A DNA stretch of 64,000 nucleotides, taken from Elusimicrobia bacterium GWA2_62_23. GTDB lineage: Bacteria > Elusimicrobiota > Elusimicrobia > Elusimicrobiales > UBA9959. The DNA is taken from positions 879 through 64,878 of the forward strand of contig MGTV01000008.1 in the NCBI GenBank assembly GCA_001799635.1. The letters run 5' to 3'. Below are positions 1-64,000 of the stretch, one piece after another; position 1 is the stretch's first letter, and the number at the start of each line of letters is the position of its first letter. A model generated the notes under the pieces. It saw only the letters and a program-made list of their open reading frames with translations. It was not told the origin of the DNA and did no database searches. A program made the position numbers and the translations under genes.

Positions 1-156
1 TTCTTCGGTTCCGTTTACGGGGTGAGCCTGCTGCTGCTCAGGCGGGCGGACCGCATGTCCCAGATGCCCTTCGGGCCTTTCCTGGCCCTGGGCGCGCTCA
101 TCAACCTCTACTCCCTGGTAAAGCCGGAAGCCTTCTTCGTCCTGGTCCCGTTCTAG
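1..156 (+). CDS. 3' end of a prepilin (type IV leader) peptidase-like membrane protein; 5' end cut by the window edge
   Basis: Frame 1 is open from base 1 to TAG at 154-156. The translation ...RMSQMPFGPFLALGALINLYSL... resembles the conserved C-terminal PFGPFLxxG segment of A24 prepilin peptidases. Confidence 0.5.
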   Translation, partial: FFGSVYGVSLLLLRRADRMSQMPFGPFLALGALINLYSLVKPEAFFVLVPF

Positions 157-241
157 GATCTTTAGGAAGGGGGGGGTCAGCGGGCGGCGGATTTTTTGCT
201 ATACTATAAGTCCTGAAGTGATTTGCTCTCTAAATTGTTCT

Positions 242-325
242 GGTTGGGTGGCTGAGCGGTCAAAAGCAACGGTCTGTAAAACCGTCGGGCCATGCCCTAC
301 ATAGGTTCGAATCCTATCCCAACCA
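242..325 (+). tRNA. tRNA-Tyr (anticodon GTA), long variable arm, no encoded CCA
   Basis: Hand-folded cloverleaf. Acceptor GGTTGGG/CCCAACC, anticodon stem ACGGT/ACCGT with loop CTGTAAA, T arm ATAGG-TTCGAAT-CCTAT. Confidence 0.85.
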
Positions 326-338
326 TTTTTAGTTTTAT

Positions 339-422
339 GCGCGGGTGGCGGAACTGGCAGACGCGCACGGCTCAGGACCGTGTGACCGAAAGGTCTTATG
401 GGTTCAACTCCCTTCCCGCGCA
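339..422 (+). tRNA. tRNA-Leu (anticodon CAG), long variable arm
   Basis: Acceptor GCGCGGG/CCCGCGC, D region GCGGAACTGGCAGACGC, anticodon stem CACGG/CCGTG with loop CTCAGGA, variable arm GACC-GAAA-GGTC. The T arm has one T-T mismatch. Confidence 0.8.
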
Positions 423-431
423 TTAATTTCA

Positions 432-465
432 AAGCCGCGGCTATTTATAGCCGCGGCTTTTTATT
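432..465 (+). terminator. Rho-independent terminator after the tRNA pair
   Basis: Hairpin AGCCGCGGCT-ATTTAT-AGCCGCGGCT followed by TTTTTATTT. Confidence 0.7.
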
Positions 466-698
466 TGCGCGGGAAGCGGGCCATAATTATGGCCCGCGCA
501 GGGAGTTGAAAGCCGGAGCTTCGGGTGGAGCGAAGCGACACAACTCGCCCAGCAGGCCGCAGAAGCGAGGCGGGGCCGCGGCCTCCGAGCGGCGACGGCC
601 GCGAGGAGAGCTGTGGCCAACTCCTTCCTACCTCCCAAAATAGTATAATTTATTCAGGCGGATATTAATAAATCTAATACATCCCTTGGGAGCTTCCT

Positions 699-959
699 AT
701 GTGCCTAGCCGTTCCCGGTAAGATAATTTCCCTCAAGAACAGCAACGCCGAAGTGGATTTCAACGGCGTCAAACGCGCCGTGTCCCTGGACCTGGTGCCG
801 GAGGCGAAAAAGAACGATTACGTGCTGGTCCACGCCGGCTTCGCCATCCAGGTGCTCGAACCTAAAGAGGCGGAAGAGACCCTGAAACTGTTCGCGGAGA
901 TCTACGGCAAAGAGCATAAGGACGCGCTCTCCGGCCCGCTCTCCCACGTAAAACCATGA
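699..959 (+). CDS. hypC: Hydrogenase maturation chaperone HypC/HybG/HupF family
   Basis: N-terminal MCLAVPGKI signature, about 86 aa. The stop overlaps the hypD start (ATGA). Confidence 0.9.
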   Translation: MCLAVPGKIISLKNSNAEVDFNGVKRAVSLDLVPEAKKNDYVLVHAGFAIQVLEPKEAEETLKLFAEIYGKEHKDALSGPLSHVKP

Positions 960-2083
960 AGACCTCGCCCGCCGAACGCTTCGCTTCCCCGCTCTGGCGC
1001 GACCGCGGCCTGGCCGCCTCGGCGCTCGCCGAAATGGAGCGCCTCGTCGCCGCCGCCTCCGCCAAAACCGGCGGTACCGTTAATTTCATGGAAGTCTGCG
1101 GCACTCACACCATGGCCATCGCCGCCAGCGGCATGCGCCGCCTGTTCCCAAAAGGCCTGCGCATGCTGTCCGGCCCCGGCTGCCCCGTCTGCGTGACCTC
1201 GCAGGGGGATATAGATCGGGTGCTCGCCCTGGCCGAGATCCCCGGCGTTATCATAACCACTTTCGGCGACATGATGAAGGTGAAAGGCTCCAAAGGCCTG
1301 GACCTGCATTCCATGCGCGAGAAAGGCGCGGACATCCGCGTGGTCTACTCGCCTCTGGACGCGGTGGACCTCGCCGCGGCGGAACCCTCCCGCCAGGTGG
1401 TCTTCATCGGCGTGGGGTTCGAGACCACGGCTCCGGTCATAGCCGGGGCGGTGGCCCGGGCCAAAAAAGCCGGGCTTAAGAATTTCTCTTCTACTGCTTT
1501 CTTCAAGCTGGTGCCGCCCGCCCTGGAACTGCTCCTCTCCGACCCGGAGAACCGCATTCACGGCTTCATGCTGCCCGGGCATGTCAGCGCCATCATCGGC
1601 CTGGAACCTTACCGGTTCGTGGCCGAGAAGTACAAGGTGCCCTGCGTGGTCACCGGCTTCGAGCCCATGGATATCCTGGCCGGCATCAATATGCTACTGA
1701 AGCAGGTCGTTTCCGGCCGCCCCTCCGTGGAGGACGAGTATTTCCGGGCGGTGAAGGCCAAGGGCAATCCCGCCGCGCAGGCGCTGCTCGCCGAGGTGTT
1801 CAAGGTTTCGGAGGCCTCCTGGCGCGCCATCGGCACCGTCAAGGCCACCGGCCTCGCTTTTTCCAGGGCCTACGAAGCTTTCGACGCCGTAAAGCGTTTT
1901 AATATCCCTTATTCCGACGCGCCCGAACCCAAGGGCTGCCTCTGCGGGCAGATCCTGCTCGGCAAGGCCCTGCCGCCCGACTGCCCGCTCTTCGGCAAGC
2001 GGTGCACGCCGTCCTCGGCGGTAGGCCCCTGCATGGTCTCCTCCGAAGGGGCCTGCGCGGCCTGGTTCAAATACGGCGGCTGA
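956..2083 (+). CDS. hypD: Hydrogenase maturation protein HypD
   Basis: GPGCPVCVT motif, FETTAP motif and C-terminal Cys-rich region. Sits between hypC and hypE. Confidence 0.9.
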   Translation: MKTSPAERFASPLWRDRGLAASALAEMERLVAAASAKTGGTVNFMEVCGTHTMAIAASGMRRLFPKGLRMLSGPGCPVCVTSQGDIDRVLALAEIPGVIITTFGDMMKVKGSKGLDLHSMREKGADIRVVYSPLDAVDLAAAEPSRQVVFIGVGFETTAPVIAGAVARAKKAGLKNFSSTAFFKLVPPALELLLSDPENRIHGFMLPGHVSAIIGLEPYRFVAEKYKVPCVVTGFEPMDILAGINMLLKQVVSGRPSVEDEYFRAVKAKGNPAAQALLAEVFKVSEASWRAIGTVKATGLAFSRAYEAFDAVKRFNIPYSDAPEPKGCLCGQILLGKALPPDCPLFGKRCTPSSAVGPCMVSSEGACAAWFKYGG

Positions 2084-2099
2084 CGCCCCGCTAAACCCT

Positions 2100-3008
2100 A
2101 TGAACATAGAAACCTTAAAGGTCTTCCGGGACCTCTCGGATACCGGCAGTTTCTCCAAGACAGCCGAGCTCAACTACATCTCCCAATCCGCGGTGAGCCA
2201 GCAGATCAAGAAACTGGAACGCGTGCTGAAATGCAAGCTGTACCACCGGCAGGCCGGCAAGATCCTGCTGACCCCCTGCGGGGACAAGTTCTACGCCGCC
2301 GCGCGCCGCATCTCCGGGCTTTACGACGGGGCGCTCAAGTCCATCCGGGCCCTGGGCACCGAACGCCCCCAGGACGAGATCAAGATCTCCACCATCTACA
2401 GCGCGGGAGTCTACGTGATCCAGGACTACGTGCGCCAGTTCCTGGCCAGGAACCCCGGCACCAAGGTGAGCGTGGAATACCGCCAGTTCTCCCAGATCTA
2501 TCCCGACGTGACCAGCGGCCGCGCGGATTTCGGGTTCATGGCCTGCCCCTACCGCAAGTCCGCGGGCCTGGCCATGCTGCCCGTGGCCAAGGACGAGATG
2601 GTGGTCATAGCCGGCTCCGCCTCGCCCCTGGCCGGCCGCAAGAGCGTGGGCGTGAAGGAACTCGACGGCCTGGATTTCATCTTCTTCGACCGCGCCTTCC
2701 CGTCCCGGCGCTACATAGACGCCTTCCTGCGCCGCCACGGGGTCAAGGGCCGCGTGCGCATGGAGCTGGACAACATCGACACCATCAAGACGGCGGTGGC
2801 CTCGGGGGCGGGCATCTCCATCCTGCCCCGCTCGGCGGTGCGCGACGACGAGAACGGCGTAAGCCTGCACGTCCTGCGCCTGGCCGACGCGCAGTTCCTG
2901 CGGCCCATCTACCTGATCTATAACCGCTCACGCAAGCTGAGCCCTTCGGCGAAAAGCTTCATGGGCATTTTCGACGCGCCCAAGAAGATCCCCGCGGGGA
3001 GGTGCTGA
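2100..3008 (+). CDS. LysR-family transcriptional regulator
   Basis: N-terminal HTH (FSKTAELNYISQSAVSQQIKKLE) plus a LysR substrate-binding-like C-terminus, 302 aa. Confidence 0.85.
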   Translation: MNIETLKVFRDLSDTGSFSKTAELNYISQSAVSQQIKKLERVLKCKLYHRQAGKILLTPCGDKFYAAARRISGLYDGALKSIRALGTERPQDEIKISTIYSAGVYVIQDYVRQFLARNPGTKVSVEYRQFSQIYPDVTSGRADFGFMACPYRKSAGLAMLPVAKDEMVVIAGSASPLAGRKSVGVKELDGLDFIFFDRAFPSRRYIDAFLRRHGVKGRVRMELDNIDTIKTAVASGAGISILPRSAVRDDENGVSLHVLRLADAQFLRPIYLIYNRSRKLSPSAKSFMGIFDAPKKIPAGRC

Positions 3009-3010
3009 CC

Positions 3011-4021
3011 ATGGCGGAATTCACCAAAGTGCTCCTGGGGCACGGCAGCGGCGGCCGCCTGAGCCGCGACCTGGTGGAACAGGTTTTCCTTAAAGGTTTC
3101 TCCAACGCGGCGCTCGCCCCGCTGGAGGACGCCGCCGAACTGACGCTGGGCGGAGCGCGCCTGGCCTTCACTACCGATTCCTACGTGGTTACCCCGGTGG
3201 AATTCCCCGGCGCGGACATAGGCCGCGTGGCGGTCTGCGGCACGGTCAACGACCTCGCCGTTAAGGGCGCCGTACCGGCCGCGCTTTCCGCCGGCTTCAT
3301 CCTGGAGGAAGGCTTTCCCGCCGCTCTGCTCAGGCGCATAGTCGCTTCCATGCGGCAGGCGGCCAAAGAAGCCGGGGTGGAGATAGTCACCGGCGACACC
3401 AAGGTGGTGGAGAAGGGCAAGGCCGACGGGATCTTCATCAACACTTCCGGCGTGGGCCTGATACCCAAAGGCCGCTCGCTCACCTCCGCCGCGGTAAAGC
3501 CGGGCGACGTGATAATAGTCAGCGGCAATTTGGCCGAGCACGGCGTGGCCGTGATGAACGCCCGCAATAAGCTGGGGCTGGAGGGCGGCATAAAGAGCGA
3601 CGCCGTCCCGCTCAACGGCCTCATAGCCGCGGCCCTCAGGACTCCGGGCGTGCGCGCCATCCGCGATATTACCCGCGGCGGGCTCGCCACCGTGCTCAAC
3701 GAGGTTTCTGGCGCCTGCGGCCTCTCGGCCGAGCTGGAAGAGGACGCGGTCCCGGTCTCTCCCGCCGCGCGCAACGCCTGCGCCCTGCTGGGCCTGGACC
3801 CCATGTACGTGGCCAATGAGGGGAAAATAGTTCTTTTCGTCTCCCCGGCCGCGGCTCCCGGGGTGCTCAAAGCTCTGCGCGCCCATAAATACGGCCGCCG
3901 CGCCGCCGCGGTAGGCGCGATGCTGAAGGAAAAGAAGCCGCAGGTTCGCCTGCGCACCGGCATCGGCGGCTCGCGGATAATGCTGATGCTCGAGGGGGAA
4001 CAGCTGCCGCGCATCTGCTGA
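3011..4021 (+). CDS. hypE: Hydrogenase maturation protein HypE (carbamoyl dehydratase)
   Basis: AIR-synthase-like fold motifs and the diagnostic C-terminal PRIC. I prefer ATG 3011 (GGGGAGG Shine-Dalgarno 9 nt upstream) over the track's GTG 3002. Confidence 0.9.
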   Translation: MAEFTKVLLGHGSGGRLSRDLVEQVFLKGFSNAALAPLEDAAELTLGGARLAFTTDSYVVTPVEFPGADIGRVAVCGTVNDLAVKGAVPAALSAGFILEEGFPAALLRRIVASMRQAAKEAGVEIVTGDTKVVEKGKADGIFINTSGVGLIPKGRSLTSAAVKPGDVIIVSGNLAEHGVAVMNARNKLGLEGGIKSDAVPLNGLIAAALRTPGVRAIRDITRGGLATVLNEVSGACGLSAELEEDAVPVSPAARNACALLGLDPMYVANEGKIVLFVSPAAAPGVLKALRAHKYGRRAAAVGAMLKEKKPQVRLRTGIGGSRIMLMLEGEQLPRIC

Positions 4022-4022
4022 T

Positions 4023-4832
4023 ATGAGAAAAGTCCTGCTCTGGCTGTTGAGCTTCTTAATAACCGCCTCTTTTGCCGTCTACCAGCGCGCGACCGGGCCC
4101 ACCTACCCCGTGAAAGGGGGGAAGGTGGAGGGCTCCGGCATCTATTACTACCGCCTGCCGCGCAGCTGCACTTCGGGCGCCAACGACTGCCTCGTCAACG
4201 TCAGCTCCCTCGAACCGGCCGCCGGGCGGCTGGAGTGGCGCCGCTACAAGACCGGCGAACCTTTTACCAGCGTCCCCCTAGAGTTCAAGAACGAACGCCT
4301 CTTCTTCTACCTGCCGCCGCAGCCGCCGGCCGGCAAGCTGGAATACCGCGTCTTCGTGAAGACCGCGCAGGGGGAAACGGAACTGACCTCAAAACCCCTC
4401 GTGGCCCGCTTTAAGGGCGCGGTGCCGGGCTGGATCCTCACGCCGCACATCGTCCTCATGTTCCTGTTCATGCTTTTCTCGGTGCGCATCTTCCTGACGG
4501 CGGCTTTCGGCGCGCCGCCGGTGCGGCATTCCGTGCCCGCCACCTTCCTCTTCCTGCTCCTGGGCGGTTTCGTCTTCGGGCCGGCCACGCAGTATTACGC
4601 CTTCGGGGCTGCCTGGACCGGTTTCCCTTTCGGTTACGACCTTACCGACAACAAGACGCTGCTCATGCTCCTGGCCTGGCTGCCTGCTTTGTGGGCCGTG
4701 CTGAAAGAGCGCCCGGCGCGCCTGTGGCTTAACCTCGCTTTCGCGGTGACCGCCGCCGTGTACCTGGTGCCTCACAGCCTGTTCGGCAGCGAACTGGATT
4801 ACAAGAAAGGCGAAGTGGTGACCGGTAAATAA
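4023..4832 (+). CDS. Hypothetical membrane protein (N-terminal signal/anchor, extracytoplasmic domain, about 4 C-terminal TM helices)
   Basis: ORF packed tightly between hypE and hypF. Hydrophobic segments are readable in the translation. No family recognised. Confidence 0.6.
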   Translation: MRKVLLWLLSFLITASFAVYQRATGPTYPVKGGKVEGSGIYYYRLPRSCTSGANDCLVNVSSLEPAAGRLEWRRYKTGEPFTSVPLEFKNERLFFYLPPQPPAGKLEYRVFVKTAQGETELTSKPLVARFKGAVPGWILTPHIVLMFLFMLFSVRIFLTAAFGAPPVRHSVPATFLFLLLGGFVFGPATQYYAFGAAWTGFPFGYDLTDNKTLLMLLAWLPALWAVLKERPARLWLNLAFAVTAAVYLVPHSLFGSELDYKKGEVVTGK

Positions 4833-7133
4833 ATGCCTCTCCCCGTAAGGAAGAAAATACTCGTCAAAGGCGTGGTGCAGGGCGTGGGTTTCCGCCCGCA
4901 CGTCTATAAACTCGCTGCAGGGCGCCGCCTGGCCGGCTGGGTGAAGAACGACGCCGCCGGCGTGACCATAGAGGCCGAGGGGCCGCCGGCCGAAGTGGCC
5001 GCGTTCATAAAGGAACTCTCCTCCCGCCGGCCCGCCGCCGCCCGCATAGATTCCGTAGCCGTTTCCCCGGCCCGCCCCAAAGGCGGGAAGGTTTTTCTCA
5101 TAACCAAAAGCGGGGGGAAAGTTCCCGCCGCGGCCATCATCCCGGCCGACCTCGCCCTCTGCGCCGACTGCCGCGCGGAAATGCTGAACCCCGCCGACCG
5201 GCGCTACCTGTATCCCTTTACCAACTGCACCAACTGCGGTCCGCGCTTTACCATAGTTGAGAGCGTGCCTTACGACCGCCCTTATACCACCATGGCGGGC
5301 TTTAAGATGTGCCCAAGCTGCCTGAAGGAATACAAGGACCCGCTCGACCGCCGCTTTCACGCCCAGCCTAACGCCTGCCCGGTCTGCGGCCCGGCGGTGA
5401 AGCTCTCCTTCTCCGGTAAAACCCTCTCCGGCCCGGCCGCGCTGGAGAAGACCGCGGCCCTGCTCCTGGCCGGGCGCATAGGCGCGCTGCAGAGCCTGGG
5501 CGGCTTCCACCTGGCCTGCCGCGCCGACAGGCCTGCCGCGGTAAAAGCCCTGCGGGCGGCCAAACGCCGGCCCCATAAACCTTTCGCGGTAATGCTGCCC
5601 TCTTTGGCGTCGGCGGAAAAATATTGTTTTATTTCGGCGGCGGAAGCCGCCGCGCTGGCCTCCGCCGAGGCCCCGGTAGTGATGCTGCGCCGCCGCGGCA
5701 CGGTTTTCGGCGAACCCGCGCCCGGCCTCGCCCGCCTCGGCGTGATGCTGCCCTATACCCCGCTGCACGCTGCCCTGTTCGCCGTGCTGGCGCGCGAAGG
5801 TTTCGCCGGAGCGCTGGTGATGACCTCCGGCAATTTCCGCGACGAACCCATCTGCAAGGACGCTCCCGACGTCAAGGCGCGCCTGGCCGGGGTGGCGGCC
5901 TTCTCCCTTTTTCATAACCGGCCCATCCACAACCGGACCGACGATTCGGTAACTTTCGAGGCGGCGGGTGAAATGCGTCTGGCACGCCGCGCGCGCGGTT
6001 ATGTGCCTGGCGCCGTGAAACTTCCGGCGGGTGGGGGCTCCGTGCTGGCCTGCGGCGCCGACCTGAAGAACGCCTTCTGCCTGACGCGCGGCGGCGAAGC
6101 TTTCCTCTCCCAACATATTGGGGACCTTTCCGAGCCGCTCAATCAGGATTTCTTCCGCGAGACGCTGGGCAACCTGAAAGGCCTGCTCAAGGTCTCGCCG
6201 TCCGTGGTCGCGCACGACCTGCACCCGGATTACGCGTCTTCCGCCATCGCGCGCTCCCTGCCCGGAAAGAAACTGGCGGTGCAGCATCACGCCGCGCATA
6301 TTTTGAGCGTGGCGGCCGAACACGGCCTCACCGGCTCTTTCTTAGGAGTGGCCCTGGACGGCACCGGCTACGGCCCCGACGGCGCCATCTGGGGCTCTGA
6401 ATTCCTGCTCTTCTCCGGTAAGACCTGGCGGCGGGCCGGACATCTTAAATATTTCGGCCTGCCCGGGGGCGACATAGGCGCTTTGGAGATCTGGCGGCCC
6501 GCCCTTTCCCTCGTCAAGCAGGCTTATGGGCCCGGCTGGCGCAGTGAGGCCGCCCGCGTCTTTAAAGGCGTGCCCGCTGCCAAACTGCTTACGGTGGAGC
6601 GCATGCTGGACGCGGGTTTGAATTCCCCGAAGACCAGCAGCATGGGCCGCCTCTTCGACGCTTTCAGCTTTATCGCCGGTCTGCGCGCCGAAGCTACTTA
6701 CGAGGCCCAAGGCCCCATGGAACTGGAGAGCCTGCTGGCCGGCCGCGCCGCTAAACCCTACCTTTTCGCCGTGAGTGGCGGCCCAAGCATGGAGATAAAC
6801 CCCTCGCCGGCGGTCAAAGAGGCCGTAGCGGACCGCCTCGCGGGCCGTTCGGCCGCCCACATCTCCGGCCGGTTCCACGCCGGGATAGTCCGCGCCGTTT
6901 CTTGCGCCGCCGCTGCGGCGGCCGGCGGGGCCGGGGTGCGGGACGTCTGCCTCTCCGGAGGGGTTTTTCAGAACCGGGCCCTGCTCGAAGGCGTGACCGC
7001 GGCGCTGGCTAAAGAAGGTTTTAGGGTCTATTCCAACCGCCTGGTGCCCGCCAACGACGGCGGCATAGCGCTGGGCCAAGCCTGGTACGCCCTCAGTGGA
7101 TATAGAGAGGGGACGTTCATTCCTAATTCCTAA
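4833..7133 (+). CDS. hypF: Carbamoyltransferase HypF
   Basis: Acylphosphatase-like N-terminus (VKGVVQGVGFRP), two paired CxxC zinc-finger motifs (CADC..CTNCGPRF; CPSC..CPVCGP), YrdC-like and Kae1-like domains, 766 aa. Confidence 0.92.
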   Translation: MPLPVRKKILVKGVVQGVGFRPHVYKLAAGRRLAGWVKNDAAGVTIEAEGPPAEVAAFIKELSSRRPAAARIDSVAVSPARPKGGKVFLITKSGGKVPAAAIIPADLALCADCRAEMLNPADRRYLYPFTNCTNCGPRFTIVESVPYDRPYTTMAGFKMCPSCLKEYKDPLDRRFHAQPNACPVCGPAVKLSFSGKTLSGPAALEKTAALLLAGRIGALQSLGGFHLACRADRPAAVKALRAAKRRPHKPFAVMLPSLASAEKYCFISAAEAAALASAEAPVVMLRRRGTVFGEPAPGLARLGVMLPYTPLHAALFAVLAREGFAGALVMTSGNFRDEPICKDAPDVKARLAGVAAFSLFHNRPIHNRTDDSVTFEAAGEMRLARRARGYVPGAVKLPAGGGSVLACGADLKNAFCLTRGGEAFLSQHIGDLSEPLNQDFFRETLGNLKGLLKVSPSVVAHDLHPDYASSAIARSLPGKKLAVQHHAAHILSVAAEHGLTGSFLGVALDGTGYGPDGAIWGSEFLLFSGKTWRRAGHLKYFGLPGGDIGALEIWRPALSLVKQAYGPGWRSEAARVFKGVPAAKLLTVERMLDAGLNSPKTSSMGRLFDAFSFIAGLRAEATYEAQGPMELESLLAGRAAKPYLFAVSGGPSMEINPSPAVKEAVADRLAGRSAAHISGRFHAGIVRAVSCAAAAAAGGAGVRDVCLSGGVFQNRALLEGVTAALAKEGFRVYSNRLVPANDGGIALGQAWYALSGYREGTFIPNS

Positions 7134-7201
7134 TTGTGATCCCGATCCGTCTTCGCGGGGCGTTGACAGGTTCAATTAGGAATTAGGAATGAACGTCCCC
7201 T
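7108..7201. repeat. 28-bp perfect inverted repeat (arms 7108-7135 and 7174-7201, 38-nt spacer) spanning the hypF stop codon
   Basis: The left arm AGGGGACGTTCATTCCTAATTCCTAATT is the exact reverse complement of the right arm AATTAGGAATTAGGAATGAACGTCCCCT. Each arm contains a TTCCTAA tandem. Confidence 0.85.
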
Positions 7202-7212
7202 ATAACACAAAT

Positions 7213-7246
7213 AAAAGGCCCCTCTCTTGAGGGGCCTTTTATTTTT
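7213..7246. terminator. Bidirectional rho-independent terminator between convergent hypF and the C11 peptidase gene
   Basis: AAAAGGCCCCTC-TCTT-GAGGGGCCTTTT hairpin flanked by A and T tracts. Confidence 0.75.
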
Positions 7247-7269
7247 ACTTTCGGAATTTTGCGAACTTG

Positions 7270-8676
7270 TTATTTCGCGGTCAGCCACTTTGTGAACTCG
7301 TCCCACTTGCCTTCCTTGGCCCAGGCCAGCTCGTCGTAGTCGGCCTCGTAGCTGTAGGTGGGCAGGTAAGCGGCCACGCCGTAGACCTTCTTGAACTTCT
7401 CGCCGGTCACGCCGTTGTCCACTATGACCTTGTTGTAGAGGTGGTTCATCACCGCCACGGTCCTGGTCTTGAGCGCGCGCGACTTGGTTTTGCCGTGCAC
7501 GTTCTCCATGAAGTGGATGAGGTCGCGCGAACCCGCGCCGCCGAAGGCGGTGGCGCCGGAGAGGGCTTCCTTCACCATGACCTTGTCTTCCTTCATGGCG
7601 AGCTCGGCCCACTGGTCCAGCAGGTTCTTGAAGGTGGCCAGGCCCGAGGTGCGCAGCGCGCTCTGGGTGGCGGCGGTGCCCTGCTCGGCGTAGAAGGCCT
7701 TGTAGCCCTGCACGGCGGCCGCGGCCATCACTTCGGACTTGAGGTTGCCGGAGTTGGCGTGCACCCGGGAGAGGAAGTAGTCGTAGGCCCAACCGTCTCC
7801 GGGTTCGTTCTCTTCGGAGCCCACGGTGAACTTGGCGGCGTCCTTGAGCTCGTAAGCCACTTCGGCCATCTGCATCAGGCAGGCGTCGGAAGCGTAGATC
7901 TCAACGCCGCCCATCTCGCGCACGGCGCGGCCCAGGTTGACCGTGCTGATGCCGTTGCCGGTCTCGTCGTCATAGGAGATGCCCTTGAGCACGGGCTGGC
8001 CGAAGGCCTTGTTCTTCCAGCCGTCGCCGTGGTTCCACACCACCAGCATGTACTTCTTGGCCGGGTAGGCGGTCTTGGCCCATTTGCCGAATTCCACGAG
8101 CTGCTTGTAGTCGCCCATGTCCACGGTGCCCAGGTCGGCGAGCAGCTTGGAGGAGAGGGACCCGTTCTCGCCGTCCTTGGTCACTTCGTAGCGGCGCACG
8201 CCGACCCAGTCGGTGGAGGCGTCCTTGACGGTGGTGACCCGCTTACCGAGCATCATGGGCGGCATGCCGCCCCAGTAAGGGTTGGGCCAGCCGGGATGCG
8301 GTACCGTGGGGCCGTAGGGGTAATCGTCGTACCCGCCGCCGGGATAGCCGGGGTAGGAGGGGGCGGATTCCTTCATGCGGGCGGCCTGCGTCACTATGTT
8401 GATGTTGGCGGTGGGGCCGTACACTTCCATCTCGTTCATGTCCTCGATGACGTATTCCGAGAGGTTGTTCTTGCCGTTCATGAAGACCATGATGGTCCAT
8501 TCTTTGAGGACCCTGGCGTCCTGGGGAGCGCCCGGGAGGGGGGCGGAGACTTCGGACTTCTTGGCCTCGGCCACTAGTTCCCTGACGGAAGGAAGGGTGT
8601 CGAAGTCCAGGGCGGCGGCGGGGGCGGCCAGAAAGGCCGACGCCAGCAGCAGCCTGCTGAGGTTCAGTTTTTTCAT
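7270..8676 (-). CDS. Secreted clostripain-family (C11) cysteine peptidase
   Basis: Signal peptide MKKLNLSRLLLASAFLAAPAAA, WTIMVFMNGKNNLS motif, His motif WNHGDGW, Cys motif ASDACLM. I trimmed the start to ATG 8676, which has an AAGGAGAA Shine-Dalgarno. The track's 9003 start adds an implausible 109 aa. Confidence 0.8.
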   Translation of the reverse strand: MKKLNLSRLLLASAFLAAPAAALDFDTLPSVRELVAEAKKSEVSAPLPGAPQDARVLKEWTIMVFMNGKNNLSEYVIEDMNEMEVYGPTANINIVTQAARMKESAPSYPGYPGGGYDDYPYGPTVPHPGWPNPYWGGMPPMMLGKRVTTVKDASTDWVGVRRYEVTKDGENGSLSSKLLADLGTVDMGDYKQLVEFGKWAKTAYPAKKYMLVVWNHGDGWKNKAFGQPVLKGISYDDETGNGISTVNLGRAVREMGGVEIYASDACLMQMAEVAYELKDAAKFTVGSEENEPGDGWAYDYFLSRVHANSGNLKSEVMAAAAVQGYKAFYAEQGTAATQSALRTSGLATFKNLLDQWAELAMKEDKVMVKEALSGATAFGGAGSRDLIHFMENVHGKTKSRALKTRTVAVMNHLYNKVIVDNGVTGEKFKKVYGVAAYLPTYSYEADYDELAWAKEGKWDEFTKWLTAK

Positions 8677-8812
8677 TAAGTTCTCCTTAACGCAATGATA
8701 GAACGGCACAAGTAGATAATATCCTAATGCCGGAGCCTTGATATGGGCCGCAGGTCCCGGCGGCGGATAGTTTTTTGGCCTATCCCGGCGGGGGACTTTA
8801 GGCCTACGACTT

Positions 8813-8859
8813 CGGTCAAGCCGCGGCGCTTGACCGAGTGGGGCGCGTTGTGTTACTAT
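8813..8859 (+). promoter_or_regulatory. Putative sigma70-type promoter of nikR with an overlapping 9-bp-arm inverted repeat
   Basis: TTGACC (8830-8835), a 17-18 nt spacer, then TACTAT. The palindrome CGGTCAAGC-N6-GCTTGACCG (8813-8836) overlaps the -35 element. Confidence 0.4.
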
Positions 8860-8878
8860 TTCTGTAAAGGTGACACAA

Positions 8879-9289
8879 ATGAATAATAAACAAGTCAGGT
8901 TCGGCGTTTCTCTGGAGGGGGACCTCTTGCGTAAATTCGACGCGTATCTTTCCTCCGAGGGGTATTCCAACCGCTCCCAGGCCATAGCGGGCCTGATCCG
9001 CAAGGAATTCGTTTCCGACGCCTTCGCCCACGGCCGGGCCGTGGCCGGCGCCGTTACCCTGGTCTACGACCATCATAAACGCGAAACGGTGAACCGCCTG
9101 CTGGACATCCAGCACGACCACGGCCCCATCATAATCTCGGCCCAGCACGTGCATTTGGACCACGACAACTGCCTGGAGATCATCGCGGTCAAGGGGCCCG
9201 GCGCCAAGGTGCAGGCGCTGGCCGCCGCGCTCAAAGCGGTAAAAGGCGTAAAGCACGCCACGCTAAGTGTTACCACTTCGGGAAAATAG
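8879..9289 (+). CDS. nikR: Nickel-responsive regulator NikR (ribbon-helix-helix plus C-terminal metal-binding domain)
   Basis: N-terminal RHH (VRFGVSLEGDLLRKFD) and C-terminal H-x-H...C ligand pattern (QHVHLDHDNCLEII). ATG 8879 is preferred over GTG 8870. Confidence 0.85.
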   Translation: MNNKQVRFGVSLEGDLLRKFDAYLSSEGYSNRSQAIAGLIRKEFVSDAFAHGRAVAGAVTLVYDHHKRETVNRLLDIQHDHGPIIISAQHVHLDHDNCLEIIAVKGPGAKVQALAAALKAVKGVKHATLSVTTSGK

Positions 9290-9297
9290 GGGGGATC

Positions 9298-10035
9298 ATG
9301 AAATTCAGAGGCGCCATACTAGTCCTGTTCTTCGGCTGCGGCAGCGCCGCGGCTTTCCATCCGCTCATCGGCGAGGACACCGCTTTCCTCGGCAAGGACG
9401 TCCGCCAGCTGGAGGCCGGCCTGGACTACGCGGTTTCCCGCGAAGGCCAGGACGTTTACGCCACCGCCACCGCCGCGGAACTTTCTTACGGGCTGTTCGA
9501 CCGGTTCGACGTGCTCGTTACCGTGCCGTGGCAGGGGTGGAGTTCTCATGGCCTGTCCGAGAGCGGCCTGGGCGACGTGCTGGTAGAGGTTAAATTCCCC
9601 GCCGGCGCGGGCGCCGGGTGGGACCTGGCCCTGAAGCCCGGTTTCTCGCTGCCCGCCGGGGACGAGGCCAAAAGCCTTGGTGCTGGTGAGGGCGGCGCCT
9701 GGGTGTACGGCATAGCCGGCCGCGCCTCCGGGCCCTGGCAGTTCTACCTTAACGCGGGCTACCTCTACAACCGCAATTCCCTGGACGAGGAAAAGAATAT
9801 TCTAAAGGGTTCCGCGGCCGCGGTTTACGGCTTTCTGCCCAAATGGCTGGTAACGGCTGAACTGGCGGCAGAGACCAATCCCGAAAAAGATTCGGTCTCG
9901 CACCCTGTTTCTTCGGTCTTCGGCCTTGTCTGGTCCCCGCTGCCTTCGCTGGACCTGGACGCCGGCGTCAGGTTCGGCCTTACCAAACCCGCCGATGACA
10001 TGGGGCTGATGGGCGGCATTACTCTCAGGCTCTGA
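9298..10035 (+). CDS. Putative outer-membrane beta-barrel protein (MetA/transporter-like)
   Basis: Signal peptide, alternating beta-strand pattern, aromatic-rich C-terminal strand (GGITLRL). Lies in the nikR operon. Confidence 0.55.
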   Translation: MKFRGAILVLFFGCGSAAAFHPLIGEDTAFLGKDVRQLEAGLDYAVSREGQDVYATATAAELSYGLFDRFDVLVTVPWQGWSSHGLSESGLGDVLVEVKFPAGAGAGWDLALKPGFSLPAGDEAKSLGAGEGGAWVYGIAGRASGPWQFYLNAGYLYNRNSLDEEKNILKGSAAAVYGFLPKWLVTAELAAETNPEKDSVSHPVSSVFGLVWSPLPSLDLDAGVRFGLTKPADDMGLMGGITLRL

Positions 10036-10053
10036 TCCTAAAGGAGATACAAC

Positions 10054-10749
10054 ATGGAAAACAGCGCTATCCTTCTCACCGCGGCTTCGCTCGGGTTCAT
10101 TCATACGGTCCTCGGCCCGGACCATTACGTGCCTTTCGTGGCGCTCTCCAAGGCCCGCGACTGGTCGCAGGCCCGGACCGCGCTCGTAACCTTCCTTTGC
10201 GGGCTCGGGCACGTGCTGAGTTCCGTGCTGATAGGCCTTGCCGGCATCTGGTTGGGCTCGGCCGTTTCCCGTCTGGAATGGATAGAGGGCATCCGCGGCG
10301 ACGTGGCAGGCTGGTTGCTGCTGGCTTTCGGCCTGGCCTACATGGTCTGGGGCATCAAGAAAGCCATAAAAGGAGAAAAGCACACTCACCTGCATTCCCA
10401 CGGCGGGCCGGCGCACGCGCATGACCACGCGCATGAAGCGGACCACGCCCACCCGCACGGTGAGCGGGCTTCGGTAACGCCCTGGGCCCTGTTCATAGTC
10501 TTCATTTTCGGGCCCTGCGAGCCGCTTATCCCGGTGCTGATGTATCCGGCGCTCAAGACCGGTATGGGCCTGGCCCTCGGCGCCGCGGCGGTATTCTCCG
10601 CGGTAACCATCGCCACCATGATGGCTTCTGTTTTCCTGCTGCTGCGCGGCATGAAGCTTTTTCCGGCGGAGCGGATGGAGCGCTACGCGCACGCGCTGGC
10701 CGGCTTCGCCATCCTGGCCTGCGGCGTGGCTGTGAAAGCCGGGCTTTAG
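10054..10749 (+). CDS. Putative nickel/cobalt transporter with a His-rich loop
   Basis: Six predicted TM segments, an HTVLGPDH motif in TM1, and a central loop HTHLHSHGGPAHAHDHAHEADHAHPH. Lies downstream of nikR. Confidence 0.65.
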   Translation: MENSAILLTAASLGFIHTVLGPDHYVPFVALSKARDWSQARTALVTFLCGLGHVLSSVLIGLAGIWLGSAVSRLEWIEGIRGDVAGWLLLAFGLAYMVWGIKKAIKGEKHTHLHSHGGPAHAHDHAHEADHAHPHGERASVTPWALFIVFIFGPCEPLIPVLMYPALKTGMGLALGAAAVFSAVTIATMMASVFLLLRGMKLFPAERMERYAHALAGFAILACGVAVKAGL

Positions 10750-10788
10750 CGCCGAAACGCGCGCGCATTTTGGTAGAATATCACCTCG

Positions 10789-11694
10789 ATGCGCCTGACG
10801 AAAGTCAAACCTCTTCTATTCCTTCCCGCGCTGGCGGCTTCCGCCTGCCTCTTCCTTTTTCCCGACCCGGCCCGCGCCGCCCGCCGTCCAGGACCCTTGG
10901 CGGGCGACTATGTGGAGATAAGTTCTGACACCCTGCTGGACCAGCTCGCCTCCATTCCCGACTACAATATCGTTCCTGACACCGTGCCGGTGACCGAGGC
11001 CGACGTGCTGGAACTGGAAGAGGGCGAGGACGCCGAGACTTACATCTTCATCAGCAGCGCCATGGCCCAGACCCCGGAGCCGGTGAACCTGGGCGGCAAC
11101 GGCAGCCTGACGCTCACCCGCTATGACAACGGTGAAAAGCTCACCGTCCGCTACCGCCGCAAGGACGGCACCTACGACCCGGAGGCTTTCGCGCGGCTGG
11201 ATTACCACATGCGCTGCGCCCTTACCGGCCGCCAGGCGCATATGGCCGTGAAGCTGGTGGAACTGCTCGACGCCGTGGAAGATAAATTCGGCCGCCGGGG
11301 CCTTGTGCTTTTAAGCGGCTATCGCACGCCCAAGAACAACGGCAAGACCAGCGGGGCCGCCAGGCACAGCCTGCACATGCTGGGCTGGGCCGCGGATATC
11401 CGCATCCCGGGCTACAGTTCTACCAAGGTCAGGAATTTCGCGCGCAAACTCCGGGCCGGCGGCATAGGTTACTATCCGTACAAGGGGTTCGTGCACCTGG
11501 ACGTGGGCAAAGCCCGCTACTGGGCCGTCGGCCGGCCGCCCCGCAAGCGCCGCATCCACCGCCGCGCCAAGCAGACCCGCAAGGTGGCCCTTAAACGCTC
11601 CGTTCACCCCTCCCGGCGTCCCGCCGCGGCCGGGAAGCAGTCCAAGCCGGTAAAAGTTTCTTCAGGACGGAAGCCGCTCAAGGAAAGGTCATAG
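10789..11694 (+). CDS. DUF882/YcbK (MepK-like) M15A peptidoglycan peptidase with a basic C-terminal tail
   Basis: SGYRTPKNN...HSLHMLGWAADIRI...GFVHLDV motif set, plus a signal peptide. Confidence 0.75.
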   Translation: MRLTKVKPLLFLPALAASACLFLFPDPARAARRPGPLAGDYVEISSDTLLDQLASIPDYNIVPDTVPVTEADVLELEEGEDAETYIFISSAMAQTPEPVNLGGNGSLTLTRYDNGEKLTVRYRRKDGTYDPEAFARLDYHMRCALTGRQAHMAVKLVELLDAVEDKFGRRGLVLLSGYRTPKNNGKTSGAARHSLHMLGWAADIRIPGYSSTKVRNFARKLRAGGIGYYPYKGFVHLDVGKARYWAVGRPPRKRRIHRRAKQTRKVALKRSVHPSRRPAAAGKQSKPVKVSSGRKPLKERS

Positions 11695-11723
11695 CGCGCA
11701 GGTGTTGAGTGCCTTTGCCCCGG

Positions 11724-11752
11724 CCCCGGTGATCCCGGGGTCGTTCTTTTTT
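11724..11752 (+). terminator. Possible rho-independent terminator
   Basis: CCCCGG-TGAT-CCGGGG hairpin followed by TCGTTCTTTTTT. Confidence 0.4.
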
Positions 11753-11799
11753 GCGCTTATGTTATATAATTACACGGGGGAGAAGTTCCTCGGAATTTT

Positions 11800-12243
11800 A
11801 TGGAAAAACTGCGCATTAAGGAATTCGACACCGTCCAGTTCACCAAGATGGTGCGCAAGATAAAACTGTTCTCCAGCATGCGCATGGACCTGTTGGAGAA
11901 GATCCTGGCGTGGGTGGGGCTGCACGGCTACAAGAAGGGCGAGAAGATCTGCCGCCAGGGCGACATAGGCGACGCCTTCTTCGTGGTCTACGAGGGGAAA
12001 GTGAGCGTCAGCGTAAGGAAGCTGGGCCTGTTCACCAAGCAGATAGCCTTGCTGGGCCCCGGCGATTGTTTCGGCGAGATGGCCCTGCTGCGGCGGGCGC
12101 CCAGGACCGCTACCGTGACCTGCGAAGAGGACACCAGGGTCTTCGTCCTGCTGTCCGACAATTTTAACGCCGCCCTGGAAGGCAACGCGGATTTCGCAGA
12201 GGAAATGCGGCGCCTCGCCGCCGAGCGAGGGTTCACTGTCTGA
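11800..12243 (+). CDS. Cyclic-nucleotide-binding domain protein
   Basis: cNMP-binding signature GDCFGEMALLRRAPRTATV, 147 aa. Confidence 0.8.
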   Translation: MEKLRIKEFDTVQFTKMVRKIKLFSSMRMDLLEKILAWVGLHGYKKGEKICRQGDIGDAFFVVYEGKVSVSVRKLGLFTKQIALLGPGDCFGEMALLRRAPRTATVTCEEDTRVFVLLSDNFNAALEGNADFAEEMRRLAAERGFTV

Positions 12244-12267
12244 GAGGCGGGGGGTAACTGTCAGGGT

Positions 12268-13080
12268 ATGGCCAAGATCCTTATCATCGATGAAAATGGA
12301 GTGGTGCGCGACGCGCTCCAGGTCTTCCTGGAGAGGGACGGCCACAAGGTGCTGGCCGCGGCCGACGGCCCGGGGGGCGTGCGGCTCTTCAAGGCCGAGG
12401 CCCCCGACCTGATAGTTCTCGATAAAGACGTGCCTGCCCTGTCCGGGCTGCAAGTTCTTCAGAAGGTCCGCGCGCAGGCCCCGGCGATCCCCGTAATAGT
12501 GCTGACCGCGCGTGATTCCGCCAGGGACGGCGGGCCATACCAGAGTTCCGGCGCGGCGGCTTTCCTCTCCAAGAAGGACGGCTTGGTGGGAGTCCTCAAC
12601 GAGATAGACCGGCTCCTGGCCCCGGCGCGTCCGCTGCCGCCATCTCCTCCTCCTTTCTCCAGCCCGGTGCTGCCGCCGCCGGCGGCCCTGCCCGTTACCG
12701 GCAGGCCCAGGGGCCTGGTAATGGTGGTGGACGACGACGACGCCATCCTGGACACGGTAGGCCGTTTCCTCGCCTCTTACGGCTACGAAGTGCTGCAGTA
12801 CGCCGACGGGCTCAGCGCCGTTGAAGCCGCGCTGGTCCGCCCGCCCGCCGCGATAGTGCTGGATATTTCCATGCCCGGCAAGGACGGGGTGGCCGTCCTG
12901 AAAGAACTCCTGCCTAAACTGAAGAACACCGGCTTCATCATGCTGAGCGGCACCGGGGACGAGACCGTGGCCCAGGCCTGCCTGAAGCTGGGCGCTTACG
13001 ACTATCTCACTAAACCCGCCAACCTCGGCTCGCTGGAAACCATAGTCCGCGCCTGCGTGGCCGCGGCCGGCCGCTCTTAG
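12268..13080 (+). CDS. Tandem receiver (REC-REC) response-regulator protein with a Pro-rich linker and no output domain
   Basis: Two CheY-like domains (ILIIDEN..LIVLDKDVP and VMVVDDDD..AIVLDISMPGKDG..TKP) joined by PARPLPPSPPPFSSPVLPPP. Confidence 0.8.
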   Translation: MAKILIIDENGVVRDALQVFLERDGHKVLAAADGPGGVRLFKAEAPDLIVLDKDVPALSGLQVLQKVRAQAPAIPVIVLTARDSARDGGPYQSSGAAAFLSKKDGLVGVLNEIDRLLAPARPLPPSPPPFSSPVLPPPAALPVTGRPRGLVMVVDDDDAILDTVGRFLASYGYEVLQYADGLSAVEAALVRPPAAIVLDISMPGKDGVAVLKELLPKLKNTGFIMLSGTGDETVAQACLKLGAYDYLTKPANLGSLETIVRACVAAAGRS

Positions 13081-13094
13081 GCCGCCGTCAGAGC

Positions 13095-13131
13095 GCAAAA
13101 AAGCCCCGGTCCTTACCGGGGCTTTTTTTTT
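13095..13131. terminator. Bidirectional terminator between convergent genes
   Basis: A-tract, AGCCCCGG-TCCTTA-CCGGGGCT, then a T9 tract. Confidence 0.8.
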
Positions 13132-13142
13132 GGCGCCGCGCG

Positions 13143-13937
13143 CTACCAGTCGCCGCCGCCGGCGGACGGGTCCGGCGGCAGGTCGTGCAGGCTTATGTCG
13201 AAGCGGTAGGTCCGGCCTTTGTGTTCATACGCGAAACAGCCGTCCTTCTGCGCGCTGAAATTGAAGCCCGCTCCCCACCACCGGTAGCCGGGCACGTCGG
13301 AAACGGTGTTGGCGGCGCTTTCGGGGTTCTGCAGCACCCGCAGTTCGGAGGGGGGCTTTATGGCCCCGGCTATGTTGCGGTTGGCGCGGCGGAACAGCAG
13401 CTGCTCGTCGTTAATGGGCTGACCGCCTTCCAAAGTTTTGAGCTGCTCCGCGGTGTGGTAGAAAATGTGCACCGCCGGGTCGGCCAGCATGGCCTCGTAC
13501 ATCTCGGAGTACTGCGCCGGTTCGTACTTGTCGTACTTGGCCTTCCAGAGGGCGTCGGGAACGAGCAGGTGGGAGTGGCCCATGTCCGGGAAGAAGACCG
13601 CGTCGGCGTAGCCCAGCTTCAGGGCCTGCTCTATGTGCGAGCGCAGGGCCCCGGCCAGTTCCGGCCCTATCTTTACCGGCGCGCCGTCATAGGAGGGGGG
13701 GAGCACGTAGCTCTTCGCCGCGGCGTCCCAGTACGCGCGCTTGTCCAGGCGCTTGGGCGAGGCGTACATCTCTTCGAAGCGCGCCTTCATCTCCGGCAGG
13801 GTGTAGTTCCATTTGAAGTCGGACTGGTAGATCTTCGCTTCGGAAGCGTCCGGCGGCGGGCAGGGGGCGGCGGCCGCCGCGGGCCAGGCCGCAGCGGTAA
13901 GGAACAGGGTAAAGAGCAGGCAGATGTCTTTTTTCAT
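13143..13937 (-). CDS. Secreted hypothetical protein
   Basis: Signal peptide MKKDICLLFTLFLTAAAWPAAAA. Compact ORF with a terminator downstream. No family recognised. Confidence 0.6.
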   Translation of the reverse strand: MKKDICLLFTLFLTAAAWPAAAAAPCPPPDASEAKIYQSDFKWNYTLPEMKARFEEMYASPKRLDKRAYWDAAAKSYVLPPSYDGAPVKIGPELAGALRSHIEQALKLGYADAVFFPDMGHSHLLVPDALWKAKYDKYEPAQYSEMYEAMLADPAVHIFYHTAEQLKTLEGGQPINDEQLLFRRANRNIAGAIKPPSELRVLQNPESAANTVSDVPGYRWWGAGFNFSAQKDGCFAYEHKGRTYRFDISLHDLPPDPSAGGGDW

Positions 13938-14073
13938 GGTGTCTCTCTTAAAAGTATAGCAGAGCCTCCGGCGTTGTCAATACGGGGCGCCCGGCAGCGC
14001 GGCGGATATCTCCTTGCCTTTTTTTTCGTAATTAGTTTAAATTGACCTTAGTCAACAGCTTGGAGGATATAGA

Positions 14074-15015
14074 ATGAAGAAAACCGCCCTTATCACCGCG
14101 ATGCTCGCGCTCTGCGCCGGCGCCGCTTTCGCCGACGGCAAAGTAATCTACGGCTCGGACGACCGCCTGGACATCTACCAGGTCTCCGACGCCCGCCTGT
14201 TGAAGCTGGCCGATTCCACCGTGGGCCTGTTCAACTCCTACGATATCACCGTAGCGGGCTCCAAGGCCAAGCTGGCTACCGAGTCCTACGCGGAAGGCTA
14301 CGGCCTCTGCAAGGAAGAGCCCTTCTACGACCAGGTCACCGGCGCCTTCTGCTCCGGCTCCCTGGTGGCGCCCGATATCATCATGACCGCCGGCCACTGC
14401 GTGAAGAGCGAGGACGCCTGTAAGGACACCAAGTTCGTTTTCGGCTTCGCCGTGAAGACCAAGGGCGTGATGCCCAGCGAAGTTCCCGCTTCCGAAGTGT
14501 ACGGCTGCTCCCAGCTCATCGGCCGCGAGCAGGTTGGCACCGGCGCCGACTGGGCGCTGATCCGCCTGGACCGCAAGGTGGCAGGCCACGCGCCGCTCAA
14601 GTACAATACCGCCGACACCGTTAAGAACGGCGATCCCCTAATAGTCATAGGCCACCCGGCCGGTCTGCCCACCAAGATAGCCGGCGGCGCCACCGTGCGC
14701 GACGCCTCGCCTAAGGGCTATTATGTGGCCAACCTCGACACCTACGGCGGCAATTCCGGCTCCGCGGTGTTCAACGGCCGCACCGGCGTCATTGAAGGCA
14801 TCCTGGTGCGCGGCGAGAACGACTACGTCTATAAGGATGGCTGCCGCGTCTCCAACGTGTGCGCCTCCGACGCCTGCCGCGGCGAGGACGTTACCAAGCT
14901 GTCCGCCATCACCTCGCCTTTCAGCAAGGCCGCTCGCGGCGAAGCTCCCGTGTCGGTGGCCAAGGCCGCCCCGGTCTTCGAACTGCTCAAGACCCTGGCC
15001 CCGGACCTCAACTGA
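14074..15015 (+). CDS. Secreted trypsin-like (S1) serine endopeptidase
   Basis: Signal peptide, His motif TAGHC, Ser motif GGNSGSAVF. Overall layout resembles Glu-specific/V8-like proteases. Confidence 0.75.
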   Translation: MKKTALITAMLALCAGAAFADGKVIYGSDDRLDIYQVSDARLLKLADSTVGLFNSYDITVAGSKAKLATESYAEGYGLCKEEPFYDQVTGAFCSGSLVAPDIIMTAGHCVKSEDACKDTKFVFGFAVKTKGVMPSEVPASEVYGCSQLIGREQVGTGADWALIRLDRKVAGHAPLKYNTADTVKNGDPLIVIGHPAGLPTKIAGGATVRDASPKGYYVANLDTYGGNSGSAVFNGRTGVIEGILVRGENDYVYKDGCRVSNVCASDACRGEDVTKLSAITSPFSKAARGEAPVSVAKAAPVFELLKTLAPDLN

Positions 15016-15036
15016 TCCGGCCCAGCCGCTACAGGA

Positions 15037-15066
15037 AAGCCCCGGTCCGCCGGGGCTTTTCTTTTT
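15037..15066 (+). terminator. Rho-independent terminator
   Basis: AAAGCCCCGG-TCCG-CCGGGGCTTT followed by TCTTTTT. Confidence 0.75.
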
Positions 15067-15108
15067 AGTCCGGACTTTATACACTTGTGAACGCGGTTCT
15101 TTGCGTCT

Positions 15109-16125
15109 ATGGACATAAACTCTTTCGCTGGATCGTTCAGTCAGGCCCTGGACAGGCGCCGGCCGCTTCTGGAGCGGCTTGAGGCCGAAGGCACCGACTG
15201 CTGCCGACTTTTCCACGGCATAGCCGAGGGCTTGCCCGGCCTGACGGTGGACCGCTACGGCCCTCTGCTGCTGGCGCAGACCTTCCGCGACTGCCTCTCT
15301 CCGTCGGAAACGGAGGCGCTGGAAGCGACCCTGCGCAAGGCGCTGCCGGGCGCCCCCGCCTTTGTCTACAACCACCGCGGCAAGAAGGCCGCCGAATCCT
15401 TCGACCAGTGGCACCGGCCCGCGCCCGCGGCGCTGCAGGAATTCACCTGCCGCGAGGGGGGGCTGAAATATCTCATCAAGGCCAGGCACCGCGGCATAGA
15501 CCCCTGGCTTTTCCTGGACCTGCGCGCCGGCCGCCGGGCCGTGCGCGCCGCTTCCGCGGGGGCGAGCGTGCTGAACCTGTTCGCCTACACCTGCGGGGTG
15601 GGCGTCTGCGCCGCCGCCGGGGGCGCCGCCGAGGTCTGGAACGTGGACTTCTCCCAGTCCGGCCTGGAAGTGGGCCGCCGCAACGCCGCGCTGAACGGTG
15701 TTCCCGAAAATAAATTCAAGCTGGTGAACGAGGACTGCCTTACGGTGGTGCGCCAGCTGGCCGGCCTGCCCGTGGCCGGGCGCTACGGCCAGAAAAGAAA
15801 ATACGAGCGCTTCGCCCGGAAGGCTTTCGACCTGGTCTTCCTGGACCCGCCGGCCTGGGCCAAAGGCCCGCTGGCCTCGGTGGACCTGGTGCGGGACTAT
15901 CCCAGCCTGTTCAAACCGGCCGTCCTCGCCGTAAAACCCGGCGGCCGCATAATAGCCGCCAACAACTCCGCCGCGGTAGCTTACGAGGCCTGGGTAGAAG
16001 TGCTGAAGCGCTGCGCGGCCAAGGCCGGCCGCCCCATAAAAGACCTGCGGCCGGTGCCGCCTGACGCCGATTTTCCGTCGTTCGACGGCAAGCCCCCGCT
16101 CAAAGTCGTGATCTGCGAAGTCTGA
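15109..16125 (+). CDS. Class I SAM-dependent methyltransferase, RlmI/YwbD-like
   Basis: SAM motif VLNLFAYTCGVGVCAA and motif IV FDLVFLDPP, with an N-terminal PUA-like region. Confidence 0.7.
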   Translation: MDINSFAGSFSQALDRRRPLLERLEAEGTDCCRLFHGIAEGLPGLTVDRYGPLLLAQTFRDCLSPSETEALEATLRKALPGAPAFVYNHRGKKAAESFDQWHRPAPAALQEFTCREGGLKYLIKARHRGIDPWLFLDLRAGRRAVRAASAGASVLNLFAYTCGVGVCAAAGGAAEVWNVDFSQSGLEVGRRNAALNGVPENKFKLVNEDCLTVVRQLAGLPVAGRYGQKRKYERFARKAFDLVFLDPPAWAKGPLASVDLVRDYPSLFKPAVLAVKPGGRIIAANNSAAVAYEAWVEVLKRCAAKAGRPIKDLRPVPPDADFPSFDGKPPLKVVICEV

Positions 16126-16250
16126 CCCCGCGCCGCCCCGGGAATTTAGCGCTGAGAAACGGCCGCGGACTAAAAGCACGGCCGCTGAAATTAATGTAAA
16201 ATATAGGCAGTAAGGGTCCGGAGACAGCTCCGGAGGTTTGGGATGGTCGG

Positions 16251-16293
16251 GCCGCCATTCCGGTAAATTACCGGACGGCGGCTATTTCTTTTT
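16251..16293 (+). terminator. Terminator-like hairpin in the 260-nt spacer upstream of otsA
   Basis: GCCGCCATTCCGG-TAAATTA-CCGGACGGCGGC followed by TATTTCTTTTT. A second hairpin TCCGGAG-ACAG-CTCCGGA lies just upstream. Confidence 0.5.
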
Positions 16294-16386
16294 AGGCGCT
16301 TTAACGCGCGGCCTTCCTTCGATAATTTAACCGGGATCCGTTCGCCTGGGACGGATGTAATACATTAAAACGGCCGAGAGGTTGCA

Positions 16387-18642
16387 ATGCGTATAACGTT
16401 AAGACTCATCATTTCGCTGATAGTCGTGGTGGTGTTCGTCGCCCTTGTCTCCGCCTGGTTCAATGTCAGGCAGGAACGCCTCAAGCTTTATGACGAAGTC
16501 CGCGCCCAGTCGGCCCTGCTGGCCGAGAGCTTCAAGGAGAGCGTGAGGCATAACCTGGAAGCGAAGAACATGGCGGGGCTCCAGAAACTCGCCGACAAGT
16601 TCCAGAACCAGCAAAAGCTGGAGGGGGTGGCGGTTTACGACGGGAGCGGCAGCCTTATCTCCGGCTCTTCGGCCCTGCCGCCGGAACTGCTGGCCCGCGG
16701 CCCGGAGATAAACGCGCTGATATCTTCGGGGGACGGGGCGGACAGGGCGTACGCCGTGGGCGCCAAGAAGATCCACCTGTATCCGCTTACGCTGACCTTC
16801 AACGGCAACGAGAAGGCCCGGATAGTCCTCTTTACCGACATCTCCTACATAGAATACGACCTTTTTAAGATCTGGAAGCGCACCCTCATAAGGCTGCTGG
16901 CGCAGATGGTGCTCATCTCGCTGGTAACGCTGTTGATCATCAGATGGAACCTGGTGGACCCCATCGCCCAGATGGCCGAGTGGATGAAGAACCTGCGCAT
17001 AGGCGACGAACACGGCAACGCGCCGCCCATAAAGGGCGACATCTTCGCGCCGATAGCCAGGGAGGCCACCACGCTGGCCACCAACCTGCAGGCGGCCCGC
17101 CGCGCCGCCCAGAACGAGGCCCGCCTGCGGCAAAAGGGTGAATCCCTCTGGACGCCGGAGAGGTTGAAAGAGCATATTAAAGACAAAATGGGCGGGCGGC
17201 CGCTCTTCGTGGTTTCCAACCGCGAGCCCTACATGCATATCAAGGAGGGCAAGGATATCCGGGCCATAGTTCCCGCCGGAGGCCTGGTCACGGCGCTGGA
17301 CCCTATCATGAAGGCCGCCAGCGGCACCTGGGTGGCGCACGGCAGCGGCGAGGCCGACTTCGAGGTCACCGACGCCGACAACCGCATAAAGGTCCCGCCG
17401 GAAGAACCGGCCTATAACCTGCGCCGCGTAGCCCTCACCAAGGAAGAGGAGGACGGCTACTATTACGGGTTCTCCAACGAAGGCATCTGGCCGCTCTGCC
17501 ATATAGCCCATATCCGGCCCATCTTCAGAAAAGAGGATTGGAAGCACTATTACGAGGTTAACGAAAAGTTCTGCAAGGCCGTCCTGGAGGAAATAGCAGA
17601 CGTGAAAGAGCCCTGCGTGCTGATCCAGGACTATCATTTCACGCTGCTGCCCAGCATGATAAAGGCCGCCCGGCCCGACGCCAGGGTGGCGGTATTCTGG
17701 CATATCCCCTGGCCCAACCCGGAGACCTTCGGCATCTGCCCCTGGCAGAAAGAACTGGTGATGGGGCTGCTGGGCGCGGACCTGATAGGTTTCCAGACGC
17801 AGTTCTACTGCAATAATTTCCTGGACACCGTGGACCGCACCATAGAGTCCCGCATAGACTGGGAGCATTTCTCCGTCCAGAAAGAAGGCCATACCACCAT
17901 GGTCAAGCCCTTCCCGATCAGCGTGGATTTCCAGCAGCCGGAGAGGGACGCCAAGGCGCTGGCGCAGAAGCCGGACCCCGCCGCCGTCCTGAAGGAGCTC
18001 GGCATAAAAGCGGAAAAGATAGCGGTGGGCGTGGACCGCATAGACTACACCAAGGGCATGCTGGAAAGGGTGAAGGCCGTGGAACGGTTCCTGGAGAAGT
18101 ATCCGGCCTACCAGGGGAAGTTCTCGTTCATCCAGCTGGGCGCGCCCAGCCGCACGCATATCCCGCAGTACCACCGATTCCTGGCCGAACTGCACGCCGA
18201 GGTGGACCGCATAAACTGGCGGTTCAAGGCCAAGGACTGGAAGGCCATAGTCTTCTTGGAAAAGCACCACGACCACAAGGAGATCACCAAGTACTACAAG
18301 GTGGCGGACGCCTGCCTGGTTACCTCCCTGCACGACGGGATGAACCTGGTGGCCAAGGAGTTCGTGGCGGCCAGCGACGACCACCGCGGGGTGCTGATCC
18401 TCAGCCGTTTCGCCGGGGCCTCGCGGGAGCTCAAGGACGCGCTGATAGTGAACCCTTACGACATAGAGCAGATGGCCGACGCCATCTATTACTCGCTCAC
18501 CATGCCCAAAGCGGAAGTGGAAGAGAGAATGACGCGCATGAGGCAGGACCTGCACGAGAACAACATCTACAAGTGGGCGGCCGACCTTACCGGGGAACTG
18601 ATAAAACTGCGCATGGACGACTTTAAGCTTACGGGAGTATAA
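16387..18642 (+). CDS. otsA: Trehalose-6-phosphate synthase (GT20) fused to an N-terminal TM-periplasmic-TM-HAMP-like module
   Basis: GT20 motifs FVVSNREPY, GGLVTALDP, LHDGMNLVAKEF from about aa 265. The first ~260 aa carry two TM helices flanking a ~140-aa loop, then an amphipathic linker. Confidence 0.85.
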   Translation: MRITLRLIISLIVVVVFVALVSAWFNVRQERLKLYDEVRAQSALLAESFKESVRHNLEAKNMAGLQKLADKFQNQQKLEGVAVYDGSGSLISGSSALPPELLARGPEINALISSGDGADRAYAVGAKKIHLYPLTLTFNGNEKARIVLFTDISYIEYDLFKIWKRTLIRLLAQMVLISLVTLLIIRWNLVDPIAQMAEWMKNLRIGDEHGNAPPIKGDIFAPIAREATTLATNLQAARRAAQNEARLRQKGESLWTPERLKEHIKDKMGGRPLFVVSNREPYMHIKEGKDIRAIVPAGGLVTALDPIMKAASGTWVAHGSGEADFEVTDADNRIKVPPEEPAYNLRRVALTKEEEDGYYYGFSNEGIWPLCHIAHIRPIFRKEDWKHYYEVNEKFCKAVLEEIADVKEPCVLIQDYHFTLLPSMIKAARPDARVAVFWHIPWPNPETFGICPWQKELVMGLLGADLIGFQTQFYCNNFLDTVDRTIESRIDWEHFSVQKEGHTTMVKPFPISVDFQQPERDAKALAQKPDPAAVLKELGIKAEKIAVGVDRIDYTKGMLERVKAVERFLEKYPAYQGKFSFIQLGAPSRTHIPQYHRFLAELHAEVDRINWRFKAKDWKAIVFLEKHHDHKEITKYYKVADACLVTSLHDGMNLVAKEFVAASDDHRGVLILSRFAGASRELKDALIVNPYDIEQMADAIYYSLTMPKAEVEERMTRMRQDLHENNIYKWAADLTGELIKLRMDDFKLTGV

Positions 18643-19427
18643 TGAAGCTCTTCTGGAAAGACGCGGCCGCCGTCGCCGCCAGGCTAGCCGCCGCGCCCCG
18701 CCTGCTGGTAACGCTGGACTTCGACGGCACCCTGGCCGCGCTGGCCAATTCCCCGGGGCTGGCCAGGCTGGAGCCCGGGCTGAAGGCCGCTCTGCGGGAC
18801 CTGGCGGCGGCGCCGGGCGTTTTTGTCTTCATACTCAGCGGGAGGCCTTTGAAGAACGTGCGCGCCCTGGTGGGCCAGCGCAGGCTTTACTACGGCGGCA
18901 ATCACGGCATTGAGATCAAGGGGCCGGGGTTCGCCTGGCGCGACGCCGGCGCATTAAAGGTGAGAAGCCTGGTCGCCGGGATCGCCGACGCCGTGAGCCG
19001 TAAATTCCCGCCTGCCTCCGGTGTGCTGGTTGAGAATAAAATATATTCCGCCAGCGTTCATTACCGCAACCTTACCGCCGGTTCGTGGCGCGCGTTCTTC
19101 AGCCGGATGAAAGCCCTCATGGCCGCCACCAATGAAGCGCTTTACTGGCGCGGCGGCCATAAGGTCTTCGAACTGCTGCCCCGCGAAGCGGCGCATAAGG
19201 GCGACGCGGTGCGCAAACTTTCCGGGCATCTCAAGTCTTCGTTAAGCCTCGCCGCCGGCGATGACCTCACCGACGAGGACATGTTCGCGGCGCTCGCCGG
19301 GAGAGGGGTGGCGGTAAGGGTGGGCCGGAAAGCCGGCTCGAAGGCCGGGTATTACCTGGCCGGCCAGGAAGAAGTGCTGCGCCTGCTGCGCTTCATAACG
19401 GCGGCGAGGGACCGGGGGGTAAAATGA
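18642..19427 (+). CDS. otsB: Trehalose-6-phosphate phosphatase (HAD family)
   Basis: HAD motif I LDFDGTLA and motif IV GDDLTDEDMF. The start overlaps the otsA stop. Confidence 0.8.
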   Translation: MKLFWKDAAAVAARLAAAPRLLVTLDFDGTLAALANSPGLARLEPGLKAALRDLAAAPGVFVFILSGRPLKNVRALVGQRRLYYGGNHGIEIKGPGFAWRDAGALKVRSLVAGIADAVSRKFPPASGVLVENKIYSASVHYRNLTAGSWRAFFSRMKALMAATNEALYWRGGHKVFELLPREAAHKGDAVRKLSGHLKSSLSLAAGDDLTDEDMFAALAGRGVAVRVGRKAGSKAGYYLAGQEEVLRLLRFITAARDRGVK

Positions 19428-20098
19428 GAACGACAGCCGTGGAACCGTTCAGATTCTGCACGCGCCTCACGCTCACGGAAGTGACCGGGAGGAAGGCCTT
19501 CAATATAAGCGAACTGCTGGAGGGAATAAGGGCGGCCGACGACGCCGTGATCTACCACCACACCCACCGCTTCATCAAACAGTCCCACCACCTGGTGCCC
19601 GAAGGCGCCAACGACTTCGCTTACTGGGTCACCAATACGGTGCAGGCGGACCGCCTGGGCGAGGAACTGACCTCCATCGATATCGTGCGGTACAATTCGC
19701 TGGCAGATATCCGCAGCGCCTTCGTGGAAATGCTGGAGCGCCACCTCGCCGAAAATCCCGGCCCGCAGCGTACCGTGGCCCCGGGCCGCGAGTTCCACTT
19801 CATGCGGGCCATAAGGTATTCGGTGCCCACGGCCTGCTCGGCGCGCGATTACGCCTCTTTCATAGAGTGCCTGAAGAACGTGAGCGTCTCCAGCCTTTAC
19901 CTGCACGTGTTCGAGGCCAGGCTCCGGCCTCCCTACGGCGTGGACGACTTCTCGCACTGGTTCAGGACCAACTTTGACGACGAGGCGGTGGGCCGCGAGA
20001 TCTCCCGCCTGGACCCCTATTCCTACACGCTCGAAAGCCTGAGGCAGAGAATAATCCGCGTCATAGAGCGCCGCCTCGCGGAGGTGAAAAATGCCTAA
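19424..20098 (+). CDS. Hypothetical protein, conserved-looking (possibly DUF5752-like)
   Basis: ORF overlapping both neighbours in operon fashion. The family assignment is from memory only. Confidence 0.4.
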   Translation: MRTTAVEPFRFCTRLTLTEVTGRKAFNISELLEGIRAADDAVIYHHTHRFIKQSHHLVPEGANDFAYWVTNTVQADRLGEELTSIDIVRYNSLADIRSAFVEMLERHLAENPGPQRTVAPGREFHFMRAIRYSVPTACSARDYASFIECLKNVSVSSLYLHVFEARLRPPYGVDDFSHWFRTNFDDEAVGREISRLDPYSYTLESLRQRIIRVIERRLAEVKNA

Positions 20099-21311
20099 GA
20101 TAGAAGAATACGCGCCAGCGGCGGGCCGCAGCGCCATAGAAGAGCTCAAGGTCCTGGCCGCCAGGCTCGAAGGCAAGACCATCCTCAACGTCAATTCCAC
20201 GGCGGTAGGAGGCGGCGTGGCGGAGATACTCAACCGCATGCTACCCATGATGACGGAGCTGGGGATAAAACCGCGCTGGGAACTCATAAAGGGCGGCGAG
20301 GATTTTTACGCCGTTACCAAGAAGTTCCATAACGCGCTGCACGGCACGCGCCAGGAACTGACCGCCGCCGACTTCCAACTGTACCGCGACACGCTGAAGA
20401 GCAATATGGCGACCCTGAACCTGGACGCCGACGTGGCCCTGATCCACGACCCGCAGCCGGCCGGGCTGATAGAGAAGAAGCCCGCCGGGGCCAAGTGGGT
20501 GTGGCGCTGCCACATAGACCTCTCCAACCGCCAGGCGGACGTCTGGGAGTTCCTGCGCGGCTACGTTTCCCGCTACGACGCCGCGGTCATCTCGGCGCCT
20601 TCCTTCTCCCAGGAACTGCCGGTAAAGCAGTTCCAGGTGCCGCCCTCCATAGACCCGCTCGCCGACAAGAACAAGGACCTCTCGGACGCCGAGGTGGCGG
20701 ACATAATGCGCCGCCTGGAGATCCCGGTCGACAAGCCGCTGATAACTCAGGTCTCCCGTTTCGACCGGCTGAAGGACCCGTTGGGCGTGATAGAGGCTTT
20801 TAAAAAGATACAGCCTTACGTCACGGCGCGGCTGCTGCTGGTGGGCGGCAGCGCCGACGACGACCCGGAAGGTTCCCAGGTGCTGGCCGAAGCCCGCGCG
20901 GCGGCCGAAGGCAACCCCGACATAATAGTGCTCTGCCTGCCGCCCACGTCCAACATAGAGATCAACGCCATCCAGCGCGCTTCGGCGATAATACTGCAGA
21001 AATCCCTTAAGGAGGGTTTCGGCCTGACCGTTTCCGAAGCGCTGTGGAAAGGCAAACCGGTGATAGCCGGCGCGGTGGGGGGTATTCCGTTGCAGATAAC
21101 CCACAAATACTCGGGTATCCTGACGCGCACTATTGACGGCACGGCTTACTGGATGAAGCGCCTCCTGCACGAGCCGGCCTTCGCCAGGAAGCTCGGCGAG
21201 AACGGCCGCGAGCACGTGCGCGAGAACTTCCTGCTGACCCGCCACCTGCGCGACTACCTGCTGCTCGCGCTCTACCTGGAAAGCGGCCGGCGGGACTTCA
21301 TACACCTGTAA
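20091..21311 (+). CDS. GT4 glycosyltransferase resembling trehalose glycosyltransferring synthase (TreT)
   Basis: N-terminal VNSTAVGGGVAEIL and C-terminal EGFGLTVSEALWKGKPVIAG (E-x7-E) motifs, 406 aa, trehalose context. Confidence 0.6.
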   Translation: MPKIEEYAPAAGRSAIEELKVLAARLEGKTILNVNSTAVGGGVAEILNRMLPMMTELGIKPRWELIKGGEDFYAVTKKFHNALHGTRQELTAADFQLYRDTLKSNMATLNLDADVALIHDPQPAGLIEKKPAGAKWVWRCHIDLSNRQADVWEFLRGYVSRYDAAVISAPSFSQELPVKQFQVPPSIDPLADKNKDLSDAEVADIMRRLEIPVDKPLITQVSRFDRLKDPLGVIEAFKKIQPYVTARLLLVGGSADDDPEGSQVLAEARAAAEGNPDIIVLCLPPTSNIEINAIQRASAIILQKSLKEGFGLTVSEALWKGKPVIAGAVGGIPLQITHKYSGILTRTIDGTAYWMKRLLHEPAFARKLGENGREHVRENFLLTRHLRDYLLLALYLESGRRDFIHL

Positions 21312-21374
21312 TCCGGTCTGGAATTCCGAAAACAACGGGTTTGGGACGTTGTTCTCTTTAGTCCGGAACAAAAC

Positions 21375-21469
21375 AAAACCGCGCCTTTGACGGCGCGGTT
21401 TTGTTCTGTTCCGAAGAAGCCTTCTTCTTCGGGCCCGTAACGGCTGCCGGGGTTCGGCAGCGCGGATTT
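21375..21469. repeat. Direct repeat copy 1 (95 bp), includes the treT-side terminator hairpin
   Basis: Identical to 24359-24453 except one base (T 21428 vs A 24412), at an offset of 2984 bp. Contains the hairpin AAAACCGCGCC-TTTGA-CGGCGCGGTTTT. Confidence 0.9.
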
Positions 21470-21779
21470 TGGGGATACTGCAAATTGGCGCGAGCAAGTG
21501 GATGCAAAAACGAACTTTTTGCGGAAGGCCCTCATTGGTAAAAACTACTGGCTGCCTCCCATAAAGATTATTCTGGACATCTTCCGCGTGGGTGGTAAGG
21601 GTGCCGAAAAGAACCTCACCGCAGACCCGAATACCGCTGAACACCCAAAAGTTCAAATCCCGTTGACGCCTAGGTAGCCGGATTCAAACCGCCTTTTTCT
21701 CAACTCTATGGTAGCCGCAGGGCAACCGCCCACTTGACTTATTGCTTTACCTATGCTTTACTTATTGCAAGGGGGAAGC

Positions 21780-22787
21780 ATGCCATTTAATCCCAAGTTC
21801 GTCCCAACCCATCACCTTCTTAAGGTCATTGAGGAGGCTGCTGAGCTTAAATCCAAAATACAGAGCGCCTCGATAGGCGTCAGCTGGCTGCCTGACATGC
21901 AGCGGGAGGCCCTGGCAAGGCAGACCCACGGCTCAACGGCTATAGAGGGCAATCCGCTTACCCTGCCCCAAATTAAGACCCTTGCCGCCGGAGGCACCCT
22001 GCCGGGCGCCAAGCCGCGCGCCGTGCAGGAGATCCTGAACTATTTTGAGGTCCTGCGCTATATCGGTAAGAATTCCGGCATTGCCGCGATAACGGTCAAA
22101 CAGGTTTTAAAGCTCCATGCCATAATAGGCCGCAAGAACGCGCTGGACCGCGGCCCAGTCGGGACTTTCCGGGACTATCAGGTTTTTGTGGGGGGGCATA
22201 CGCCGCCGTCCCCGGCTTCGGTCCCTTACATGACCGCCGAATTATGTGATTGGCTCAATGGTCCCGGCCAGGAGTGGCCCGCACTGATAAGTTCTGCCAT
22301 ACTTCACTACCAGTTCGAGCATATACACCCGTTCGGCGACGGCAATGGCCGCGTGGGCCGGGCGCTTGCGACCTGGGAGCTTTACCGCAAACAGTTCGAC
22401 ACGCACCATATCTTCGCCGTGGATGAAATCATTCTTGAAGACCGGCAGGCGTATTACCGCGCCCTGGACCGTGTCGAAGCGCAGGGAGGGGACGTCTCCG
22501 GCTGGGTGGAGTACTCCGCCGAGACGGTGTTGGCGGCTTTGGAGCGTACCTGGAAGCGTATAGACTCGATACGCGCTATAACGGGTGGCGAGTCGATCTC
22601 TCTGACTAAGAACCAAGAGCGCCTGTTGGCCCTGCTCAAGGAGGCTCCGCGAGGCATACAGGAAATAATGGCGGCGCTGAAAGTGACCAAGCCCGGCGCT
22701 CATTTCATATTAAGGCCGTTGTTGGCAGCCGGGTTGGTAAAGCGCTCCGGCGGTCATAAGACGGGGAAATACTCGCTAAAAAATTGA
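21780..22787 (+). CDS. Fic-family protein (putative AMPylase) with N-terminal inhibitory motif and C-terminal winged-helix domain
   Basis: Active-site HPFGDGNGRVGR at 22326-22361 and the inhibitory-helix motif STAIEGN near aa 50. ATG 21780 with an AGGGGGA Shine-Dalgarno is preferred over 21753. Confidence 0.85.
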   Translation: MPFNPKFVPTHHLLKVIEEAAELKSKIQSASIGVSWLPDMQREALARQTHGSTAIEGNPLTLPQIKTLAAGGTLPGAKPRAVQEILNYFEVLRYIGKNSGIAAITVKQVLKLHAIIGRKNALDRGPVGTFRDYQVFVGGHTPPSPASVPYMTAELCDWLNGPGQEWPALISSAILHYQFEHIHPFGDGNGRVGRALATWELYRKQFDTHHIFAVDEIILEDRQAYYRALDRVEAQGGDVSGWVEYSAETVLAALERTWKRIDSIRAITGGESISLTKNQERLLALLKEAPRGIQEIMAALKVTKPGAHFILRPLLAAGLVKRSGGHKTGKYSLKN

Positions 22788-22839
22788 GCCCATCGGGAAT
22801 CACTTTGACACCTGGACACCGGATTCGCGTTTTTACCCC

Positions 22840-22868
22840 TTGCCAAAGCGTGTTTTACAATGCATAAT
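22840..22868 (+). promoter_or_regulatory. Putative promoter of abiEi-abiEii
   Basis: TTGCCA-N17-CATAAT. An upstream direct repeat GACACC-TG-GACACC (22806-22820) could be an operator. Confidence 0.4.
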
Positions 22869-22894
22869 ATGCCTAGTAACTCGGTATATCACGT

Positions 22895-23467
22895 ATGTCA
22901 AAGAATCGCACAGCTTCAGAAAAACTGTTTGAGATAGCCGAAAGTCAGCAGGGCTATTTCACTTATAAACAAGCGCTATCCGCCGGCTATTACCGGGACG
23001 CCGCCCATTTTTATGCCAAGTCCGGAGAATGGCTGCGTGAACAGCGCGGGATCTATCGCCTCTCAAAATTCCCTGTATCAGATCGCCCGGACCTGGTGTT
23101 GTGGTCGCTTTGGTCTACGGACCGCGGGGGAAAGGTGCAGGGGGTTTATTCCTACCAGACGGCTCTTTCCCTTTACGAGATTACGGACGCTAATCCGGCC
23201 AAGCTCCATATGACCGTCCCACCAAAGTTCCGCAAATTCCATTCTCCCCCTAAGGGTATTGTCCTCCATCGCGCTGAACTGAAAGAGTCGGAAATAAAAA
23301 AACAGCAGGGGTATTATGTGACGACCCCTCTGAAAACCCTGCAGGATATGTATTCCGCGCAACTGATGGACGCCAATGAGATTAAACTGGCGGCTAAGCA
23401 GGCTGTTCGGCTCGGGATTGTGACGCCCACTGAGGCGGATACGGTTTCATCTCTGAAAAATGACTGA
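22895..23467 (+). CDS. AbiEi-family antitoxin / transcriptional regulator (type IV TA)
   Basis: About 190 aa. N-terminal wHTH-like region (QQGYFTYKQALSAGY..YAKSGEWLREQRGIYRL). Overlaps the AbiEii gene by 8 nt. Confidence 0.7.
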   Translation: MSKNRTASEKLFEIAESQQGYFTYKQALSAGYYRDAAHFYAKSGEWLREQRGIYRLSKFPVSDRPDLVLWSLWSTDRGGKVQGVYSYQTALSLYEITDANPAKLHMTVPPKFRKFHSPPKGIVLHRAELKESEIKKQQGYYVTTPLKTLQDMYSAQLMDANEIKLAAKQAVRLGIVTPTEADTVSSLKND

Positions 23468-24323
23468 GTCCAAATCTTATAAATCGGCGAAGGATTTTCG
23501 CGTGGCACTAGAGCACCGGCTGCAGAAGCATGCCGCCGATTCGGGCCCCAACCTGCAGCGCTTGCGCCGGACTGTAGCGTTTAACCGTTTCCTGGCACGC
23601 ATCTTTGCGGACAGGCTTTCACCGTGGGTGCTGAAAGGCGGCTATGCTATGGAGCTACGCCTGCATAGCGCGCGCGCCACGCTGGATGTGGACCTTAGTT
23701 TCCGTGGGTCGCCAAAGTCCGGCACCGAAGCTCAAACTGATTACTTGCAGCGGCTTTTGGCCGACGCCGCTAAAGCTGATCTGGGAGATTTCTTTGACTT
23801 CGAGATCGGTGGGGTCCAAATGGAGTTGGACGGCCCTCTTTATGGTGGGGCCAGATATCCGGTGCGTTCAATAATAGACGGGAGGCTGTTCGTTTCTTTT
23901 CACGTTGATGTTGCTGTGGGCGACTTTATCCCGGTAAAACTTGAAACAGCACACGAACAGGGCCTGCTGTCATTTGCAGGTATAAAATCTTCGACTTTTC
24001 AGGTGATACCGAAGGAGATTCAGTTCGCGGAAAAACTGCACTCCTATACCATGCCGCGCCCGGTGCCTAATTCCCGTGTCAGGGACCTGGTGGACATGGT
24101 CCTGCTTATCCAAGAAGCAAAAATATCCCCGGTTAAAACCAGGGAAGCTTTGCAATCAGTATTCAGCCGGAGGAAAAGCCATGCCGTCCCGGCTATGCTT
24201 AAACCGGCACCGGCCTCATGGGAGAGACGCTTCGTTGAAATGGCTGCGGAGTGCGGCTTGGAAATGGATTTGAGCGCAGGTTTTGAAATACTGAATCAAT
24301 TTTATTTAAAGTTGCGGTCCTGA
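23460..24323 (+). CDS. AbiEii/AbiGii-family nucleotidyltransferase toxin (DUF1814)
   Basis: WVLKGGYAMELRL...TLDVDL motif pattern typical of AbiEii, 287 aa, paired with AbiEi. Confidence 0.7.
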   Translation: MTESKSYKSAKDFRVALEHRLQKHAADSGPNLQRLRRTVAFNRFLARIFADRLSPWVLKGGYAMELRLHSARATLDVDLSFRGSPKSGTEAQTDYLQRLLADAAKADLGDFFDFEIGGVQMELDGPLYGGARYPVRSIIDGRLFVSFHVDVAVGDFIPVKLETAHEQGLLSFAGIKSSTFQVIPKEIQFAEKLHSYTMPRPVPNSRVRDLVDMVLLIQEAKISPVKTREALQSVFSRRKSHAVPAMLKPAPASWERRFVEMAAECGLEMDLSAGFEILNQFYLKLRS

Positions 24324-24358
24324 GAGAACTGAGCTTCTTGGTAATTGCCGAGAAATTA

Positions 24359-24453
24359 AAAACCGCGCCTTTGACGGCGCGGTTTTGTTCTGTTCCGAAG
24401 AAGCCTTCTTCATCGGGCCCGTAACGGCTGCCGGGGTTCGGCAGCGCGGATTT
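24359..24453. repeat. Direct repeat copy 2 (95 bp), immediately downstream of the tRNA-Glu 3' end
   Basis: See copy 1. Ends 17 nt from the tRNA 3' terminus. Confidence 0.9.
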
Positions 24454-24469
24454 CTGCAACAGCATAAAT

Positions 24470-24545
24470 TGGCGCCCCCATGGGGATTCGAACCCCAGAT
24501 CTCTGCCTTGAAAGGGCAGCGTCCTAACCGCTAGACGATGGGGGC
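24470..24545 (-). tRNA. tRNA-Glu (anticodon TTC), CCA encoded
   Basis: The reverse complement folds as GCCCCCA-TC-GTCTAGCGGTTAGGAC-G-CTGCC-CTTTCAA-GGCAG-AGATC-TGGGG-TTCGAAT-CCCCA-TGGGGGC-G-CCA. Confidence 0.9.
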
Positions 24546-24677
24546 GCAAGAACTTCCTACTAGAGAAAAGCCGGCTTGAACACCGGCTTTTATTTTGTAG
24601 AATCATAGTTTACAATTTAGGTCCGCCCCGTGTCAAACCGGGGCTTTTGCGGGCAATTTAACCTCAACGGGGGAAAA

Positions 24678-25496
24678 ATGGCTGAAGAGAACCAGGTACA
24701 GGCGCCGGCCGAAGGCGGGCAGCCGCAGGACGCGAACGCGGAACTGCAGAAGGCCCGCTCCGGCAACAAGGTACTCAAGATAGTGGCTGTAGTGCTGGCC
24801 GTGCTGTTCCTGGTCATGGCCGGGTCCGCCTTCTATATCTACCGCAGGATAGCGCAGACCAAGCTCGCCCTCGAAGAAGCCTTTAACTCGTCGCCTTCTC
24901 CTTTTCCGCAGGGCTCGCAGCCCGGAGTTATGCCGCAGCAGGGCTTCGCCATGTTCGGGAGCGGTTCCGGGCAGTCTTCCAGCCTCGGCCTAATTACGGG
25001 GGCTCCCGGCGGCCAGCCGCAGTTCAGCGCCGAACAGGGCGAGCGGGTGCACGCCGCCATGATGAAATACGGCGAGCGGCCCATAGTCAAGGAGTTCATC
25101 GCCGACCTCAAGAAGAACCCCGACATGGCCAAAGCTTTCGACCAGTCCAAGGGAGGCAACCCGATCGCTGTGATCGCCTCTATACGCAATGCCAAGGGCA
25201 TGGAAGCCCTGGTGGCCAAGTACGCTTACCGGCCCGAATTCCTCTCGCTGATGATGGACGTGATGAAAGACCCCGAGATAAAGCCGCTGTTGAGCGGCAT
25301 GCCCGGTATGGGCGGCGCTATGCCGCAGGCCCCGGTGCCTCCGGCCGCCCCGACCCCGTCCGAATCGCCCGAGCCCTCCCTGGGGGCCGGGGACGCCCCC
25401 ATGGTGCTCGATACCTCGGTGATCAGCGGCACCCCCTCGGAGCCGGCCGCCCGGCCCGCGGTCCGCAAGGCGCCTCCGCCGGTTGACAGCGACTAG
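24678..25496 (+). CDS. Single-pass membrane protein with Pro/Gly/Gln-rich regions (hypothetical)
   Basis: TM helix VLKIVAVVLAVLFLVMAGSAFYIY and low-complexity tails. ATG 24678 is preferred over the track start 24630. Confidence 0.55.
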   Translation: MAEENQVQAPAEGGQPQDANAELQKARSGNKVLKIVAVVLAVLFLVMAGSAFYIYRRIAQTKLALEEAFNSSPSPFPQGSQPGVMPQQGFAMFGSGSGQSSSLGLITGAPGGQPQFSAEQGERVHAAMMKYGERPIVKEFIADLKKNPDMAKAFDQSKGGNPIAVIASIRNAKGMEALVAKYAYRPEFLSLMMDVMKDPEIKPLLSGMPGMGGAMPQAPVPPAAPTPSESPEPSLGAGDAPMVLDTSVISGTPSEPAARPAVRKAPPPVDSD

Positions 25497-25520
25497 CCGG
25501 CATACTATAATAATATAGTT

Positions 25521-26501
25521 ATGTGGTTAAGAACTCTGGCGCGCTTTTTGAAGAACGCGGCTAAGCCGGTGAGTATTTTTATAATACCCCACAACGGCAT
25601 GCCGTCGCTGCGCTTTAACCTGCCGGTGCTGTTCCTGCTGGTGCTGGGCACGGCCTGGACCTTCACTACCATCTGGGCCGGTTATATCGCCGGGCGCCAC
25701 TTCGACTATTACGTCACCAAGGCTGACAATAAGATCCTGCGCACCAAGATGGCCTACGTCTCCGAACAGGTGGAGAAGGGCATGGCCTACCTGGAGATGA
25801 CCAAGCGCACCGACAACCAGCTGCGCAAGGTGCTCGGCATGGACCCGTCGGCGCTTATGAAAGAGGGCGGCATGGGCGGCCCCGCTGACAGCGACCTGGC
25901 CGAGTTCCGCCGCCTGCTCGACGCCAAGGCCTCCGAGATAAAAGAGACCACCCTCAATAATTCCCTGCAGAAAATGCAGGACGAGTCACGCCGCCGCCTC
26001 TCGAGTTATTCCGAGATCACCATTTACCTCACGGACCGCCACAACGGCGCGCGGGCCACGCCCGCGATGTGGCCTACCGAGGGCCGCATCACCTCGCCTT
26101 ACGGCTACCGCTTCCACCCGCTGCGCCTGTCCAACGAATTCCACAGCGGCATAGACATAGCCAACGAGGCAGGCACGCCCATCCTCGCCACGGCCGACGG
26201 CGTGATCCGCCATTCCGGCTGGGCGCAGGGCTACGGCATGTGCGCCGTGGTGGACCACGGCTTCGGCTATTCCACGCTTTACGGCCACATGAGCGAGATA
26301 GTTTCCAAGCAGGGCGCGCAGGTGAAGCGCGGCCAGATGATAGGCCGCATGGGCTCCACGGGCACCTCCACCGGCAACCACCTGCACTACGAGGTGTGGA
26401 CCGGCGGCCTGCCGCGCGACCCTATGAAGTTCCTGCAGGTGGGCGGCAAACGCGCCGGCAATTTCGCGGGACTTTTCGACGGCATCTTCGGCGGGCTGTA
26501 A
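25521..26501 (+). CDS. M23-family (LytM) peptidoglycan endopeptidase, membrane-anchored
   Basis: HSGIDIA, DHGFGYSTLYGHMS and GSTGTSTGNHLHYEV motifs, with an N-terminal TM helix and a coiled-coil. Confidence 0.88.
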   Translation: MWLRTLARFLKNAAKPVSIFIIPHNGMPSLRFNLPVLFLLVLGTAWTFTTIWAGYIAGRHFDYYVTKADNKILRTKMAYVSEQVEKGMAYLEMTKRTDNQLRKVLGMDPSALMKEGGMGGPADSDLAEFRRLLDAKASEIKETTLNNSLQKMQDESRRRLSSYSEITIYLTDRHNGARATPAMWPTEGRITSPYGYRFHPLRLSNEFHSGIDIANEAGTPILATADGVIRHSGWAQGYGMCAVVDHGFGYSTLYGHMSEIVSKQGAQVKRGQMIGRMGSTGTSTGNHLHYEVWTGGLPRDPMKFLQVGGKRAGNFAGLFDGIFGGL

Positions 26502-26533
26502 GCCCGGCCGGCCACAAAGGCGGTACATCCAGT

Positions 26534-26950
26534 ATGGCTATCTTCAAGAATACCAGCGTCAGTTTCGAGTCCAAGAACGGCGACACCGTGATAGGCACCG
26601 AGGCCTATTTCCAGGGCACGCTGACGGCCAAGGGGTCGCTGCGCATAGACGGCCGGGTGGACGGCTCCATAGTGGACGCCAAAATAGTCACCGTGGGCAA
26701 GTCCGGCAAGATCAAGGGCGACATTTCCTGCGAGGTCTGCTATGTCTGCGGCGAGGTGCGGGGCAACATAACGGCCCTGGACCACGTCGAGGCGCTCTCC
26801 GGCTCCCGGGTGGACGGCGACATGCGCGCCCCGCGCATCATGCTCGAAGAGGGCGCCATCTTCAACGGCAACTGCTCCATGGAAGCGCCCAAGAAGGCCG
26901 CCCGCGCGGAAAGCCACACCGAGAAATCCTACAAGACCGAGGCTAACTGA
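26534..26950 (+). CDS. Bactofilin-family cytoskeletal protein
   Basis: MAIFKN... followed by beta-helical repeats (GSLRIDGRVDGSIV..GKSGKIKGDI..GEVRGNI..SGSRVDGDM). The track fuses it to an upstream out-of-context frame (26069). Trimmed to ATG 26534. Confidence 0.85.
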   Translation: MAIFKNTSVSFESKNGDTVIGTEAYFQGTLTAKGSLRIDGRVDGSIVDAKIVTVGKSGKIKGDISCEVCYVCGEVRGNITALDHVEALSGSRVDGDMRAPRIMLEEGAIFNGNCSMEAPKKAARAESHTEKSYKTEAN

Positions 26951-26952
26951 AC

Positions 26953-27651
26953 ATGATCTCATTCTTCTCCAAGTACCGCCGCATAGTCTTCCTCATCACC
27001 GTCTCCATCTTCCTCGTGGGCGTGTTCGTGGGCCTGGGCGCCTACGTCTTCACCGGCGACTCCATGGGCGCGGTGGCCGACGTGGGCGGGGAGAAGATCC
27101 CCTACCAGAGCTTCCTCAACCAGGTGAACCGGGCCATGAACGGCTTCAAGGATTCCAATACCGAGGTGAACGAGGCCCTGGCCCGCACCATCAAGCAGGA
27201 AGTCTTCCGCGAGATGGTCATAGAGGAGCTGCTCAGCCAGCAGGCCAGTGACCTGGGCATGCGCGTGCCGGATTTTGAAGTGGCGGTGGAAGTGCAGAAC
27301 ACCGAGGCGTTCCGCGAGAACGGCGCCTTCAGCCCCCGCGCCTACTACCAGGCCGTCTATAACGAGTTCCAGATGTCCCCGTCGGAGTACGAGGCCTGGC
27401 GCAAGAAGGCCCGCCTGGCCAGCAAGTTCAAGCAGTTCGTCTATACCAGCGTAAAGGTGACGCCCGAAGAGGCCGCCGCCTATTACATGGCCAAGAACAA
27501 GAGCCTCAAGGGCTTCGAGAAGGAACGGGCCAAGTATACCGACGAAATAGCCCGGGACAAATTCGCCAACCTGGCCAACTACCTGCTGCGCCAGCTCACC
27601 ACGCGCCAGGAGATCAAGAGCTACCTGGAGCAGCGCGAACAGGGCCGCTAG
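26953..27651 (+). CDS. SurA-N/PpiD-like periplasmic chaperone domain protein, membrane-anchored
   Basis: N-terminal anchor IVFLITVSIFLVGVFVGLGAYVF and a helical SurA-N-like body. No parvulin domain seen. Confidence 0.55.
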   Translation: MISFFSKYRRIVFLITVSIFLVGVFVGLGAYVFTGDSMGAVADVGGEKIPYQSFLNQVNRAMNGFKDSNTEVNEALARTIKQEVFREMVIEELLSQQASDLGMRVPDFEVAVEVQNTEAFRENGAFSPRAYYQAVYNEFQMSPSEYEAWRKKARLASKFKQFVYTSVKVTPEEAAAYYMAKNKSLKGFEKERAKYTDEIARDKFANLANYLLRQLTTRQEIKSYLEQREQGR

Positions 27652-27669
27652 CCGGGCGCGGGCTAAGAC

Positions 27670-27705
27670 GGGCAGGGACGGCGCCGCCGCCCTGCCCTTT
27701 TTTTT
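27670..27705 (+). terminator. Rho-independent terminator abutting the next start codon
   Basis: GGGCAGGG-N12-CCCTGCCC followed by a T8 tract running directly into ATG 27706. Confidence 0.6.
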
Positions 27706-28431
<726 letters not shown>

Positions 28432-28435
28432 CCTC

Positions 28436-30103
28436 ATGCTCAATATCCTGCTGGAAAGGAAAGCCCGTACCTTCCTGAACACGCTGCTGGGCCTGCGCGG
28501 GTGGAAGCTCGCCAAGAACCTGATGTTCGCCGGCGTGGGCCTGCTCATGCTCTCCGCGCTCTACTTCGGGTTCTGGCGGCTGCTGAACTACCTGGAAGGC
28601 GTGGAACTCATCGGGCCCATCCTGTCCTGGAAGCTCACCTCTATGGTGCTGCTCATGACCTTCTCCATGGTCATCGTGAGCTCCATCATCATCTCCATGA
28701 CCACGCTGTACTACTCGTTCGACCTCAAATTCCTCTTCTCCGCCCCGCTGGACCTGCGCGCCATCTTCATGGATAAGGCCTTCGAAACTGTCTTTTACTC
28801 GTCGTGGACGCTGGTGCTGGCCATCCTGCCCTACATCATCGCCCTGGGCCGGGTGAAGGCGCTGGGGGGCGGTTTTTACCTGGCTTACGGCGCGCTCATG
28901 GTGCCCTTCGTGATGCTGGCCGGCGCCACCGGCATCCTCTTCAGCATGCTGGTCATGTACCTGTTCCCGTCGTCGCGCACCCGGGACATCACCTGGCTGC
29001 TGGGCAGCCTCTCGGTGGCCTTCGTCTACGTGGTCTTCCGTTTTTCCCGGCCGGAGAAACTGCTGCGTCCTGATTCCCTCGAAGTGGTGGCGCAGTACAT
29101 CCACTACCTGCAGACGCCCACCGCCCCGTACCTGCCTTCCTGGTGGGTCACCAAGGCCATGACGGCCTATTCAACCGGGCAATGGCAGGCTTTCGCCGGC
29201 AGCGCCCTGGTGTTGTGCCTGGCCGCGGCCGCGGTCTACGCTTGTATCTGGCTGCTCTCCGGCCGGCTCTACATGCGCGGCTTCAGCGGGGCGCAGAGTT
29301 CGCCGCGTTTCAAGGGCGGGCGCGGGACCCTGCCCGAACAGCGCCTGGCGCACCGCTTCCCCGGCCTGCGGGTGCCGCTCACGCTCTACTGGAAGGACCG
29401 CCTGGCGCTGGCCCGCGACGCCCGCTACTGGTCCCAGATCATCCTCATAGCGGCCCTGGTGGCGGTCTATCTCTTCAGCATCCGCCAGCTGCCGCTCGAC
29501 ACCCCGGACCTCAAGAGCCTGGTCTCGTTCCTTAACGTCGGGGTGGCCGGCTTCGTGGTGGCGGCCATAGGGCTGCGCTTCACCTTTCCCGCCATCAGCC
29601 TGGAGGGCAACAGCTACTGGCTGCTCAAATCCGCCCCGGCCACCACGGCCTCCGTGATGAAGGAGAAGCTGCTGGTGTCCCTGGTGCCGTCGGTGCTCAT
29701 AGGCCTGGTGCTCATAACGGCCTCCAACCGGCTGCTGGGCGCCGATCTTTTCATTTCGGTGCTGTCCACCTGCACCATCCTCGCGGCCTCGGTGGTGATC
29801 TCGGTTATGGGCATAGGCCTGGGCGCCGTCTTCCCCGATTTCAAGGTGGAAAACATCCACCAGCTGGAGTCCTCCTACGGCGGGTTCCTCTACATGGCCT
29901 GCGCCATGGCCTACCTCTCGCTCACCGTGGCGGTGGAGGCCTGGCCCGTGCAGATGCATTTCGCCGAGCGGTTCGGCCGCTCCAACCCCTGGGACCTCAA
30001 GGGCGTGCTGCTGTGCGCCGGGGTGTTCCTGCTGCTCAATTTCACCGCGGCCTACGTGCCGTGGAAACTCGGCGTGCGCAACCTGGAGCGCCACGAGGTC
30101 TGA
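28436..30103 (+). CDS. Multi-pass membrane protein, putative ABC exporter permease
   Basis: 555 aa with more than 10 hydrophobic helices, immediately downstream of the ATPase. Confidence 0.6.
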   Translation: MLNILLERKARTFLNTLLGLRGWKLAKNLMFAGVGLLMLSALYFGFWRLLNYLEGVELIGPILSWKLTSMVLLMTFSMVIVSSIIISMTTLYYSFDLKFLFSAPLDLRAIFMDKAFETVFYSSWTLVLAILPYIIALGRVKALGGGFYLAYGALMVPFVMLAGATGILFSMLVMYLFPSSRTRDITWLLGSLSVAFVYVVFRFSRPEKLLRPDSLEVVAQYIHYLQTPTAPYLPSWWVTKAMTAYSTGQWQAFAGSALVLCLAAAAVYACIWLLSGRLYMRGFSGAQSSPRFKGGRGTLPEQRLAHRFPGLRVPLTLYWKDRLALARDARYWSQIILIAALVAVYLFSIRQLPLDTPDLKSLVSFLNVGVAGFVVAAIGLRFTFPAISLEGNSYWLLKSAPATTASVMKEKLLVSLVPSVLIGLVLITASNRLLGADLFISVLSTCTILAASVVISVMGIGLGAVFPDFKVENIHQLESSYGGFLYMACAMAYLSLTVAVEAWPVQMHFAERFGRSNPWDLKGVLLCAGVFLLLNFTAAYVPWKLGVRNLERHEV

Positions 30104-30119
30104 CCGCGAGGAAAACATC

Positions 30120-30782
30120 ATGCTTAAACGAATTGTCTTCATAGCCCTGGCCGCGCTCACGGCCGTGCCCGCCGCCGCCCAGCCCGACGGGGAGAAGCAG
30201 CGCCCCGCTTTCGCCCTCACCTACGACGACGGCCCCGGCGCCATCACGGAGGACCTGCTGAAACTCCTGGAGAGCCGCAAGGCCAAGGCCACTTTCTTCA
30301 TGCTGGGCTCCGCGGTGCGGGCGAATCCGGAAATGACGAAAAAAGTTCACGCCGCCGGCCACCTGATAGCCAACCACACGGACGCCCACAGGAACTGGTT
30401 CAGGATAGGCAAGGGGGCCGACCGCGAGCAGGTGCTGGCCTCCGAAGTGAAGAAGGCCGAAGAGGCCATAGTGAAGGCCACCGGCGAGCGGCCGAAGATC
30501 CTGCGCATGCCCAACGGCTATACCGCGCCCTGGCTGCGCGAAGCCGTGAAGAAACTGGGCTACCGCGCGGCCAACTGGAGCTACGGCAGCGACTGGACCA
30601 AAACCCCGGAAGATAAAATGACGGCCGAATACGTGAAGGCCGTGCGGGCCGGCAATGTGCTGCTGCTGCACGACGGGGGAGGGCGGAGCCGGGAGAAGAC
30701 CCTGCGCATCACCGCGGCCATCCTCGACGAGGCGGCGCGCCTGGGGCTGGAGCCGGTGCGGCTGGACGTGCTGCTTAAGTAA
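30120..30782 (+). CDS. Secreted polysaccharide deacetylase (NodB/CE4 domain)
   Basis: LTYDDGP, HTDAH and LLLHDGGG motifs, plus a signal peptide. Confidence 0.85.
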   Translation: MLKRIVFIALAALTAVPAAAQPDGEKQRPAFALTYDDGPGAITEDLLKLLESRKAKATFFMLGSAVRANPEMTKKVHAAGHLIANHTDAHRNWFRIGKGADREQVLASEVKKAEEAIVKATGERPKILRMPNGYTAPWLREAVKKLGYRAANWSYGSDWTKTPEDKMTAEYVKAVRAGNVLLLHDGGGRSREKTLRITAAILDEAARLGLEPVRLDVLLK

Positions 30783-30802
30783 ATTTTGTAGAATAGCGGT
30801 GC

Positions 30803-30886
30803 GGGCGAGTGGCGGAACTGGCAGACGCACAGGTCTCAAAAACCTGCGATCTCACGGTCATGAGGGTTCGATCCCCTCCTCGCCCA
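30803..30886 (+). tRNA. tRNA-Leu (anticodon CAA), long variable arm
   Basis: Acceptor GGGCGAG/CTCGCCC, anticodon stem CAGGT/ACCTG with loop CTCAAAA, T arm GAGGG-TTCGATC-CCCTC. Confidence 0.85.
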
Positions 30887-30919
30887 GACCGTTTTAAGGC
30901 AGCGGGGGGGGAGATAACT

Positions 30920-31297
30920 ATGGCTAAGATAAAAGTCCTCGTGGTGGACGACAACATCAACTTCCTGCAGATGGCCCAGCTGGCCCTCGGGTCGGAAGAA
31001 TACGAAGTCTATACCGCCGGCGACGGGCAGGAAGGCTTCGACCAGGCCAAGAAGCTCAACCCCGACATCATCCTGATGGACGTCATGATGCCGCGCGTTT
31101 CCGGCCTGGAGCTGCTGCGCATGCTGCTGGCCGACGAGGACGTGCGCGCGGTGCCCATCCTGGTCATGACCGCCAGCCACTTCGACCCTTCCACCGAACA
31201 GGTCTTCAAGCAGGAATCCAACGTGAAGGGCTTCCTGCAGAAGCCCTGCCCCGTGAACGAGCTCAAGGACAGCATAGCCCGGGCGCTTAAGAAGTAA
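30920..31297 (+). CDS. Single-domain response regulator (CheY-like)
   Basis: VLVVDDN...IILMDVMMPRVSG...KP receiver motifs. Trimmed to ATG 30920 because the track ORF (30809) runs through the tRNA. Confidence 0.85.
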   Translation: MAKIKVLVVDDNINFLQMAQLALGSEEYEVYTAGDGQEGFDQAKKLNPDIILMDVMMPRVSGLELLRMLLADEDVRAVPILVMTASHFDPSTEQVFKQESNVKGFLQKPCPVNELKDSIARALKK

Positions 31298-31310
31298 CCG
31301 ACCTGACGTA

Positions 31311-31347
31311 AAAAGAAAGAGGCGCTGGGTGGCGCCTCTTTTCTTTT
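31311..31347. terminator. Bidirectional terminator between convergent genes
   Basis: AAAAGAAAGAGGCGC-TGGGTG-GCGCCTCTTTTCTTTT. Confidence 0.75.
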
Positions 31348-31363
31348 ATCCCGGCGGGCGGGC

Positions 31364-32440
31364 TCAGGTGTAGGGAATGCTGATGCGCGTGGGTTCGGGC
31401 TTGGGCTTCCAGCGGAACTCGGTCTCCTGCAGTTCCACGGCGATGTTCAGTATTTCCTTGATTATGCAGGTGACCGGGATGGAGAACAGCACGCCCCAGA
31501 TGCCCGCTATCTCGCCGCCGGCCATCAGCGCCAGCAGGATGATGGCCGGGTTCAGCGCCACGGCCTTCTTCATGATATAGGGCTGCAGGAACCAGTCGTC
31601 GAAGAAGCGGATGCCGACGAAGAACAGCAGGATCTTGAAGATAGGCACGATGCTTTCGAACTGCAGGTAGGCCACTATGGACGACACCACGGCCCCCACT
31701 ATGGCGCCCAGGTAGGGCACCAGGCTCGAGATGCCTATGAGGATGGCTATCACCGACGCGTAGTTCAGGTCGAACAGGAGCAGGCCGGTGAAGGCGATGA
31801 GGAAGATTATGAACGCTTCCGTAAGGATGCCGCGCAGGTAATTGCCCAGGGAGCCGTCTATGCGCGAGGCTATGTGCAGGATCAGCTCGGCGTGGCGGGA
31901 GGGGATGTGGTCCAGCAGGTAGTCTATGAGGCTGGTGCCGCCTATGAGCATGAAGAACGTGATGAACGGCACAATGAACAGCAGCGACAGCGCCGGGATG
32001 AGGCCCAGGATGAACTGGGGCGCGGCTTCCAGCAGGTGCGTCAGCTTCTGCTCCAGGCCTATCTTCGCCAGCACGGGATAGTTCTTCACCAGTTTGGCGT
32101 TGAGGTTGGTGACATAGGTCTGCAGGCGCTCGGCGTACTGCGGCCAGGACTGCTGCAGGGATTCCAGGTCGAACGAGAGGAAGTGGAACAGCAGGTACAG
32201 CACCGTGAACACCAGGGCGCCCGCGCCTATGTACAGGCCGGCCACGGCGAAGGTGCGCTTTATGCCGCGCACCTCGAAGTAGGTTATCACCGGGCTTATG
32301 ATATAGGCCAGGGCGGCGCTCAGGACGAAGGGGAAGATGGCGCCCTTGGCCAGCACTATGAAGTACACCAGCGCCAGGCCTATGAACGCCGGCAGCAGGA
32401 ACTGCGTGTAGCTTTTTTTCTGTAGGGTCTCCGCGGCCAT
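31364..32440 (-). CDS. AI-2E family (PerM/YhhT-like) transporter
   Basis: 358 aa, about 8 TM helices, with the characteristic C-terminal GGEIAGIWGVLFSIP segment. Confidence 0.75.
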   Translation of the reverse strand: MAAETLQKKSYTQFLLPAFIGLALVYFIVLAKGAIFPFVLSAALAYIISPVITYFEVRGIKRTFAVAGLYIGAGALVFTVLYLLFHFLSFDLESLQQSWPQYAERLQTYVTNLNAKLVKNYPVLAKIGLEQKLTHLLEAAPQFILGLIPALSLLFIVPFITFFMLIGGTSLIDYLLDHIPSRHAELILHIASRIDGSLGNYLRGILTEAFIIFLIAFTGLLLFDLNYASVIAILIGISSLVPYLGAIVGAVVSSIVAYLQFESIVPIFKILLFFVGIRFFDDWFLQPYIMKKAVALNPAIILLALMAGGEIAGIWGVLFSIPVTCIIKEILNIAVELQETEFRWKPKPEPTRISIPYT

Positions 32441-32442
32441 AG

Positions 32443-32937
32443 TTAGCGGGTCTCGGCGGGTTTTTCTATCATGGCCCGCAGGCGGGCCGAGAGGATCTTG
32501 GCCAGCTGCGCGGCAATGTTGACGCCTATGGTGGGGCGGGCGAACAGCAGCGACTCCAGCTTGATCTTGAAAAGCATGAAGACCTTGGTGTCCTCCAGGG
32601 CGTAGGCGGTGGCGGTGCGGGGCATTTCCTCCAGCAGGGCCATCTCGCCGAAGAACTCGCCCTGGTTCACCTCGGCTATCACTTCGCTCTTCTGGGTGGC
32701 CTGGTCTACGCGCGCCAGCGCGATCTTGCCGGAGAAGACTATGAACAGCGCCCGGCCTATGTCGCCCTGGGTGAAGATGGTCTCGCCCTTGAGATAGGTG
32801 CGCTCCTGCAGGCTTTCCAGCACGTGGATCAGGTGCCGCTTCTTTATCCCGTCGAACAGGCTGATGCCTTTGAGGAAGGTCAGCTTGCAGAGGATCTCCT
32901 CGTCGTAGAGGCGGTGGAGCAGGCTGAAAAGTTTCAT
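32443..32937 (-). CDS. Cyclic-nucleotide-binding domain protein
   Basis: GEFFGEMALLEEMPRTATA signature. Trimmed to ATG 32937 (MKLFSLL...). The track's upstream 77 aa are Arg/Gly-rich and appear non-coding. Confidence 0.8.
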   Translation of the reverse strand: MKLFSLLHRLYDEEILCKLTFLKGISLFDGIKKRHLIHVLESLQERTYLKGETIFTQGDIGRALFIVFSGKIALARVDQATQKSEVIAEVNQGEFFGEMALLEEMPRTATAYALEDTKVFMLFKIKLESLLFARPTIGVNIAAQLAKILSARLRAMIEKPAETR

Positions 32938-33188
32938 CTGTTCCCCGTGAAGAGGCCGTAAACGGCCTGGGCCGCGCGGAACCAGCCGGACTGCACGGCG
33001 CCGGAAACCGACTTGACCGCGCCTATGACGGGGTCCAGGGCCGTGAGCTTGCCGTCGGCGTTGAGGGCCAGGTATTCCACCGCCTTGGCCGTGTGGCAGA
33101 CCTGCTTGAGCGTCACCACGGCCTGGGCCACCAGCGCCACAAAGGCTATGGTCACTATTACCGCGCAAACAACGAGTATGGTATTCAT
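32934..33188 (-). CDS. Small membrane protein (DUF948-like)
   Basis: 84 aa with an N-terminal TM helix and a helical tail. Its stop overlaps the downstream gene's ATG 32937 (ATGA). Confidence 0.5.
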   Translation of the reverse strand: MNTILVVCAVIVTIAFVALVAQAVVTLKQVCHTAKAVEYLALNADGKLTALDPVIGAVKSVSGAVQSGWFRAAQAVYGLFTGNR

Positions 33189-33210
33189 GTTTTTGTCCCC
33201 TTCGGTAAGT

Positions 33211-33609
33211 TTACATCTTCCCGTATTCTTTCAAAGTCTTTTCGGCCAGGGCGCGCACCTGGGTCTGCTGCGTCAGCTTGGGCAGGAAGGCCTTGCAGAG
33301 CGGGTTCTTGCTGAACCCGTAGTTCAGGTCCATCTTCGAGAAATTCTCTCCGGTGAGGATGATGAACGGCACCGTCGCCAGTTCAGGGCGGCTGCGCGAA
33401 AGGTTCTTCACTTCTTTTATGAACTCCGTCCCGTCCATCACCGGCATGGAAATATCTATGAGCATGAGGTCCGGGATAAAGGTGTCCAGTTTTTCCAGGG
33501 CGTCCTTGCCGTCCTTGGCCAGCGCTGTCTCATGGCCGCCTTCCATGAAGACGAACTGGTACAGGGTCCGTATGGAATAGTCGTCGTCCACGATGAGGAT
33601 CTTTGCCAT
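33211..33609 (-). CDS. Single-domain response regulator (CheY-like)
   Basis: ILIVDDD...LMLIDISMPVMDG receiver motifs. Confidence 0.85.
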   Translation of the reverse strand: MAKILIVDDDYSIRTLYQFVFMEGGHETALAKDGKDALEKLDTFIPDLMLIDISMPVMDGTEFIKEVKNLSRSRPELATVPFIILTGENFSKMDLNYGFSKNPLCKAFLPKLTQQTQVRALAEKTLKEYGKM

Positions 33610-33613
33610 GCGT

Positions 33614-33988
33614 TTATTTCCCGAGGATCCGTCGCTCCAGCACCTTTACCCGCGCCACCAGCACGTCGTTGTCGAAGGGCTTGGTAAGGTAATCGTCCGC
33701 CCCGCGCTCATAGCCCTGCACCTGGTCCTCGGTGAAGGCCTTGATGGTGAGCAGCAGCACCGGCATATCCTTGAAACGCTCGTCGGAGCGGATGTGCCCC
33801 AGGAGTTCCAGGCCGTCCATCTCCGGCATATTGATGTCCAGCACGGCCAGGTCGGCGCCGCTTTCCTGCAGGGCTTCCCAGGCCAGGCGGCCGTTCTCGT
33901 GGGCGGACAGTTCGTAGCCCGCCTCGCCCAGGAGTTCCGTCACCAGCATCCTGAAAGTGTTATCGTCGTCGGCGACCAGGACTTTCAT
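33614..33988 (-). CDS. Single-domain response regulator (CheY-like)
   Basis: VLVADDD...LAVLDINMPEMDG...TKP receiver motifs. Confidence 0.88.
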   Translation of the reverse strand: MKVLVADDDNTFRMLVTELLGEAGYELSAHENGRLAWEALQESGADLAVLDINMPEMDGLELLGHIRSDERFKDMPVLLLTIKAFTEDQVQGYERGADDYLTKPFDNDVLVARVKVLERRILGK

Positions 33989-34000
33989 GTGTTCTCCGTG

Positions 34001-34723
34001 CTATTTCGCGCCTTCAGCCTTGTACATGTAGCCGGACCCGTATACGGTCTTCACGCACTTGCCGTACGGGCCCAGCTTGTGCCGCAGCGTTTCCACGTGC
34101 TTGTCGATGGTCTCGCAGTTGACCTGGCCGGACCGCTCCTTCCAGATCTCCTCCATCAAAAAATCCCGGGTGACCACGTGTTCCTCGTTGCAGACCAGCG
34201 TGGAGAGAATGTCGAATTCCTTGGGGGTGATGTTCTCCAGCTCGGCCGGGCGTTTTTTTTTGGCGCCGGTCAGGATCACGCGCTTCACGCGGTCTATCCG
34301 CAGGTCCCCGTTCCTGGAGACCACCAGCGTCCTCAGGCAGACCAGGCTGGGCAGGATGCGGCGCAGGTGGGCTTTTATCTTGGAAAGCAAAATGCGCTCG
34401 TCTATGTCGGCCATCACGAAATCGTCGGCGCCGGATTCCAGGAGCTCGGCTATTAGCGAATTGTCGGCCTTGTCCTTGGGGGCCACGGCTATGGCTGAAA
34501 GGTTCTTGCGTCCGGTTATGAAGGCTTTGAATTCGGCGGGGGAACGCAGGTCCGGCAGTCCCAGCGTTACCAGGGCCAGGCCCTTGCGGCCGTCGCTGGC
34601 CCGCGCCAGGTCCGCCAGGGTTTCCACGCGTTCCGCGCGCAGGCATTCCCTGGAAAAAAGCCGGTACCAGCTCTCAGAAAGCTTCTGGTCGCGGCAGGCT
34701 ATCCAAAGCGTGAAGTCCGTCAT
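34001..34723 (-). CDS. OmpR/PhoB-type winged-helix DNA-binding regulator with a degenerate (pseudo-)receiver domain
   Basis: C-terminal Trans_reg_C pattern (ITPKEFDILSTL...VDKHVETLRHKL...VYGSGYMYK). The N-terminal domain lacks the acidic pocket and has LVTLGLPD where the phospho-Asp would be. Confidence 0.7.
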   Translation of the reverse strand: MTDFTLWIACRDQKLSESWYRLFSRECLRAERVETLADLARASDGRKGLALVTLGLPDLRSPAEFKAFITGRKNLSAIAVAPKDKADNSLIAELLESGADDFVMADIDERILLSKIKAHLRRILPSLVCLRTLVVSRNGDLRIDRVKRVILTGAKKKRPAELENITPKEFDILSTLVCNEEHVVTRDFLMEEIWKERSGQVNCETIDKHVETLRHKLGPYGKCVKTVYGSGYMYKAEGAK

Positions 34724-34884
34724 ATCGGGTCCCGGAGTAAGCCCCCGGGGAATCTATTATAACTTATTAGCCGGGGCATAAAAACGGCCCAAAGTGAGCC
34801 GTCGAATTTAACAATCACGAAACAATTAATTCGGGATTTCTTCGGGATTGCCGCGGCTCCGGCCGCTATAATATCAATTAAATC

Positions 34885-35973
34885 ATGACGCACCGTGAAA
34901 ACCATTCCTCCCTGCGCCTCGCCGCCTCCGCCGCGGCGGCCTTTATTTTTGTCTTTTCCGGCTCCGCCCTGGCCGACATCTCCTCCGGCGGCGAATACGC
35001 CATAGAGTCTTCCGTGCTGGACGCCGGCGGCGGCGAGAAACTTAACGGGGGGGAGTACAGCGCCAAGGGTTCCCTCGCCCAGGTGTCCCTGCCCGAGAAC
35101 GCGGGCCTGTCGGTGGGCGGGGAATACGTGAACCGCGAAGGCTTCTATAACCCGCCCCACATGACCTTCCAGAAAGGCCTGGCCGCGGTCATGAGCATGC
35201 CTTCCGGCGAAATGACCATAGCCCTGCCTCCCGGTGCGGTGGACAAGGAACGCTTCGACATCACCATGAACAGGGACCCGCTGGCCTCTCCCCTGGCCGT
35301 GGACCCGGACAAGATAAACGAGGCCAACAGCAAGATAATCTATAACGAGGGGCCCTGGTCCCAGCTTTCTCCCGGCTCGCTGACCGAGATGTCCATTTTC
35401 GACGAACAGACCTTCTACACCAAGCCCCTGGCCGAAAAGGGCGTTCTGACCATGCGCTATCCCGACGTCAACAACGACGGCATCCTGGACGGCTCCAATC
35501 CTCCGGTCAGGGTTGACACCCTCAACGCCTGGACGCTGGACCAGAACCGCAACATGTGGATGCGCCTGCCGGATTTCGGCGCCGACACCTCCGCGCGCAC
35601 CCTCAGCGTTTACTTCGGCCTGCCCGGGGTTTACGCCGTGATAGGCGCCATAGACGATTCTGTGCGCGACGTCTTCGCCTTCCCCGTGCCTTTCCGCCCC
35701 AACGGCCCCCAGGCGGGCACCGGCCAGGGCCAGACCGGCACCGAGGCCGCGGGCATAACCTTTAGCAACGTTCCCCAGAGCGGCCGCATAGAGATCTACA
35801 CGCTGGACGGCAGGCTGGTGAGAAAGCTCGCCATCCCGGACAACCTGATACTCCCGGAGGTGAAGTGGAACGTGAGGACCGCCGGCGGCGAGCGCGCGGC
35901 CAGCGGGGTCTATATCTGGCGGGTGGTTTCCGGCGGCAACGCCAAGACGGGCAAGCTGATGGTGATCTGGTAA
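34885..35973 (+). CDS. Secreted protein with a C-terminal FlgD-Ig/T9SS-CTD-like beta-sandwich
   Basis: Signal peptide ending ALADIS. C-terminus GRIEIYTLDGRLVRKL...ASGVYIWRVVSGGNAKTGKLMVIW resembles Por-type/FlgD-Ig C-terminal domains. Confidence 0.6.
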   Translation: MTHRENHSSLRLAASAAAAFIFVFSGSALADISSGGEYAIESSVLDAGGGEKLNGGEYSAKGSLAQVSLPENAGLSVGGEYVNREGFYNPPHMTFQKGLAAVMSMPSGEMTIALPPGAVDKERFDITMNRDPLASPLAVDPDKINEANSKIIYNEGPWSQLSPGSLTEMSIFDEQTFYTKPLAEKGVLTMRYPDVNNDGILDGSNPPVRVDTLNAWTLDQNRNMWMRLPDFGADTSARTLSVYFGLPGVYAVIGAIDDSVRDVFAFPVPFRPNGPQAGTGQGQTGTEAAGITFSNVPQSGRIEIYTLDGRLVRKLAIPDNLILPEVKWNVRTAGGERAASGVYIWRVVSGGNAKTGKLMVIW

Positions 35974-35991
35974 AATAACGGGTTCGCACTT

Positions 35992-38046
35992 ATGAACATA
36001 ATGCAGGGACTGCTTAAAGGGAGGGCCGCGGGCGCAACGCTCCGCGGTTTGGCCCTTTTTGCCGTCCTGCTGGGCTGGGCGGCCGCCGCCTCGGCCGAGG
36101 TGCCGGTCAAGTTCACCTACCAGGGCAACCTGCGCCAGAACGGCTTCCTGGTGAACGGCACGCGCACCATCTCTTTCCGCATCTACGATTCGTCCAATCC
36201 CGTGAGTTCCACGCTGCTCTGGACCAGCCCTGATTATTCCTTACAGGTCTCCACCGGCGTTTTCCGCGCCTCCCTGGAACCTTCCGTTTCCGCCGCCGCC
36301 TGGCAGAGCGGCAGCCTCTGGCTGGAAATGACGGTGCAGGGCGTGGTCATGCTCCCCCGCGAGCAGATAACGGCTTCGCCGTACGCCGTAAACAGCCTGA
36401 TGCTGTCCGGCAAACGCTATACCACGGCCGCGGCGGCGCCTACCGTTCCCTCCCCGGCTACAGGCGACCTCTGGATGGACACCGGCAGCGGCGCCCTGAT
36501 GTATTACAGCGGCGGCTGGCTGCCCACCTCCGGCACCGGGCTGCCCGCGGACCACGCCGCCACCCATGCTTACGGCGGCAGCGATCCCATAGTCAACCTC
36601 GGGGCCCATACCGTAGATGGATATATAAATATATCCTCAGCCGTTAACGCGGCCTGGGTCACCGGCAACGGCGTAGGGCTGCACAGCCTCAACGCCTCCA
36701 ACCTGGCCTCCGGCACGGTGCCCGATATCCGCCTTTCGCCCAACGTGGACCTGCTGGACGCGGACCAGACCGCCGGCGGCCGCAAGACCTTCAGCAGCAG
36801 CTTTACCGTTACCGCCGCGGCCGGCCTCAGCGTGCCCCGGATCAGGCTCGGGGACGACGGCGTGGCCCTGTTCCAGGCGCCCGCCGTGCAGTACGGCGGC
36901 GTCTACGTCTCTACCAATATCTATACCCCCGTGAACATTTACGCCGCCAAATATTACGGCGACGGTTCCGCCCTGCTCGGCGTGGTGGGGGGCGACAGCC
37001 TTGGCACCCACGTGGCCACCCAGACCCTGAACATGGCCGGCTTCCCGCTGACCGGCGCGGGGGCCGTGACCGGTTCCTCCTTTACCGCGAGCGGCGCGGG
37101 CTTCTCCGGCGCGCAGCTCAGGCTGGCGGACAACGTCCTTATCTCCTCAGAGGCCTCCGCGGCGCTGGGGGGCGGCATACGCTTTTCCACCCACGTCTAT
37201 TCCAATAGCGATATCAGGGCCGCGCGCTTCATAGGCGACATTTCCGGAGCCTGGGGCCTTAACGGCGCGGACAACCTGGGTACCCACGTGGCTACCAGGA
37301 CCCTGGATATGAACGGTTTCGGCGTTTCCGGCGCGGGCCATGTGGCGGCTTCCTCTTTCTCCGCTTCCGGCACCGGGTTCCACGGCTCCGGCTCCAACCT
37401 TACCGGCCTGAACGCGTCAGCCATCACCCAGGGCACCCTTTACGGCGACCGGATAGGCAATGTCATAGTCTCCACCCATATAGTGGATTCCTCTCTCCAG
37501 ACGGACGACCTGGCCGACGGCGCGGTAGTGGCCTCCAAGCTGGGCGCCTTCGGCTGCGCCACCGGCGACATAATCCAGTGGGGCGGCAGCGGCTGGGTCT
37601 GCGGCAGCGGCGCCGCCGCCGGCGTTGAGACCGACCCGCTTTCCGTCCACAACACCGAACTGCAGGAAGGCACCACTTTCTACGTTTCCTCCGGTACGGC
37701 CACCAATCTTAACGTGGAGAATACCTTTACCGCTTACGGCATCGCCCGCCTGAAGGGAGCTCCCTCGGCCGAAGGGCTAACCGTGGACGCTTCCGGTAAC
37801 GTGGCCATAGGCCTGGCCGCCGCCGCGGCGCGCCTGGAAGTGAAAGGCGCCGAGAGCCAGTCCTATTCGCTGGCGGTGGGCACCGGCACCGCCCACCACG
37901 TGGTGGTCAGCACCGCCGGCTACACCGGCCTCGGTACGGATTCCCCCAGGGCCAGGCTGGACGTCACCTCGCCCGGGGCTTCCGGGGAGTATATAGCCAT
38001 TTTCAACTCGGGCCCCAAAGTTGCGGCCTGGTTGCGCAATAAGTAG
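35992..38046 (+). CDS. Secreted tail-fibre-like repeat protein (684 aa)
   Basis: Signal peptide. N-terminal VPVKFTYQGNLRQNG...FRIYD...LWLEMTV...PYA domain, HAATHAYGGSDPI motif, two G(D)xLGTHVATxTLxMxGF motifs, C-terminal GLGTDSPRARLDV...AAWLRNK. Confidence 0.7.
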   Translation: MNIMQGLLKGRAAGATLRGLALFAVLLGWAAAASAEVPVKFTYQGNLRQNGFLVNGTRTISFRIYDSSNPVSSTLLWTSPDYSLQVSTGVFRASLEPSVSAAAWQSGSLWLEMTVQGVVMLPREQITASPYAVNSLMLSGKRYTTAAAAPTVPSPATGDLWMDTGSGALMYYSGGWLPTSGTGLPADHAATHAYGGSDPIVNLGAHTVDGYINISSAVNAAWVTGNGVGLHSLNASNLASGTVPDIRLSPNVDLLDADQTAGGRKTFSSSFTVTAAAGLSVPRIRLGDDGVALFQAPAVQYGGVYVSTNIYTPVNIYAAKYYGDGSALLGVVGGDSLGTHVATQTLNMAGFPLTGAGAVTGSSFTASGAGFSGAQLRLADNVLISSEASAALGGGIRFSTHVYSNSDIRAARFIGDISGAWGLNGADNLGTHVATRTLDMNGFGVSGAGHVAASSFSASGTGFHGSGSNLTGLNASAITQGTLYGDRIGNVIVSTHIVDSSLQTDDLADGAVVASKLGAFGCATGDIIQWGGSGWVCGSGAAAGVETDPLSVHNTELQEGTTFYVSSGTATNLNVENTFTAYGIARLKGAPSAEGLTVDASGNVAIGLAAAAARLEVKGAESQSYSLAVGTGTAHHVVVSTAGYTGLGTDSPRARLDVTSPGASGEYIAIFNSGPKVAAWLRNK

Positions 38047-38084
38047 CGCCGGTTTTAGTACAGGGAAAGTCACAAGGAGGCAGT

Positions 38085-39230
38085 ATGATGAGAAGCATAA
38101 CCAGGTTTATAGCGGCTCTCGCTATAATCCTCGCGGCGGGGGCCCCGGCCTTCGCCGACAATGATACGGAGTTCGGCATCGAGGACGACCTCACGGTGCT
38201 GGGCACGGCGGGCACGGCGGCGGACCCGGACCTTGAAGTGAAGGGCTTCACGGTCTTCGGTTCTACGCTGTCCACGCCGGGGCTGCAGATCCCGGCGGCG
38301 CCCGGGAACATATTCGCCAACGGATATGTTCAGGTCTCCAGCGGCCTTTACGTGGGAGGCAACTCCACGTTCACCGCCTACGGGTTCTTCCAGAGCACGG
38401 TGACCATGGTGGAAGGCAACCTGAAATACGGCAGCGGCGTGGCCGGCAAGGTGATGAAGAGCGGCGGAGACGGGTTCGTCTACTGGGCGGACGATGAAAC
38501 CGGCCTGGCGGCGCTCTCCGGTACGCCCTACTACCTCCGCATGGAGAACGCGGCGGGCAACAGCATTGTGGACTCGCGGCTGGTGCAGAACGCGGCCTCC
38601 ACGAACATCACCCTGATAGGCGGTTCTTCGCTGACCGTTACCGGGGCTATGGGGGTGGACGGCGCCCTTAACGTCGGCGGGATCCTTACTTCCGCGGGCT
38701 ACGGCGTCTTCCAGAGCACGGTGCAGTTCCTGAACAATACCGGGGACGTCACCAACCTCTACTTCAACAACGGCGCCGCCAACGCGGGCAAGGTACTGAA
38801 GGCCGCCTCCGACGGGTTCCTCTACTGGGGCCAGGACAACGACAGCGTCCTGGGCATGGGCACGGCCTACCGCCTGCAGATGGTGAACGCGGCCGGGGAC
38901 GCCCTGGAGAACTCCGCGTTCCTCCAGAACGCGTCCGGCAGCAACATTACCATGGTGGCCGGCAGCTCACTAACGGTCAACGAGCTACTGGTACAGGGCG
39001 ACGCGGAACTGCTCGCTAAAATAAGCGTGGCAGGGGCCGCCACGTTCGTCTCCAGCATGACCGTCCGCGGCAATACCCAGTTCGGCGACACCACCGCGGA
39101 CATCCACGCCCTTAACATGGCCCCCGAGACCGGGGTCGGCCTGTCGGTGAACAGCAGCGGCACCGGCGGCAATTACGCGGCCAAGTTCTATTCCGGCGGT
39201 TCCCTGGCCGCCTGGATAAAGAAGAAGTAA
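38085..39230 (+). CDS. Secreted fibre-like protein (381 aa) with an internal ~90-aa duplication
   Basis: AGGAGG Shine-Dalgarno and a signal peptide. The N-terminal domain is shared with the 1419-aa protein (DNDTEFGIEDDLTVLG..EVKGFTVFG). Repeats at 38376-38645 and 38700-38978. C-terminal ...AAWIKKK. Confidence 0.7.
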   Translation: MMRSITRFIAALAIILAAGAPAFADNDTEFGIEDDLTVLGTAGTAADPDLEVKGFTVFGSTLSTPGLQIPAAPGNIFANGYVQVSSGLYVGGNSTFTAYGFFQSTVTMVEGNLKYGSGVAGKVMKSGGDGFVYWADDETGLAALSGTPYYLRMENAAGNSIVDSRLVQNAASTNITLIGGSSLTVTGAMGVDGALNVGGILTSAGYGVFQSTVQFLNNTGDVTNLYFNNGAANAGKVLKAASDGFLYWGQDNDSVLGMGTAYRLQMVNAAGDALENSAFLQNASGSNITMVAGSSLTVNELLVQGDAELLAKISVAGAATFVSSMTVRGNTQFGDTTADIHALNMAPETGVGLSVNSSGTGGNYAAKFYSGGSLAAWIKKK

Positions 39231-39341
39231 GCGGTCATCATACTCCTCCTTGGTGCCCGCCGGGATTCCCGGCGGGGGTGGGTCGGGTTAAAGAAAACTT
39301 AAAAGACGGGTCAAATTGATTAAAGATATAATTTAAAACTT

Positions 39342-42300
39342 ATGTTTAGAGGCGGAAGATCGAAAAAAACCATATTTGCCGGCGCCGCGTGCGGCGTCTT
39401 CTTCCGCTTTTCCCTGGCAGCCCTCCTTTTTTCACTGTTTTTTGTCCCCGCGGCCCGGGCCCAGAACAATACCGAATTGGGCGCGGAGGACGACTTTACG
39501 GTTTTGGGCATTGACGGCGTGGCCGCGGATCCCGACGCGGAAATAAAGGGTTTTACGGTCTTCGGCGCCACGCAGACAGCCTACCCGGGAATAGCGGCCG
39601 GGCCCGGCAACGTGGCCGTGAACGGCTTCCTTTCGGTCTCTTCCGGCGCCTATTTCGCCAAAACCGCCACTTTTACGGCCCTGGGCAATATTTTCGTGAA
39701 CGACGGCACTTCCGGCTATTACGTGCGCAAAAACACCGGCGGCTGGCTGGAATGGGGTACCCCTGATTCCATAGGCGACAGCCTGGGGCTCCACGTGGCC
39801 TCGCAGACGCTGAACATGGCCGGGTTCAGCCTCGTCAACGCGAGTTCCATTAATTATCTCTCCAATGTTTACCTGACCAGCGCGCCTGCGGCCCAGTATG
39901 GCGGCCTGTACGTATCAACGCACGTATACACCCCTGGCAGCGTCTACGCCTTCAAGTATTACGGCGACGGCTCTGCGCTTGCCGGCCTGCCGCAGGGCGA
40001 CAGCCTGGGCACGCATGTAGCCACGCAGGCGCTGAACATGAACGGGTTCGGTGTGTTCAACGCGGGGGGGCTGACGTCGAACGGTCAGGCCACGGTGTAT
40101 TCGTCGGCGACTATTTTGGGGCTTACGGGCGTTAAGGACCTGTACGCGGCGGGTATTTCAAGCTTTACGTCGTCGGTTTACTTCACGGGTGTTAGCAGTT
40201 ACAGCAGCGTGGCGAACGTGCACTACGCGGGTGGCAACCCCGGGCAGGTGCTGACCAAGGTGGAAGGCGGCGGCATGCAGTGGAGCACGCCTTCGTCGCT
40301 GGTATCGGGCGACAGCCTGGGTTCGCACGTGGCCACCAAGACCCTGGACATGGCCGGGTTCGCTATAACCGGAGTTTCCACGGTTACGGTCAGTTCCATA
40401 ACCACCACCGCCGCCGGGCTGACGGTCAGCACCCACCTTTACGTTATGAACGGGGATCTGGGCGTGGGAACTTCCCAGCCGCGCGCCAGGGCTGATGTGA
40501 CCGGCAACGAGCTGCGCCTGGGCCCGGTGGGCTATCCTGCCTCTTATTCCGTGACCAATAGCGGCTACCTGGTAATAGACAAGAGCGGCACCGCCGGCGA
40601 CGCCTCCATAGTCTTTCGCGACCAGGGGAACGCCCGGGCGGAGATCGGCATAGTGACCGATAACGATATTCATTTCAAGACCGTGACCGGCTCCTACGGC
40701 TCAGAAACCTTCACCGACCGGCTGCTAATCCGCGGCACCGGCGAGGTGGACGCTTTCGGCCTGCTGCGCTCCTACGCTACCAGCGGCGTGGCCCGGGTCT
40801 TCGCCGGGAACAGCGACGGCGCCACCGCGGGGGCGGCGCTGGAACTGAGTTACGATTTCGGTTCTTCGCTCTCGCGCATAACCAGCATAGAACGCGGCAA
40901 CGTTTACCGTGACCTGCTGGTGGAGGGGAATAACCTGCGCTTCCAGACCGGCTCCGCCGCCCTGGCTGAAGCCATGCGTGTGACTACCGAAGGCACCGTG
41001 GGCATAGGCAATACGCTGCCCCTCGCCCGCCTGGACGTGGTCTCTACCGGCACGGCCAGTAATATCTACGCGCAGGTGTGGCGCAACGGCGGCGGAGTGG
41101 TGGTGGCTTCCATGACCTCGCAGGGCATACTGCACGCTACCCTGGCCCCAGGTGTGGGCGACAATATGGGCAACCACACCGCCACCAGGGACCTGGACCT
41201 GGCCCAGTTCGGTATCTCCAACGTTTCCACCATCAGCGCCACCGGTCTCTACATAAGCGGCTACGGTGTGATACAGACCACCGGTACCGGCCTTGGCGGC
41301 GTGGCCGTAAATCCCCGTGGCACGGGCGCCGTGGACCTGCAGACCTACCGCACCGCGACTTCCCAGGTGGCTTCGGGCGATTACTCTTTCATCGGCAGCG
41401 GCCGGGAGAACACTACCGACGCCGATTACGCCTTTATAGGCGCCGGCTACAACAACACGGTTTGGGCTTTTGGCGGCGTTATAGGCGGCGGCCGCAATAA
41501 TTCATCTGAGGGCATGTATTCCGCAGTAGGCGGCGGCTATGGCAATACCGCCGGACAGGGCGCCTGGGGCGACACCGTGGCCGGTGGCGAATCTAATACC
41601 GCCATGGGCGGCGCCAGCGCCATAGGCGGCGGTTACCTGAACATCATCAACAACTACAGCGAGAGCGTCATAGCCGGAGGTTCTTATAACGGCATTTCCG
41701 CCAGCTATGCCGCCATAGGCGGCGGTACCGGCAACAGCGTAACGGGTAATTATGGCGTAGTCCCTGGCGGTTCCTATAACACCGCCAAGGGTGCCTACAG
41801 CTTTGCCGCCGGCCGTGGTTCTTCCTCCACGGCCAGCGGCGCGTTCACCTGGTCTGACTCCAATGTCTGGGTGGAGACCGTGAATAATGTCCCTAACCGC
41901 ACATGGTTCAAGAATATAGGCGGGTTCCTGGTGAGCGGGTCCACCAATACGGCCATGACCGGCCTGCTGGATCGCGGCCTGCTGGTGACAGGCGCGGGGC
42001 GAGTGGGTATTTCCACGGGGACCCCCGGGGCCGCGCTGGACGTTGTGGCGGATGGTTCCGCGGCTACGGATTTCGCCCAGATATGGCGCAACGCCTCCGG
42101 AGTGGAAGTGGCCTCCATGAGCGCCACCGGCGTGCTGTACGCCACCTTGCCTCCAGGTACCGGGGACGACCTGGGCAACCACACGGCCACGGCGGACCTG
42201 AACATGGCCGTGCACAGCGTCGTGGGCGTGGCTTCCATGACCATGGTAGGCAAAGGCCTGCAGATAGGCACGGACCTTACCGCTTCTGCCAGCGGCGTCT

Positions 42301-43601
42301 TAATCTCTACCTCTGGGCAGATCATTACGCTGGGCCCGGGCAACGGCACGGCTGCGCCCGGCGCGCGTGGCCATGGCGCAGTAGATCTGCAGAATTACAG
42401 GACCGACGCCTCTTCGGTGGCGGCCGGTGCCTATTCCGTGGTTGGCGGCGGCCGCAACAACAGGGCCGCAGGTCCTGATTCCGTGGTGGCCGGCGGCCTC
42501 AATAATACGGCAGCGGCCGGAGACTATAACACAGTTTCCGGCGGTTCGGGCAACAGGGCTTCAGGGGCCTGGGCCGCCACTATAGCCGGCGGCGACACAA
42601 ACAGCGCGCTCGGCGCGGCCTCTACCGTTTCCGGCGGCCTTGAGAACGCTGTTGCGGACTACTATTCGGTGGTGGCCGGCGGCTACCGCAATACCGCCAC
42701 CCTGGAGGGCGCCTCGGTATCCGGCGGTACCAATAACTCGGCGGACGGCTATTATTCCGCCGTTCTCGGCGGCAGCTATAACTGGGCCATAGGCGATTAT
42801 TCCGTGGTGGCCGGCGTTTCCAACCTGGCCGTGCAGAACGAGTCCGCGGCCCTCGGCGGCTCGGATAATATAGCTGGCGGTTTCGCTTCGGTCGTCCTCG
42901 GCGGCGAGAATAACGTGGCAGGAGGCAACTACTCTTTCGCGGCGGGCCTCAAGTCCTCTTCCACGGCCGAAGGTTCCTTTACCTGGTCGGACGCCGAAGG
43001 GACCTATAATTACAACTCCGTGGCCAACCGCACCGTGTTCAAGAACCGCGGCGGCTTCCTGGTTACCGGGTCCACCAACCCTGCCATGACCGGCCTGCTG
43101 GACCGCGGTATGCTGGTGACCGGCGCGGGGCGCGTGGGTATTTCCACGGGGACCCCCGGGGCCGCGCTGGACGTTGTGGCGGACGGTTCCGCGGCTACGG
43201 ATTTCGCCCAGATCTGGCGCAACGCCTCGGGCGTGGAAGTGGCCTCCATGAGCGCCACCGGCGTGCTGTACGCCACCCTGCCGCCCGGTACCGGCGACGA
43301 CCTGGGCAACCACACGGCCACGCAGAACCTGAACCTCAACACTTTTAATATCGTCAACGCCTCCTCCGCCACTTTCAGCCAGGCCGTTACCGTCTATTCC
43401 AGCGTGACCGTGGCCGGCAGTGCGTTCAGCGTGGGCGGCTCCACCCTTACGGTGAACAGCGGTAAAGTGGGCGTGGGCCTGGATAACCCCACTTACAAGT
43501 TCGAAGTGAAGGATAACGCTACCACTTTCCAGGTGAACCCTCAGGGCGGTTACGTAAGCCTGCTGGTGGGGGGAGTGGAAGTGGCCAGGATGAAGCCGTA
43601 G
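39342..43601 (+). CDS. Large secreted fibre/adhesin-like protein (1419 aa): neck modules plus YadA-head-like GGxNNxAxGxxSxV repeats
   Basis: Signal peptide, six DxLGxHxATxxLxM motifs, three ALDVV...IWRN..GVxVASM neck modules, and two ~377-aa tandem super-repeats rich in GG-x-NN-x-A-x-G repeats. Confidence 0.75.
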   Translation: MFRGGRSKKTIFAGAACGVFFRFSLAALLFSLFFVPAARAQNNTELGAEDDFTVLGIDGVAADPDAEIKGFTVFGATQTAYPGIAAGPGNVAVNGFLSVSSGAYFAKTATFTALGNIFVNDGTSGYYVRKNTGGWLEWGTPDSIGDSLGLHVASQTLNMAGFSLVNASSINYLSNVYLTSAPAAQYGGLYVSTHVYTPGSVYAFKYYGDGSALAGLPQGDSLGTHVATQALNMNGFGVFNAGGLTSNGQATVYSSATILGLTGVKDLYAAGISSFTSSVYFTGVSSYSSVANVHYAGGNPGQVLTKVEGGGMQWSTPSSLVSGDSLGSHVATKTLDMAGFAITGVSTVTVSSITTTAAGLTVSTHLYVMNGDLGVGTSQPRARADVTGNELRLGPVGYPASYSVTNSGYLVIDKSGTAGDASIVFRDQGNARAEIGIVTDNDIHFKTVTGSYGSETFTDRLLIRGTGEVDAFGLLRSYATSGVARVFAGNSDGATAGAALELSYDFGSSLSRITSIERGNVYRDLLVEGNNLRFQTGSAALAEAMRVTTEGTVGIGNTLPLARLDVVSTGTASNIYAQVWRNGGGVVVASMTSQGILHATLAPGVGDNMGNHTATRDLDLAQFGISNVSTISATGLYISGYGVIQTTGTGLGGVAVNPRGTGAVDLQTYRTATSQVASGDYSFIGSGRENTTDADYAFIGAGYNNTVWAFGGVIGGGRNNSSEGMYSAVGGGYGNTAGQGAWGDTVAGGESNTAMGGASAIGGGYLNIINNYSESVIAGGSYNGISASYAAIGGGTGNSVTGNYGVVPGGSYNTAKGAYSFAAGRGSSSTASGAFTWSDSNVWVETVNNVPNRTWFKNIGGFLVSGSTNTAMTGLLDRGLLVTGAGRVGISTGTPGAALDVVADGSAATDFAQIWRNASGVEVASMSATGVLYATLPPGTGDDLGNHTATADLNMAVHSVVGVASMTMVGKGLQIGTDLTASASGVLISTSGQIITLGPGNGTAAPGARGHGAVDLQNYRTDASSVAAGAYSVVGGGRNNRAAGPDSVVAGGLNNTAAAGDYNTVSGGSGNRASGAWAATIAGGDTNSALGAASTVSGGLENAVADYYSVVAGGYRNTATLEGASVSGGTNNSADGYYSAVLGGSYNWAIGDYSVVAGVSNLAVQNESAALGGSDNIAGGFASVVLGGENNVAGGNYSFAAGLKSSSTAEGSFTWSDAEGTYNYNSVANRTVFKNRGGFLVTGSTNPAMTGLLDRGMLVTGAGRVGISTGTPGAALDVVADGSAATDFAQIWRNASGVEVASMSATGVLYATLPPGTGDDLGNHTATQNLNLNTFNIVNASSATFSQAVTVYSSVTVAGSAFSVGGSTLTVNSGKVGVGLDNPTYKFEVKDNATTFQVNPQGGYVSLLVGGVEVARMKP
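41940..42203 (+). repeat. Near-identical coding repeat, copy A (partner 43071-43334, offset 1131 bp = 377 codons)
   Basis: Base-by-base comparison by eye gives roughly 20 mismatches over ~264 bp, almost all at third codon positions. Confidence 0.85.
43071..43334 (+). repeat. Near-identical coding repeat, copy B
   Basis: See copy A. Confidence 0.85.
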
Positions 43602-43636
43602 TTCCGCAGACGTGCTTTAACGCGTGAGGATAATTT

Positions 43637-44182
43637 ATGAAGACCCTGTGTTCAGCTCTCTTTTTCGCGGCGATCTTTGCCGCCGTACCGGCTGCGGCCG
43701 CCGATACCGAGGATACCCTGCGGGCGCAACTCAAATCGGCCTCTACGCCTGAGGCCAGGCGCGCTATCATGGACCAGATAAAGCAGGCCCGCGCGGTTTC
43801 CCGTCCCGCCGCCGCGCCCGCGGCCCAGGCGGACCCCGCCGCCCGCCGGGCCAGGATGGAAGAATCTCTGAAGGACGATCCCGAGCGCCTGGCCGAATTC
43901 CGCCTGCAAGAGTCCCTGCGCGCCGCCAGGACCCCGGAAGACCGCGCGGCCATACGCAAGCAATTGGAAGAGAAACGCGCCGCCCGCGCCGCGAAGGCGG
44001 AGGCCGCGTTGACCCCGGAGCAGAAAGCCGTGCGCGCCCAAAGAGCGGCCCAGGCCGCCGCCATGCGCGCCGAAATGCAGCCGCTCAGGGAGCGCCTGCG
44101 CGCCGCCGCTACGGAAGCGGAGCGCGATTCCGCCAGAGAGGCCCTGCGCGCGGTGCAGGAAAAGTACCGTGCCAAGCCTTGA
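43637..44182 (+). CDS. Secreted Ala/Arg/Glu-rich helical protein, possibly Spy/CpxP-like (LTxxQ)
   Basis: GAGGA Shine-Dalgarno, signal peptide, highly helical low-complexity sequence, one LTPEQ motif. Confidence 0.45.
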   Translation: MKTLCSALFFAAIFAAVPAAAADTEDTLRAQLKSASTPEARRAIMDQIKQARAVSRPAAAPAAQADPAARRARMEESLKDDPERLAEFRLQESLRAARTPEDRAAIRKQLEEKRAARAAKAEAALTPEQKAVRAQRAAQAAAMRAEMQPLRERLRAAATEAERDSAREALRAVQEKYRAKP

Positions 44183-44213
44183 GGTGACTTAAAGTTTTAT
44201 TGGAGATAAACGG

Positions 44214-47200
44214 ATGAACCTAGTAACTTGCGCCAGATCGAGGGTCCCCGGGAGAAGGCATGTCTTCTTCTGGGCCTTGGCGCTTGTCCTGGCGGCCCTG
44301 CCCGCTCTTAATGCCGCTGAATTCGAGACGGTGGATAAGCTTACCGCTAATGGTTTCTCCCTGTTGAAGTCCTCCGCCGAGGTACGCGGCCTGCTGGGTG
44401 TTTCCACCGGCGTGCCTTACGCCGCCCTGGACGTGGTCTCCACCGGTACGGCCTCCAATATCTACGCGCAGATCTGGCGCAACGGCGGCGGTGTGGAAGT
44501 GGCTTCCATGACTTCCACCGGCGTGCTCTACGCCACCTTCCCGCCCGGCGCCGGCGGGGACCACCTGGGCAACCACACCGCTACCGCCGACCTGAACATG
44601 ACGGCGCACAGCGTCCTTTCCGTGGCCTCGGTGACCATGGTGGGAACCGGCCTGCAGCTAGGCACGGACCTCACCTCTTCGGCTAACGGCCTCTTTATTT
44701 CCACCGCCGGCCAGGTCTTTACGCTGGGTCTTGGTAACGGCGCGGCGCTGCCTAACGCTCGCGGCATCGGGGCGGTAGACCTGCAGACTAAACGCACAAC
44801 TTCCGTGCAAGTGGCCAGTGGGACCTATGCGGTCATCTCGGGCGGCTACGCCAATACCGCTTCCGGAGACGCCGCGGCAGTGGCCGGCGGCTGGGGAAAT
44901 ACCGCTTCAGGCCTCAGGTCTTTTGCCGCCGGCAACGGCAATACGGCTTCCGGAGCGTATGCTTCGGTGACCGGCGGCACCGACAGCACCGCCTCTGGCA
45001 GCCACGCCGTGATAGGAGGCGGCAACACCAACGAGGCGTCCGGTGACCATTCAGCGGCGCTGGGCGGCCTGTGGAGCACGGCTTCCGGCAATTACAGCGC
45101 GGTAGGCGCAGGCTATCAAAATACCGCATCGGGCAGTTACAGTTCCGTCCTTGGCGGTAATACCAATACGGCCGCCGGCGGCTCGTCCACGGTGTTCGGC
45201 GGCGAGGAGAATGTGGCGCAGGGTTTCGGTTCCCTGGCCGGCGGCATGGGGTACAACTACGCCGGCGGAGATGACTCCATAGTCCTGTCGGCCTATAGCA
45301 CCACTACCGCTTATGGTTCCGCCATAGTGGGCGGCGAGGACCATTTCGCCAGCGGCGACCATTCCGCGGTAGTGGGAGGCTATGACAATACTGTCTCGGG
45401 GGACCAGGCTTTTATCGGCGGCGGCGACACCATAGACGTCAGGGGAGAGTATTCGGGGAACGTGGGCGGCCGCTACAATATCGTGCACGGCAGCAATTCA
45501 TTCGTGGGCGGCGGCAGCAATAACCAGGCTTTCGGATTCTATACCGCCATACTTGGCGGAGATTTTAACTGGGCCTACGCCAACGAGTCCGCCGTTGTCG
45601 GCGGCAACGCCAACGGCGCTTACGGAGAGGCGTCCGCCATACTCGGCGGCGTTAATAACCGGACCTATGGTTTTGGCTCTATAGTTCTCGGCGGCGACCG
45701 CAATCACGCCGCCGGCGACTATTCGCTCGCGGCCGGCCGCACCTCCTCTTCCACCGCCAATGGTTCCTTTACCTGGGCCGATTCTCAGGGCGGGACCACT
45801 GTAAGGACCATAAACAATATAGCGGACCGCACTTTATTTAAGAACCGCGGCGGTTTCATGATAACAGGTTCCACCAATACCTATATGACCGGGGGCGGTG
45901 ACCGGGGCGTGCTCGTGACCGGCGACGGTCTGCTGGGCATTTCCACCGGCGTGCCTTACGCCGCCCTGGACGTGGTTTCTTCGGCCACCGCCAGCAACGT
46001 TTACGCTCAGATCTGGCGCGACGGGGGCGGCGTCATAGTGGCGTCCATGACGTCGCAGGGCACGCTTTTTACCACCGCGGTAGGCAAAGGCGACAACCTG
46101 GGCAACCACACGGCCACGCAGAACCTGAACATGGTCGCCTTCGGGGTCAATACTTCCAGCGCCGTTACTGCGGCGTCTTACCAGATCGCGGGCAGCACGG
46201 TGCTAGCCATCCTTGGGGGAGACGGCAGCATCGCGGTGGGCCCCAATTCCAGCGCTTTCAGTACCGGCAACTACAACGTTTTTGTGGGTTCCGGCGCCGG
46301 CCACTCCAACACCAGCGGCCGCCGCAACACCTTTGTGGGCGCCGCCGCCGGATATTCCAACGATAACGACCAGATCAACACCTTTATCGGCTCGGAGTCC
46401 GGCTACAGCAATAACGCCGGTTGGGGCAATGTTTTTGTGGGAGATACCGCCGGCTATTCCAACACCAGCGGCTCCGAGAATACCATCATGGGCGGTTACA
46501 TGACGGGTTACGAGAATACCAGCGGTTGGGGCAACGTCTTCCTGGGTAACTACTCCGGGCAGAGCAATACCGAAGGAGACAAGAACACCTTTATCGGCTA
46601 CGGCTCCGGTGAGTTCAATGTCACGGGAGAAGGCAACGTCGCCGTTGGCTACAGCGCTGGTGACGCCAATGAGGCTGGCTCATTTAACGCCATTCTGGGA
46701 CATGAGGCAGGCTACAGTGTGGAAAGTTCCAGCAACACGCTCATGGGGTACCGTTCCGGATACAACCTGTGGACGGGCGGCAGGAATATCCTTCTGGGCT
46801 ATCAGGCCGGTTACAACTTGGAATCCGGAGCCGGTAATATCGTTATAGGCTACGACAGGAACGCCTCCGCGGAGAACGCTTCTAACGAACTTAACATCGG
46901 TGACGTCCTGTTCGGTAAACTGGACGACAGGACCATCGGCATCTCCACGCGCGTGCCGCAGGCGGCTTTGGATATCGTCTCCACCGGGACTGCGGCCAAT
47001 GTCTACGCGCAAATCTGGCGCAACGGCAGCGGTGTGGTGGTGGCGTCCATGACGTCGGAAGGCAAGCTCTTTGCCGACGGTTCCGGGCTTACCGGGGTGA
47101 ACGCGGCCACCGGCGGCACCGGGGGGGACAACCTGGGCACGCATATAGCTACACAGACCCTTAACATGTCCGGTTTCGATATCGTAGGGGTAGCGACAAT

Positions 47201-47705
47201 AACCGTTTCTGGCTATGTCGGCATTAGCACAGCGGTCCCGCAGGCGGCCCTGCATGTGGTGGGCGGAGGGGCTTCCTATGCCAACGCGCTTATAGTGGAT
47301 ACCCAGAAGGCCGACGGCGGGACCATAATCCTCGGCAATGATAGTGATTCCGGGGACCAGGTCCGTGTGGGCGTTAACGGGTACCTGCGGTCCCAGGCAG
47401 GTCGTTTTGGTATAGATACCACCGGTAATCCGCTTACCTTCGAGATATCCGAGTCGGAAAAAATGCGCGTAGCCGCCAGCGGGGCGGTGGGTATTGGAAC
47501 TAACAACCCTCTGGCGGGACTGGAAGTGAGGTCTTACTCTGACGGCAATTACACGGCCGTGGTGTCCACCTCAGCCACCGCGGGGATATACAGCGTAGCC
47601 GTGAGTTCGACCGGCATCACGCACGTGAACAATTTGGTGATCGAGAATCGCACTTCGGACCCTGCTGCCCCGGTTACGGGCCAGATCTGGTTCCGGGTGG
47701 ATTAG
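44214..47705 (+). CDS. Large secreted fibre/adhesin-like protein (1163 aa) with neck modules, YadA-head-like repeats and a ~15-aa GxxNTFxGxxAGYSN repeat array
   Basis: Signal peptide. Neck modules near 44400, 45940, 46940 and 47230. Three DxLGxHxAT motifs. About 13 tandem 15-aa repeats at about 46240-46860. Confidence 0.75.
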   Translation: MNLVTCARSRVPGRRHVFFWALALVLAALPALNAAEFETVDKLTANGFSLLKSSAEVRGLLGVSTGVPYAALDVVSTGTASNIYAQIWRNGGGVEVASMTSTGVLYATFPPGAGGDHLGNHTATADLNMTAHSVLSVASVTMVGTGLQLGTDLTSSANGLFISTAGQVFTLGLGNGAALPNARGIGAVDLQTKRTTSVQVASGTYAVISGGYANTASGDAAAVAGGWGNTASGLRSFAAGNGNTASGAYASVTGGTDSTASGSHAVIGGGNTNEASGDHSAALGGLWSTASGNYSAVGAGYQNTASGSYSSVLGGNTNTAAGGSSTVFGGEENVAQGFGSLAGGMGYNYAGGDDSIVLSAYSTTTAYGSAIVGGEDHFASGDHSAVVGGYDNTVSGDQAFIGGGDTIDVRGEYSGNVGGRYNIVHGSNSFVGGGSNNQAFGFYTAILGGDFNWAYANESAVVGGNANGAYGEASAILGGVNNRTYGFGSIVLGGDRNHAAGDYSLAAGRTSSSTANGSFTWADSQGGTTVRTINNIADRTLFKNRGGFMITGSTNTYMTGGGDRGVLVTGDGLLGISTGVPYAALDVVSSATASNVYAQIWRDGGGVIVASMTSQGTLFTTAVGKGDNLGNHTATQNLNMVAFGVNTSSAVTAASYQIAGSTVLAILGGDGSIAVGPNSSAFSTGNYNVFVGSGAGHSNTSGRRNTFVGAAAGYSNDNDQINTFIGSESGYSNNAGWGNVFVGDTAGYSNTSGSENTIMGGYMTGYENTSGWGNVFLGNYSGQSNTEGDKNTFIGYGSGEFNVTGEGNVAVGYSAGDANEAGSFNAILGHEAGYSVESSSNTLMGYRSGYNLWTGGRNILLGYQAGYNLESGAGNIVIGYDRNASAENASNELNIGDVLFGKLDDRTIGISTRVPQAALDIVSTGTAANVYAQIWRNGSGVVVASMTSEGKLFADGSGLTGVNAATGGTGGDNLGTHIATQTLNMSGFDIVGVATITVSGYVGISTAVPQAALHVVGGGASYANALIVDTQKADGGTIILGNDSDSGDQVRVGVNGYLRSQAGRFGIDTTGNPLTFEISESEKMRVAASGAVGIGTNNPLAGLEVRSYSDGNYTAVVSTSATAGIYSVAVSSTGITHVNNLVIENRTSDPAAPVTGQIWFRVD

Positions 47706-47773
47706 CCCGGCAGCGGGACGGGCAGCGACGTGCCGGGTTTTCGAACAGAAAACTGGCCTCTTCCCGCTTTTTA

Positions 47774-50700
47774 ATGTACGTCATGAACGAGTGCAGATAT
47801 AACAACCGTTGCTCTCGCTCCCGTATCCGTATGGGAGCGGTTTTTGCCGCTTTGTTGTTATCGTCTGTTCTTTTTGCGCCTGAGGGGGTTCGCGCGCAGG
47901 CCGTTCCGGACGGTATAGTTTCCTCCAAGTCCACCTCAACCTGCCATAATACCAATTCTTTTAATTTCTATTCGTCCTTCTCTGGAGCTTCCTATTACCG
48001 CTATGTCTGGGATACCAGCCCTACCCATACCTGGACGCACGCGGAAACCCAGTGGAGTTCCGGAGTCCTTAACCTTACGGCCGCCTCCGAAGGAACCTGG
48101 TATTTTCACGCTATGGCGTATGACAGCGGGGGGGTGCCGGGAACGGATATTCACCTGCCTCTGATCTACGATATCACTCTCCCTGTCGTTTCAGGTTTTT
48201 CCAGCCTGAATTCATCCGGCGGGACCGTGACCGAAAGCCAGTACAATAACCTGGCTTCCGGGGTTACCGTACAGATCACCGTGCAGGACGCTCTGGCGGG
48301 CCTGATAGTGACCACCGCTGCGGTACCTGGCGACATGCTCGGATTTCCCGGGGGGGTCTCCGTGGCGTATTCCAACGACGCCGGGCGTAACTGGGCCTAC
48401 GACACTGTAGTTTTAAGTTCTGATGGCGCTAAAACTTCGATCTTCTGTCTGGCAGTCTACAACGGCAGACTTTACGCCGGGCAGACTGGCAGCACTGGGG
48501 ACGGTGACGTGCTGGTATATGATGGCTCTTCCTGGAGCGTCAGCTACAACGGGTCCCAGACCGGTATCTACTCCCTGGCGGCCTATAACGGCAAACTTTA
48601 CGCTGGGCAAGGTCAGGGCACCGGGCTTGGAGATATTTACGTTTTCGACGGTGCCTCCTGGTCCCTTAATTACGACACTTCACGCGATATCACAATATCC
48701 ATGGCCGTTTATAACGGCAAACTCTACGCAGGCTGGGGCGACGACCTTGGAGAGGGTGACATCTATGCCTATGACGGCACTTCCTGGGTTTTTAGTTACA
48801 ACGGCGGCCAAGAGTATATACGTGCCCTGGCGGTATACAATAACAAACTTTACGCCGGGCAGGGCAGCGGCACTGGAGACGGCGACGTGCTGTCATACAA
48901 CGGGACTTCCTGGGGAACCAGTTATAATGGGGCACAGGAATACATAACATCGCTTTCGGTCTACAACGGCAAACTCTACGCCGCCCAGGGCAGCAGTACC
49001 GGAGACGGTGACGTATTTGTTTATGACGGTTCCTCGTGGACAACCAGTTATAACGGTTCGCAGGAAGTTGCCTACTTGGGGGTCTACGGCGGCAAATTGT
49101 ACGCGGGTGAGGGCACGGGCACTGGTGACGGCGATATGCTGGCTTTCGACGGGACCCGCTGGGGCCGCGTCGCGAATACGGATTATTCCTATGTTTACGC
49201 CCTCACGGGTTATGATGGGAGTCTCTTCACAGCCATGGGGAGCGGCACTCCCATGGGAGATATTTTGCGTTCGGCCCCTGCCGCCCCGGCAACGCTGACC
49301 GGTACCGACGGCACCACGGCGGCGCAGACCCTGTCGGCGGTGGTAAGTCTTTCCGCGTCCACCAATACGCAGACCTGCGCCGGGGCGGAGCCCTGCGGGG
49401 CCACCAACCAGGTGATCTTTACCGCCATGGACAGGGCCGGGAACGTGCGCCGCGCCGGGCCCTACGCGGTGCTGCTTTCCGTTACTCCTTCCGCGGCCGA
49501 GGTGGTTCCGGGGAAATCCACCGGGGTCTGGTACCATACCAGTTCCTTTACTTTTTCCTCGTCTTTCAAGGACGCGGCGTATTACCGGTACGCCTGGGAT
49601 ACTTCCGCCACCCATTCCTGGACTTATTCGGAACCGCAGTGGACGGCCTGGGTACTGTCCCCGGCCGGAGTTTCAGGGGCCGCCGGAAACTACCTGCACC
49701 TGCTGCCGTACAACATCGAGGGGACTTACGGGACCTCCCGGGATATAGGGCCGTTCTATCTGGACGCCTCTTCCCCGGTGGCGTCCGGCTTTGTCAGTTA
49801 CAGCTCTACCGCCGGCGTAATGGGTGAGGCCCAGGTGAATGGCCTGCTTTCCGGGGTCACCGTGCAGGTGACGGTTCAGGACATTCTCTCCGGCCTGTTG
49901 CTCAGCACCGCGGCGGTGCCGGCGGACCTGGCGGCCGGGCCCGGCGGTTTCGGGATGATGTATTCACAGGATTCCGGAACCACCTGGACGGTGAACGTGG
50001 CTTCCGTGTCCTTTGACGGTGCTGAAGAATATATCTTCGCGCTGGCGGCCTACAACGGGAAACTTTACGCGGGTCAGGGGAACGGGACCGGCAACGGGGA
50101 CGTTTATGTCTACGACGGAGTTTCCTGGAGCCTCAGCTATGACGGCGCCCAGGAAGCCATCTATTCCCTCGCCGTCTATAACGGCAAATTATACGCCGGA
50201 CAGGGATACAGTACCGGTGACGGGGATGTGCTGGTTTTTGACGGGTCGACCTGGGGCGTTTCTTTGGATAACCCTTTTGTTTCTTATGTTTACGCCATGA
50301 CCGAGTTCCAAGGTAAGCTATACGCCGCCTTCAGTAGTCCCGGATCTGTCTATTCTTTTGACGGGTCCTCCTGGACCAAGGTCTACGACTACAATACCAC
50401 GCTCGCCGACATGGCGGTGTACGACGGTAAACTGTACCTGGCCGCCATGTATTATATCCTGGTTTTCGACGGCAACTATTGGGGGATAACCTATGACGCC
50501 GGCGCTACGTATGTAAAGAAATTGGCCGTTTACAACAACAGGCTTTACGCCGGCCTTGGGGGTAGTACCGGTACCGGCGACGTGCTGGTGTACGACGGCA
50601 AGTCCTGGGCGATGAGTTTTGACGGTACCCAGGAATACATTGTTTCTCTCTTTCCTCACGACGGCAGGCTTTACGCCGGCCAGGGGAGCGGCACTGGGGA

Positions 50701-53700
50701 CGGCCGTATTTATGTTCTCAACGGCGCGACATGGACCCTGGCTTATTCCGGCCTGCAGGAGTATATCTATTCCATGGCGGCCTATAACGGAAAGCTTTAT
50801 GCCGGACAGGCCTACAGCTCCGGGGACGGCGACGTGATAGAATTTGCCCCCGCTTCCTCGGTGACCCTTAGCGGGAGCGACGGTTCCGTGGTTCCGCAAA
50901 CCCTTGCAGGCACGGCTAATTTTAAACTGTCTGCCACGGCGGACACCTGCTCCGGGACCTTCCCTTGTTCTGCCACTAACCAGGTCATTTTTACCGCTAC
51001 TGACAAGGCCGGCAACGTGCGGACGGCCGGTCCTTATGCCGTGCTGGTAGCGGGGCCGCCAAATTCTTCGGACGTTGACGCGCTCAAATCCACCGGCGTA
51101 TGGCATTCTTCCGGCACGTTCCCCTTCGTTTCCGGTTTTTCCGCCGCGGCTTATTACCGTTACGTCTGGGATAACTCGGTCTCCCATGACTGGACGGGCG
51201 GTGAAACGCAGTGGCCTTCGGGCGTTTTGTCGCTCGACGCGGCCGCGGAAGGAGCGGACTGGTATTTCCACGCCGTGCCGTACGACATCCTGGGCAGTTC
51301 CGGCCCCGACCGGCACATAGGGCCGCTCCGCTTCGACGCAACGCCGCCGGCCGTTTCCGCTTTCGCTTCTTTCAGTTCTACCGGCGGCTTGCTGGGGGAA
51401 TCTCAGTTCAACGATCTCCTGGCGGGGGTTACGGTGCAGCTGGTGGTACAGGACCTCCTGAGCGGCCTGGCGGTCTCGACCTTGGCGCCGGTTACCGAAC
51501 TTCCGGGAGGGCTGCAAGCCTTTTCCGTGGCTTATTCCAGCGACGCCGGACATGCCTGGAACACGCTCTCAACCGCTACCAGTTATAACGCTTCCCAGGA
51601 GGCGTTTTACTCGCTCGCGGTTTACGGTCAGAAGCTTTATGCCGGGCAGGCAAGCGAGGCCGGGGACGGGGACGTTTTCTCCTTCGACGGAACTTCCTGG
51701 GTGAAGACGTTCGACGGCACGCAGGAAACTATTTCCTGCCTCGCGGTTTACCAGGGGAAACTTTATGCCGGCCAGGGAACCGGCACCGGGGACGGGGACG
51801 TCTACGTTTATGACGGGATTTCCTGGCAGTTGAGTTATGACGGGCCGCGCAACATTATTTCCTCCCTCGCGGTTTACAAGGATAAACTCTACGCCGGCCA
51901 GGGCAGCAGTTCCGGTTACGGGGACGTGCTGGTGTTCGACGGCAGTTCCTGGAGCGTTTCCTATGACGGGGCGCAGGAATATATTTTTTCCCTCGCCGTG
52001 CACCAGGGGAGGCTTTATGCCGGACAGGGGAATGGCGCCGGGGACGGGGATGTGCTCGTTTACGACGGCATCAATTGGACGGTCAGTTATGACGGCGCCC
52101 AGGAGATTATAAACACCCTGGCCGTTTACGATGGCAAACTGTATGCCGGGCAGGGATACAATGCCGGGGATGGCGACGTGCTGGCCTTCGACGGGACCGC
52201 CTGGGGCGTTTCTTATGACGGGACCCAAGAAGGTATTTATTCACTGCAGCAGCACGGCGGTAAACTTTACGCCGGCCAGGGCAACGGTTCCGGAGACGGA
52301 GATCTCCTGGTCTATGACGGCGCCTCCTGGACCCTTGCCTGGAACGGGCCGCAGGAGGGCCTCTATTCCCTGGCCAGTTACAAGGGGCGCCTTTACTCCG
52401 GGCAGGGCATTTCTTCTGGCGACGGAGATGTCCTGGAGTTCTCTCCTTTCCCCGCCGTCCTGTCGGGCGCGGATGGGACCATTGCTCTGCAAACGGCCTC
52501 CTCCACGGTGCGCCTGGCCCTTTCTTCCAATACCCAGACCTGCGGCGGCGTAGAGCCTTGCGGAGCCACCAACCAGGTCCGTTTCTATTTTGCCGACCTG
52601 GCGGGAAATGTCACCCGGGCCGGTCCGTTTGCCGTCGTCACCCGGATCCCGCCTTCCGCCCAGAACGTAGTTTCCCTGAGATCCACGGGGACATGGTACA
52701 ACGCCGCGGCGGGTGATTTTACGTTCACTTCCGACTTTCAACAGGCGGTCTATTACCGTTACGCCTGGGACGCCTCTCCCACACGCGTCTGGGCTCATGA
52801 CGAAACACAGTGGCTTTCAGGAAATCTTGCCCTGGCGGGGGCGGACGGGCAGGACCGGTACCTCCACCTCCTGCCCCATGACCTGTCTGATTCCTCCGGT
52901 ACCCCTGTGGACCTCGGGCCTTTCCGGCTGGACAGCACCGCCCCATCCGTTTCCGGCTACAACTGGGTGAGTTCCACCGGCGGCCTCATGTCGGAAAGCC
53001 AGTTCCTTACCCTCGCGACAGGCGCGACTTTCCAGGTGTTGGCCCAGGACTCGGCTTCCGGCCTCATGGTCTCGTCCTATATTCCCACGGTGGGTTTTGA
53101 GGGCGGCAGCCTGCCCTCGGGCTTTTCTTCCGGCGGCAATCTGCCCTGGACGGTATCTTCTCTTATCCCCTACGCCGGCTCTTACGCGGTCCGTTCGGGG
53201 AATATCGGCAATTCCCAGTCTTCCTGGCTGCGCTTCCAGGGTGAATTACAGGCCGGCTTCCTGAATTTTTGGTTCAAATTGAGTTCCCAGAGTTCCTCCG
53301 ATTACCTCCGGTTCTATATAGACGGGGAGCAGCGGAGTGCGTGGAGCGGTGTTCTTGCCTGGAGCGAAGTGAGTTACGAAGTGGCGGCTGGGCAGCATAT
53401 CCTGGAATGGGTCTACGTCAAGGACGCTTCCTCTTATTCCGGTGATGACGAGGCCTGGGTCGACCAGATAACTTTTCCTGGCACTTACATGGCCGCTGAA
53501 TATTCCCTGGACGCCGGGACAACCTGGGCGGAAGTCCGGGATTTTTCCGCCGGCGCTATCCCGGGCCTGGCTTTGACCGGAGTCAATGGTACTGTGGCCC
53601 AGCAGACGGCATCGCTCTTTTCTCCCGCGTTCAAGGTTTCCACCAACACCCAGACCTGCGGCGGCGTAGAGCCTTGCGGGGCTACCAACCAGATACGTTT

Positions 53701-56700
53701 TGGCATCCCGGACCGCGCGGGGAACACAACCTATGCCGGGCCCTATGCCGTTCTGTTAACTCTGGCCCCCGAGGCGTCCGATGTGGCAGTTTCTAAGTCC
53801 ACCGGGGTATGGCACAATACCAGTTCTTTTACCTTCACTTCCGCTTTCCCTACGGCCGTCTATTACCGCTACGCGCTTACCAATTCTCCGGCTCATGTCT
53901 GGACGTTCTCCGAAACGCAGTGGCTGTCCGGAGCCCTTACGCTGGAAATCCCCGCCGGCTCTTCCGATTGGTATTTCCACGCCCTTCCTTACGATATCCT
54001 GAACGGTTCCGGCACTCCGGCTTCGCTTGGTCCGTTCCGCGTGGAAACGGCCTCTCCGGCTCTTTCAGGTTTTTACGTCTACAGTTCTACCGGCGGCATT
54101 TTTCCGGAGGGGGAATTCGTGGACCTTGCCGCCGGGGTTACGGCCCAGATCCTGGTGCAGGATGTTCTTTCCGGCCTGCTGGTTTCCACTTCCGTACCGC
54201 CTGCCGGCGGAACTTACGGCCCCGGCGGTTTTGGCGTCCTGTTCAGCAAGGACGCCGGGCAGACCTGGAGTTCGGATTTGCCGGCGACCACCTTTAACGG
54301 AGCGCAGGAGTATGTTTTTTCCCTGGCCGCCTACGGCGGTAAACTTTATGCCGGCCAGGGCATAGGCACTGGGGACGGCGACGTGCTGGTCTTCGACGGA
54401 AGTTCGTGGCAGATAAGTTATAACGGCACACAGGAGGTTATCCGCGCCCTTGTGGTCTACGACGGCAAACTTTACGCCGGACAGGGCAGCGGTACAGGTG
54501 ACGGAGATGTGCTGGTATACGACGGCAATTCCTGGGCGGTGAGCCATGACGGCTCCCGTCCCTCCGTCCTTTCCCTCTCCGTATATGCCGGCCGGCTTTA
54601 CGCAGGCCTGGGGGGATCCACCGGGGACGGGGACGTGATGGTGTTCGACGGCAGCTCCTGGACGTTGAGCTACGCTGGCGCCCAGGAGGGCATTTACTGT
54701 CTGGCCGTTTATGACGGAAAACTTTACGCCGGCCAGGGTTACAGTAATACGGACGGGGATATTTACGTTTTTGACGGCGTCTCCTGGACTAAAAGTTTCG
54801 AAGGATCTTCATACTTTATTCGCTCGCTGGCGGTTTATAACGGGAAACTTTATGCCGGCCAGGAGGGGTCGTCTACTACTGGCGGCGATATTTATTCCTT
54901 CGACGGGAAGTCCTGGATTAACGTCTTCGAAGGTGTCGGCTACGGCGTACAATCCCTGGCCGTTCATGATGGCAAACTTTATGCCGGCTTGGGGAAAGAA
55001 TCCTACTCTACGGTCGCGGATATATATGTGTTTGACGGGGTCACCTGGCGGCAAATGCATGACGGACCTGACGGGTTTGGTTATTTCGCGCTGGCCCCTT
55101 ACAATGGGCGCCTCTACGCGGGGAGCGGCTGGAGCGGGGATATCCTTGTGTTCTCCCCGGCGGCGGTCTCCTCGCTGACCGGGACGGACGGCACGGCTTC
55201 CCAGCAGACGCTTTCAACCCGTCTCGACCTGCGGACCTCCACTAATACCCAGACCTGCGGCGGCATTTCTCCGTGCGGGGCCACTAACCAGGTAAAATTC
55301 TTTGCCATGGACCTGGCCGGCAACGTCGCCATGGGCGGGCCCTACGCGTTGCTGATCTCCAGCACTCCCTCCGCCGACGACGCCTGGGTTTCCGTCTCCA
55401 CGGGGGGGTGGTACACCGCCGTCCCGCTTTCGGTCTTCTCCCCGTTCTCACGGGCGGCCTATTTCCGCTACAGCCTGGACGCGGCCGCCTCCCGGGAATG
55501 GACCTTTGCCGAACCCGTGTGGTCCTCCGGGACACTTTCGCTGGGGATCCCCGCCGATGGTACGGACTGGCACGTCCACCTGCTGCCTTATGACCTGCTG
55601 GACAGTTCCGGCGCCGCCCGCTCTATAGGTCCGTTCAGGTATGACGCCCAGCCGCCGGTCTTCTCGGCTTTTGCGTCCTACAGCTCCACCGGGGGGCTCC
55701 TGGGTGAGGCGCAGTTCAATGACCTGGTCTCGGGAGTAACCATCCAGATCTCCGTACAGGACGTCCTCTCCGGTCTGCTGGTCAGTTCGGCCGGAGTTCA
55801 GGGCTGGGGACCCTTTGCTCCCGGAGGTTTCCGCGCCGAATACTCCGCCGATTCCGGTGCCACCTGGCAAGAGGATACCCTTTCTGTTTCTTTCGACGGT
55901 GTGTTCTATGAAATAACCTGCTTTGCGGTTTATAACGGCAAACTTTACGCCGGGCAGGGGCGATACAGTGGGGCGGGGGATATTTACGCTTTTGACGGGG
56001 TCTCCTGGACTTTGGTTTATAACGGTTCCTATGACGAGGTTTCCTCTCTGGCCGTGTTCGAGGGAAAACTTTATGCCGGTATGGGGAACGCTTCCTCCTC
56101 CGGGGATATTTACGTGTATGATGGCGCTACCTGGGTGCTTTCTTACAACGGCCAGGCGAGTTCCGTGCACGCGCTCTCCGTTTACGGAGGCCGGCTTTAC
56201 GCCGCTCTTGGCGGCTACGCGGGGGTGGGAGACATCCTGGTGCATGACGGTGCCGCCTGGAGCGTATCCTATGACGGCGATTTGACCTACGCTTATGCCC
56301 TGGCTGTTTACGAAGGCCGCCTTTACGCGGGTTTCGGCGGCAGCACCGGTGATGGTGACATAATGGCCTATGACGGCCATTCCTGGACGCTCAGTTACGA
56401 CGGTTCCCAGGAAGGCTTCTTCTGTCTTGCGGTGTACGACGGAAAACTTTACGCCGGTCAGGGCAACGGCAGCGGCGACGATGATACTTACGTCTATGAC
56501 GGCAGTTCCTGGAGCCTTAGCCGCGCCGGCAGCGGCTATATAGTGTATTCGCTGGCCGTTTCGGGCGGGCGTCTTTTCTCGGGCGGAGGTTTTCCTCCTA
56601 ACTACGGGGGCACCGCTCCTTCCGACATCTTCATCTATGACGGGTCCGCCTGGACCCAGCTTTACGACGGAACCGGCCTCTATGACACGGTTTCCGCCCT

Positions 56701-59700
56701 TGCCGCCTACGGCGGCCGCCTCTACGCCGGTATGGGTGACGACTCCGGGAAAGGCGACATCCTGGCCTTTTCTCCGGTTGCGGTAGCGTCCATGACCGGA
56801 ACGGACGCTTCCACTTCCCAGGAACTGCTGCGGCTTTCCCTGGATCTGCGGGCTTCCGTCAACTCGGTCACCTGCGGCGGCGTGGCGCCCTGTGCGGCCA
56901 CCAACCAGGTCCGCTTCAAGGCCTCGGACATGGCAGGCAATGTCGTCCATAGCGGTCCCTACGCCGTCATAACTTCCCCGGAGCCTGACGCCTCAGAAGT
57001 GACCGCTTCCCTTACTACCGGGACATGGAATACGGCCAGTTCCAGCGCGGTGTTCTCTTCCTCTTTCCTGAAGGCCGCGTATTACCGTTATGTCTGGGAC
57101 ACCTCCGCGTCCCACGAGTGGACTTATGCCGAGTCCGCCTGGACGTCTGCGGCCCATTCTCTTTACCTGACGCCCGTGCCCGGCGCGGCGAATTGGCTTC
57201 ACTTGCTTCCCTATAACGTTTCTGACAGTTCGGGCTCCCCGCGGGACATCGGCCCTTTCAACTTCGACGGCGATCTTCCGGCCGCGTCCTCTTTCGCTTT
57301 TAGAAGTTCTACCGGAGGCCTGCTCTCTGAACCTCAGTTCTCCGATTTGTTGTCAGGAGTTACCGTGCAGCTCTCCTGGCAGGACCCGTCTTCCGGGCTT
57401 GCCGTAAGCACATACACCCTGTCCGGCCTGCGATATTCGAATGACGCCGGCGCCACCTGGGTCCCTTACCAGTGGGAACAAATACGCACCGGGCTGGATA
57501 CTCACGTACACGCGATGGCGGTTCATCAAGGGAAGCTGTATGTGGGCACCGGGTCTGGGACAGGGCGGGTATACTCTTACGACGGTTACGCCTGGGCACT
57601 GGTCTATGACGGCCCGGACTCCTACATGAATGCCCTGGCCTCTTACAATGGTCTCCTCTTCGCCGGCGGAGACTCCGGCAATGTGATGGTCTATGACGGC
57701 AATTCCTGGAAACTTTCTTTCGACAGTCCAGCGGAAACGGTCAAATCATTCCAGGTCTATAACGGCAAACTTTACGTTGGTACGGGTTATAACACCGGCG
57801 CTGTTTACGCTTATGACGGCGCAAGCTGGGTGTTCAAATTTTCCTACGCCGACGAGGTGAGTACCATGGCCGTTTATGACGGCAAGCTTTACGCTGGCTT
57901 CGGCAACGACTCCGGCGAAGGCGATATCTACGCTTATGACGGCTCCTCCTGGGTTCTTTCGTACAACGGCTCCGGTTCCAGCGTAATGTCCCTCGCCGCG
58001 TACGCGGGGAAACTTTACGCAGCAATGATCACTACCTGTGAGATCTACCAATTTGACGGTACTGTCTGGTCCCTTAATTTCACCGGCGGCGGGAACTTTT
58101 TCCCAAGCCTGGTGGAACATGACGGCAAACTTTATGCCGGTCTGGGATACGGTTCCGGGGAGGGAGATGTCTACGAATTCAACGGCAGTTCCTGGAGCAG
58201 CTCTTTTAACAGTTCCGAAGACACGGTTGGCGCCATGGCCGTGTACCGCGGTGAAATTTACGTGGGGACCGGATATCATGGCCATATCTACAAGTTGCGG
58301 TCCTATTCTGTCCCTGAGGTTACCGGGGTGTCCGGCACTACGGAGCAGCAGGTCATGTCCGGCCTTGTTTCTCTGTCGGCCTCCACCAACACCGAAACCT
58401 GCGGCGGCGCCGCCCCCTGCGGGGCCACCAACCAGGTTAAATTCTACGCGGCCGACACCGCGGGGAATCTTAGTTTCGCGGGGCCGTACGCGGTGCTGGC
58501 CGCCCCGGAGGCTTCGGCCGCGGACGCAGCCGCGAATTTCTCTACCGGGGCCTGGACCAGCCGCAGCACTTTTTCTTTCAACTCTTCTTTCATCCAGGCG
58601 GCCTATTACAGGTATGTCTGGGACGCTTCGCCCGCCAGGGAGTGGGTTTATACCGAGCCGCAGTGGCTCCCTTCTTCCGCAACTCTTTCTTTTCAGGCCG
58701 CGGAAGGGGCCAACTACCTGCATCTCCTGCCTTACAACGTTTTGGGTTCTTCCGGGGCTCCCCGGGACCTCGGGCCTTTCCTTTTTGAAGCCGCTTCTCC
58801 CACCGCGGCGGCTTTCTTTACCATAAGTTCTACCGGTGGCGCCCTCAGCGAAGCCCAGTTCAATGCCCTTGTGGAGGGCGTTACCGCGCAGCTTACGGTG
58901 CGCGACCTGCTCAGCGGCCTCAGCGTTTCTACCTGGGCCGCCGTATATGAGGGTTTTGAGACCGGCACCCTGCCGCTGGGTTGGGAAACCGGCGGGAATC
59001 TGCCCTGGTATACGCAATCAGGGGTTCAGTTCGCAGGTGGCCACGCCGCCAGGGCCGGGCTTTTGGCGCCTTCGCAGGTTTCCTGGCTGCAGGCGACGGT
59101 GCAGAATTTCGTCCCGGGACAGTTTTCTTTCAGACGTTATGGACAGGCCGGCGATTCCTGGTTCAGGTTCTGGATAGACGGGGCCTCCAAGGGCTACTGG
59201 TTTGCGGAAACCTCCGGCTGGGTGCAGGAAAGTTACGCGGTTTCCGCCGGGTCCCACACCTTGCTTTGGCAGTATCTTACTAATTCCAATCCCGGCCTCA
59301 ATCTCCTTCTCCTGGACGATATCACTTTCCTGCGGCGACCTTCCTGGGCGGAGTACTCACTGGACGCCGGGGTTACCTGGAAACAGGCCGGGACCGTTTC
59401 CCTTACCGGCGCGGAAGGCAGTACGGAAGACCAGACCCTGAGCGCCCTGTTCACGCTGCGCGCTTCTTCCAATACCGAAACCTGCGGCGGGTCCTCTTCT
59501 TGCGGTGCCACCAACCAGGTCCGATTCTATGTTTCCGACCAGGCCGGGAACGTGAGGCAGGCGGGGCCTTTCGCCGTTATAACCTCGCCTGTTCCGCACG
59601 CTTTGGACGTGCAGTCAGGCAGGTCCACGGGCACCTGGTACAGCGTGCCCAAATTCACGTTCCAGTCTGAGTTCTTTGGCGCGGCCTATTACCGTTACGT

Positions 59701-62700
59701 CTGGGACACCTCCGACTCTTACGAGTGGACGTACGCCGAACCGCAGTGGGGAGCGGGGAACCTTTCACTCTCCGCGGTCACCTCCGGCGCCGGCTACTAC
59801 CTGCACCTGCTGCCTTACAATGTTTCCGACAGCAGCGGGGCACCCCGGCACCTGGGGCCGTTCTTCTTCGAGGGAGACATCCCTTCCGGGTCTTCTTTCG
59901 CCACCGTCAGTTCTACCGGAGGACTTCTTTCCGAATCCCAACCCACCGCGCTTTCCGCCGGGGTCACGGTGCAGTTCACCTTGCAGGATGTTCTCTCAGG
60001 GCTGTTGGTCTCGGAGGGGGGCGCTCCTTCGGAATATCCTTTCCAGGCCGGAGGTTTCAGGATTTCATACTCCCGGGACGCGGGCGCTACCTGGTCCTCC
60101 GAAAGTACGGTAGTTTCTCATTACAGTTCGGCTATTGGCGTGCATTGCCTCACGGTTCATGACGGTAAACTCTACGCGGGGCATGGGGAGGACGACGAAC
60201 TCGGGCAGGGCGACATTTTTGTGTATGACGGTTCCTCCTGGTCGTTGAGTTATGAAGGCCAGGAGGTCAGCATCCGCGCCCTGGCATCCTACGGCGGCAA
60301 ACTATACGCCGCACAGTACGGCTGGGACGAGGGAGATGGGGATATCCTGGTGTTCGACGGTGGGAGCTGGTCCGTCAGCTATGACGCCGTGGTCTACGGG
60401 GGTATCGAGTCCCTGTGGGCTTTCGGCGGGAAATTATACGCCGGTACGCTAAGTTGGGATGTCCTGGGGGATATCCTGGTCTTTGACGGCGGTTCCTGGA
60501 AACTGGACTTCGCCACGGGCAAGGACGCGGTGGCCGCTTTCGCTACCTACAACGGGGAACTCTTTGCCGGGGTCGGCTACGATGACGCCAACGGGAACGG
60601 GGACATTTATGTGCGCCGAGGCAATTCCTGGGAGGGTTCCTTCGACGGCAATGAGATTTCCATCCGGGACTTCGCCGTTTACGGCGGAAAACTTTACGCC
60701 GCGCAGTACGGCTGGGATACCGGAGACGCCGTGCTTCTGGTCTATGACGGGGAGCAATGGACCCAGCATTCCACTTTTGACGTCTATGTCGGCGTAGCGA
60801 GTTTGTCCGTGTATAACGGGCGGCTTTTCGCGGGTATCGGGGACTTTTCCTGGGATCCGGACGGGGAAGTTTACTCATACGACGGCGAGGTCTGGACCAG
60901 GATCTATGACGGCGCTAAGATGGCCATAAAGGACCTGGCAGTGTATGACGGCTCCTTGTACGGCGCCGAGTACGGCTATTCGCCGGGAGAGGCTTCCGTG
61001 CTCAGACTTTCCGACCCGGTGCGGGCCTCCATTACCGGCTCCGACGGCACTACCGCCGCGCAAACGTTTTCCGCGGTTCTGGACTTGTCGCCCTCGGCGG
61101 ACGGGGCCGTCTGCGCGGGTGTTGCTCCCTGCTCCGCCACCAACCAGGTAAAGTTCACCGCCACCGACAGGGCTGGCAACGTGGGGATCTACGGGCCGTA
61201 CGCCGTTATAGCCGCGTCGGCGGCCAGCGCCGCGGACGCGGTAGCGGAACGTTCCACCGGCGCCTGGCACAATACCCCCGGTTTCTCGTTCCGCTCCGGT
61301 TTTGGCGGCGCGCTCTACTACCGGTACGCCTGGGATACTTCCCCTTCCCGCTCCTGGACCGGCACCGAGCCGCAATGGACGTCCACTTCCCCTGCTCTTC
61401 ACGTGAGGGCCGCCGCCGAGGGCGCCGATCATTACCTCCACCTGCTGCCGTATAACTACCTGGACGGGGAAGGCCCCCCCAGGGACATCGGCCCGTTCCG
61501 GTTTGAAATGGCCGCGCCCGCGCCCTCAGGTTTTTCCAGCGTAAGTTCCACCGGGGGCTACATGTCCGAATCCCAGGAGAACGACCTGGCCGCCCAGGTG
61601 CAGGTCCGTCTTTCCCTGCAGGATATCCTCAGCGGGCTTTCGGTACTGCCCGACGCCCCGCATGGCCCGGCCGGGTTCCCGGCCGGGGGGTTCTCCGTGC
61701 GCTACTCTAACGACGCCGGCGCCACCTGGTCCGCGGGGGTGGCCTCCCTTTCCTTCGCCGGCCCGACCGAGGATATCACCGCCCTGGCCGTTTATAACGG
61801 CAAACTTTACGCCGGACAGGGTTACGACGACATGGACGATGAAGGCGACGTTTACGTGTACGACGGCAACGCCTGGGCGCTGAGCCTTAACGGGTATAAA
61901 GTGGCCATACGCTGCCTGGCCGTCTATGACGGCAAACTTTACGCGGGGCAGTACGGCTGGGAGTACGGCGACGGGCGCGTGTACGTTTTTGACGGTAATA
62001 CCTGGGAGATCTCCCTGGCCCCTTCGCTTGCGATCTCCGCGCAGGACCTGGCCGTGTATAACGGCAAGCTCTACGCTGGCCTTTACGGCTGGTGGGACGA
62101 TGACGAAGGGGATGTTTATGTTTTCGACGGTAAGACCTGGCGGATCAGTTTTGACGGCATCACGGACGGTATCGCCGCCTTGGCCGTATACGACGGCAAG
62201 CTTTACGCGGGCGAAGGCTATTGGGGCGACACAGGCGAGGGAGATGTGCGGGTTTTCGACGGTAATTCCTGGAAACTTTCTTTTGACGGCGGCGCCACCA
62301 CTATAAATTCCCTGGCTGTTTATGACGGCAGGCTTTTCGCCGGTCAGACCGGAGCCGGCGGGGACGGGGATGTCTATGTCTACGACGGTTCTGCCTGGGT
62401 GCTTTCCCTGGATGGGGAGACCGAAGGCTTCAGTTCGCTGTGCGTTCATAACGGCCGGCTCTATGCCGGTGCCGGTTACTGGGGATCGGAAGGCGACGGG
62501 GATATGTACGCTTATGACGGTGCCTCCTGGAGACTTGAATTCGAGGGGCCGGCCGCGGCGATACGCGCCATGGCGTCTTACGGCGGCGCTCTTTATTACG
62601 GCGAAACAGGCTATGACCCCGGCGACGGCCGCGTAATGCGCCTCTTGGATAGCCCCTCGGCCGCCCTGACGGGCACGGAGGGCACGGCCTCTCCCCAGAC

Positions 62701-64000
62701 GCTTTCGGCTTCTTTGGCGTTGAAAGTTTCCACTAACACCGAGACTTGCGGAGGAGTCTCTCCCTGCGGCGCTACCAACCAGGTGGTCTTCGCTTTTACC
62801 GACACGGCCGGTAACTCCGCTAACGCCGGCCCCTACGCCATTATTTCCGTCCCGCCGCTGAGCGCGGACGACGTTACCCCTTTGCGTTCCACCGGGGTCT
62901 GGTACCATACTTCCACTTTCGGCTTTACCTCCGCTCAGGTCAACGCCGCTTATTATCGCTATGCCTGGATAGACTCACCTTCTTACGCTTGGACCTATTC
63001 CGAGCCGGTCTGGTCCACTCCGGATATGGATTTGAGCGCTTTGTCTTCCGCCGCTACCTGGTATCTTCACCTCCTGCCCTATAATTCCGGCGGTACTTTT
63101 GGCGCTTCACGCGTCATAGGGCCTTTCCTTTATGACGGCGTGGCGCCGTCCCCGTCCTTCTTCCATACCTATAACTCCACCGGCGGGGTAATAGCCGAGC
63201 CCGGCTTTAATAACCTTACCTCCGCGGTTACCGCCCAGCTCTCCGTCTGGGAAGGCCTCAGCGGGCTGTCGTTGCGCTTCTATGAACCCGGACAGGACGT
63301 GTTTTCCGCCGCTGCCAGGAGCTTTGAGGAGGGGACTCTGCCGGCGCAGATGGTTACCGGGGGGAACGCTCCCTGGTATGTCGTATCCGGCACCGCGGCG
63401 GCCGGAACCTATTCGGCCCGCAGCGGCGACATAACGGAAGGCGGCCAATCCTACATGTACTTCTCCGCGGATACAACGGAGGGGGAGATCTTCTATTACC
63501 GGCTTATTGATACCGAGAGCCGCTACGATAACCTGCGTTTCAGTATAGACGGCGTAGAGGTTTCCTCCCGTTCCGGCGGCTTGCCTTGGGCGAAAGAGAG
63601 TTTTCCCGTCAGCGCAGGGCGGCATACCTTCATGTGGGTTTACGTTAAAGACCTCTGGGATACCGAGCTGTCGGACACGGTATGGGTGGACCAGATAGAA
63701 CTCCCTTCAACGGCCACCGTGCAGGTGCAGTATTCCACCAGTGCCGGCAACAACTGGCTGCCGGTGCAATCCACGGTGCCGGCCGCTTCGCCCTACCTGT
63801 CGCTTACCGGCTTCGACGGCACCTTGTCCACCCAGACCTTCAAGGTCTATAACATGCAATTGGCGCCTTCCACCAGCGCCGTGGTCTGCGCGGGGGCCTC
63901 CCCCTGCGACGCCACCAACCAGGTGCGGTTCTTCCTTGGCGACCACGCGGGAAATTTGATGACGGCCGGTCCTTATTCGGTGCTGGTCGACACCGCCCCC
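47774..64000 (+). CDS. Giant secreted modular repeat protein, 3' end beyond the window (at least ~5,400 codons). Not present in the supplied ORF track
   Basis: The frame with codon starts congruent to 2 mod 3 is open from ATG 47774/47783/47831 to base 64000. I hand-translated 47783-50370 and 51542-56000 and found no stop. The track lists no + ORF in this frame after 47705, as expected for an ORF that never closes. The N-terminus MGAVFAALLLSSVLFAPEGVRAQA is a signal peptide. Conserved protein modules recur 11 times. Confidence 0.85.
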   Translation, partial: MYVMNECRYNNRCSRSRIRMGAVFAALLLSSVLFAPEGVRAQAVPDGIVSSKSTSTCHNTNSFNFYSSFSGASYYRYVWDTSPTHTWTHAETQWSSGVLNLTAASEGTWYFHAMAYDSGGVPGTDIHLPLIYDITLPVVSGFSSLNSSGGTVTESQYNNLASGVTVQITVQDALAGLIVTTAAVPGDMLGFPGGVSVAYSNDAGRNWAYDTVVLSSDGAKTSIFCLAVYNGRLYAGQTGSTGDGDVLVYDGSSWSVSYNGSQTGIYSLAAYNGKLYAGQGQGTGLGDIYVFDGASWSLNYDTSRDITISMAVYNGKLYAGWGDDLGEGDIYAYDGTSWVFSYNGGQEYIRALAVYNNKLYAGQGSGTGDGDVLSYNGTSWGTSYNGAQEYITSLSVYNGKLYAAQGSSTGDGDVFVYDGSSWTTSYNGSQEVAYLGVYGGKLYAGEGTGTGDGDMLAFDGTRWGRVANTDYSYVYALTGYDGSLFTAMGSGTPMGDILRSAPAAPATLTGTDGTTAAQTLSAVVSLSASTNTQTCAGAEPCGATNQVIFTAMDRAGNVRRAGPYAVLLSVTPSAAEVVPGKSTGVWYHTSSFTFSSSFKDAAYYRYAWDTSATHSWTYSEPQWTAWVLSPAGVSGAAGNYLHLLPYNIEGTYGTSRDIGPFYLDASSPVASGFVSYSSTAGVMGEAQVNGLLSGVTVQVTVQDILSGLLLSTAAVPADLAAGPGGFGMMYSQDSGTTWTVNVASVSFDGAEEYIFALAAYNGKLYAGQGNGTGNGDVYVYDGVSWSLSYDGAQEAIYSLAVYNGKLYAGQGYSTGDGDVLVFDGSTWGVSLDNPFVSYVYAMTEFQGKLYAAFSSPGSVYSFDGSSWTKVYDYNTTLADMAVYDGKLYLAAMYYILVFDGNYWGITYDAGATYVKKLAVYNNRLYAGLGGSTGTGDVLVYDGKSWAMSFDGTQEYIVSLFPHDGRLYAGQGSGTGDGRIYVLNGATWTLAYSGLQEYIYSMAAYNGKLYAGQAYSSGDGDVIEFAPASSVTLSGSDGSVVPQTLAGTANFKLSATADTCSGTFPCSATNQVIFTATDKAGNVRTAGPYAVLVAGPPNSSDVDALKSTGVWHSSGTFPFVSGFSAAAYYRYVWDNSVSHDWTGGETQWPSGVLSLDAAAEGADWYFHAVPYDILGSSGPDRHIGPLRFDATPPAVSAFASFSSTGGLLGESQFNDLLAGVTVQLVVQDLLSGLAVSTLAPVTELPGGLQAFSVAYSSDAGHAWNTLSTATSYNASQEAFYSLAVYGQKLYAGQASEAGDGDVFSFDGTSWVKTFDGTQETISCLAVYQGKLYAGQGTGTGDGDVYVYDGISWQLSYDGPRNIISSLAVYKDKLYAGQGSSSGYGDVLVFDGSSWSVSYDGAQEYIFSLAVHQGRLYAGQGNGAGDGDVLVYDGINWTVSYDGAQEIINTLAVYDGKLYAGQGYNAGDGDVLAFDGTAWGVSYDGTQEGIYSLQQHGGKLYAGQGNGSGDGDLLVYDGASWTLAWNGPQEGLYSLASYKGRLYSGQGISSGDGDVLEFSPFPAVLSGADGTIALQTASSTVRLALSSNTQTCGGVEPCGATNQVRFYFADLAGNVTRAGPFAVVTRIPPSAQNVVSLRSTGTWYNAAAGDFTFTSDFQQAVYYRYAWDASPTRVWAHDETQWLSGNLALAGADGQDRYLHLLPHDLSDSSGTPVDLGPFRLDSTAPSVSGYNWVSSTGGLMSESQFLTLATGATFQVLAQDSASGLMVSSYIPTVGFEGGSLPSGFSSGGNLPWTVSSLIPYAGSYAVRSGNIGNSQSSWLRFQGELQAGFLNFWFKLSSQSSSDYLRFYIDGEQRSAWSGVLAWSEVSYEVAAGQHILEWVYVKDASSYSGDDEAWVDQITFPGTYMAAEYSLDAGTTWAEVRDFSAGAIPGLALTGVNGTVAQQTASLFSPAFKVSTNTQTCGGVEPCGATNQIRFGIPDRAGNTTYAGPYAVLLTLAPEASDVAVSKSTGVWHNTSSFTFTSAFPTAVYYRYALTNSPAHVWTFSETQWLSGALTLEIPAGSSDWYFHALPYDILNGSGTPASLGPFRVETASPALSGFYVYSSTGGIFPEGEFVDLAAGVTAQILVQDVLSGLLVSTSVPPAGGTYGPGGFGVLFSKDAGQTWSSDLPATTFNGAQEYVFSLAAYGGKLYAGQGIGTGDGDVLVFDGSSWQISYNGTQEVIRALVVYDGKLYAGQGSGTGDGDVLVYDGNSWAVSHDGSRPSVLSLSVYAGRLYAGLGGSTGDGDVMVFDGSSWTLSYAGAQEGIYCLAVYDGKLYAGQGYSNTDGDIYVFDGVSWTKSFEGSSYFIRSLAVYNGKLYAGQEGSSTTGGDIYSFDGKSWINVFEGVGYGVQSLAVHDGKLYAGLGKESYSTVADIYVFDGVTWRQMHDGPDGFGYFALAPYNGRLYAGSGWSGDILVFSPAAVSSLTGTDGTASQQTLSTRLDLRTSTNTQTCGGISPCGATNQVKFFAMDLAGNVAMGGPYALLISSTPSADDAWVSVSTGGWYTAVPLSVFSPFSRAAYFRYSLDAAASREWTFAEPVWSSGTLSLGIPADGTDWHVHLLPYDLLDSSGAARSIGPFRYDAQPPVFSAFASYSSTGGLLGEAQFNDLVSGVTIQISVQDVLSGLLVSSAGVQGWGPFAPGGFRAEYSADSGATWQEDTLSVSFDGVFYEITCFAVYNGKLYAGQGRYSGAGDIYAFDGVSWTLVYNGSYDEVSSLAVFEGKLYAGMGNASSSGDIYVYDGATWVLSYNGQASSVHALSVYGGRLYAALGGYAGVGDILVHDGAAWSVSYDGDLTYAYALAVYEGRLYAGFGGSTGDGDIMAYDGHSWTLSYDGSQEGFFCLAVYDGKLYAGQGNGSGDDDTYVYDGSSWSLSRAGSGYIVYSLAVSGGRLFSGGGFPPNYGGTAPSDIFIYDGSAWTQLYDGTGLYDTVSALAAYGGRLYAGMGDDSGKGDILAFSPVAVASMTGTDASTSQELLRLSLDLRASVNSVTCGGVAPCAATNQVRFKASDMAGNVVHSGPYAVITSPEPDASEVTASLTTGTWNTASSSAVFSSSFLKAAYYRYVWDTSASHEWTYAESAWTSAAHSLYLTPVPGAANWLHLLPYNVSDSSGSPRDIGPFNFDGDLPAASSFAFRSSTGGLLSEPQFSDLLSGVTVQLSWQDPSSGLAVSTYTLSGLRYSNDAGATWVPYQWEQIRTGLDTHVHAMAVHQGKLYVGTGSGTGRVYSYDGYAWALVYDGPDSYMNALASYNGLLFAGGDSGNVMVYDGNSWKLSFDSPAETVKSFQVYNGKLYVGTGYNTGAVYAYDGASWVFKFSYADEVSTMAVYDGKLYAGFGNDSGEGDIYAYDGSSWVLSYNGSGSSVMSLAAYAGKLYAAMITTCEIYQFDGTVWSLNFTGGGNFFPSLVEHDGKLYAGLGYGSGEGDVYEFNGSSWSSSFNSSEDTVGAMAVYRGEIYVGTGYHGHIYKLRSYSVPEVTGVSGTTEQQVMSGLVSLSASTNTETCGGAAPCGATNQVKFYAADTAGNLSFAGPYAVLAAPEASAADAAANFSTGAWTSRSTFSFNSSFIQAAYYRYVWDASPAREWVYTEPQWLPSSATLSFQAAEGANYLHLLPYNVLGSSGAPRDLGPFLFEAASPTAAAFFTISSTGGALSEAQFNALVEGVTAQLTVRDLLSGLSVSTWAAVYEGFETGTLPLGWETGGNLPWYTQSGVQFAGGHAARAGLLAPSQVSWLQATVQNFVPGQFSFRRYGQAGDSWFRFWIDGASKGYWFAETSGWVQESYAVSAGSHTLLWQYLTNSNPGLNLLLLDDITFLRRPSWAEYSLDAGVTWKQAGTVSLTGAEGSTEDQTLSALFTLRASSNTETCGGSSSCGATNQVRFYVSDQAGNVRQAGPFAVITSPVPHALDVQSGRSTGTWYSVPKFTFQSEFFGAAYYRYVWDTSDSYEWTYAEPQWGAGNLSLSAVTSGAGYYLHLLPYNVSDSSGAPRHLGPFFFEGDIPSGSSFATVSSTGGLLSESQPTALSAGVTVQFTLQDVLSGLLVSEGGAPSEYPFQAGGFRISYSRDAGATWSSESTVVSHYSSAIGVHCLTVHDGKLYAGHGEDDELGQGDIFVYDGSSWSLSYEGQEVSIRALASYGGKLYAAQYGWDEGDGDILVFDGGSWSVSYDAVVYGGIESLWAFGGKLYAGTLSWDVLGDILVFDGGSWKLDFATGKDAVAAFATYNGELFAGVGYDDANGNGDIYVRRGNSWEGSFDGNEISIRDFAVYGGKLYAAQYGWDTGDAVLLVYDGEQWTQHSTFDVYVGVASLSVYNGRLFAGIGDFSWDPDGEVYSYDGEVWTRIYDGAKMAIKDLAVYDGSLYGAEYGYSPGEASVLRLSDPVRASITGSDGTTAAQTFSAVLDLSPSADGAVCAGVAPCSATNQVKFTATDRAGNVGIYGPYAVIAASAASAADAVAERSTGAWHNTPGFSFRSGFGGALYYRYAWDTSPSRSWTGTEPQWTSTSPALHVRAAAEGADHYLHLLPYNYLDGEGPPRDIGPFRFEMAAPAPSGFSSVSSTGGYMSESQENDLAAQVQVRLSLQDILSGLSVLPDAPHGPAGFPAGGFSVRYSNDAGATWSAGVASLSFAGPTEDITALAVYNGKLYAGQGYDDMDDEGDVYVYDGNAWALSLNGYKVAIRCLAVYDGKLYAGQYGWEYGDGRVYVFDGNTWEISLAPSLAISAQDLAVYNGKLYAGLYGWWDDDEGDVYVFDGKTWRISFDGITDGIAALAVYDGKLYAGEGYWGDTGEGDVRVFDGNSWKLSFDGGATTINSLAVYDGRLFAGQTGAGGDGDVYVYDGSAWVLSLDGETEGFSSLCVHNGRLYAGAGYWGSEGDGDMYAYDGASWRLEFEGPAAAIRAMASYGGALYYGETGYDPGDGRVMRLLDSPSAALTGTEGTASPQTLSASLALKVSTNTETCGGVSPCGATNQVVFAFTDTAGNSANAGPYAIISVPPLSADDVTPLRSTGVWYHTSTFGFTSAQVNAAYYRYAWIDSPSYAWTYSEPVWSTPDMDLSALSSAATWYLHLLPYNSGGTFGASRVIGPFLYDGVAPSPSFFHTYNSTGGVIAEPGFNNLTSAVTAQLSVWEGLSGLSLRFYEPGQDVFSAAARSFEEGTLPAQMVTGGNAPWYVVSGTAAAGTYSARSGDITEGGQSYMYFSADTTEGEIFYYRLIDTESRYDNLRFSIDGVEVSSRSGGLPWAKESFPVSAGRHTFMWVYVKDLWDTELSDTVWVDQIELPSTATVQVQYSTSAGNNWLPVQSTVPAASPYLSLTGFDGTLSTQTFKVYNMQLAPSTSAVVCAGASPCDATNQVRFFLGDHAGNLMTAGPYSVLVDTAP
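48440..49279 (+). repeat. Propeller-like array 1: seven ~41-aa (~123-bp) blades, consensus xxSLAVYNGKLYAGQGxGTGDGDVxVYDGSSWxxSYDGxQE
   Basis: Seven consecutive blades read in the translation. Confidence 0.75.
50030..50851 (+). repeat. Propeller-like array 2 (seven blades)
   Basis: Same blade consensus. The central blades are more degenerate. Confidence 0.7.
51602..52447 (+). repeat. Propeller-like array 3 (seven blades)
   Basis: Seven clean blades read in the translation. Confidence 0.75.
53090..53482 (+). repeat. Jelly-roll-like module J1 (paralogues at 58946-59332 and 63317-63709)
   Basis: VGFEGGSLPSGFSSGGNLPWTV...SYAVRSGNIGNSQSSWLRF...LRFYIDGEQRSAW...GQHILEWVYVKD...AWVDQITFPG. The same pattern (FExGxLPxGW..GGNxPW ... 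W(V/L)DxIxxP) occurs in all three copies. Confidence 0.7.
54311..55159 (+). repeat. Propeller-like array 4 (seven blades)
   Basis: Blade consensus as above. Confidence 0.7.
55907..56776 (+). repeat. Propeller-like array 5 (seven blades)
   Basis: Blade consensus as above. Confidence 0.7.
57503..58303 (+). repeat. Propeller-like array 6 (about seven blades, more divergent)
   Basis: Blade consensus as above. Confidence 0.65.
58946..59332 (+). repeat. Jelly-roll-like module J2
   Basis: YEGFETGTLPLGWETGGNLPWYTQ...WFRFWIDGASKGYW...GSHTLLWQYLTN...LLLDDITFL. Confidence 0.7.
60134..61015 (+). repeat. Propeller-like array 7 (about seven blades, variant with YGWDxGDG loops)
   Basis: Blade consensus as above. 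Confidence 0.65.
61772..62660 (+). repeat. Propeller-like array 8 (seven blades)
   Basis: Blade consensus as above. Confidence 0.7.
63317..63709 (+). repeat. Jelly-roll-like module J3
   Basis: RSFEEGTLPAQMVTGGNAPWYVV...LRFSIDGVEVSSRS...GRHTFMWVYVKD...VWVDQIELPS. Confidence 0.7.

Follow-up and report, generated by a model that had tools for sequence, protein, structure and literature searches.

A Fic-AbiE islet at a tRNA-Glu 3' end in an Elusimicrobia bacterium, a probable relic of a tandem array built by serine recombinases

A small islet carrying Fic, AbiEi and AbiEii genes beside a tRNA-Glu gene is probably a recombinase-less relic. It would be one unit in a stack of islands that a large serine recombinase (LSR) family assembled in tandem at the tRNA-Glu 3' end. 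We analyzed it within a 64,000-nt stretch of Elusimicrobia bacterium GWA2_62_23, here called the window. Each of the two 117-nt direct repeats that bound the islet would be a derived, LSR-less right-end module, made of two terminator hairpins, the last 17 codons of an LSR gene and a recombination core.

Direct repeats and gene content of the islet

The islet and its borders comprise the following features.

20091 to 21311, plus strand: treT-like trehalose synthase gene (Pfam TreT_GT1, 3.4e-53, and Glycos_transf_1; synteny with relatives)
21363 to 21413, no strand: complete copy of hairpin H1, 22-nt arms, bidirectional terminator-like
21375 to 21491, plus strand: left 117-nt repeat copy (repeat search, ungapped alignment); hairpins H1-H2 to 21440, LSR 3'-end remnant thereafter
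21441 to 21491, plus strand: left LSR 3'-end remnant, 17 in-frame codons RLPGFGSADFGDTANWR, following a TAA at 21438-21440
21470 to 21481: 12-nt variable segment of the left copy, codons GDTA; core AAATTGGCGC at 21482-21491
21492 to 21677, plus strand: tail A relic (C-terminal tail of an LSR in attP configuration), in frame after NWR, decayed
21647 to 21688, no strand: degenerate palindrome AAAAGTTCAAATCCCGTTGAC ... GCCGGATTCAAA, with homologous palindromes in relatives
21780 to 22787, plus strand: SoFic-like Fic protein with a C-terminal wHTH (Pfam Fic, 5e-20; PADLOC SoFic, 5.7e-53)
22895 to 23467, plus strand: AbiEi antitoxin/transcriptional regulator (Pfam AbiEi_4, 2.8e-11; PADLOC AbiEi, 2.7e-60)
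23460 to 24323, plus strand: AbiEii nucleotidyltransferase toxin (Pfam AbiEii, 2.7e-24; PADLOC AbiEii, 7.2e-86)
24359 to 24475, plus strand: right 117-nt repeat copy, with H1 (outer arm degenerate), H2, remnant and core
24425 to 24475, plus strand: right LSR 3'-end remnant, RLPGFGSADFCNSINWR
24454 to 24465: 12-nt segment of the right copy, codons CNSI; core at 24466-24475
24470 to 24545, minus strand: tRNA-Glu(UUC) (ARAGORN; Rfam tRNA, 67.8 bits)
24476 to 24511, plus strand: continuation of the remnant ORF, PHGDSNPRSLP and a stop, antisense to tRNA-Glu

A repeat search recovered the direct repeats named in the original prediction, 95 nt each at 21375-21469 and 24359-24453, with an offset of 2984 bp and a single difference (21428 T, 24412 A). 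However, what had been described as a degenerate continuation of the repeat involves no indel. An ungapped alignment extends over 117 nt (21375-21491 with 24359-24475), with 1 mismatch in the initial 95 nt, 9 in the following 12 and 0 in the final 10. The 12-nt segment reads TGGGGATACTGC on the left and CTGCAACAGCAT on the right, and the mismatches cluster there (9/12 versus 1/105; Fisher p = 2.6e-10). The 10 identical nucleotides AAATTGGCGC close both copies. The last 6 nt of the tRNA-Glu gene fall inside them, as its 3' GCGCCA is the reverse complement of the plus-strand TGGCGC; the other 111 nt of the repeat lie outside the tRNA. The repeat had been taken for the terminator spacer between treT and the tRNA gene. 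This holds for its first 66 nt, which are terminator hairpins, but the last 51 nt are the remnant of an LSR gene 3' end. H1 is an inverted repeat with 95% complementary arms, was also scored as terminator-like, and contains the start of the left repeat within its left arm.

A 53-nt sub-pattern of the repeat occurs exactly twice in the window, versus 0 times expected from shuffles. In one metagenome scan the 95-nt unit was seen only beside tRNA-Glu, and not as a dispersed repeat. Three independent metagenome assemblies (ERZ909579, ERZ27254745 and ERZ978281) are 100% identical to the window over 21300-24600 or nearly all of it, and a fourth contig matches its structure at 100% identity as far as that contig extends. 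Both repeat copies are also present in a variant strain contig at 97.7% identity.

The treT-like gene is the last of an otsA-TPP-DUF5752-treT operon and forms the left flank of the array. As predicted, the enclosed DNA is AT-richer and foreign in composition, with a GC content of 0.537 versus 0.62 to 0.63 in the 10-kb flanks and a GC3 of 0.57 to 0.68 versus 0.80 to 0.91 for neighboring genes. Pfam and PADLOC agreed with the prediction on the three genes. However, these are not the only content, since a 186-nt relic ORF (21492-21677) and the degenerate palindrome lie near the left repeat. No recombinase was found in the islet or the 64-kb window by Pfam on the tested ORFs, precomputed Pfam matches for 10 to 34 kb, or tblastn with an LSR.

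The Fic gene has a second possible start at 21753. Its product carries HPFGDGNGR (at 22326), fits the HxFx(D/E)GNGRxxR motif (HPFGDGNGRVGR) and matches the PADLOC SoFic profile over residues 19 to 339, a full-length match that together with the motif places it in the SoFic type. AbiEii overlaps AbiEi by 8 nt, and this adjacent pair of wHTH antitoxin and nucleotidyltransferase has the composition of an AbiE type IV toxin-antitoxin system. With strong profile matches, an overlapping AbiEi-AbiEii pair and a canonical Fic motif, the three genes look like known AbiE and SoFic systems; they are probably anti-phage or addiction modules that would also stabilize the islet. In related genomes, Fic occurs alone or beside other cargo.

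The three genes appear to have been gained by horizontal transfer, because they share 91% nucleotide identity with locus L109, where the adjacent methyltransferase gene shares only 78.7%, and because their GC and GC3 are deviant. Homology to the Fic units of other genomes begins at 21731/21732. In L109 it begins at 21731, away from the core, and tail A and the three genes therefore need not share one arrival. By its sequence, the islet is a composite. In strain L083, AbiEi is about 7% diverged between nearly identical flanks, a recombination-like patch within the islet.

Recombinase remnants and the tRNA-Glu site in relatives

The last 51 nt of both copies encode RLPGFGSADFxxxxNWR, 17 codons that match an LSR 3' end. 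In-frame translations are homologous to the C-terminal ends of L120, L122, P0126 and P0127 (...HALPGFGSADF(C/H)NSINWR). In the right copy, the equivalent 49 nt align with the 3' end of the L122 LSR gene at 91.8%, and tblastn with residues 484 to 507 of the LSR P0121 gave a match at 24437-24508 with 83% identity. The 12-nt segment corresponds to four variable codons, at which real LSRs have HNSI, GNSV, RNSV or CNCK. Beyond the right core, the tail PHGDSNPRSLP with its stop is identical in P0121 and the L117/L118 ORFs, and intact LSRs carry it when integrated.

Beyond the left core, tail A is homologous to L001 (from 11284), L002 (from 3077), L007 (from 1812) and the C terminus of the 538-aa LSR P0128/L122. 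Its dN/dS is 0.8 to 1.0 in the window copy versus 0.33 to 0.44 among L002/L007/L122, and about 17 of 25 nt agree with the consensus in a manual count. The start of the tail A relic presumably bears the P' half-site, and, given the decay of the tail, the left site may be dead. The palindrome has homologues at L002 3243-3290, L007 1968-2013, L001 12711-12747 and L122 ~3590-3620, and marks a conserved left-end region in elements of the tail A type. The left junction thus appears attP-like and the right one attR-like, as expected within a tandem array, because the left frame runs into tail A and the right copy is joined to tRNA-Glu.

In contigs L114 and L116 to L118, whose right flank is 99.5 to 99.7% identical to the window, an LSR replaces AbiEii and the repeat at the same tRNA end. 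Sister strains L114, L117, L118 and L123 have the LSR gene at this site, with Resolvase, Recombinase and Zn_ribbon_recom domains, and in other genomes related LSRs (81 to 98% identity) adjoin tRNA-Glu, where the synteny of the right flank is the same. Across this Elusimicrobia family, the gene lies at the tRNA-proximal end of the element. The full sister-strain gene ends at tRNA-Glu; its ORF crosses the core as the codons N-W-R (AAT TGG CGC) and runs on into antisense tRNA. Past the core, LSR ORFs have one of three endings: the short tRNA-antisense tail of the integrated form, tail A with about 48 aa, or tail B with 18 aa. Called LSR proteins end in ...NWRPHGDSNPRSLP or ...NWRPLRDSNP, while P0128 ends in tail A, and attP-configured LSR genes are present in L122. 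In the sister loci, attP is located within the LSR's own ORF, and integration into tRNA-Glu therefore replaces tail A or tail B by 7 to 11 residues encoded antisense to the tRNA. The 3' end of the gene is also repeated there as 124- to 127-bp inverted copies on either side of the recombinase body and promoter, and both inversion isomers were observed.

Junctions with differing right sides (12 loci) have no sequence in common other than AAATTGGCGC or, as a minimum, its final 6 nt (TGGCGC). The core is joined to a tRNA body at window position 24466 and in L102, L103, L117, L118, L120 and L121; to tail A at window position 21482 and in L001, L002, L007 and L122; and to tail B in L102, L106, L109, L120, L122 and L123. 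The identity common to every junction type does not exceed 10 bp, and each junction has the 6-bp TGGCGC; such short shared identity is normal for a serine recombinase. The crossover would fall within the 10-bp core. These comparisons bore out a tRNA-Glu-targeted site. However, the cognate enzyme is of the large serine class and not the tyrosine integrase of the original prediction.

Intact tRNA-Glu genes are found beside the left-type 12-mer in L103/L105 and beside the right-type 12-mer in L102/L104, and by this distribution the two variants appear to have separate origins. Modules of the 117-nt type are joined to four different cargos in different genomes. The cargo of L106 includes restriction-modification and Mrr. 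Two further units have no recombinase. In L102, the core joined to tail B is followed by 4.9 kb in which the ORFs have no Pfam match, and then by a repeat module, core and tRNA. L007 has the core joined to tail A, 2.7 kb, and then a pseudo-tRNA-Glu. Occupancy of the site is polymorphic at 99.5 to 99.7% flank identity; across relatives the site is highly variable, and the three genes are not uniformly present there. The left repeat copy was not found downstream of treT in L001. A search for an empty site among 15 to 18 same-population contigs found none, nor a circular junction or a second location of the exact islet.

Origin of the repeats and of the islet

We suggest that the right module, joined to tRNA-Glu, would be an attR-like junction and that the left module, joined in frame to the decayed tail A, would be an attP-like one. 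A junction of the left type would arise between stacked elements, when one lands beside the end module of a resident. The LSR would have been lost and the cargo turned over, with Fic-AbiEi-AbiEii arriving by horizontal transfer, and movement today would require an LSR in trans. For the H1-H2 part and the left copy, we infer the origin from sequence. The repeat would be long because it represents two homologous end modules and not a long crossover; what had been called an unusually long duplication would be two module copies in a tandem array. Characterized LSRs recombine attP only with attB and not with attR-like sites (PMC3783163). Therefore, stacking needs a target whose left half-site is functionally of the B type, or homologous recombination.

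Homologous recombination could also be the whole explanation, although we consider this unlikely. In this scenario, related-strain DNA with the three genes and a copy of the tRNA-Glu trailer entered via 95 to 117 nt of homology, by a Campbell-type single crossover of circular or linear DNA or by unequal exchange, and the homology was duplicated with no site-specific step for the repeat. The copies are identical at 94 of 95 positions, which is sufficient for RecA-type exchange; the window has no recombinase, the AbiEi patch of L083 resembles recombination, and the selectivity of characterized LSRs against attR-like sites points the same way. However, the left copy meets tail A exactly at the 10-bp core and in frame. 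Recombination within the 95 nt leaves this junction unexplained, and it recurs in L001, L002, L007 and L122 in different contexts. The skewed mismatches indicate different arm variants with a switch beside the core, and the incoming DNA would still need an earlier, LSR-made joint of block, core and tail A.

The original prediction of a decayed island or an element mobilized in trans comes near the relic-in-an-array reading that we prefer. Its other option, that the treT-tRNA spacer was tandemly duplicated in situ and the DNA between the copies was then inserted or replaced, is very unlikely. Such a duplication fits two observations, that the first 95 nt are nearly identical and that the LSR remnant is truncated at the same point in both copies. 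However, the 12-nt segments, which differ at 9 of 12 positions, are each known beside an intact tRNA-Glu elsewhere, tail A and not tRNA sequence follows the left copy, the same module is joined to the four cargos, and no intermediate genome was seen in which two spacer copies directly adjoin. A classical tRNA-targeting island whose tyrosine integrase gene was later lost would account for the position at a tRNA 3' end, the direct repeats, the low GC and the defense cargo. It is nevertheless highly improbable, as just 6 nt of the tRNA lie within the repeat, no tyrosine integrase was found in the window or any related locus examined, the repeat contains serine-recombinase gene remnants, and intact LSR genes adjoin this tRNA in sister strains. 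Contigs L089, L100, L101 and L115 do break at or inside the repeat, as a chimeric join would predict; with at least four independent assemblies spanning both copies at 100% identity, in full or as far as they run, and a 97.7% variant sharing the layout, we regard an assembly artefact as practically dismissed.

Known systems and wider meaning

Recombinase-less SCC-type cassettes and CIMEs appear to be the closest analogues of the islet. ACME and pseudo-SCC rely on ccr in trans. In staphylococcal SCC, the large serine recombinases CcrAB and CcrC target the 3' end of a single conserved gene for cassette insertion, and the cassettes stack in tandem with short direct repeats between them, some units having no recombinase (PMC7029136). 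Composite SCC islands therefore share with the islet LSR insertion at a gene 3' end, tandem stacking and recombinase-less units. However, the SCC target is rlmH and not the tRNA-Glu 3' end, the SCC repeats are 15 to 18 bp whereas those of the islet are 117 nt (gene-end remnant and terminators duplicated), and only in the Elusimicrobia system, known from sequence, does the recombinase ORF itself span the att core. CIMEs of the ICESt1/ICESt3 accretion-mobilization type have lost integration genes and kept att sites, as has the islet, but their systems use tyrosine integrases and conjugation, whereas the islet shows no transfer module and no recombinase-bearing partner in the window. Like CIMEs and pseudo-SCC, the islet has no recombinase yet is bounded by att-derived sequences of recombinase-bearing relatives (module-core-tail A on the left, module-core-tRNA on the right), and LSR-bearing loci have this core and these LSR-end codons as well.

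Classical tyrosine-integrase islands and prophages also sit at tRNA 3' ends, and they share direct repeats, a foreign composition and accessory or defense cargo with the islet. In those elements the block of identity is part of the tRNA itself; typically it begins at the anticodon loop or T loop and extends to the 3' end. In the islet, however, the tRNA 3' part contributes TGGCGC only, no integrase Pfam match was found in the islet or the other tested window ORFs, and the sister-locus enzyme is of the serine family. As in LSR elements, the hybrid junctions and the target have only a short core in common (12 loci), but the islet and the window have no LSR gene, just two 17-codon remnants and a relic tail.

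The sister-locus LSR has the Resolvase, Recombinase and Zn ribbon architecture and the short junction core of phage and ICE serine integrases (A118, Bxb1, phiC31, SPbeta), and it weakly resembles SPbeta YokA structures (E = 4e-7). The strict attP x attB selectivity of those enzymes, however, does not obviously permit stacking. Characterized serine integrases are known to have attP outside the gene and usually to target protein genes; a literature search turned up no counter-example. The archaeal "suicidal" integrases of the SSV1/pTN3/pT26-2 type have their recombination site inside the integrase ORF and target tRNA genes, and their excision may rely on a related enzyme in trans; they are tyrosine recombinases split into N- and C-terminal halves and, according to a review, are found only in archaea (PMC8371274). 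The Elusimicrobia LSR is similar in that integration alters the gene. We rejected an SSV-type element, as the enzyme is a bacterial serine recombinase whose catalytic body stays whole, with only the C-terminal tail exchanged. An integron gene cassette was also rejected, as no IntI was found and the repeats are terminator hairpins and a coding remnant, not attC.

The finding gives a concrete account of an odd signature, a long direct repeat almost wholly outside the tRNA with no integrase near. It also suggests that an uncultivated phylum has a serine-recombinase system with a tRNA 3' end as its target, defense cargo and an att site within its own reading frame. Quite tentatively, the repeats could be what is left of a bacterial mobile element type for which we found no description, in which the LSR attP lies inside its own ORF and the tail is exchanged on integration at tRNA-Glu. 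The LSR tail may report the integration state from within the enzyme, or it may control directionality. By analogy with SCC and integrons, recombinase-less cassettes such as the Fic-AbiE islet may be shuffled in trans at the tRNA, as on a defense-cassette platform. For annotation, remnants of serine-recombinase genes should also be looked for in the repeats of "integrase-less islands" by tRNA genes. Should the tail exchange prove functional, it would give the element a natural and self-contained means of sensing or controlling the direction of recombination, of interest to mobile-element biology and to serine-integrase engineering.

Repeats, gene content and neighbors of the islet

The two 95-nt copies that flank the islet (21375-21469 and 24359-24453) differ at a single base and lie 2,984 bp apart, as originally predicted. 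Within the 64 kb of the window, a 53-nt sub-part of the repeat has exactly two occurrences, against none in shuffled sequences. When both copies were aligned with four metagenome relatives, the full repeat proved to be 117 nt long. The 95 nt are followed by a substituted block of 12 nt, which is TGGGGATACTGC in the left copy and CTGCAACAGCAT in the right copy, and by 10 identical nt, AAATTGGCGC, the final 6 nt of which are the tRNA-Glu 3' end. The region past nucleotide 95 had been described as a degenerate continuation. However, the alignment is gapless through all 117 nt, with no indel, and nine of the ten mismatches fall inside the 12-mer (Fisher p = 2.6e-10). The first 66 nt form two terminator-like hairpins, H1 and H2. 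The target gene is as follows.

24470-24545, minus strand: tRNA-Glu(UUC)

The islet encodes three proteins, a SoFic-like Fic (motif HPFGDGNGR), AbiEi and AbiEii; the AbiEii and AbiEi genes overlap by 8 nt, and no recombinase gene was found among them. This gene content agrees with the prediction, as does the AT-richness of the enclosed DNA, which has a GC of 0.537 versus 0.62 in the flanks. GC3 is likewise lower, at 0.57 to 0.68 in the islet genes versus 0.80 to 0.91 in neighboring genes. We also found no recombinase in the window by Pfam on the ORFs tested (a set outside the giant ORF pair at 39.3-47.7 kb and some short ORFs), by precomputed Pfam domains for 10-34 kb, or by tblastn with the large serine recombinase (LSR) described below, which hit nothing besides the repeat remnant. 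The low-GC3 region at 48000-64000, considered as a hiding place for an integrase, had no Pfam match in the ten ORFs tested. Its ORFs have a GC3 of 0.53 to 0.63, and its plus strand has a strongly negative AT skew. It may represent another stretch of foreign DNA, or encode unknown surface proteins.

Three independent assemblies are 100% identical to the window over 21300-24600 or nearly all of it, and a fourth contig is identical for its whole overlap with this interval. Both repeat copies are also present in a contig from a 97.7% variant strain. Therefore, the structure is not an assembly artifact. The strain represented by contig L083 differs from the window by about 7% in AbiEi and the first part of AbiEii (window 22750-23750), and the flanks of the two strains are nearly identical, a pattern suggesting that recombination within the islet replaced one allele with another. 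A mobile element in L083 (14362-15365; window from about 24448 onward) interrupts the right repeat just before the 12-mer. The ORF of this element, 297 aa long where the contig cuts it off, resembles a DDE transposase by eye.

By its TreT relatives, the window belongs to groundwater Elusimicrobia, and the DNA downstream of treT is highly variable between species. The contigs compared include ones from Rifle aquifer sequencing runs, such as SRR2177953, SRR2177986, SRR1658344 and SRR1658468. The islet occupies one and the same position in every contig that encodes an identical TreT, Fic or AbiEii, and these proteins were found in no other setting. Exact-protein look-ups with TreT, Fic, AbiEii and the 272-aa protein encoded downstream gave no empty site for the islet and revealed an LSR-occupied variant of the site. 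Contig L007, in which about 210 bp separate treT from tRNA-Glu, was rejected as an empty site because this spacer shows no relationship to the repeat and apparently contains a remnant resembling an LSR end (tail A, below); it is a distant comparator only.

In an exact 25-mer scan of a metagenome collection, four more contigs matched the repeat, with a single copy in each and always directly beside tRNA-Glu. Therefore, the 95-nt unit is not a dispersed repeat. The cargo outside the repeat differs from that of the window in all four contigs and falls into two distinct sets. The left-type 12-mer adjoins an intact tRNA-Glu in contigs L103 and L105, which match the window at 95.7% identity in the right flank, and the right-type 12-mer adjoins an intact tRNA-Glu in L102 and L104.

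The LSR gene, its alternative tails and the shared core

Look-up of the identical downstream 272-aa protein (window 24678-25496) led to the LSR loci. In four contigs from the same aquifer population (L114, L116, L117 and L118), the right flank is 99.5 to 99.7% identical to the window from the core, or from 17 nt earlier, and an LSR gene with the Pfam domains Resolvase, Recombinase and Zn_ribbon_recom lies left of the tRNA instead of AbiEii and the repeat. Other Elusimicrobia genomes (L120, L121 and L123) have LSR homologues with 81 to 98% identity at tRNA-Glu, and right-flank synteny is conserved in them.

Read in the LSR frame after a TAA, the left repeat gives RLPGFGSADF-GDTA-NWR and the right repeat gives RLPGFGSADF-CNSI-NWR. 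These peptides match the ends ...HALPGFGSADF(C/H)NSINWR of the LSRs of L120 and L122 and of P0126 and P0127. In addition, 49 nt of the repeat match the L122 gene end at 91.8%, and the LSR protein P0121 has a tblastn match at 24437-24508. Judged from these alignments, the repeat contains the end of an LSR gene. The match is in frame, and therefore the 12-mer is four variable codons. H1-H2 take the place of the LSR body, with the switch at an identical codon in all copies seen (both window copies and L102 to L105), which makes the module, comprising H1-H2, the last 17 LSR codons and the core, look like a derived unit that arose once. Locus L109 keeps H1-H2 without the joint between H1-H2 and the LSR codons.

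Many junctions have in common only the 10-mer core, or at minimum its final 6 nt, TGGCGC. The core is followed by the tRNA body, by a conserved module A (window from 21492, L001, L002, L007 and L122) or by a conserved module B (L102, L106, L109, L120, L122 and L123). One shared core with three different following sequences is what site-specific recombination would be expected to leave if the crossover lies at the core or within it. In characterized serine integrases, the central dinucleotide of the crossover sets the polarity of the sites; a palindromic GC or CG within TGGCGC might let sites recombine in both orientations.

The called LSR proteins run past the core as ...DF-x-N-S-(I/V)-N-W-R (NWR being AAT TGG CGC). 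They then continue antisense into the tRNA and end in PHGDSNPRSLP* or PLRDSNP*, according to the tRNA variant. In the same frame, module B encodes an 18-aa tail B, (R/C)F(L/Q)DIVR(N/T)YFAQHPEVTL*, at four of the five loci, with a few extra substitutions in L122 and L106. Module A, which we first read as tRNA-like or as an att arm, turned out to be the coding sequence of tail A, of about 48 aa; the 538-aa LSR P0128 of L122 ends in it. Among L002, L007 and L122, tail A has a dN/dS of 0.33 to 0.44 and conserved stop positions, which is mild evidence of purifying selection on these short sequences. Past the left repeat of the window, the LSR frame enters a decayed tail A (21492-21677) with a dN/dS of about 0.8 to 1.0 and a shifted stop, followed by a degenerate version of the palindrome characteristic of left ends with tail A. 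Rfam searches of 21250-24700 and of L001 11200-13008 returned only the tRNA and sub-threshold noise, and a known RNA after the core was rejected. An ORF at L001 12261-12707 was dropped as a recombinase C terminus, having no Pfam match and a best BLASTP E of 4.7 against 120 LSRs.

Inverted copies of 124 to 127 nt (98% identical), consisting of the LSR gene's own last 40 or so codons plus the core, flank the LSR body and promoter (about 1,555 nt).

L120: 183-306 and 1863-1986
L122: 1605-1731 and 3287-3413
L123: about 300-424
L117: whole

Of the two copies, one continues into the tRNA or tail A and the other into tail B. L117 is an exact inversion isomer of the arrangement in L114, L118 and L120, and by this comparison the LSR segment appears to flip and exchange tails.

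Proposed stacking, cargo turnover and mobility

The right junction of the islet (module-core-tRNA) is configured as attR, and the left junction (module-core-tail A) is configured as an uninterrupted attP, the joint that would be expected where two elements stack. L102 has the order Fic, decayed LSR-end remnant, core with tail B, 4.9 kb of ORFs with no Pfam match, module, core and tRNA. In L106 the order is Fic, arm, core with tail B, restriction-modification and Mrr cargo and, closing the contig, an inverted tail B. L109 has Fic-AbiEi-AbiEii, H1-H2, the LSR arm and core with tail B. From these layouts, LSR elements land beside a resident end module in nature, and recombinase-less units with the same bounding sequences are common. 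We infer that such stacking produced the two repeat copies of the window, and likewise infer the order of events in the islet's history.

Characterized LSRs recombine only attP with attB (PMC3783163), so stacking needs either a tolerated left half-site in the target or homologous recombination. Homologous recombination between the 95-nt identities, which would bypass this restriction, is the main rival, and we consider it unlikely as the source of the two copies. Stacking is the preferred, moderately likely reading, and an LSR acting in trans might still move the islet. However, the missing empty site and circular form (we found neither), the decayed tail A and the attP-attB restriction are evidence against present mobility. 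The predicted reading as a tRNA-linked island, decayed or mobilized in trans, is partly supported: the islet is most likely a recombinase-less relic beside tRNA-Glu, and its repeats hold an LSR gene end.

The islet is composite, and its three genes have been transferred horizontally. These genes are 91% identical in nucleotide sequence to L109, versus 78.7% for the neighboring methyltransferase gene. Homology to L109 and to Fic-only loci begins at 21731/21732 rather than at the core, which suggests that cargo within an older frame was later replaced by horizontal transfer. The window has the junction running from treT to core and tail A in common with L001 and L002, in which TreT is 92 to 94% identical to that of the window. 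In L001, a YhcG-type PD-(D/E)XK nuclease gene (DUF1016_N and YhcG_C; 11182-12171, minus strand) is truncated at its 3' end exactly at the end of tail A, which shows cargo turnover beside the conserved left end. L106 10001-20723 is probably an LSR element that is almost complete: Fic is followed there by core and tail B, about 9 kb of defense-type cargo (N6_N4 methylase, AlwI-type restriction enzyme and Mrr nuclease) and a final inverted stretch, similar to tail B, where the contig ends.

The trehalose operon, too, resembles the cargo of an island. In L007 (1802-4534 and 4481-11500) a pseudo-tRNA-Glu, consisting of the 3' half (4481-4534), bounds the operon on one side and the true tRNA-Glu (11425-11500) on the other, and in L002 (1409-11212) two operon copies have a core and tail A junction between them. 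The window operon has the following leader element, and L002 has a similar leader at about 3470-3570.

16214-16260, plus strand: nhaA-I riboswitch motif (Rfam, 47.4 bits; gathering score 37) in the leader of the otsA-TPP-DUF5752-treT operon

The nhaA-I motif class is a Na+-sensing riboswitch. If this element senses Na+, trehalose synthesis would be tied to salt stress.

Comparison with known systems

Viral contigs contained no exact match to the repeat, module A or tail B, and an LSR search of them found one relative only, at 52% identity; these scans gave no evidence that the elements are phages. Integron-like attC and Xer/dif-type readings were dropped for want of a tyrosine recombinase, and the core appears unlike the dif sequence.

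The nearest working analogues are SCC composite islands and CIMEs. SCC islands with recombinase-less ACME or pseudo-SCC units involve LSRs, a conserved-gene 3' end, tandem units and short repeats (PMC7029136), and CIMEs arise by decay and accretion (PMC5704250). However, the system in the window differs in its target (a tRNA), its phylum, the length and origin of its repeats, and the att core inside the recombinase ORF. Elsewhere, an att core within the recombinase gene has been described for archaeal tyrosine "suicidal" integrases, which are restricted to archaea according to a 2021 review (PMC8371274). In the present case the enzyme is bacterial and of the serine type, and it would exchange its tail alone. 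A non-exhaustive literature check found no described serine integrase with attP inside its own ORF. The islet is a modest, recombinase-less Fic/AbiE defense relic in a tRNA-linked array, and its repeats expose an unusual LSR system.

Follow-up and report, generated by a model that had tools for sequence, protein, structure and literature searches.

A cluster of six genes in the groundwater genome of Elusimicrobia bacterium GWA2_62_23 is, on balance, best read as the local representative of an operon conserved across Elusimicrobia, which judging by named sequences is specific to this phylum and encodes beta-rich fibres exported through Sec. It lies in a window (the whole stretch of DNA analysed) of 64,000 nt, corresponding to positions 879-64,878 of the forward strand of contig MGTV01000008.1 (assembly GCA_001799635.1; GTDB lineage Elusimicrobiota; Elusimicrobia; Elusimicrobiales; UBA9959). 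Because the core operon, its promoter motif and its regulator recur in about 30 related genomes, we consider it a real, uncharacterised fibre system, probably of the cell surface. Elusimicrobia occur widely in groundwater, in sediments and in the guts of animals, and their cell surface is, to our knowledge, almost entirely uncharacterised. All proteins of the operon are annotated as hypothetical, and the literature we searched contains no description of it.

Gene layout and module kit of the fibre proteins

The six ORFs, named here by their length in residues (p362, p684, p381, p1419, p181 and p1163), all lie on the plus strand with intergenic gaps of 18, 38, 111, 35 and 31 nt, and a further 68 nt separate p1163 from a giant ORF (Table 1). 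These coordinates agree with a preliminary description of the locus, which had reported co-oriented genes with short gaps and signal peptides on all six proteins. A heuristic check found signal-peptide-like N-termini in seven of seven proteins (the six and the giant one), each with a basic n-region, a hydrophobic core (12-aa hydropathy of 2.3–2.7) and an AxA-like site. The same description had taken all six for secreted repeat proteins, which holds for the four repeat-built fibres (p684, p381, p1419 and p1163), whereas p362 and p181 are better regarded as accessory proteins.

Table 1 Coordinates of features of the fibre locus within the window
Feature	Position	Strand	Remarks
Two single-domain response-regulator receiver genes (132, 124 aa)	33211-33988	-	Pfam Response_reg 5e-17, 1.2e-29
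Divergent OmpR/PhoB-family response regulator, 240 aa	34001-34723	-	Trans_reg_C 4e-19
Promoter element	34830-34872	+	TTCGGGATT at 34830-34838 and 34841-34849, N17, TATAAT at 34867-34872
p362, secreted accessory protein	34885-35973	+	362 aa; T9SS type A-like C-terminal domain
p684 fibre	35992-38046	+	684 aa; type C N-terminus (TYQG motif), neck-like C-terminus ending AAWLRNK
His motifs of p684 (GDSLGTHVATQTLNMAGF)	36991-37044; second copy 37267-37320	+	
p381 short fibre	38085-39230	+	381 aa; type B N-terminus (DNDTEFGIEDDLTVLG)
Perfect 9-bp G+C hairpin in 111-nt gap	39256-39276	+	no U tract after
p1419 long fibre	39342-43601	+	1419 aa; type B N-terminus, neck-like C-terminus
His motifs of p1419	39774-39827, 39996-40049, 40308-40361, 41157-41210, 42162-42215, 43293-43346	+	
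p1419 neck module 1 (GIGNTLPLARLDVV...YAQVWRNGGGVVVASM)	40991-41141	+	family D1
p1419 head block 1, UspA1/YadA-like, 15-residue repeats	41319-41921, approximate	+	
p1419 neck module 2	41996-42146	+	
p1419 head block 2, UspA1/YadA-like	42369-42986, approximate	+	3pr7 4.7e-14, aa 1029-1251
p1419 neck module 3	43127-43277	+	families D1, D2, D4
p181, secreted Ala/Arg/Glu-rich helical protein	43637-44182	+	181 aa; signal-peptide-like N-terminus
p1163 long fibre	44214-47705	+	1163 aa; type A N-terminus (AEFETVDKL), C-terminal tip ending GQIWFRVD
Necks of p1163	44387-44537, 45926-46076, 46928-47078	+	
His motifs of p1163	44556-44609, 46089-46142, 47124-47177	+	
p1163 head block, UspA1/YadA-like	44781-45803, approximate	+	3pr7 8e-15, repeat positions
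p1163 NTFxGxxAGxxNTxG repeat block	46191-46898	+	common to phage virion/tail-fibre proteins
68-nt gap before giant ORF	47706-47773	+	folds to -24.9 kcal/mol, ends in U5
Giant secreted ORF	47774-64000, runs off window	+	5586 aa on full contig

The proposal that the four fibres draw on a shared kit was borne out by the alignments. Between them they use three types of N-terminus, connectors made of a neck and a His motif, head blocks, a phage-like block and variable C-terminal tips: p1419 combines six His motifs, three necks and two UspA1-like head blocks, and p1163 has one head block, one phage-like repeat block and three each of necks and His motifs. The His motif, previously counted 11 times, is present in ten strict copies and one A-D-N-L variant in p684, and all six full necks were recovered as well (0.0 in shuffled sequences for both). 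Degenerate necks had been noticed at the ends of p684 and p381; both C-termini align to the neck, as does that of p1419, and all three proteins stop just past the neck hairpin. In p381, which contains two 107-aa repeats, the neck-like C-terminus ends in AAWIKKK, and its N-terminal domain is the one it had been said to share with p1419 (31% identity, E 3e-27). Internal DNA duplications are 91–95% identical and are taken as recent; the 300-nt segment 43026-43325, which holds neck 3 of p1419, is 91% identical to 41895-42194.

The repeat blocks of the form GGxNNxAxGxYSxV, likened earlier to YadA heads, match the UspA1 head (3pr7) at 5e-14 in p1419 and at 8e-15 in p1163, and relatives pass the Pfam cutoffs of UspA1_rep and YadA_head. 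As for the likeness to phage tail fibres, which had also been suggested, a single repeat block matches phage proteins, the NTFxGxxAGxxNTxG block of p1163. Phage homology is limited to residues 620-925 of p1163, where the repeat block matches phrog_6002 (1.5e-27) and the tail spike family phrog_4636 (8e-8) and, in tblastn searches, 32 phage records (best 2e-25); one IMG/VR contig also matches. The neck and His module occurs in 394 of 1.84 billion representative proteins and in none of the non-Elusimicrobia homologues examined; contrary to our expectation that Bacteroidota S74 proteins would often contain it, the His motif is likewise absent from these homologues. Among 120 homologues, N- and C-terminal types recombine, and domains found in relatives are Lcl_C, FGE-sulfatase, Collar, phiTE_241_C or S74.

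Searches of the six proteins against Pfam, NCBIfam and PHROGs mostly gave no match, and for p684 the Pfam, PHROG, phage and PDB searches were all empty. DUF2477 and 2CSK_N scored above cutoff but cover a neck module and a signal peptide, and we consider them compositional false positives; an ice-binding reading was also set aside, as the LbR_Ice_bind matches did not reach cutoff and stem from the beta-roll repeat rather than from an antifreeze function. For p381 we found 104 homologues, in which W377 and K381 are invariant and all named members are from Elusimicrobia except one 'Proteobacteria' MAG protein. Its AF2 model is extended (pLDDT 74) with no long helix, and the structures closest to it are phage fibre chains, at a weak Foldseek E of 0.6 against the PDB; against viral models the best value was 3e-4 with TM <0.2. 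The extended monomer and these weak matches are no more than a hint of a homotrimeric fibre.

Of the accessory proteins, p362 has a GGxY region at its N-terminus that is conserved but unstructured, then a beta-sandwich in the centre and last the T9SS type A-like domain; the C-terminal 70 residues of the protein match TIGR04183 at 26.2 bits (cutoff 23), and the match was found in 50 of 50 family members scanned. The AF2 model (pLDDT 69) gave Foldseek matches to PorZ (3.8e-5) and to T9SS substrate C-terminal domains at an rmsd of 3.0–3.4 Å, the matches including 8qb1, 8glj and 8glk. The p362 family has 243 members, with 54–80% identity among the 120 listed, and its named members are all Elusimicrobia. 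As a side observation, the fold of the C-terminal domain is common to FlgD Ig-like domains. In p362 and p381 alike, a conserved N-terminal segment stays below pLDDT 50 in the monomer model, a combination that fits folding only within a complex. For p181, no family or structure match was found in Pfam, NCBIfam or the PDB beyond Nif11 noise; a homologue follows a p1419-type fibre in loci L026 (3e-43) and L059 (5e-15).

Synteny, regulator and transcript signals

The preliminary description had called this a dedicated locus, and related genomes indeed keep the genes together and not scattered. The core order of a 362-aa gene, a short fibre, a 684-like fibre and at least one long variable fibre is found in 33 loci, all from Elusimicrobia, while the fibre sequences diverge to 30–60% identity. 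Three of the loci (L019, L020 and L027) belong to Elusimicrobiaceae, which suggests that gut relatives possess the operon too. Fibre paralogues are also found at other loci of the same genomes, some of them alone. Downstream of the core operon, where visible, the next gene varies between loci. The earlier view that the cluster feeds into the giant gene stands in part: in one other genome (L045), a 1163-like fibre gene has a giant-like gene (2e-61) behind it, but the giant gene is not a constant neighbour of the core operon. The part of the giant ORF inside the window has 11 tandem units, of which eight contain about six propeller blades apiece and three a lectin-like domain; exact-pattern scans of metagenome contigs for the 3' end of the gene and the region downstream gave no match.

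An OmpR/PhoB-type regulator gene lies directly upstream of the 362-aa gene, and the divergent regulator is shared by the 33 loci; a 124-aa receiver gene adjoins the regulator in most related loci. The 240-aa regulator aligns over nearly its full length (aa 25-237) to MtrA, RegX3 and PhoB-family structures; its winged-helix Trans_reg_C domain was found by Pfam, whereas the receiver portion has diverged too far to be recognised by the Pfam model. In the promoter of p362, two copies of TTCGnGATT, whose starts are 11 bp apart, stand where a -35 box would be, ahead of a perfect -10, and 12 nt separate the TATAAT from the ATG. The element occurs once in the window (0 expected), and the composite motif was found at 40 sites in 874 kb, all 40 on the plus strand (gene orientation), with 29 preceding 362-aa homologues and eight preceding fibre genes; at other loci, stand-alone fibre genes are among those that it precedes. 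With 54–80% identity for p362 and a 14-bp promoter core that is invariant in 29 loci, the operon is among the most conserved features near fibre genes. Since the repeats are 11-bp direct repeats and the adjacency is conserved, the regulator would be expected to bind them. As in PhoB/OmpR class II promoters, two direct repeats of 11-bp period cover the -35 site, 17 nt ahead of a good -10, and a gene for an OmpR/PhoB-family regulator adjoins; the pho box, however, is unrelated in sequence to TTCGnGATT, regulator binding here is a prediction, and no cognate kinase was found.

Between the genes and before the giant ORF, no terminator hairpin had been seen, and a terminator scan was indeed empty in all gaps of the cluster. 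This needs qualification in two places: the 111-nt gap holds a perfect hairpin, which the scan left unflagged because no U tract follows it, and the 68-nt gap is foldable. A TATAAT at 39327-39332 lies 9 nt before the start of p1419, and the U5 of the 68-nt gap stands just before the ATG of the giant ORF, in a fold with a z-score of only -0.89. The fibre-type promoter motif is absent from this last gap. The six genes may be co-transcribed with the giant gene, and the hairpin with its TATAAT and the U5-ended structure leave room for separate or attenuated transcripts.

Proposed mechanism and alternative readings

In the mechanism we propose, the 240-aa regulator would bind the TTCGnGATT repeats, as PhoB does on the pho box, and turn on the fibre regulon. 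The fibres are predicted to fold as homotrimers in the periplasm, like YadA heads and phage fibres, with the helical p181 as a possible periplasmic helper. Their strongly conserved N-terminal domains may serve as common docking ends, and p362, with its T9SS-type C-terminal domain, may be their anchoring or assembly partner. The fibres would then be exported and presented on the cell as adhesins, with module swapping diversifying their distal parts, and the giant propeller protein encoded downstream may be a co-expressed surface partner. Because the fibres carry no known outer-membrane anchor, no T9SS domain and no export signal beyond Sec, we can only infer their display on the surface. The fibre proteins may also join into the single composite fibre that the preliminary description had envisaged. 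Going further, we tentatively suggest a new class of surface fibre of Elusimicrobia, neither pilus, autotransporter nor phage part: trimers that a universally conserved p362 anchors or assembles, that dock by their shared N-terminal domains and carry exchangeable binding tips, within a regulon marked by one near-invariant promoter element and a dedicated OmpR-type regulator; we offer this more specific reading with less confidence than the operon itself. If it applies, the fibres might act together with the giant propeller proteins.

The closest competitor, which we consider rather unlikely, keeps the fibres on the surface by another route: p362 would be the sole true substrate of a T9SS-like system and would carry bound fibres across the outer membrane or tether them at it, with the giant and Kelch proteins taking the same path. 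Beyond the p362 domain itself, this reading draws on T9SS-domain (Por_Secre_tail) Kelch propeller proteins that flank the fibre genes in L003 and L005, on a weakly PorV-like TPR protein behind the same promoter motif in L020 and on a weak UPF0164 match of the gene just before the fibres in L003. However, the PorV match is below the Pfam cutoff (22.9 versus 27 bits), the p362 domain shares its fold with FlgD Ig-like domains, no T9SS machinery gene is present within the 64-kb window, and T9SS in Elusimicrobia is not reported in the literature searched. It is less probable still that the fibres never leave the envelope and act as structural tethers in the periplasm or at the inner face of the outer membrane instead of as adhesins. 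Sec is the sole export signal found, and the basic C-termini WIKKK, WLRNK and ARMKP could conceivably bind anionic envelope polymers, but adhesin-type heads and the variable lectin-like tips of relatives point to external ligands, and such rapid module shuffling would be unusual for an internal scaffold. Conserved synteny makes it very unlikely that these are independent paralogous surface proteins, merely adjacent and without joint function: gene order and content are kept in the 33 loci despite the divergence of the fibres, and the window has one promoter motif. The solitary paralogues elsewhere and the candidate internal signals of the 111-nt gap would speak for such independence.

We give hardly any credence to two readings that follow from individual modules. 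UspA1-like head repeats would suit trimeric autotransporter adhesins (type Vc) with unusual ends, but the fibres do not qualify because they have no anchor: the YadA-type barrel is absent from all four (in Pfam, none of the six proteins gave an anchor match even at E up to 1), their C-termini are neck hairpins or tip domains, and a long coiled coil is missing from the p381 model. By composition alone, the richness of p1419 and p1163 in Gly, Ala, Ser, Thr and Asn also argues against a coiled coil. Equally improbable is a domesticated prophage, tailocin or contractile-injection tail-fibre cassette, for which the phage-like stretch of p1163 and distant homologues named 'tail fiber domain-containing protein' that carry S74 could be cited. 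Against this, every protein has a signal peptide-like N-terminus, Peptidase_S74 is found in none of the window proteins, p684 has no phage match and a single viral contig (the one from IMG/VR) was matched; the genes flanking the cluster are housekeeping genes (hyp, trehalose, ABC, SurA-like, M23) and regulators, with no sheath, tube, baseplate or capsid genes among them. Given the signal peptides, the lack of S74 and of phage context, and the restriction of the likeness to one block, we do not regard the fibres as phage tail fibres.

If the favoured reading of an Elusimicrobia fibre operon is correct, it accounts for the construction and control of adhesive fibres in these bacteria, for a new way in which YadA-like heads can be exported and anchored without an autotransporter barrel, and for a natural system in which cellular fibres swap their tips. 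Under the tentative new-class proposal, this last process would be a cellular counterpart of the swapping of phage receptor-binding proteins. The promoter motif can find more members of the regulon in any Elusimicrobia genome, and the regulon is directly testable.

Comparison with known systems

Pam pili are donor-strand pili of CPR bacteria with PamT as tip pilin (bioRxiv 10.64898/2026.03.03.709456), and like the genes described here they are Sec-exported appendage operons of an uncultivated lineage. Unlike there, chaperone-like and pilin-like genes are absent from the fibre operon. Weak PamT matches occur in the N-terminal region of 25 of 50 p362-family members (best 6.5e-5); membership was rejected, with NF058579 scoring 12.9 bits against a cutoff of 240 and the match spanning the signal peptide region. 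The resemblance of p362 to T9SS cargo and PorZ is confined to its end: its C-terminal 70 residues score above the limit of TIGR04183 and can be laid over T9SS C-terminal domains of solved structure, whereas known cargo is unrelated to the remainder of p362, and the four fibres and p181, when tested, lacked such a domain.

YadA and UspA1 share with the fibres Sec dependence, head repeats of 14–16 residues (GGxxNxAxGxxSxV) and the succession of heads and a short neck connector. They differ in possessing an anchor barrel, in necks of another sequence family and in having the variable end at the N-terminus, which in the fibres is the C-terminal one; the p381 model shows no coiled-coil stalk. Phage tail fibres and S74 proteins resemble them in being modular, with conserved N-termini and swappable C-terminal tips, and S74 itself appears in four distant fibre homologues (P0028, P0063, P0067 and P0104); the fibres here differ from phage tail fibres in the signal peptide, S74 and context noted above. 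Lcl of Legionella is a collagen-like trimeric adhesin, type II secreted and Sec-exported without a membrane anchor. Collagen repeats and Lcl_C are absent from the window proteins, but the fibres are, like Lcl, Sec-exported and anchorless, and Lcl_C is found in their Elusimicrobia relatives.

Conservation and layout of the fibre cluster

The preliminary description proposed a dedicated locus, and scattering of the genes in related genomes was named as its refutation. A scan for the p381 family with one genome per species yielded 57 loci, all from Elusimicrobia, and 33 of these keep the core operon together in the same order, so the genes are not scattered. On the + strand, core loci carry a 362-aa homologue, a short fibre (270–430 aa), a 684-like protein (400–720 aa) and then at least one long fibre with a p1419-type N-terminus; the opposite strand encodes a receiver protein of 124 aa and an OmpR/PhoB-type regulator of 240 aa. 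The best conserved member is p362, with 243 homologues of about 360 aa each and 54–80% identity among the 120 listed. The Ala/Arg/Glu-rich secreted protein p181 has no family match; two other loci again have it directly 3' of a p1419-type fibre gene (L026 14865–15419 and L059 4920–5432; L numbers denote Elusimicrobia loci with fibre homologues, followed by locus coordinates). Stand-alone fibre paralogues exist too, including in the GWA2_62_23 genome.

Features of the cluster and its surroundings (window positions)
Feature	Position	Strand	Detail
Fic and AbiEii (type IV toxin-antitoxin) genes	21753–24323		between trehalose genes and M23 peptidase gene; G+C falls to 0.55 around the region
Promoter element	34830–34872	+	upstream of p362; TTCGGGATT at 34830 and 34841, N17, TATAAT at 34867–34872
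p362, p684, p381, p1419, p181, p1163	34885–47705	+	362, 684, 381, 1419, 181, 1163 aa
Hairpin	39256–39276		111-nt gap
TATAAT	39327–39332		9 nt before p1419 start codon
Duplication in p1419 gene	41895–42194, 43026–43325		300 nt
p181 gene	43637–44182	+	
Potential fold	47706–47773		68-nt gap
Giant ORF, part in window	47774–64000		

Sizes and positions of the six ORFs are exactly as first given, with gaps of 18, 38, 111, 35 and 31 nt in order (Table). The giant ORF starts 68 nt past p1163 and leaves the window at its end, encoding 5586 aa on the full contig. The signal peptides claimed for all six proteins are borne out by a heuristic check, in which 7/7 N-termini, the giant included, combine a basic stretch with a hydrophobic core and an AxA-like site. 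The reported lack of terminator hairpins stands in part: a terminator scan found no canonical one in any cluster gap, but a perfect 9-bp G+C hairpin lacking a U tract sits in the 111-nt gap, and a potential fold of −24.9 kcal/mol (z-score only −0.89), unflagged by the simple terminator scan, ends in U5 directly before the giant ATG. A2049_04460, a protein of the groundwater-metagenome genome Elusimicrobia bacterium GWA2_62_23, has the same sequence as p362. Ordinary chromosomal genes flank the cluster (hydrogenase maturation, trehalose synthesis, Fic, AbiEii, M23 peptidase, SurA-like, ABC transporter, deacetylase and regulators), and within the window the flanks contain neither phage genes nor secretion-machinery genes.

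Promoter element and candidate regulator

The cluster is preceded by a near-invariant element of the general form TTCGnGATT twice (11 bp apart), N17, TATA(A/C)T; here the TTCGGGATT copies have the same 11-bp spacing and TATAAT ends 12 nt before the p362 ATG. The 14-mer ATTTCTTCGGGATT is exact in 29 loci whose proteins descend to about 55–60% identity (example element sites: L008 5389, L026 8799, L052 7331). Across 874 kb the composite motif has 40 sites, every time in gene orientation: 29 before 362-aa homologues, 8 before fibre genes (in some cases where the core operon is missing) and 3 before other genes. With 11-bp direct repeats in place of a −35 box, beside a conserved OmpR/PhoB-family gene, the element resembles a pho-box-type activated promoter, and the regulator probably binds the repeats. 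Because the element also precedes stand-alone fibre genes elsewhere, it suggests that the neighbouring OmpR/PhoB-type regulator may control a fibre regulon. The window holds this single motif copy, which fits the earlier idea of one upstream promoter driving the cluster; an internal promoter may lie in the 111-nt gap, where, judged from sequence, the hairpin and the TATAAT beyond it could be an attenuator plus internal promoter.

In GWA2_61_42, a second fibre pair (L003 416–9863) lies downstream of genes for an ECF sigma factor and a FecR-like protein and of a gene that weakly matches UPF0164; since the promoter motif is absent from this pair, a different control circuit is suggested for some fibre loci. 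Elsewhere (L020 11778–13556), a copy of the fibre promoter motif precedes the gene for a protein of 576 aa, which has TPR repeats and an N-terminus weakly similar to PorV (22.9 bits, cutoff 27).

Modular composition of the fibre proteins

The shared kit described for the four fibres (p684, p381, p1419 and p1163) is evident in long local alignments among them (E 1e-8 to 1e-101). Counting returned the 11 claimed copies of the His motif, GDxLGxHxA(T/S)xxLx(M/L)xx(F/H), as 10 strict copies and one ADNL variant, and all six full necks (0.0 in 2000 shuffles for either), with DNA-level repeat families at the corresponding coordinates. The degenerate necks noted at the p684 and p381 C-termini are truncated neck modules, and p1419 ends likewise. 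The resemblance to YadA-like heads also held, the Gly/Asn-rich blocks matching the solved UspA1 head (E about 1e-14). Neck plus His modules are rare: 1.84 billion representative proteins include 394 carriers, with as many as 16 copies in one protein; every named carrier is from Elusimicrobia, and none was found in the non-Elusimicrobia homologues examined. The duplicated stretches of the p1419 gene are 91% identical (95% over a 168-nt core), indicating that a head-end and neck module was probably duplicated within the gene, or underwent gene conversion, recently.

Homologues of p1163 are Elusimicrobia hypothetical proteins and, more distantly, 'tail fiber domain-containing proteins' with S74, UspA1_rep, YadA_head or Collar, labelled Bacteroidales, Portibacter, WOR-3 and Kapaibacterium. 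Phage-shared sequence is limited to one block of p1163 (aa 620–925); p684 matches no phage protein. Across 120 homologues, three types of N-terminus are freely recombined with at least six types of C-terminal tip, and Lcl_C, FGE-sulfatase or phiTE_241_C domains occur in relatives. None of the six proteins has a YadA-type anchor or an S74 chaperone. Two hits above the Pfam cutoff in the p1419/p1163 pair, DUF2477 (28 bits; neck region) and 2CSK_N (31 bits; signal peptide and first neck), are apparently compositional false positives.

In its model (pLDDT 74) the p381 chain is extended and forms two small beta domains plus a terminal hairpin; the conserved N-terminus is unmodelled. Phage fibre chains are the structures nearest to this model, at weak scores. 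For p362 (pLDDT 69), a beta-sandwich is followed by a C-terminal domain whose model can be superposed on PorZ and on solved domains of T9SS substrates, and the N-terminal GGxY region is conserved but unmodelled. Only p362 among the six has a T9SS domain. The NCBIfam model for PamT, the tip pilin of a Pam pilus recently described from CPR bacteria, weakly matches 25/50 p362-family members, far below cutoff and over a span that includes the signal peptide (window 34885–35100, p362 aa 13–69).

Secreted partners and a putative adhesin system

Within the window the giant ORF comprises 11 tandem units of 360–545 aa, eight with about six propeller blades each (GKLYAGQG...GDGDV) and three with a lectin-like domain instead, each closed by a CxGxxPCGATNQV motif. 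A giant-like gene follows the 1163-like fibre in L045, Kelch proteins with Por_Secre_tail flank the fibres in L003 and L005, and a secreted family of 1217–1227 aa without a Pfam match follows fibres at GWA2_62_23's second fibre locus and downstream of the GWA2_61_42 core operon (L004 14136–17819 and L007 15857–19510; 51% identity between copies). As such neighbours recur yet the next gene downstream of the core operon varies between loci, large secreted proteins (propeller proteins in several cases) accompany the fibres repeatedly but not invariably.

Conservation, modularity, head homology, promoter and domain content are shown, and the account with most support is an operon under regulation, within a wider regulon, whose Sec-exported modular fibres would act as adhesins with exchangeable tips. 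The fibres would probably trimerize, dock through their shared N-termini and be displayed on the cell surface, with p362 as a putative conserved anchoring or assembly partner and p181 as a possible helper; the cluster is probably co-transcribed with the giant gene. To cross the outer membrane, the fibres may piggyback on a T9SS-like system or use type II secretion, the route of Legionella Lcl.

The literature searched contains no description of this operon. The finding is solid and provides a system open to testing in a phylum about which little is known, the fibre role still being putative. The operon belongs to a known kind, fibrous adhesins of YadA-like and phage-like modules; distinctive here are the accessory protein, the lineage-specific connector module and the dedicated promoter and regulator.

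Follow-up and report, generated by a model that had tools for sequence, protein, structure and literature searches.

Giant T1SS/RTX adhesins (LapA, SiiE, MpIBP, and Bap-type proteins) are long, rod-like strings of β-sandwich repeats that carry ligand-binding modules and function in surface adhesion. Their ligand-binding domains are grouped at one end, and a C-terminal RTX/T1SS signal is present; to our knowledge, these adhesins lack a Sec signal. We analyzed a 64,000-nucleotide stretch of DNA (hereafter, the window) that contains most of a giant gene of a groundwater Elusimicrobia bacterium, represented by a MAG from the Rifle aquifer. Proteins encoded next to the gene matched those of this MAG, Elusimicrobia bacterium GWA2_62_23, exactly. 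The encoded protein differs from the T1SS/RTX adhesins in having a Sec-type signal, in lacking RTX repeats, and in placing a putative binding head in every module. It was not assigned to the T1SS/RTX class, as no RTX/HemolysinCabind match was obtained and the signal is Sec-type. Judged by analogy, these adhesins are likely functional counterparts of the window protein.

Huge proteins have been surveyed as a class. According to the available parts of one survey, UniProtKB holds more than 41,000 proteins of over 5,000 aa, and Elusimicrobiota is named as one of the bacterial phyla most enriched in them (PMC11573180). The rarity that an earlier, sequence-only reading of this DNA ascribed to bacterial genes of this size is therefore overstated for this phylum. 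The gene is genuine but only moderately surprising, because giant proteins are already known as common in Elusimicrobiota. In the accessible portions of this survey and of another (bioRxiv 10.1101/2023.11.21.568195), the huge proteins resemble the window protein in size class, phylum enrichment, and metagenomic origin; they also have a signal peptide and are predicted to act at the surface or in attachment, and most are likewise unannotated. These portions treat the class and not the D1/D2 family described below, and they hold no description of its nested module, in which domain D2 encloses an insert. The enzymatic or dockerin/thrombospondin domains that they report for Omnitrophota giants are absent from the window protein.

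Reality and extent of the giant gene

The sequence-only reading had proposed a giant open reading frame (ORF) that starts at ATG 47774 and is still open at the end of the window. The + strand from 47774 to 64000 was translated in full in search of an in-frame stop, and none was present among the 5,409 codons. By this uninterrupted run, the gene falls among the huge bacterial proteins, defined by a single ORF of more than 5,000 codons. Over the same interval, the remaining five frames contained 37–309 stops, and their longest stop-free run, on the antisense strand, was 514 codons. Given the composition of the region (stop probability of 0.030 per codon), the probability of no stop over 5,409 codons is approximately 1e-72. 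ATG codons were confirmed at 47774, 47783, and 47831, and the closest in-frame stop 5′ of them is located at 47540–47542. GC content by codon position (0.575/0.519/0.700) was even over the gene length and followed the same direction as in the adjacent genes. The frame is missing from the supplied ORF track because the lister skips ORFs that run off the source, which agrees with the earlier explanation that it has no end in the window. The ORFs that the track lists across these 16 kb, all taken to be shadows of the giant gene, are mostly antisense shadows. The best-ranked hairpin of a hairpin scan is included in Table 1; the total number of hits in the region was not above that of shuffled sequences.

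Table 1 Features of the giant gene and its upstream neighbors, in positions of the window.
Feature	Position	Strand	Basis or remark
Further co-oriented secreted proteins (362, 684, 381, and 1,419 aa) and a 181-aa charged protein	34885..44182	+	
1,163-aa secreted fiber-like protein (A2049_04485; β-helix, YadA-head-like repeats)	44214..47705	+	phrog_6002, 1.5e-27
Giant gene, first 5,409 of 5,586 codons	47774..64000	+	Stop-free frame; gene calls in two assemblies
Putative Sec-type signal peptide, MYVMNECRYNNRCSRSRIRMGAVFAALLLSSVLFAPEGVRA/QA	47774..47902	+	Charged n-region, hydrophobic core, A-x-A site; read from sequence; alternative starts 47783, 47831
Hairpin of 11 bp, then T-run	47815..47840	+	Overlaps alternative start ATG 47831
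M1: D1, D2a, seven-bladed propeller 48437-49312, D2b	47894..49480	+	
M2: propeller 50030-50887	49481..51052	+	
M3: propeller 51602-52483	51053..52651	+	AlphaFold2-modelled
M4, short type: jelly-roll insert 53093-53485	52652..53761	+	AlphaFold2-modelled
M5: propeller 54311-55195	53762..55360	+	
M6: propeller 55910-56812	55361..56980	+	
M7: propeller 57503-58294	56981..58504	+	
M8, short type: jelly-roll insert 58952-59338	58505..59587	+	Module 8 of ortholog P0147 is the reciprocal best match
M9: propeller 60137-61039	59588..61216	+	
M10: propeller 61772-62641	61217..62851	+	
M11, short type: jelly-roll insert 63320-63715	62852..64000	+	Window stops ~11 residues past the module

An exact look-up with the upstream gene retrieved two independent ENA assemblies, SRR1658344 and SRR2177986; the former differed from the window at 3 of 23,492 nt, the latter at 9 of 14,544 nt. 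In both assemblies, the gene following the upstream one begins at the equivalent of window position 47774, was called as 5,586 aa, and terminates within the contig. Because these calls come from two assemblies that are nearly identical to the window, the stop is expected outside the window at the equivalent of 64532–64534, approximately 534 nt (approximately 177 codons) beyond it. The ORF is thus open in the window, as had been stated, but is expected to end shortly afterwards. This end was derived from the gene-call length and from tail lengths that match (207 residues here versus 207 and 208 in orthologs). A module-11 scan of genome and metagenome contigs for the end of the gene gave no match, and the giant protein itself was not among the returns of a word-indexed protein search.

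Orthologs with 55–67% identity keep the frame open across thousands of codons, and full-length orthologs are intact at 4,774–5,722 aa. The 5,586-codon gene is a real coding gene, as the sequence-only reading had concluded. Its statement that the divergence between repeats is largely synonymous did not hold: the modules share 31–54% identity in protein and 43–60% in DNA, and approximately half of the conserved residues use differing codons.

That the ORF is an assembly artifact (repeat expansion or chimera) or a decaying pseudogene, instead of one functional gene, is barely credible. Every available assembly is a short-read metagenome, and one ortholog (L003) is broken into two overlapping ORFs, as such accounts would allow. 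However, the same 5,586-aa gene was recovered in two independent assemblies from different samples, independent JGI and ENA contigs carry full-length orthologs, and an open frame would survive without selection only with the minute probability given above. Within the ORF, no stretch of 40 nt or more is repeated exactly, and repeat collapse is very unlikely because the modules are only 43–60% identical in DNA. Repeat collapse and mis-assembly were therefore rejected within the limits of short-read data.

Modular anatomy and domain folds

The protein consists of a signal peptide followed by 11 super-modules. Its N-terminus has the look of a Sec-type signal peptide, as had been proposed, and that of the ortholog P0147 is likewise signal-like. 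The beginning MGAVF... fits less well than a start at 47774 or 47783, because the latter adds a positively charged n-region, RCSRSRIR, that the former lacks. Each super-module comprises a β-sandwich, D1, and a second β-sandwich, D2, whose two parts, D2a and D2b, are separated by an inserted head. Eight of the 11 heads are seven-bladed propellers (P), and the other three are jelly-rolls (J) resembling carbohydrate-binding modules (CBMs); from M1 to M11, the series reads P P P J P P P J P P J. One CxGxxPC cysteine pair is conserved per module, accounting for 22 of the 32 cysteines, and one Asp-box (SxDxGxTW) per module lies on a D2 strand outside the propeller; the blades contain none. The signal peptide, the cysteine pairs, and the Asp-boxes argue for an extracytoplasmic location.

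Structure prediction of single modules and HMM searches had been suggested by the sequence-only reading, and both were performed. AlphaFold2 models of M3 and M4 yielded the propeller and the jelly-roll, respectively. In M3, D1 was modelled confidently, and the propeller reached a pLDDT of ~80–97 over residues 170–465. Foldseek matched it with seven-bladed propellers at E ~5e-10, of generic WD40-like or designed types and not of GH33. All eight propellers count exactly seven blades, which are four-stranded, ~42 aa long, and 46–49% identical from blade to blade; when blades were compared by position, similarity within a propeller was not distinguishable from that between propellers. On the model, the predicted fold is that of the Kelch/WD40-like self-similar seven-bladed propellers, whereas the propellers here are nested inside another domain and occur eight times per chain. 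No Pfam family scored above its cut-off with the propeller, the best being PF03478 (KIB1-4; 25.8 versus 27.4 bits), with WD40_like at 19 versus 40. The same blade type is common in CPR, Elusimicrobia, and archaeal LamG/DUF2341 proteins.

The jelly-roll of M4 was also modelled confidently (pLDDT 80–98). Foldseek related it to CBM61/6/35/4/22, MAM, and gingipain adhesin domains (E 1e-7 to 1e-4, TM 0.5–0.64), and it resembles CBM-like domains of phage receptor-binding proteins as well. The 130-aa inserts of M4, M8, and M11 are predicted to share the jelly-roll fold of solved CBMs (CBM61/CBM6/CBM35/CBM4), MAM, and gingipain cleaved-adhesin domains, but not their sequence membership: the three inserts gave nothing in Pfam at E ≤ 10 other than noise, and no match in a PDB sequence search. 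With profile A2, 13,359 cluster representatives scored E ≤ 1e-3, and most among the matches listed cover the jelly-roll positions alone. The jelly-roll is a member of a large family that Pfam does not contain.

Model confidence for D2 was low to moderate, with pLDDT below 50 in M3 and 55–75 in M4. In relatives, the spacing between D2a and D2b is 35–43 aa in some copies and 240–400 aa in others; D2 is therefore a genuine single domain, one loop of which tolerates insertions. Matches to bacterial Ig-like families were confined to the ATNQVxFxxxDxAGN region of D2b, with scores of 16–18.8 for Big_3_2 (cut-off 23.3) and 22.8–27.1 for OmpL47 (cut-off 40). CHB_HEX_C reached 25.0 versus 23.6 on D2b, but only as the sum of several stretches, none of which passed individually. 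As judged from these matches, D2 is probably related, at a distance, to the Big_3_2/CHB_HEX_C/OmpL47 β-sandwich group.

Beyond the window, orthology predicts an FN3 domain and, after it, a ~70-aa tail. The orthologs end in an FN3 domain followed by an unannotated ~70-aa tail with two cysteines, terminating in ...KAVKKY. The tails of P0001, P0147, and P0003 had no match in NCBIfam or Pfam at E ≤ 10. Of the two marks of T9SS cargo, the N-terminal Sec signal could be read from the sequence, and the C-terminal domain of type A (TIGR04183/PF18962) or type B (CHU_C) was absent, as judged on the ortholog tails. A divergent T9SS sorting domain was not detectable in the tail with these databases or with hhalign (probability of 1.8% against T9SS-type tails), and this identity was rejected. 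A general sorting signal carried by many proteins was also rejected, as a word-indexed search, of limited sensitivity for an 80-aa profile, found the tail on just three small fragments.

Throughout the giant protein, no domain was convincingly above the Pfam or NCBIfam cut-offs. Lytic, peptidase, glycosidase, SLH, S-layer, and RTX domains were all absent in these searches, PHROG and adhesin family HMMs gave no match, and no ligand-binding residues were identifiable. The component folds (β-sandwich, seven-bladed propeller, CBM-like jelly-roll, and FN3) are ordinary among surface proteins. In agreement with the sequence-only reading, no curated family in Pfam or NCBIfam fits their arrangement, and D1, the split D2, the jelly-roll, and the C-terminal tail represent three or four domains without a model in either database.

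Distribution and gene neighborhood

The D1/D2 arrangement was found in Elusimicrobiota MAGs at all genome loci (29 of 29) and in no other phylum; several further proteins of 3,000–7,200 aa also have it. We defined the family by repeated D2a-[insert]-D2b units that carry the ATNQV motif and the CxGxxPC pair; D1 (AAYYRYxWD) may be present or absent. The window protein belongs to this family. Repeated units occurred in 33 of the 270 retrieved proteins; the window contains 11. The number and order of modules differ among close lineages (3,013 to 5,722 aa), and the N-terminal array lacks positional orthology. One MAG carries at least 10 paralogous loci. Three paralogous Elusimicrobiota giants, P0154 (7,176 aa), P0158 (6,998 aa), and P0195 (6,602 aa), share with the window protein a repeated split D2 with variable inserts, D1, and a signal peptide. 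They differ from it in having a single D1 and, for the most part, other domains as inserts. Their C-termini are TIGR04183/FlgD-Ig sorting domains, whereas the window subfamily ends in FN3 and the unrelated tail (hhalign, 1.8%).

Synteny was conserved in five orthologous loci, in which a fiber-like gene is followed by the giant gene, a ~154-aa protein, and then a Sel1 protein. A search via the conserved downstream Sel1 gene led to L036, L037, and L038-L041, which are orthologous loci from other strains. The upstream gene for the 1,163-aa protein is a conserved neighbor, with a homolog directly 5′ of P0147, and its PHROG matches are to β-helix repeats of virion or tail-spike proteins. Among the other neighbors, the 684-, 381-, and 1,419-aa proteins are fiber-like with GDxLGxHxAT collar repeats, and a T9SS sorting domain of type A is present in the 362-aa protein (TIGR04183, 26.2 bits versus a cut-off of 23). 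Because wider family members and this neighbor bear such domains, we infer a family of exported surface proteins. The neighbor genes were annotated as hypothetical proteins in the 2016 Rifle MAG releases, and the sequence has been public since then; our literature search on GWA2_62_23 found no paper.

Proposed role of the giant protein

We consider it fairly probable that the giant protein is a Sec-exported, extracytoplasmic, fiber-like surface protein with an adhesin-like role, in which it would bind glycans, particles, or other cells multivalently and with low affinity. The protein would leave the cytoplasm through Sec, and its string of 11 super-modules, with two β-sandwiches (D1 and D2) each, would form a stalk, estimated to be ~0.1 µm long if each β-sandwich spans ~4 nm. 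One D2 loop per module would display a head, either a propeller (eight) or a CBM-like jelly-roll (three). FN3 and the small cysteine-containing C-terminal domain would probably serve in anchoring or in directing export, and the fiber may act together with the co-encoded fiber-like surface proteins.

It is rather unlikely that the protein is instead a structural component of the envelope (S-layer-like coat, sheath, or matrix scaffold) whose heads mediate self-assembly or attachment to glycans of its own envelope. The export features are equally compatible with such a component, the neighbors are repetitive secreted proteins, the Sel1 and coiled-coil neighbors could be assembly factors, and the paralogous loci, at least 10 in one MAG, suggest an abundant class of envelope proteins. 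However, the variable number and order of modules (3,013–5,722 aa) fit variable adhesins better than lattice formers, and SLH and S-layer domains are absent from the giant protein. The matches of the upstream neighbor to virion-structural and tail-spike families, and the synteny of the cluster between species, could also point to a contact-dependent apparatus for attachment to a host or prey (episymbiotic or predatory), formed with phage-tail-fiber-like proteins by analogy to the Omnitrophota giants. Giant proteins are tied to predatory or host-associated lifestyles in the accessible parts of the literature. The Omnitrophota proteins described there differ from the window protein, which has no lytic, peptidase, or glycosidase domains; it also has no PHROG match, and no sign of host dependence of the lineage was seen here, so we hold such an apparatus to be unlikely.

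Catalysis and phage origin were weighed against the same data. The Asp-box in every module, weak profile matches to trypanosomal sialidases (E 0.008–0.05), a sub-threshold BNR score (26.2 versus 27 bits), and the CBM-like jelly-rolls might suggest an enzyme array of sialidase- or glycosidase-like propellers and CBMs that degrades polysaccharides. This is very improbable, since the Asp-boxes lie on the D2 strand with none in the blades, no glycoside hydrolase family matched, and the propeller resembles WD40-like or designed types and not GH33. A sialidase/BNR (GH33) identity was rejected on these grounds, PDB sialidases matching at E ≥ 0.008 over the Asp-box only. An origin as a prophage or tailocin structural gene would account for the tail-spike and virion-protein matches of the neighbor and for the likeness of the jelly-roll to phage receptor-binding domains; we regard it as extremely improbable. 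Capsid, terminase, portal, baseplate, and integrase genes are absent around the cluster in the window, the flanking genes are chromosomal, and the locus is conserved across several species. With no other phage genes in the window and no PHROG match for the giant protein, prophage or tailocin membership was rejected.

The adhesin-like reading can be extended into a bolder one, which we consider rather improbable as a whole. D2 might be an Elusimicrobiota-specific display scaffold whose interchangeable heads are shuffled to retune the specificity of the fiber, and the two-cysteine ...KAVKKY tail might mark an undescribed route of anchoring or export, distinct from the T9SS tails of the sister giants. 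Together with the syntenic phage-fiber-like proteins, the fiber might then make up an organelle dedicated to attachment.

Giant repetitive surface proteins are already a known kind, and no current view is overturned by this gene. It provides a concrete, well-delimited case of the as yet unexplained abundance of giant proteins in Elusimicrobiota, in the form of a phylum-restricted family. Defining D1, the split D2, the jelly-roll, and the tail would better annotate several very large genes per MAG, and these proteins are testable candidates for the attachment of uncultivated groundwater bacteria to particles, glycans, or other cells.

Open reading frame, gene end and assembly

We re-translated the plus strand from ATG 47774 to 64000 and found no stop in 5,409 codons. 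The remaining five frames contained 37-309 stops each, and the longest stop-free run elsewhere was 514 codons, on the antisense strand. Given the local base composition, the probability of a stop-free run that long is ~1e-72. Codon-position GC (0.575/0.519/0.700) was even along the ORF and showed the same trend as in neighbouring genes. The observation made in the sequence-only reading and its core interpretation, a real coding sequence, are upheld. As that reading proposed, the frame was missing from the ORF listing because the lister skips ORFs running off the source; the other ORFs of at least 200 aa across the region, which it regarded as shadows, were nearly all antisense.

Candidate start codons are the ATGs at 47774, 47783 and 47831, with an in-frame stop upstream at 47540-42. 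The strongest terminator-like hairpin of 33-48 kb overlaps ATG 47831; with 47774 as the start codon, it falls within the coding sequence. Such a hairpin could hide a start site or attenuate transcription; it could also be a chance feature, as the hit count for the region was no higher than in shuffles.

Of seven window proteins looked up, five were identical to proteins of Elusimicrobia bacterium GWA2_62_23 (A2049_04410 and A2049_04460 to 04475), encoded on a contig of 280,712 bp. An exact-sequence look-up with the complete upstream gene (44214-47705) retrieved ENA assemblies from two different groundwater runs (SRR1658344 and SRR2177986). The gene that follows starts, in each assembly, at the equivalent of 47774 and terminates within the contig, with a called length of 5,586 aa. 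These loci differed from the window by 3 mismatches in 23,492 nt and 9 in 14,544 nt. Thus, the giant gene, previously described as still open, ends ~534 nt past the window.

The 11 internal repeats shared 31-54% protein identity and 43-60% DNA identity, so their divergence had been overstated as "largely synonymous". About half of the residues conserved between modules used different codons, and the giant ORF contained no exact internal repeat of at least 40 nt. The repeats are old, and their low identity, together with the lack of exact repeats, makes repeat collapse or expansion very unlikely. In the closest orthologue (L003, from Logan assembly SRR21915715) the gene is broken into two ORFs that overlap, reflecting either an assembly-error frameshift or a pseudogenised copy.

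Module architecture and relatives

The N-terminus reads as signal-like (MYVMNECRYNNRCSRSRIR-MGAVFAALLLSSVLF-APEGVRA|QA), and the remainder of the protein consists of 11 super-modules (M1-M11) in series. Each combines two predicted β-sandwich domains, D1 and D2, the latter split into D2a and D2b by an inserted head. Eight modules carry a ~295-aa insert of seven 42-aa blades (56 in total), modelled in M3 by AlphaFold2 as a propeller (P); M4, M8 and M11 carry a distinct insert, modelled in M4 as a CBM-like jelly-roll (J). From M1 to M11 the inserts run P P P J P P P J P P J. An Asp-box (SxDxGxTW), located outside the propeller, and a CxGxxPC cysteine pair each occur once per module. The cysteine pairs hold 22 of the 32 cysteines, which suggests disulphide formation in an oxidising environment outside the cytoplasm.

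Searches of Pfam, NCBIfam and PHROGs with the giant protein gave no convincing match, in agreement with the earlier remark that its domain grammar was unfamiliar. Every match to BNR, KIB1-4 propeller, Big_3_2 and OmpL47-barrel was below threshold; CHB_HEX_C reached 25.0 bits (cut-off 23.6) solely by summation, as none of its stretches passed individually. Profile searches of PDB sequences found no match for D1 or D2 and only weak matches to sialidases, over the Asp-box.

The nearest proteins were fragments from groundwater assemblies (55-67% identical), and all relatives carrying names came from Elusimicrobia MAGs. The short-module (J-type) profile A2, run exhaustively with HMMER, had 13,359 matches among cluster representatives at E <= 1e-3 and 9,606 at <= 1e-10. 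Among the matches listed, most covered the jelly-roll alone, which was often tandem in other multi-thousand-residue proteins. The jelly-roll domain is therefore very widespread, and neither Pfam nor NCBIfam has a model for it.

The top A2 match, P0147 (5,722 aa, on independent JGI and ENA contigs), is a complete orthologue with a signal peptide and 11 modules, of which the first seven are P and the last four J, P, P, J; after them come FN3 and a ~70-aa tail ending '...GLKAVKKY'. Further orthologues measured 4,774, at least 4,374 and 3,013 aa. M8-M11 paired one-to-one with P0147 modules 8-11; M1-M7 showed no positional orthology to it, and the M4 jelly-roll had no counterpart there. This indicates that the C-terminal core is conserved and the N-terminal array fluid.

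Past the last ATNQV motif, the window gene has 207 residues (30 in the window, 177 beyond), and the orthologues P0001 and P0002 have 207 and 208. From these matching lengths, the window gene would also end in FN3 plus tail. The subfamily tail, read from orthologues, had no match in NCBIfam or Pfam and occurred on almost no other proteins in a profile search.

We built HMMs for D1, D2a, D2b, jelly-roll, blade, FN3 and tail. D2 was reused many times with other inserts in other proteins of 3,000-7,200 aa. The D2a-D2b spacing was 35-43 aa in some copies and 240-400 aa in others, so D2 is one domain with a loop tolerant of insertions. In several of these wider-family giants the C-terminus is a T9SS type-A sorting domain (TIGR04183, 30.9 and 28.7 bits, cut-off 23), with FlgD_ig above its own cut-off; the 362-aa neighbour in the window has this type of tail as well. 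The subfamily tail was considered as a relative of these T9SS tails and rejected (profile-profile probability 1.8%). When genomes were scanned for the insert-free junction D2b-D1-D2a, 29 loci emerged, all in Elusimicrobia/Elusimicrobiota MAGs, at least 10 of them in one Lac Pavin MAG.

Gene neighbourhood

The giant gene closes a co-oriented run whose products are all signal-peptide proteins. The three fibre-like proteins carry 'GDxLGxHxAT' collars and YadA-head-like repeats, and the β-helix protein, whose cluster includes a 1,142-aa form from GWA2_62_23 (A2049_04485), matches phage virion and tail-spike families. Near-identical cassettes in the large fibre-like gene pair suggest that these paralogues recently underwent internal duplication or recombined with each other.

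The neighbourhood is conserved in part, as a homologous fibre protein lies immediately upstream of P0147 (locus L034). Downstream of the giant gene, at a position past the window end, orthologous loci encode a secreted, highly charged ~154-aa protein. It is followed by a ~340-aa Sel1-repeat protein in L003, L034 and L038 (54% identity between loci) and by a response regulator instead in L004. Together, the ~154-aa and Sel1 proteins might help to assemble or anchor the giant protein.

The rest of the window encodes hyp genes, trehalose synthesis genes, a Fic/AbiEii patch, an M23 peptidase and transporters. The hypD/hypF and trehalose genes are an ordinary metabolic context, indicating that the window is chromosomal. 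The low-GC patch may be a small mobile or defence island.

Features of the window and of orthologous loci
Feature	Position	Details
hypD, hypF	956-7133	hydrogenase maturation
Trehalose synthesis pair	16387-21311	751-aa GT20 fusion protein; TreT
Low-GC patch	21753-24545	GC 0.546 vs ~0.62 elsewhere
Fic-domain gene	21753-22787	
AbiEii toxin gene	23460-24323	
tRNA-Glu	24470-24545	minus strand
Co-oriented run	34885-47705	T9SS-tailed 362-aa protein; three fibre-like proteins; small charged protein; 1,163-aa β-helix protein
362-aa protein	34885-35973	secreted; T9SS type-A sorting domain TIGR04183, 26.2 bits vs cut-off 23
Collar motif 'GDxLGxHxATxxLNMxGF'	35992-47705	69 nt, 10 copies
Large fibre-like gene pair	39342-47705	
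Cassette, same pair	41895-42194 vs 43026-43325	300 nt, 91%
Second cassette, same pair	42004-42171 vs 43135-43302	168 nt, 95%
β-helix protein	44214-47705	1,163 aa
Hairpin	47815-47840	11-bp stem, loop TCCG, then TTTTTG
D1		opens each module; ~95 aa; 'AAYYRYxWD'
D2a		after D1, before insert; 'SSTGG...GVTVQ..VQD.LSGL'
D2b		ends each module; 'LTGxDGT..QT...S.NT.TCGGxxPCGATNQVxFxxxDxAGN..xxGPYAV'
Jelly-roll inserts	53093-53485, 58952-59338, 63320-63715	~130 aa; A2 positions ~166-289
Closest orthologue	L003 2-9626	ORFs 2-5263 and 5211-9626
Downstream gene(s)	L003 9657-11146; L004 6581-7045; L034 19486-21012; L038 9525-11047	

Possible function and significance

The product is probably a surface fibre, in which the repeated D1-D2 would form a stalk and eight propellers and three CBM-like jelly-rolls would be lateral heads, these 11 heads providing multivalent binding to glycans, particles or cells. 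Assuming ~4 nm per β-sandwich, we estimate that the fibre would be roughly 0.1 µm long. An envelope or S-layer-like structural role is an unlikely alternative, and participation in a host- or prey-attachment apparatus together with the fibre-like neighbours seems slightly less likely again. We give very little weight to an enzyme array, and marginally less to a prophage part, since the rest of the window contained no other phage-like genes. An artefact is the least credible explanation of all.

These results show a real, intact gene of 5,586 codons. Its product, predicted to be exported, is highly modular and belongs to a family restricted to one phylum. Genes of this size had been called rare; this was overstated, as one survey counts more than 41,000 UniProtKB proteins longer than 5,000 aa and lists Elusimicrobiota as one of the bacterial phyla in which they are most enriched (PMC11573180; cf. 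bioRxiv 10.1101/2023.11.21.568195). Giant repetitive surface proteins are a kind already known. Relative to these sources, what is new is the description of the family, which is confined to one phylum and has unannotated D1, D2 and tail domains, and of an architecture that repeats 11 times a scaffold domain with a head inserted in it, with swapping between propeller and jelly-roll heads.
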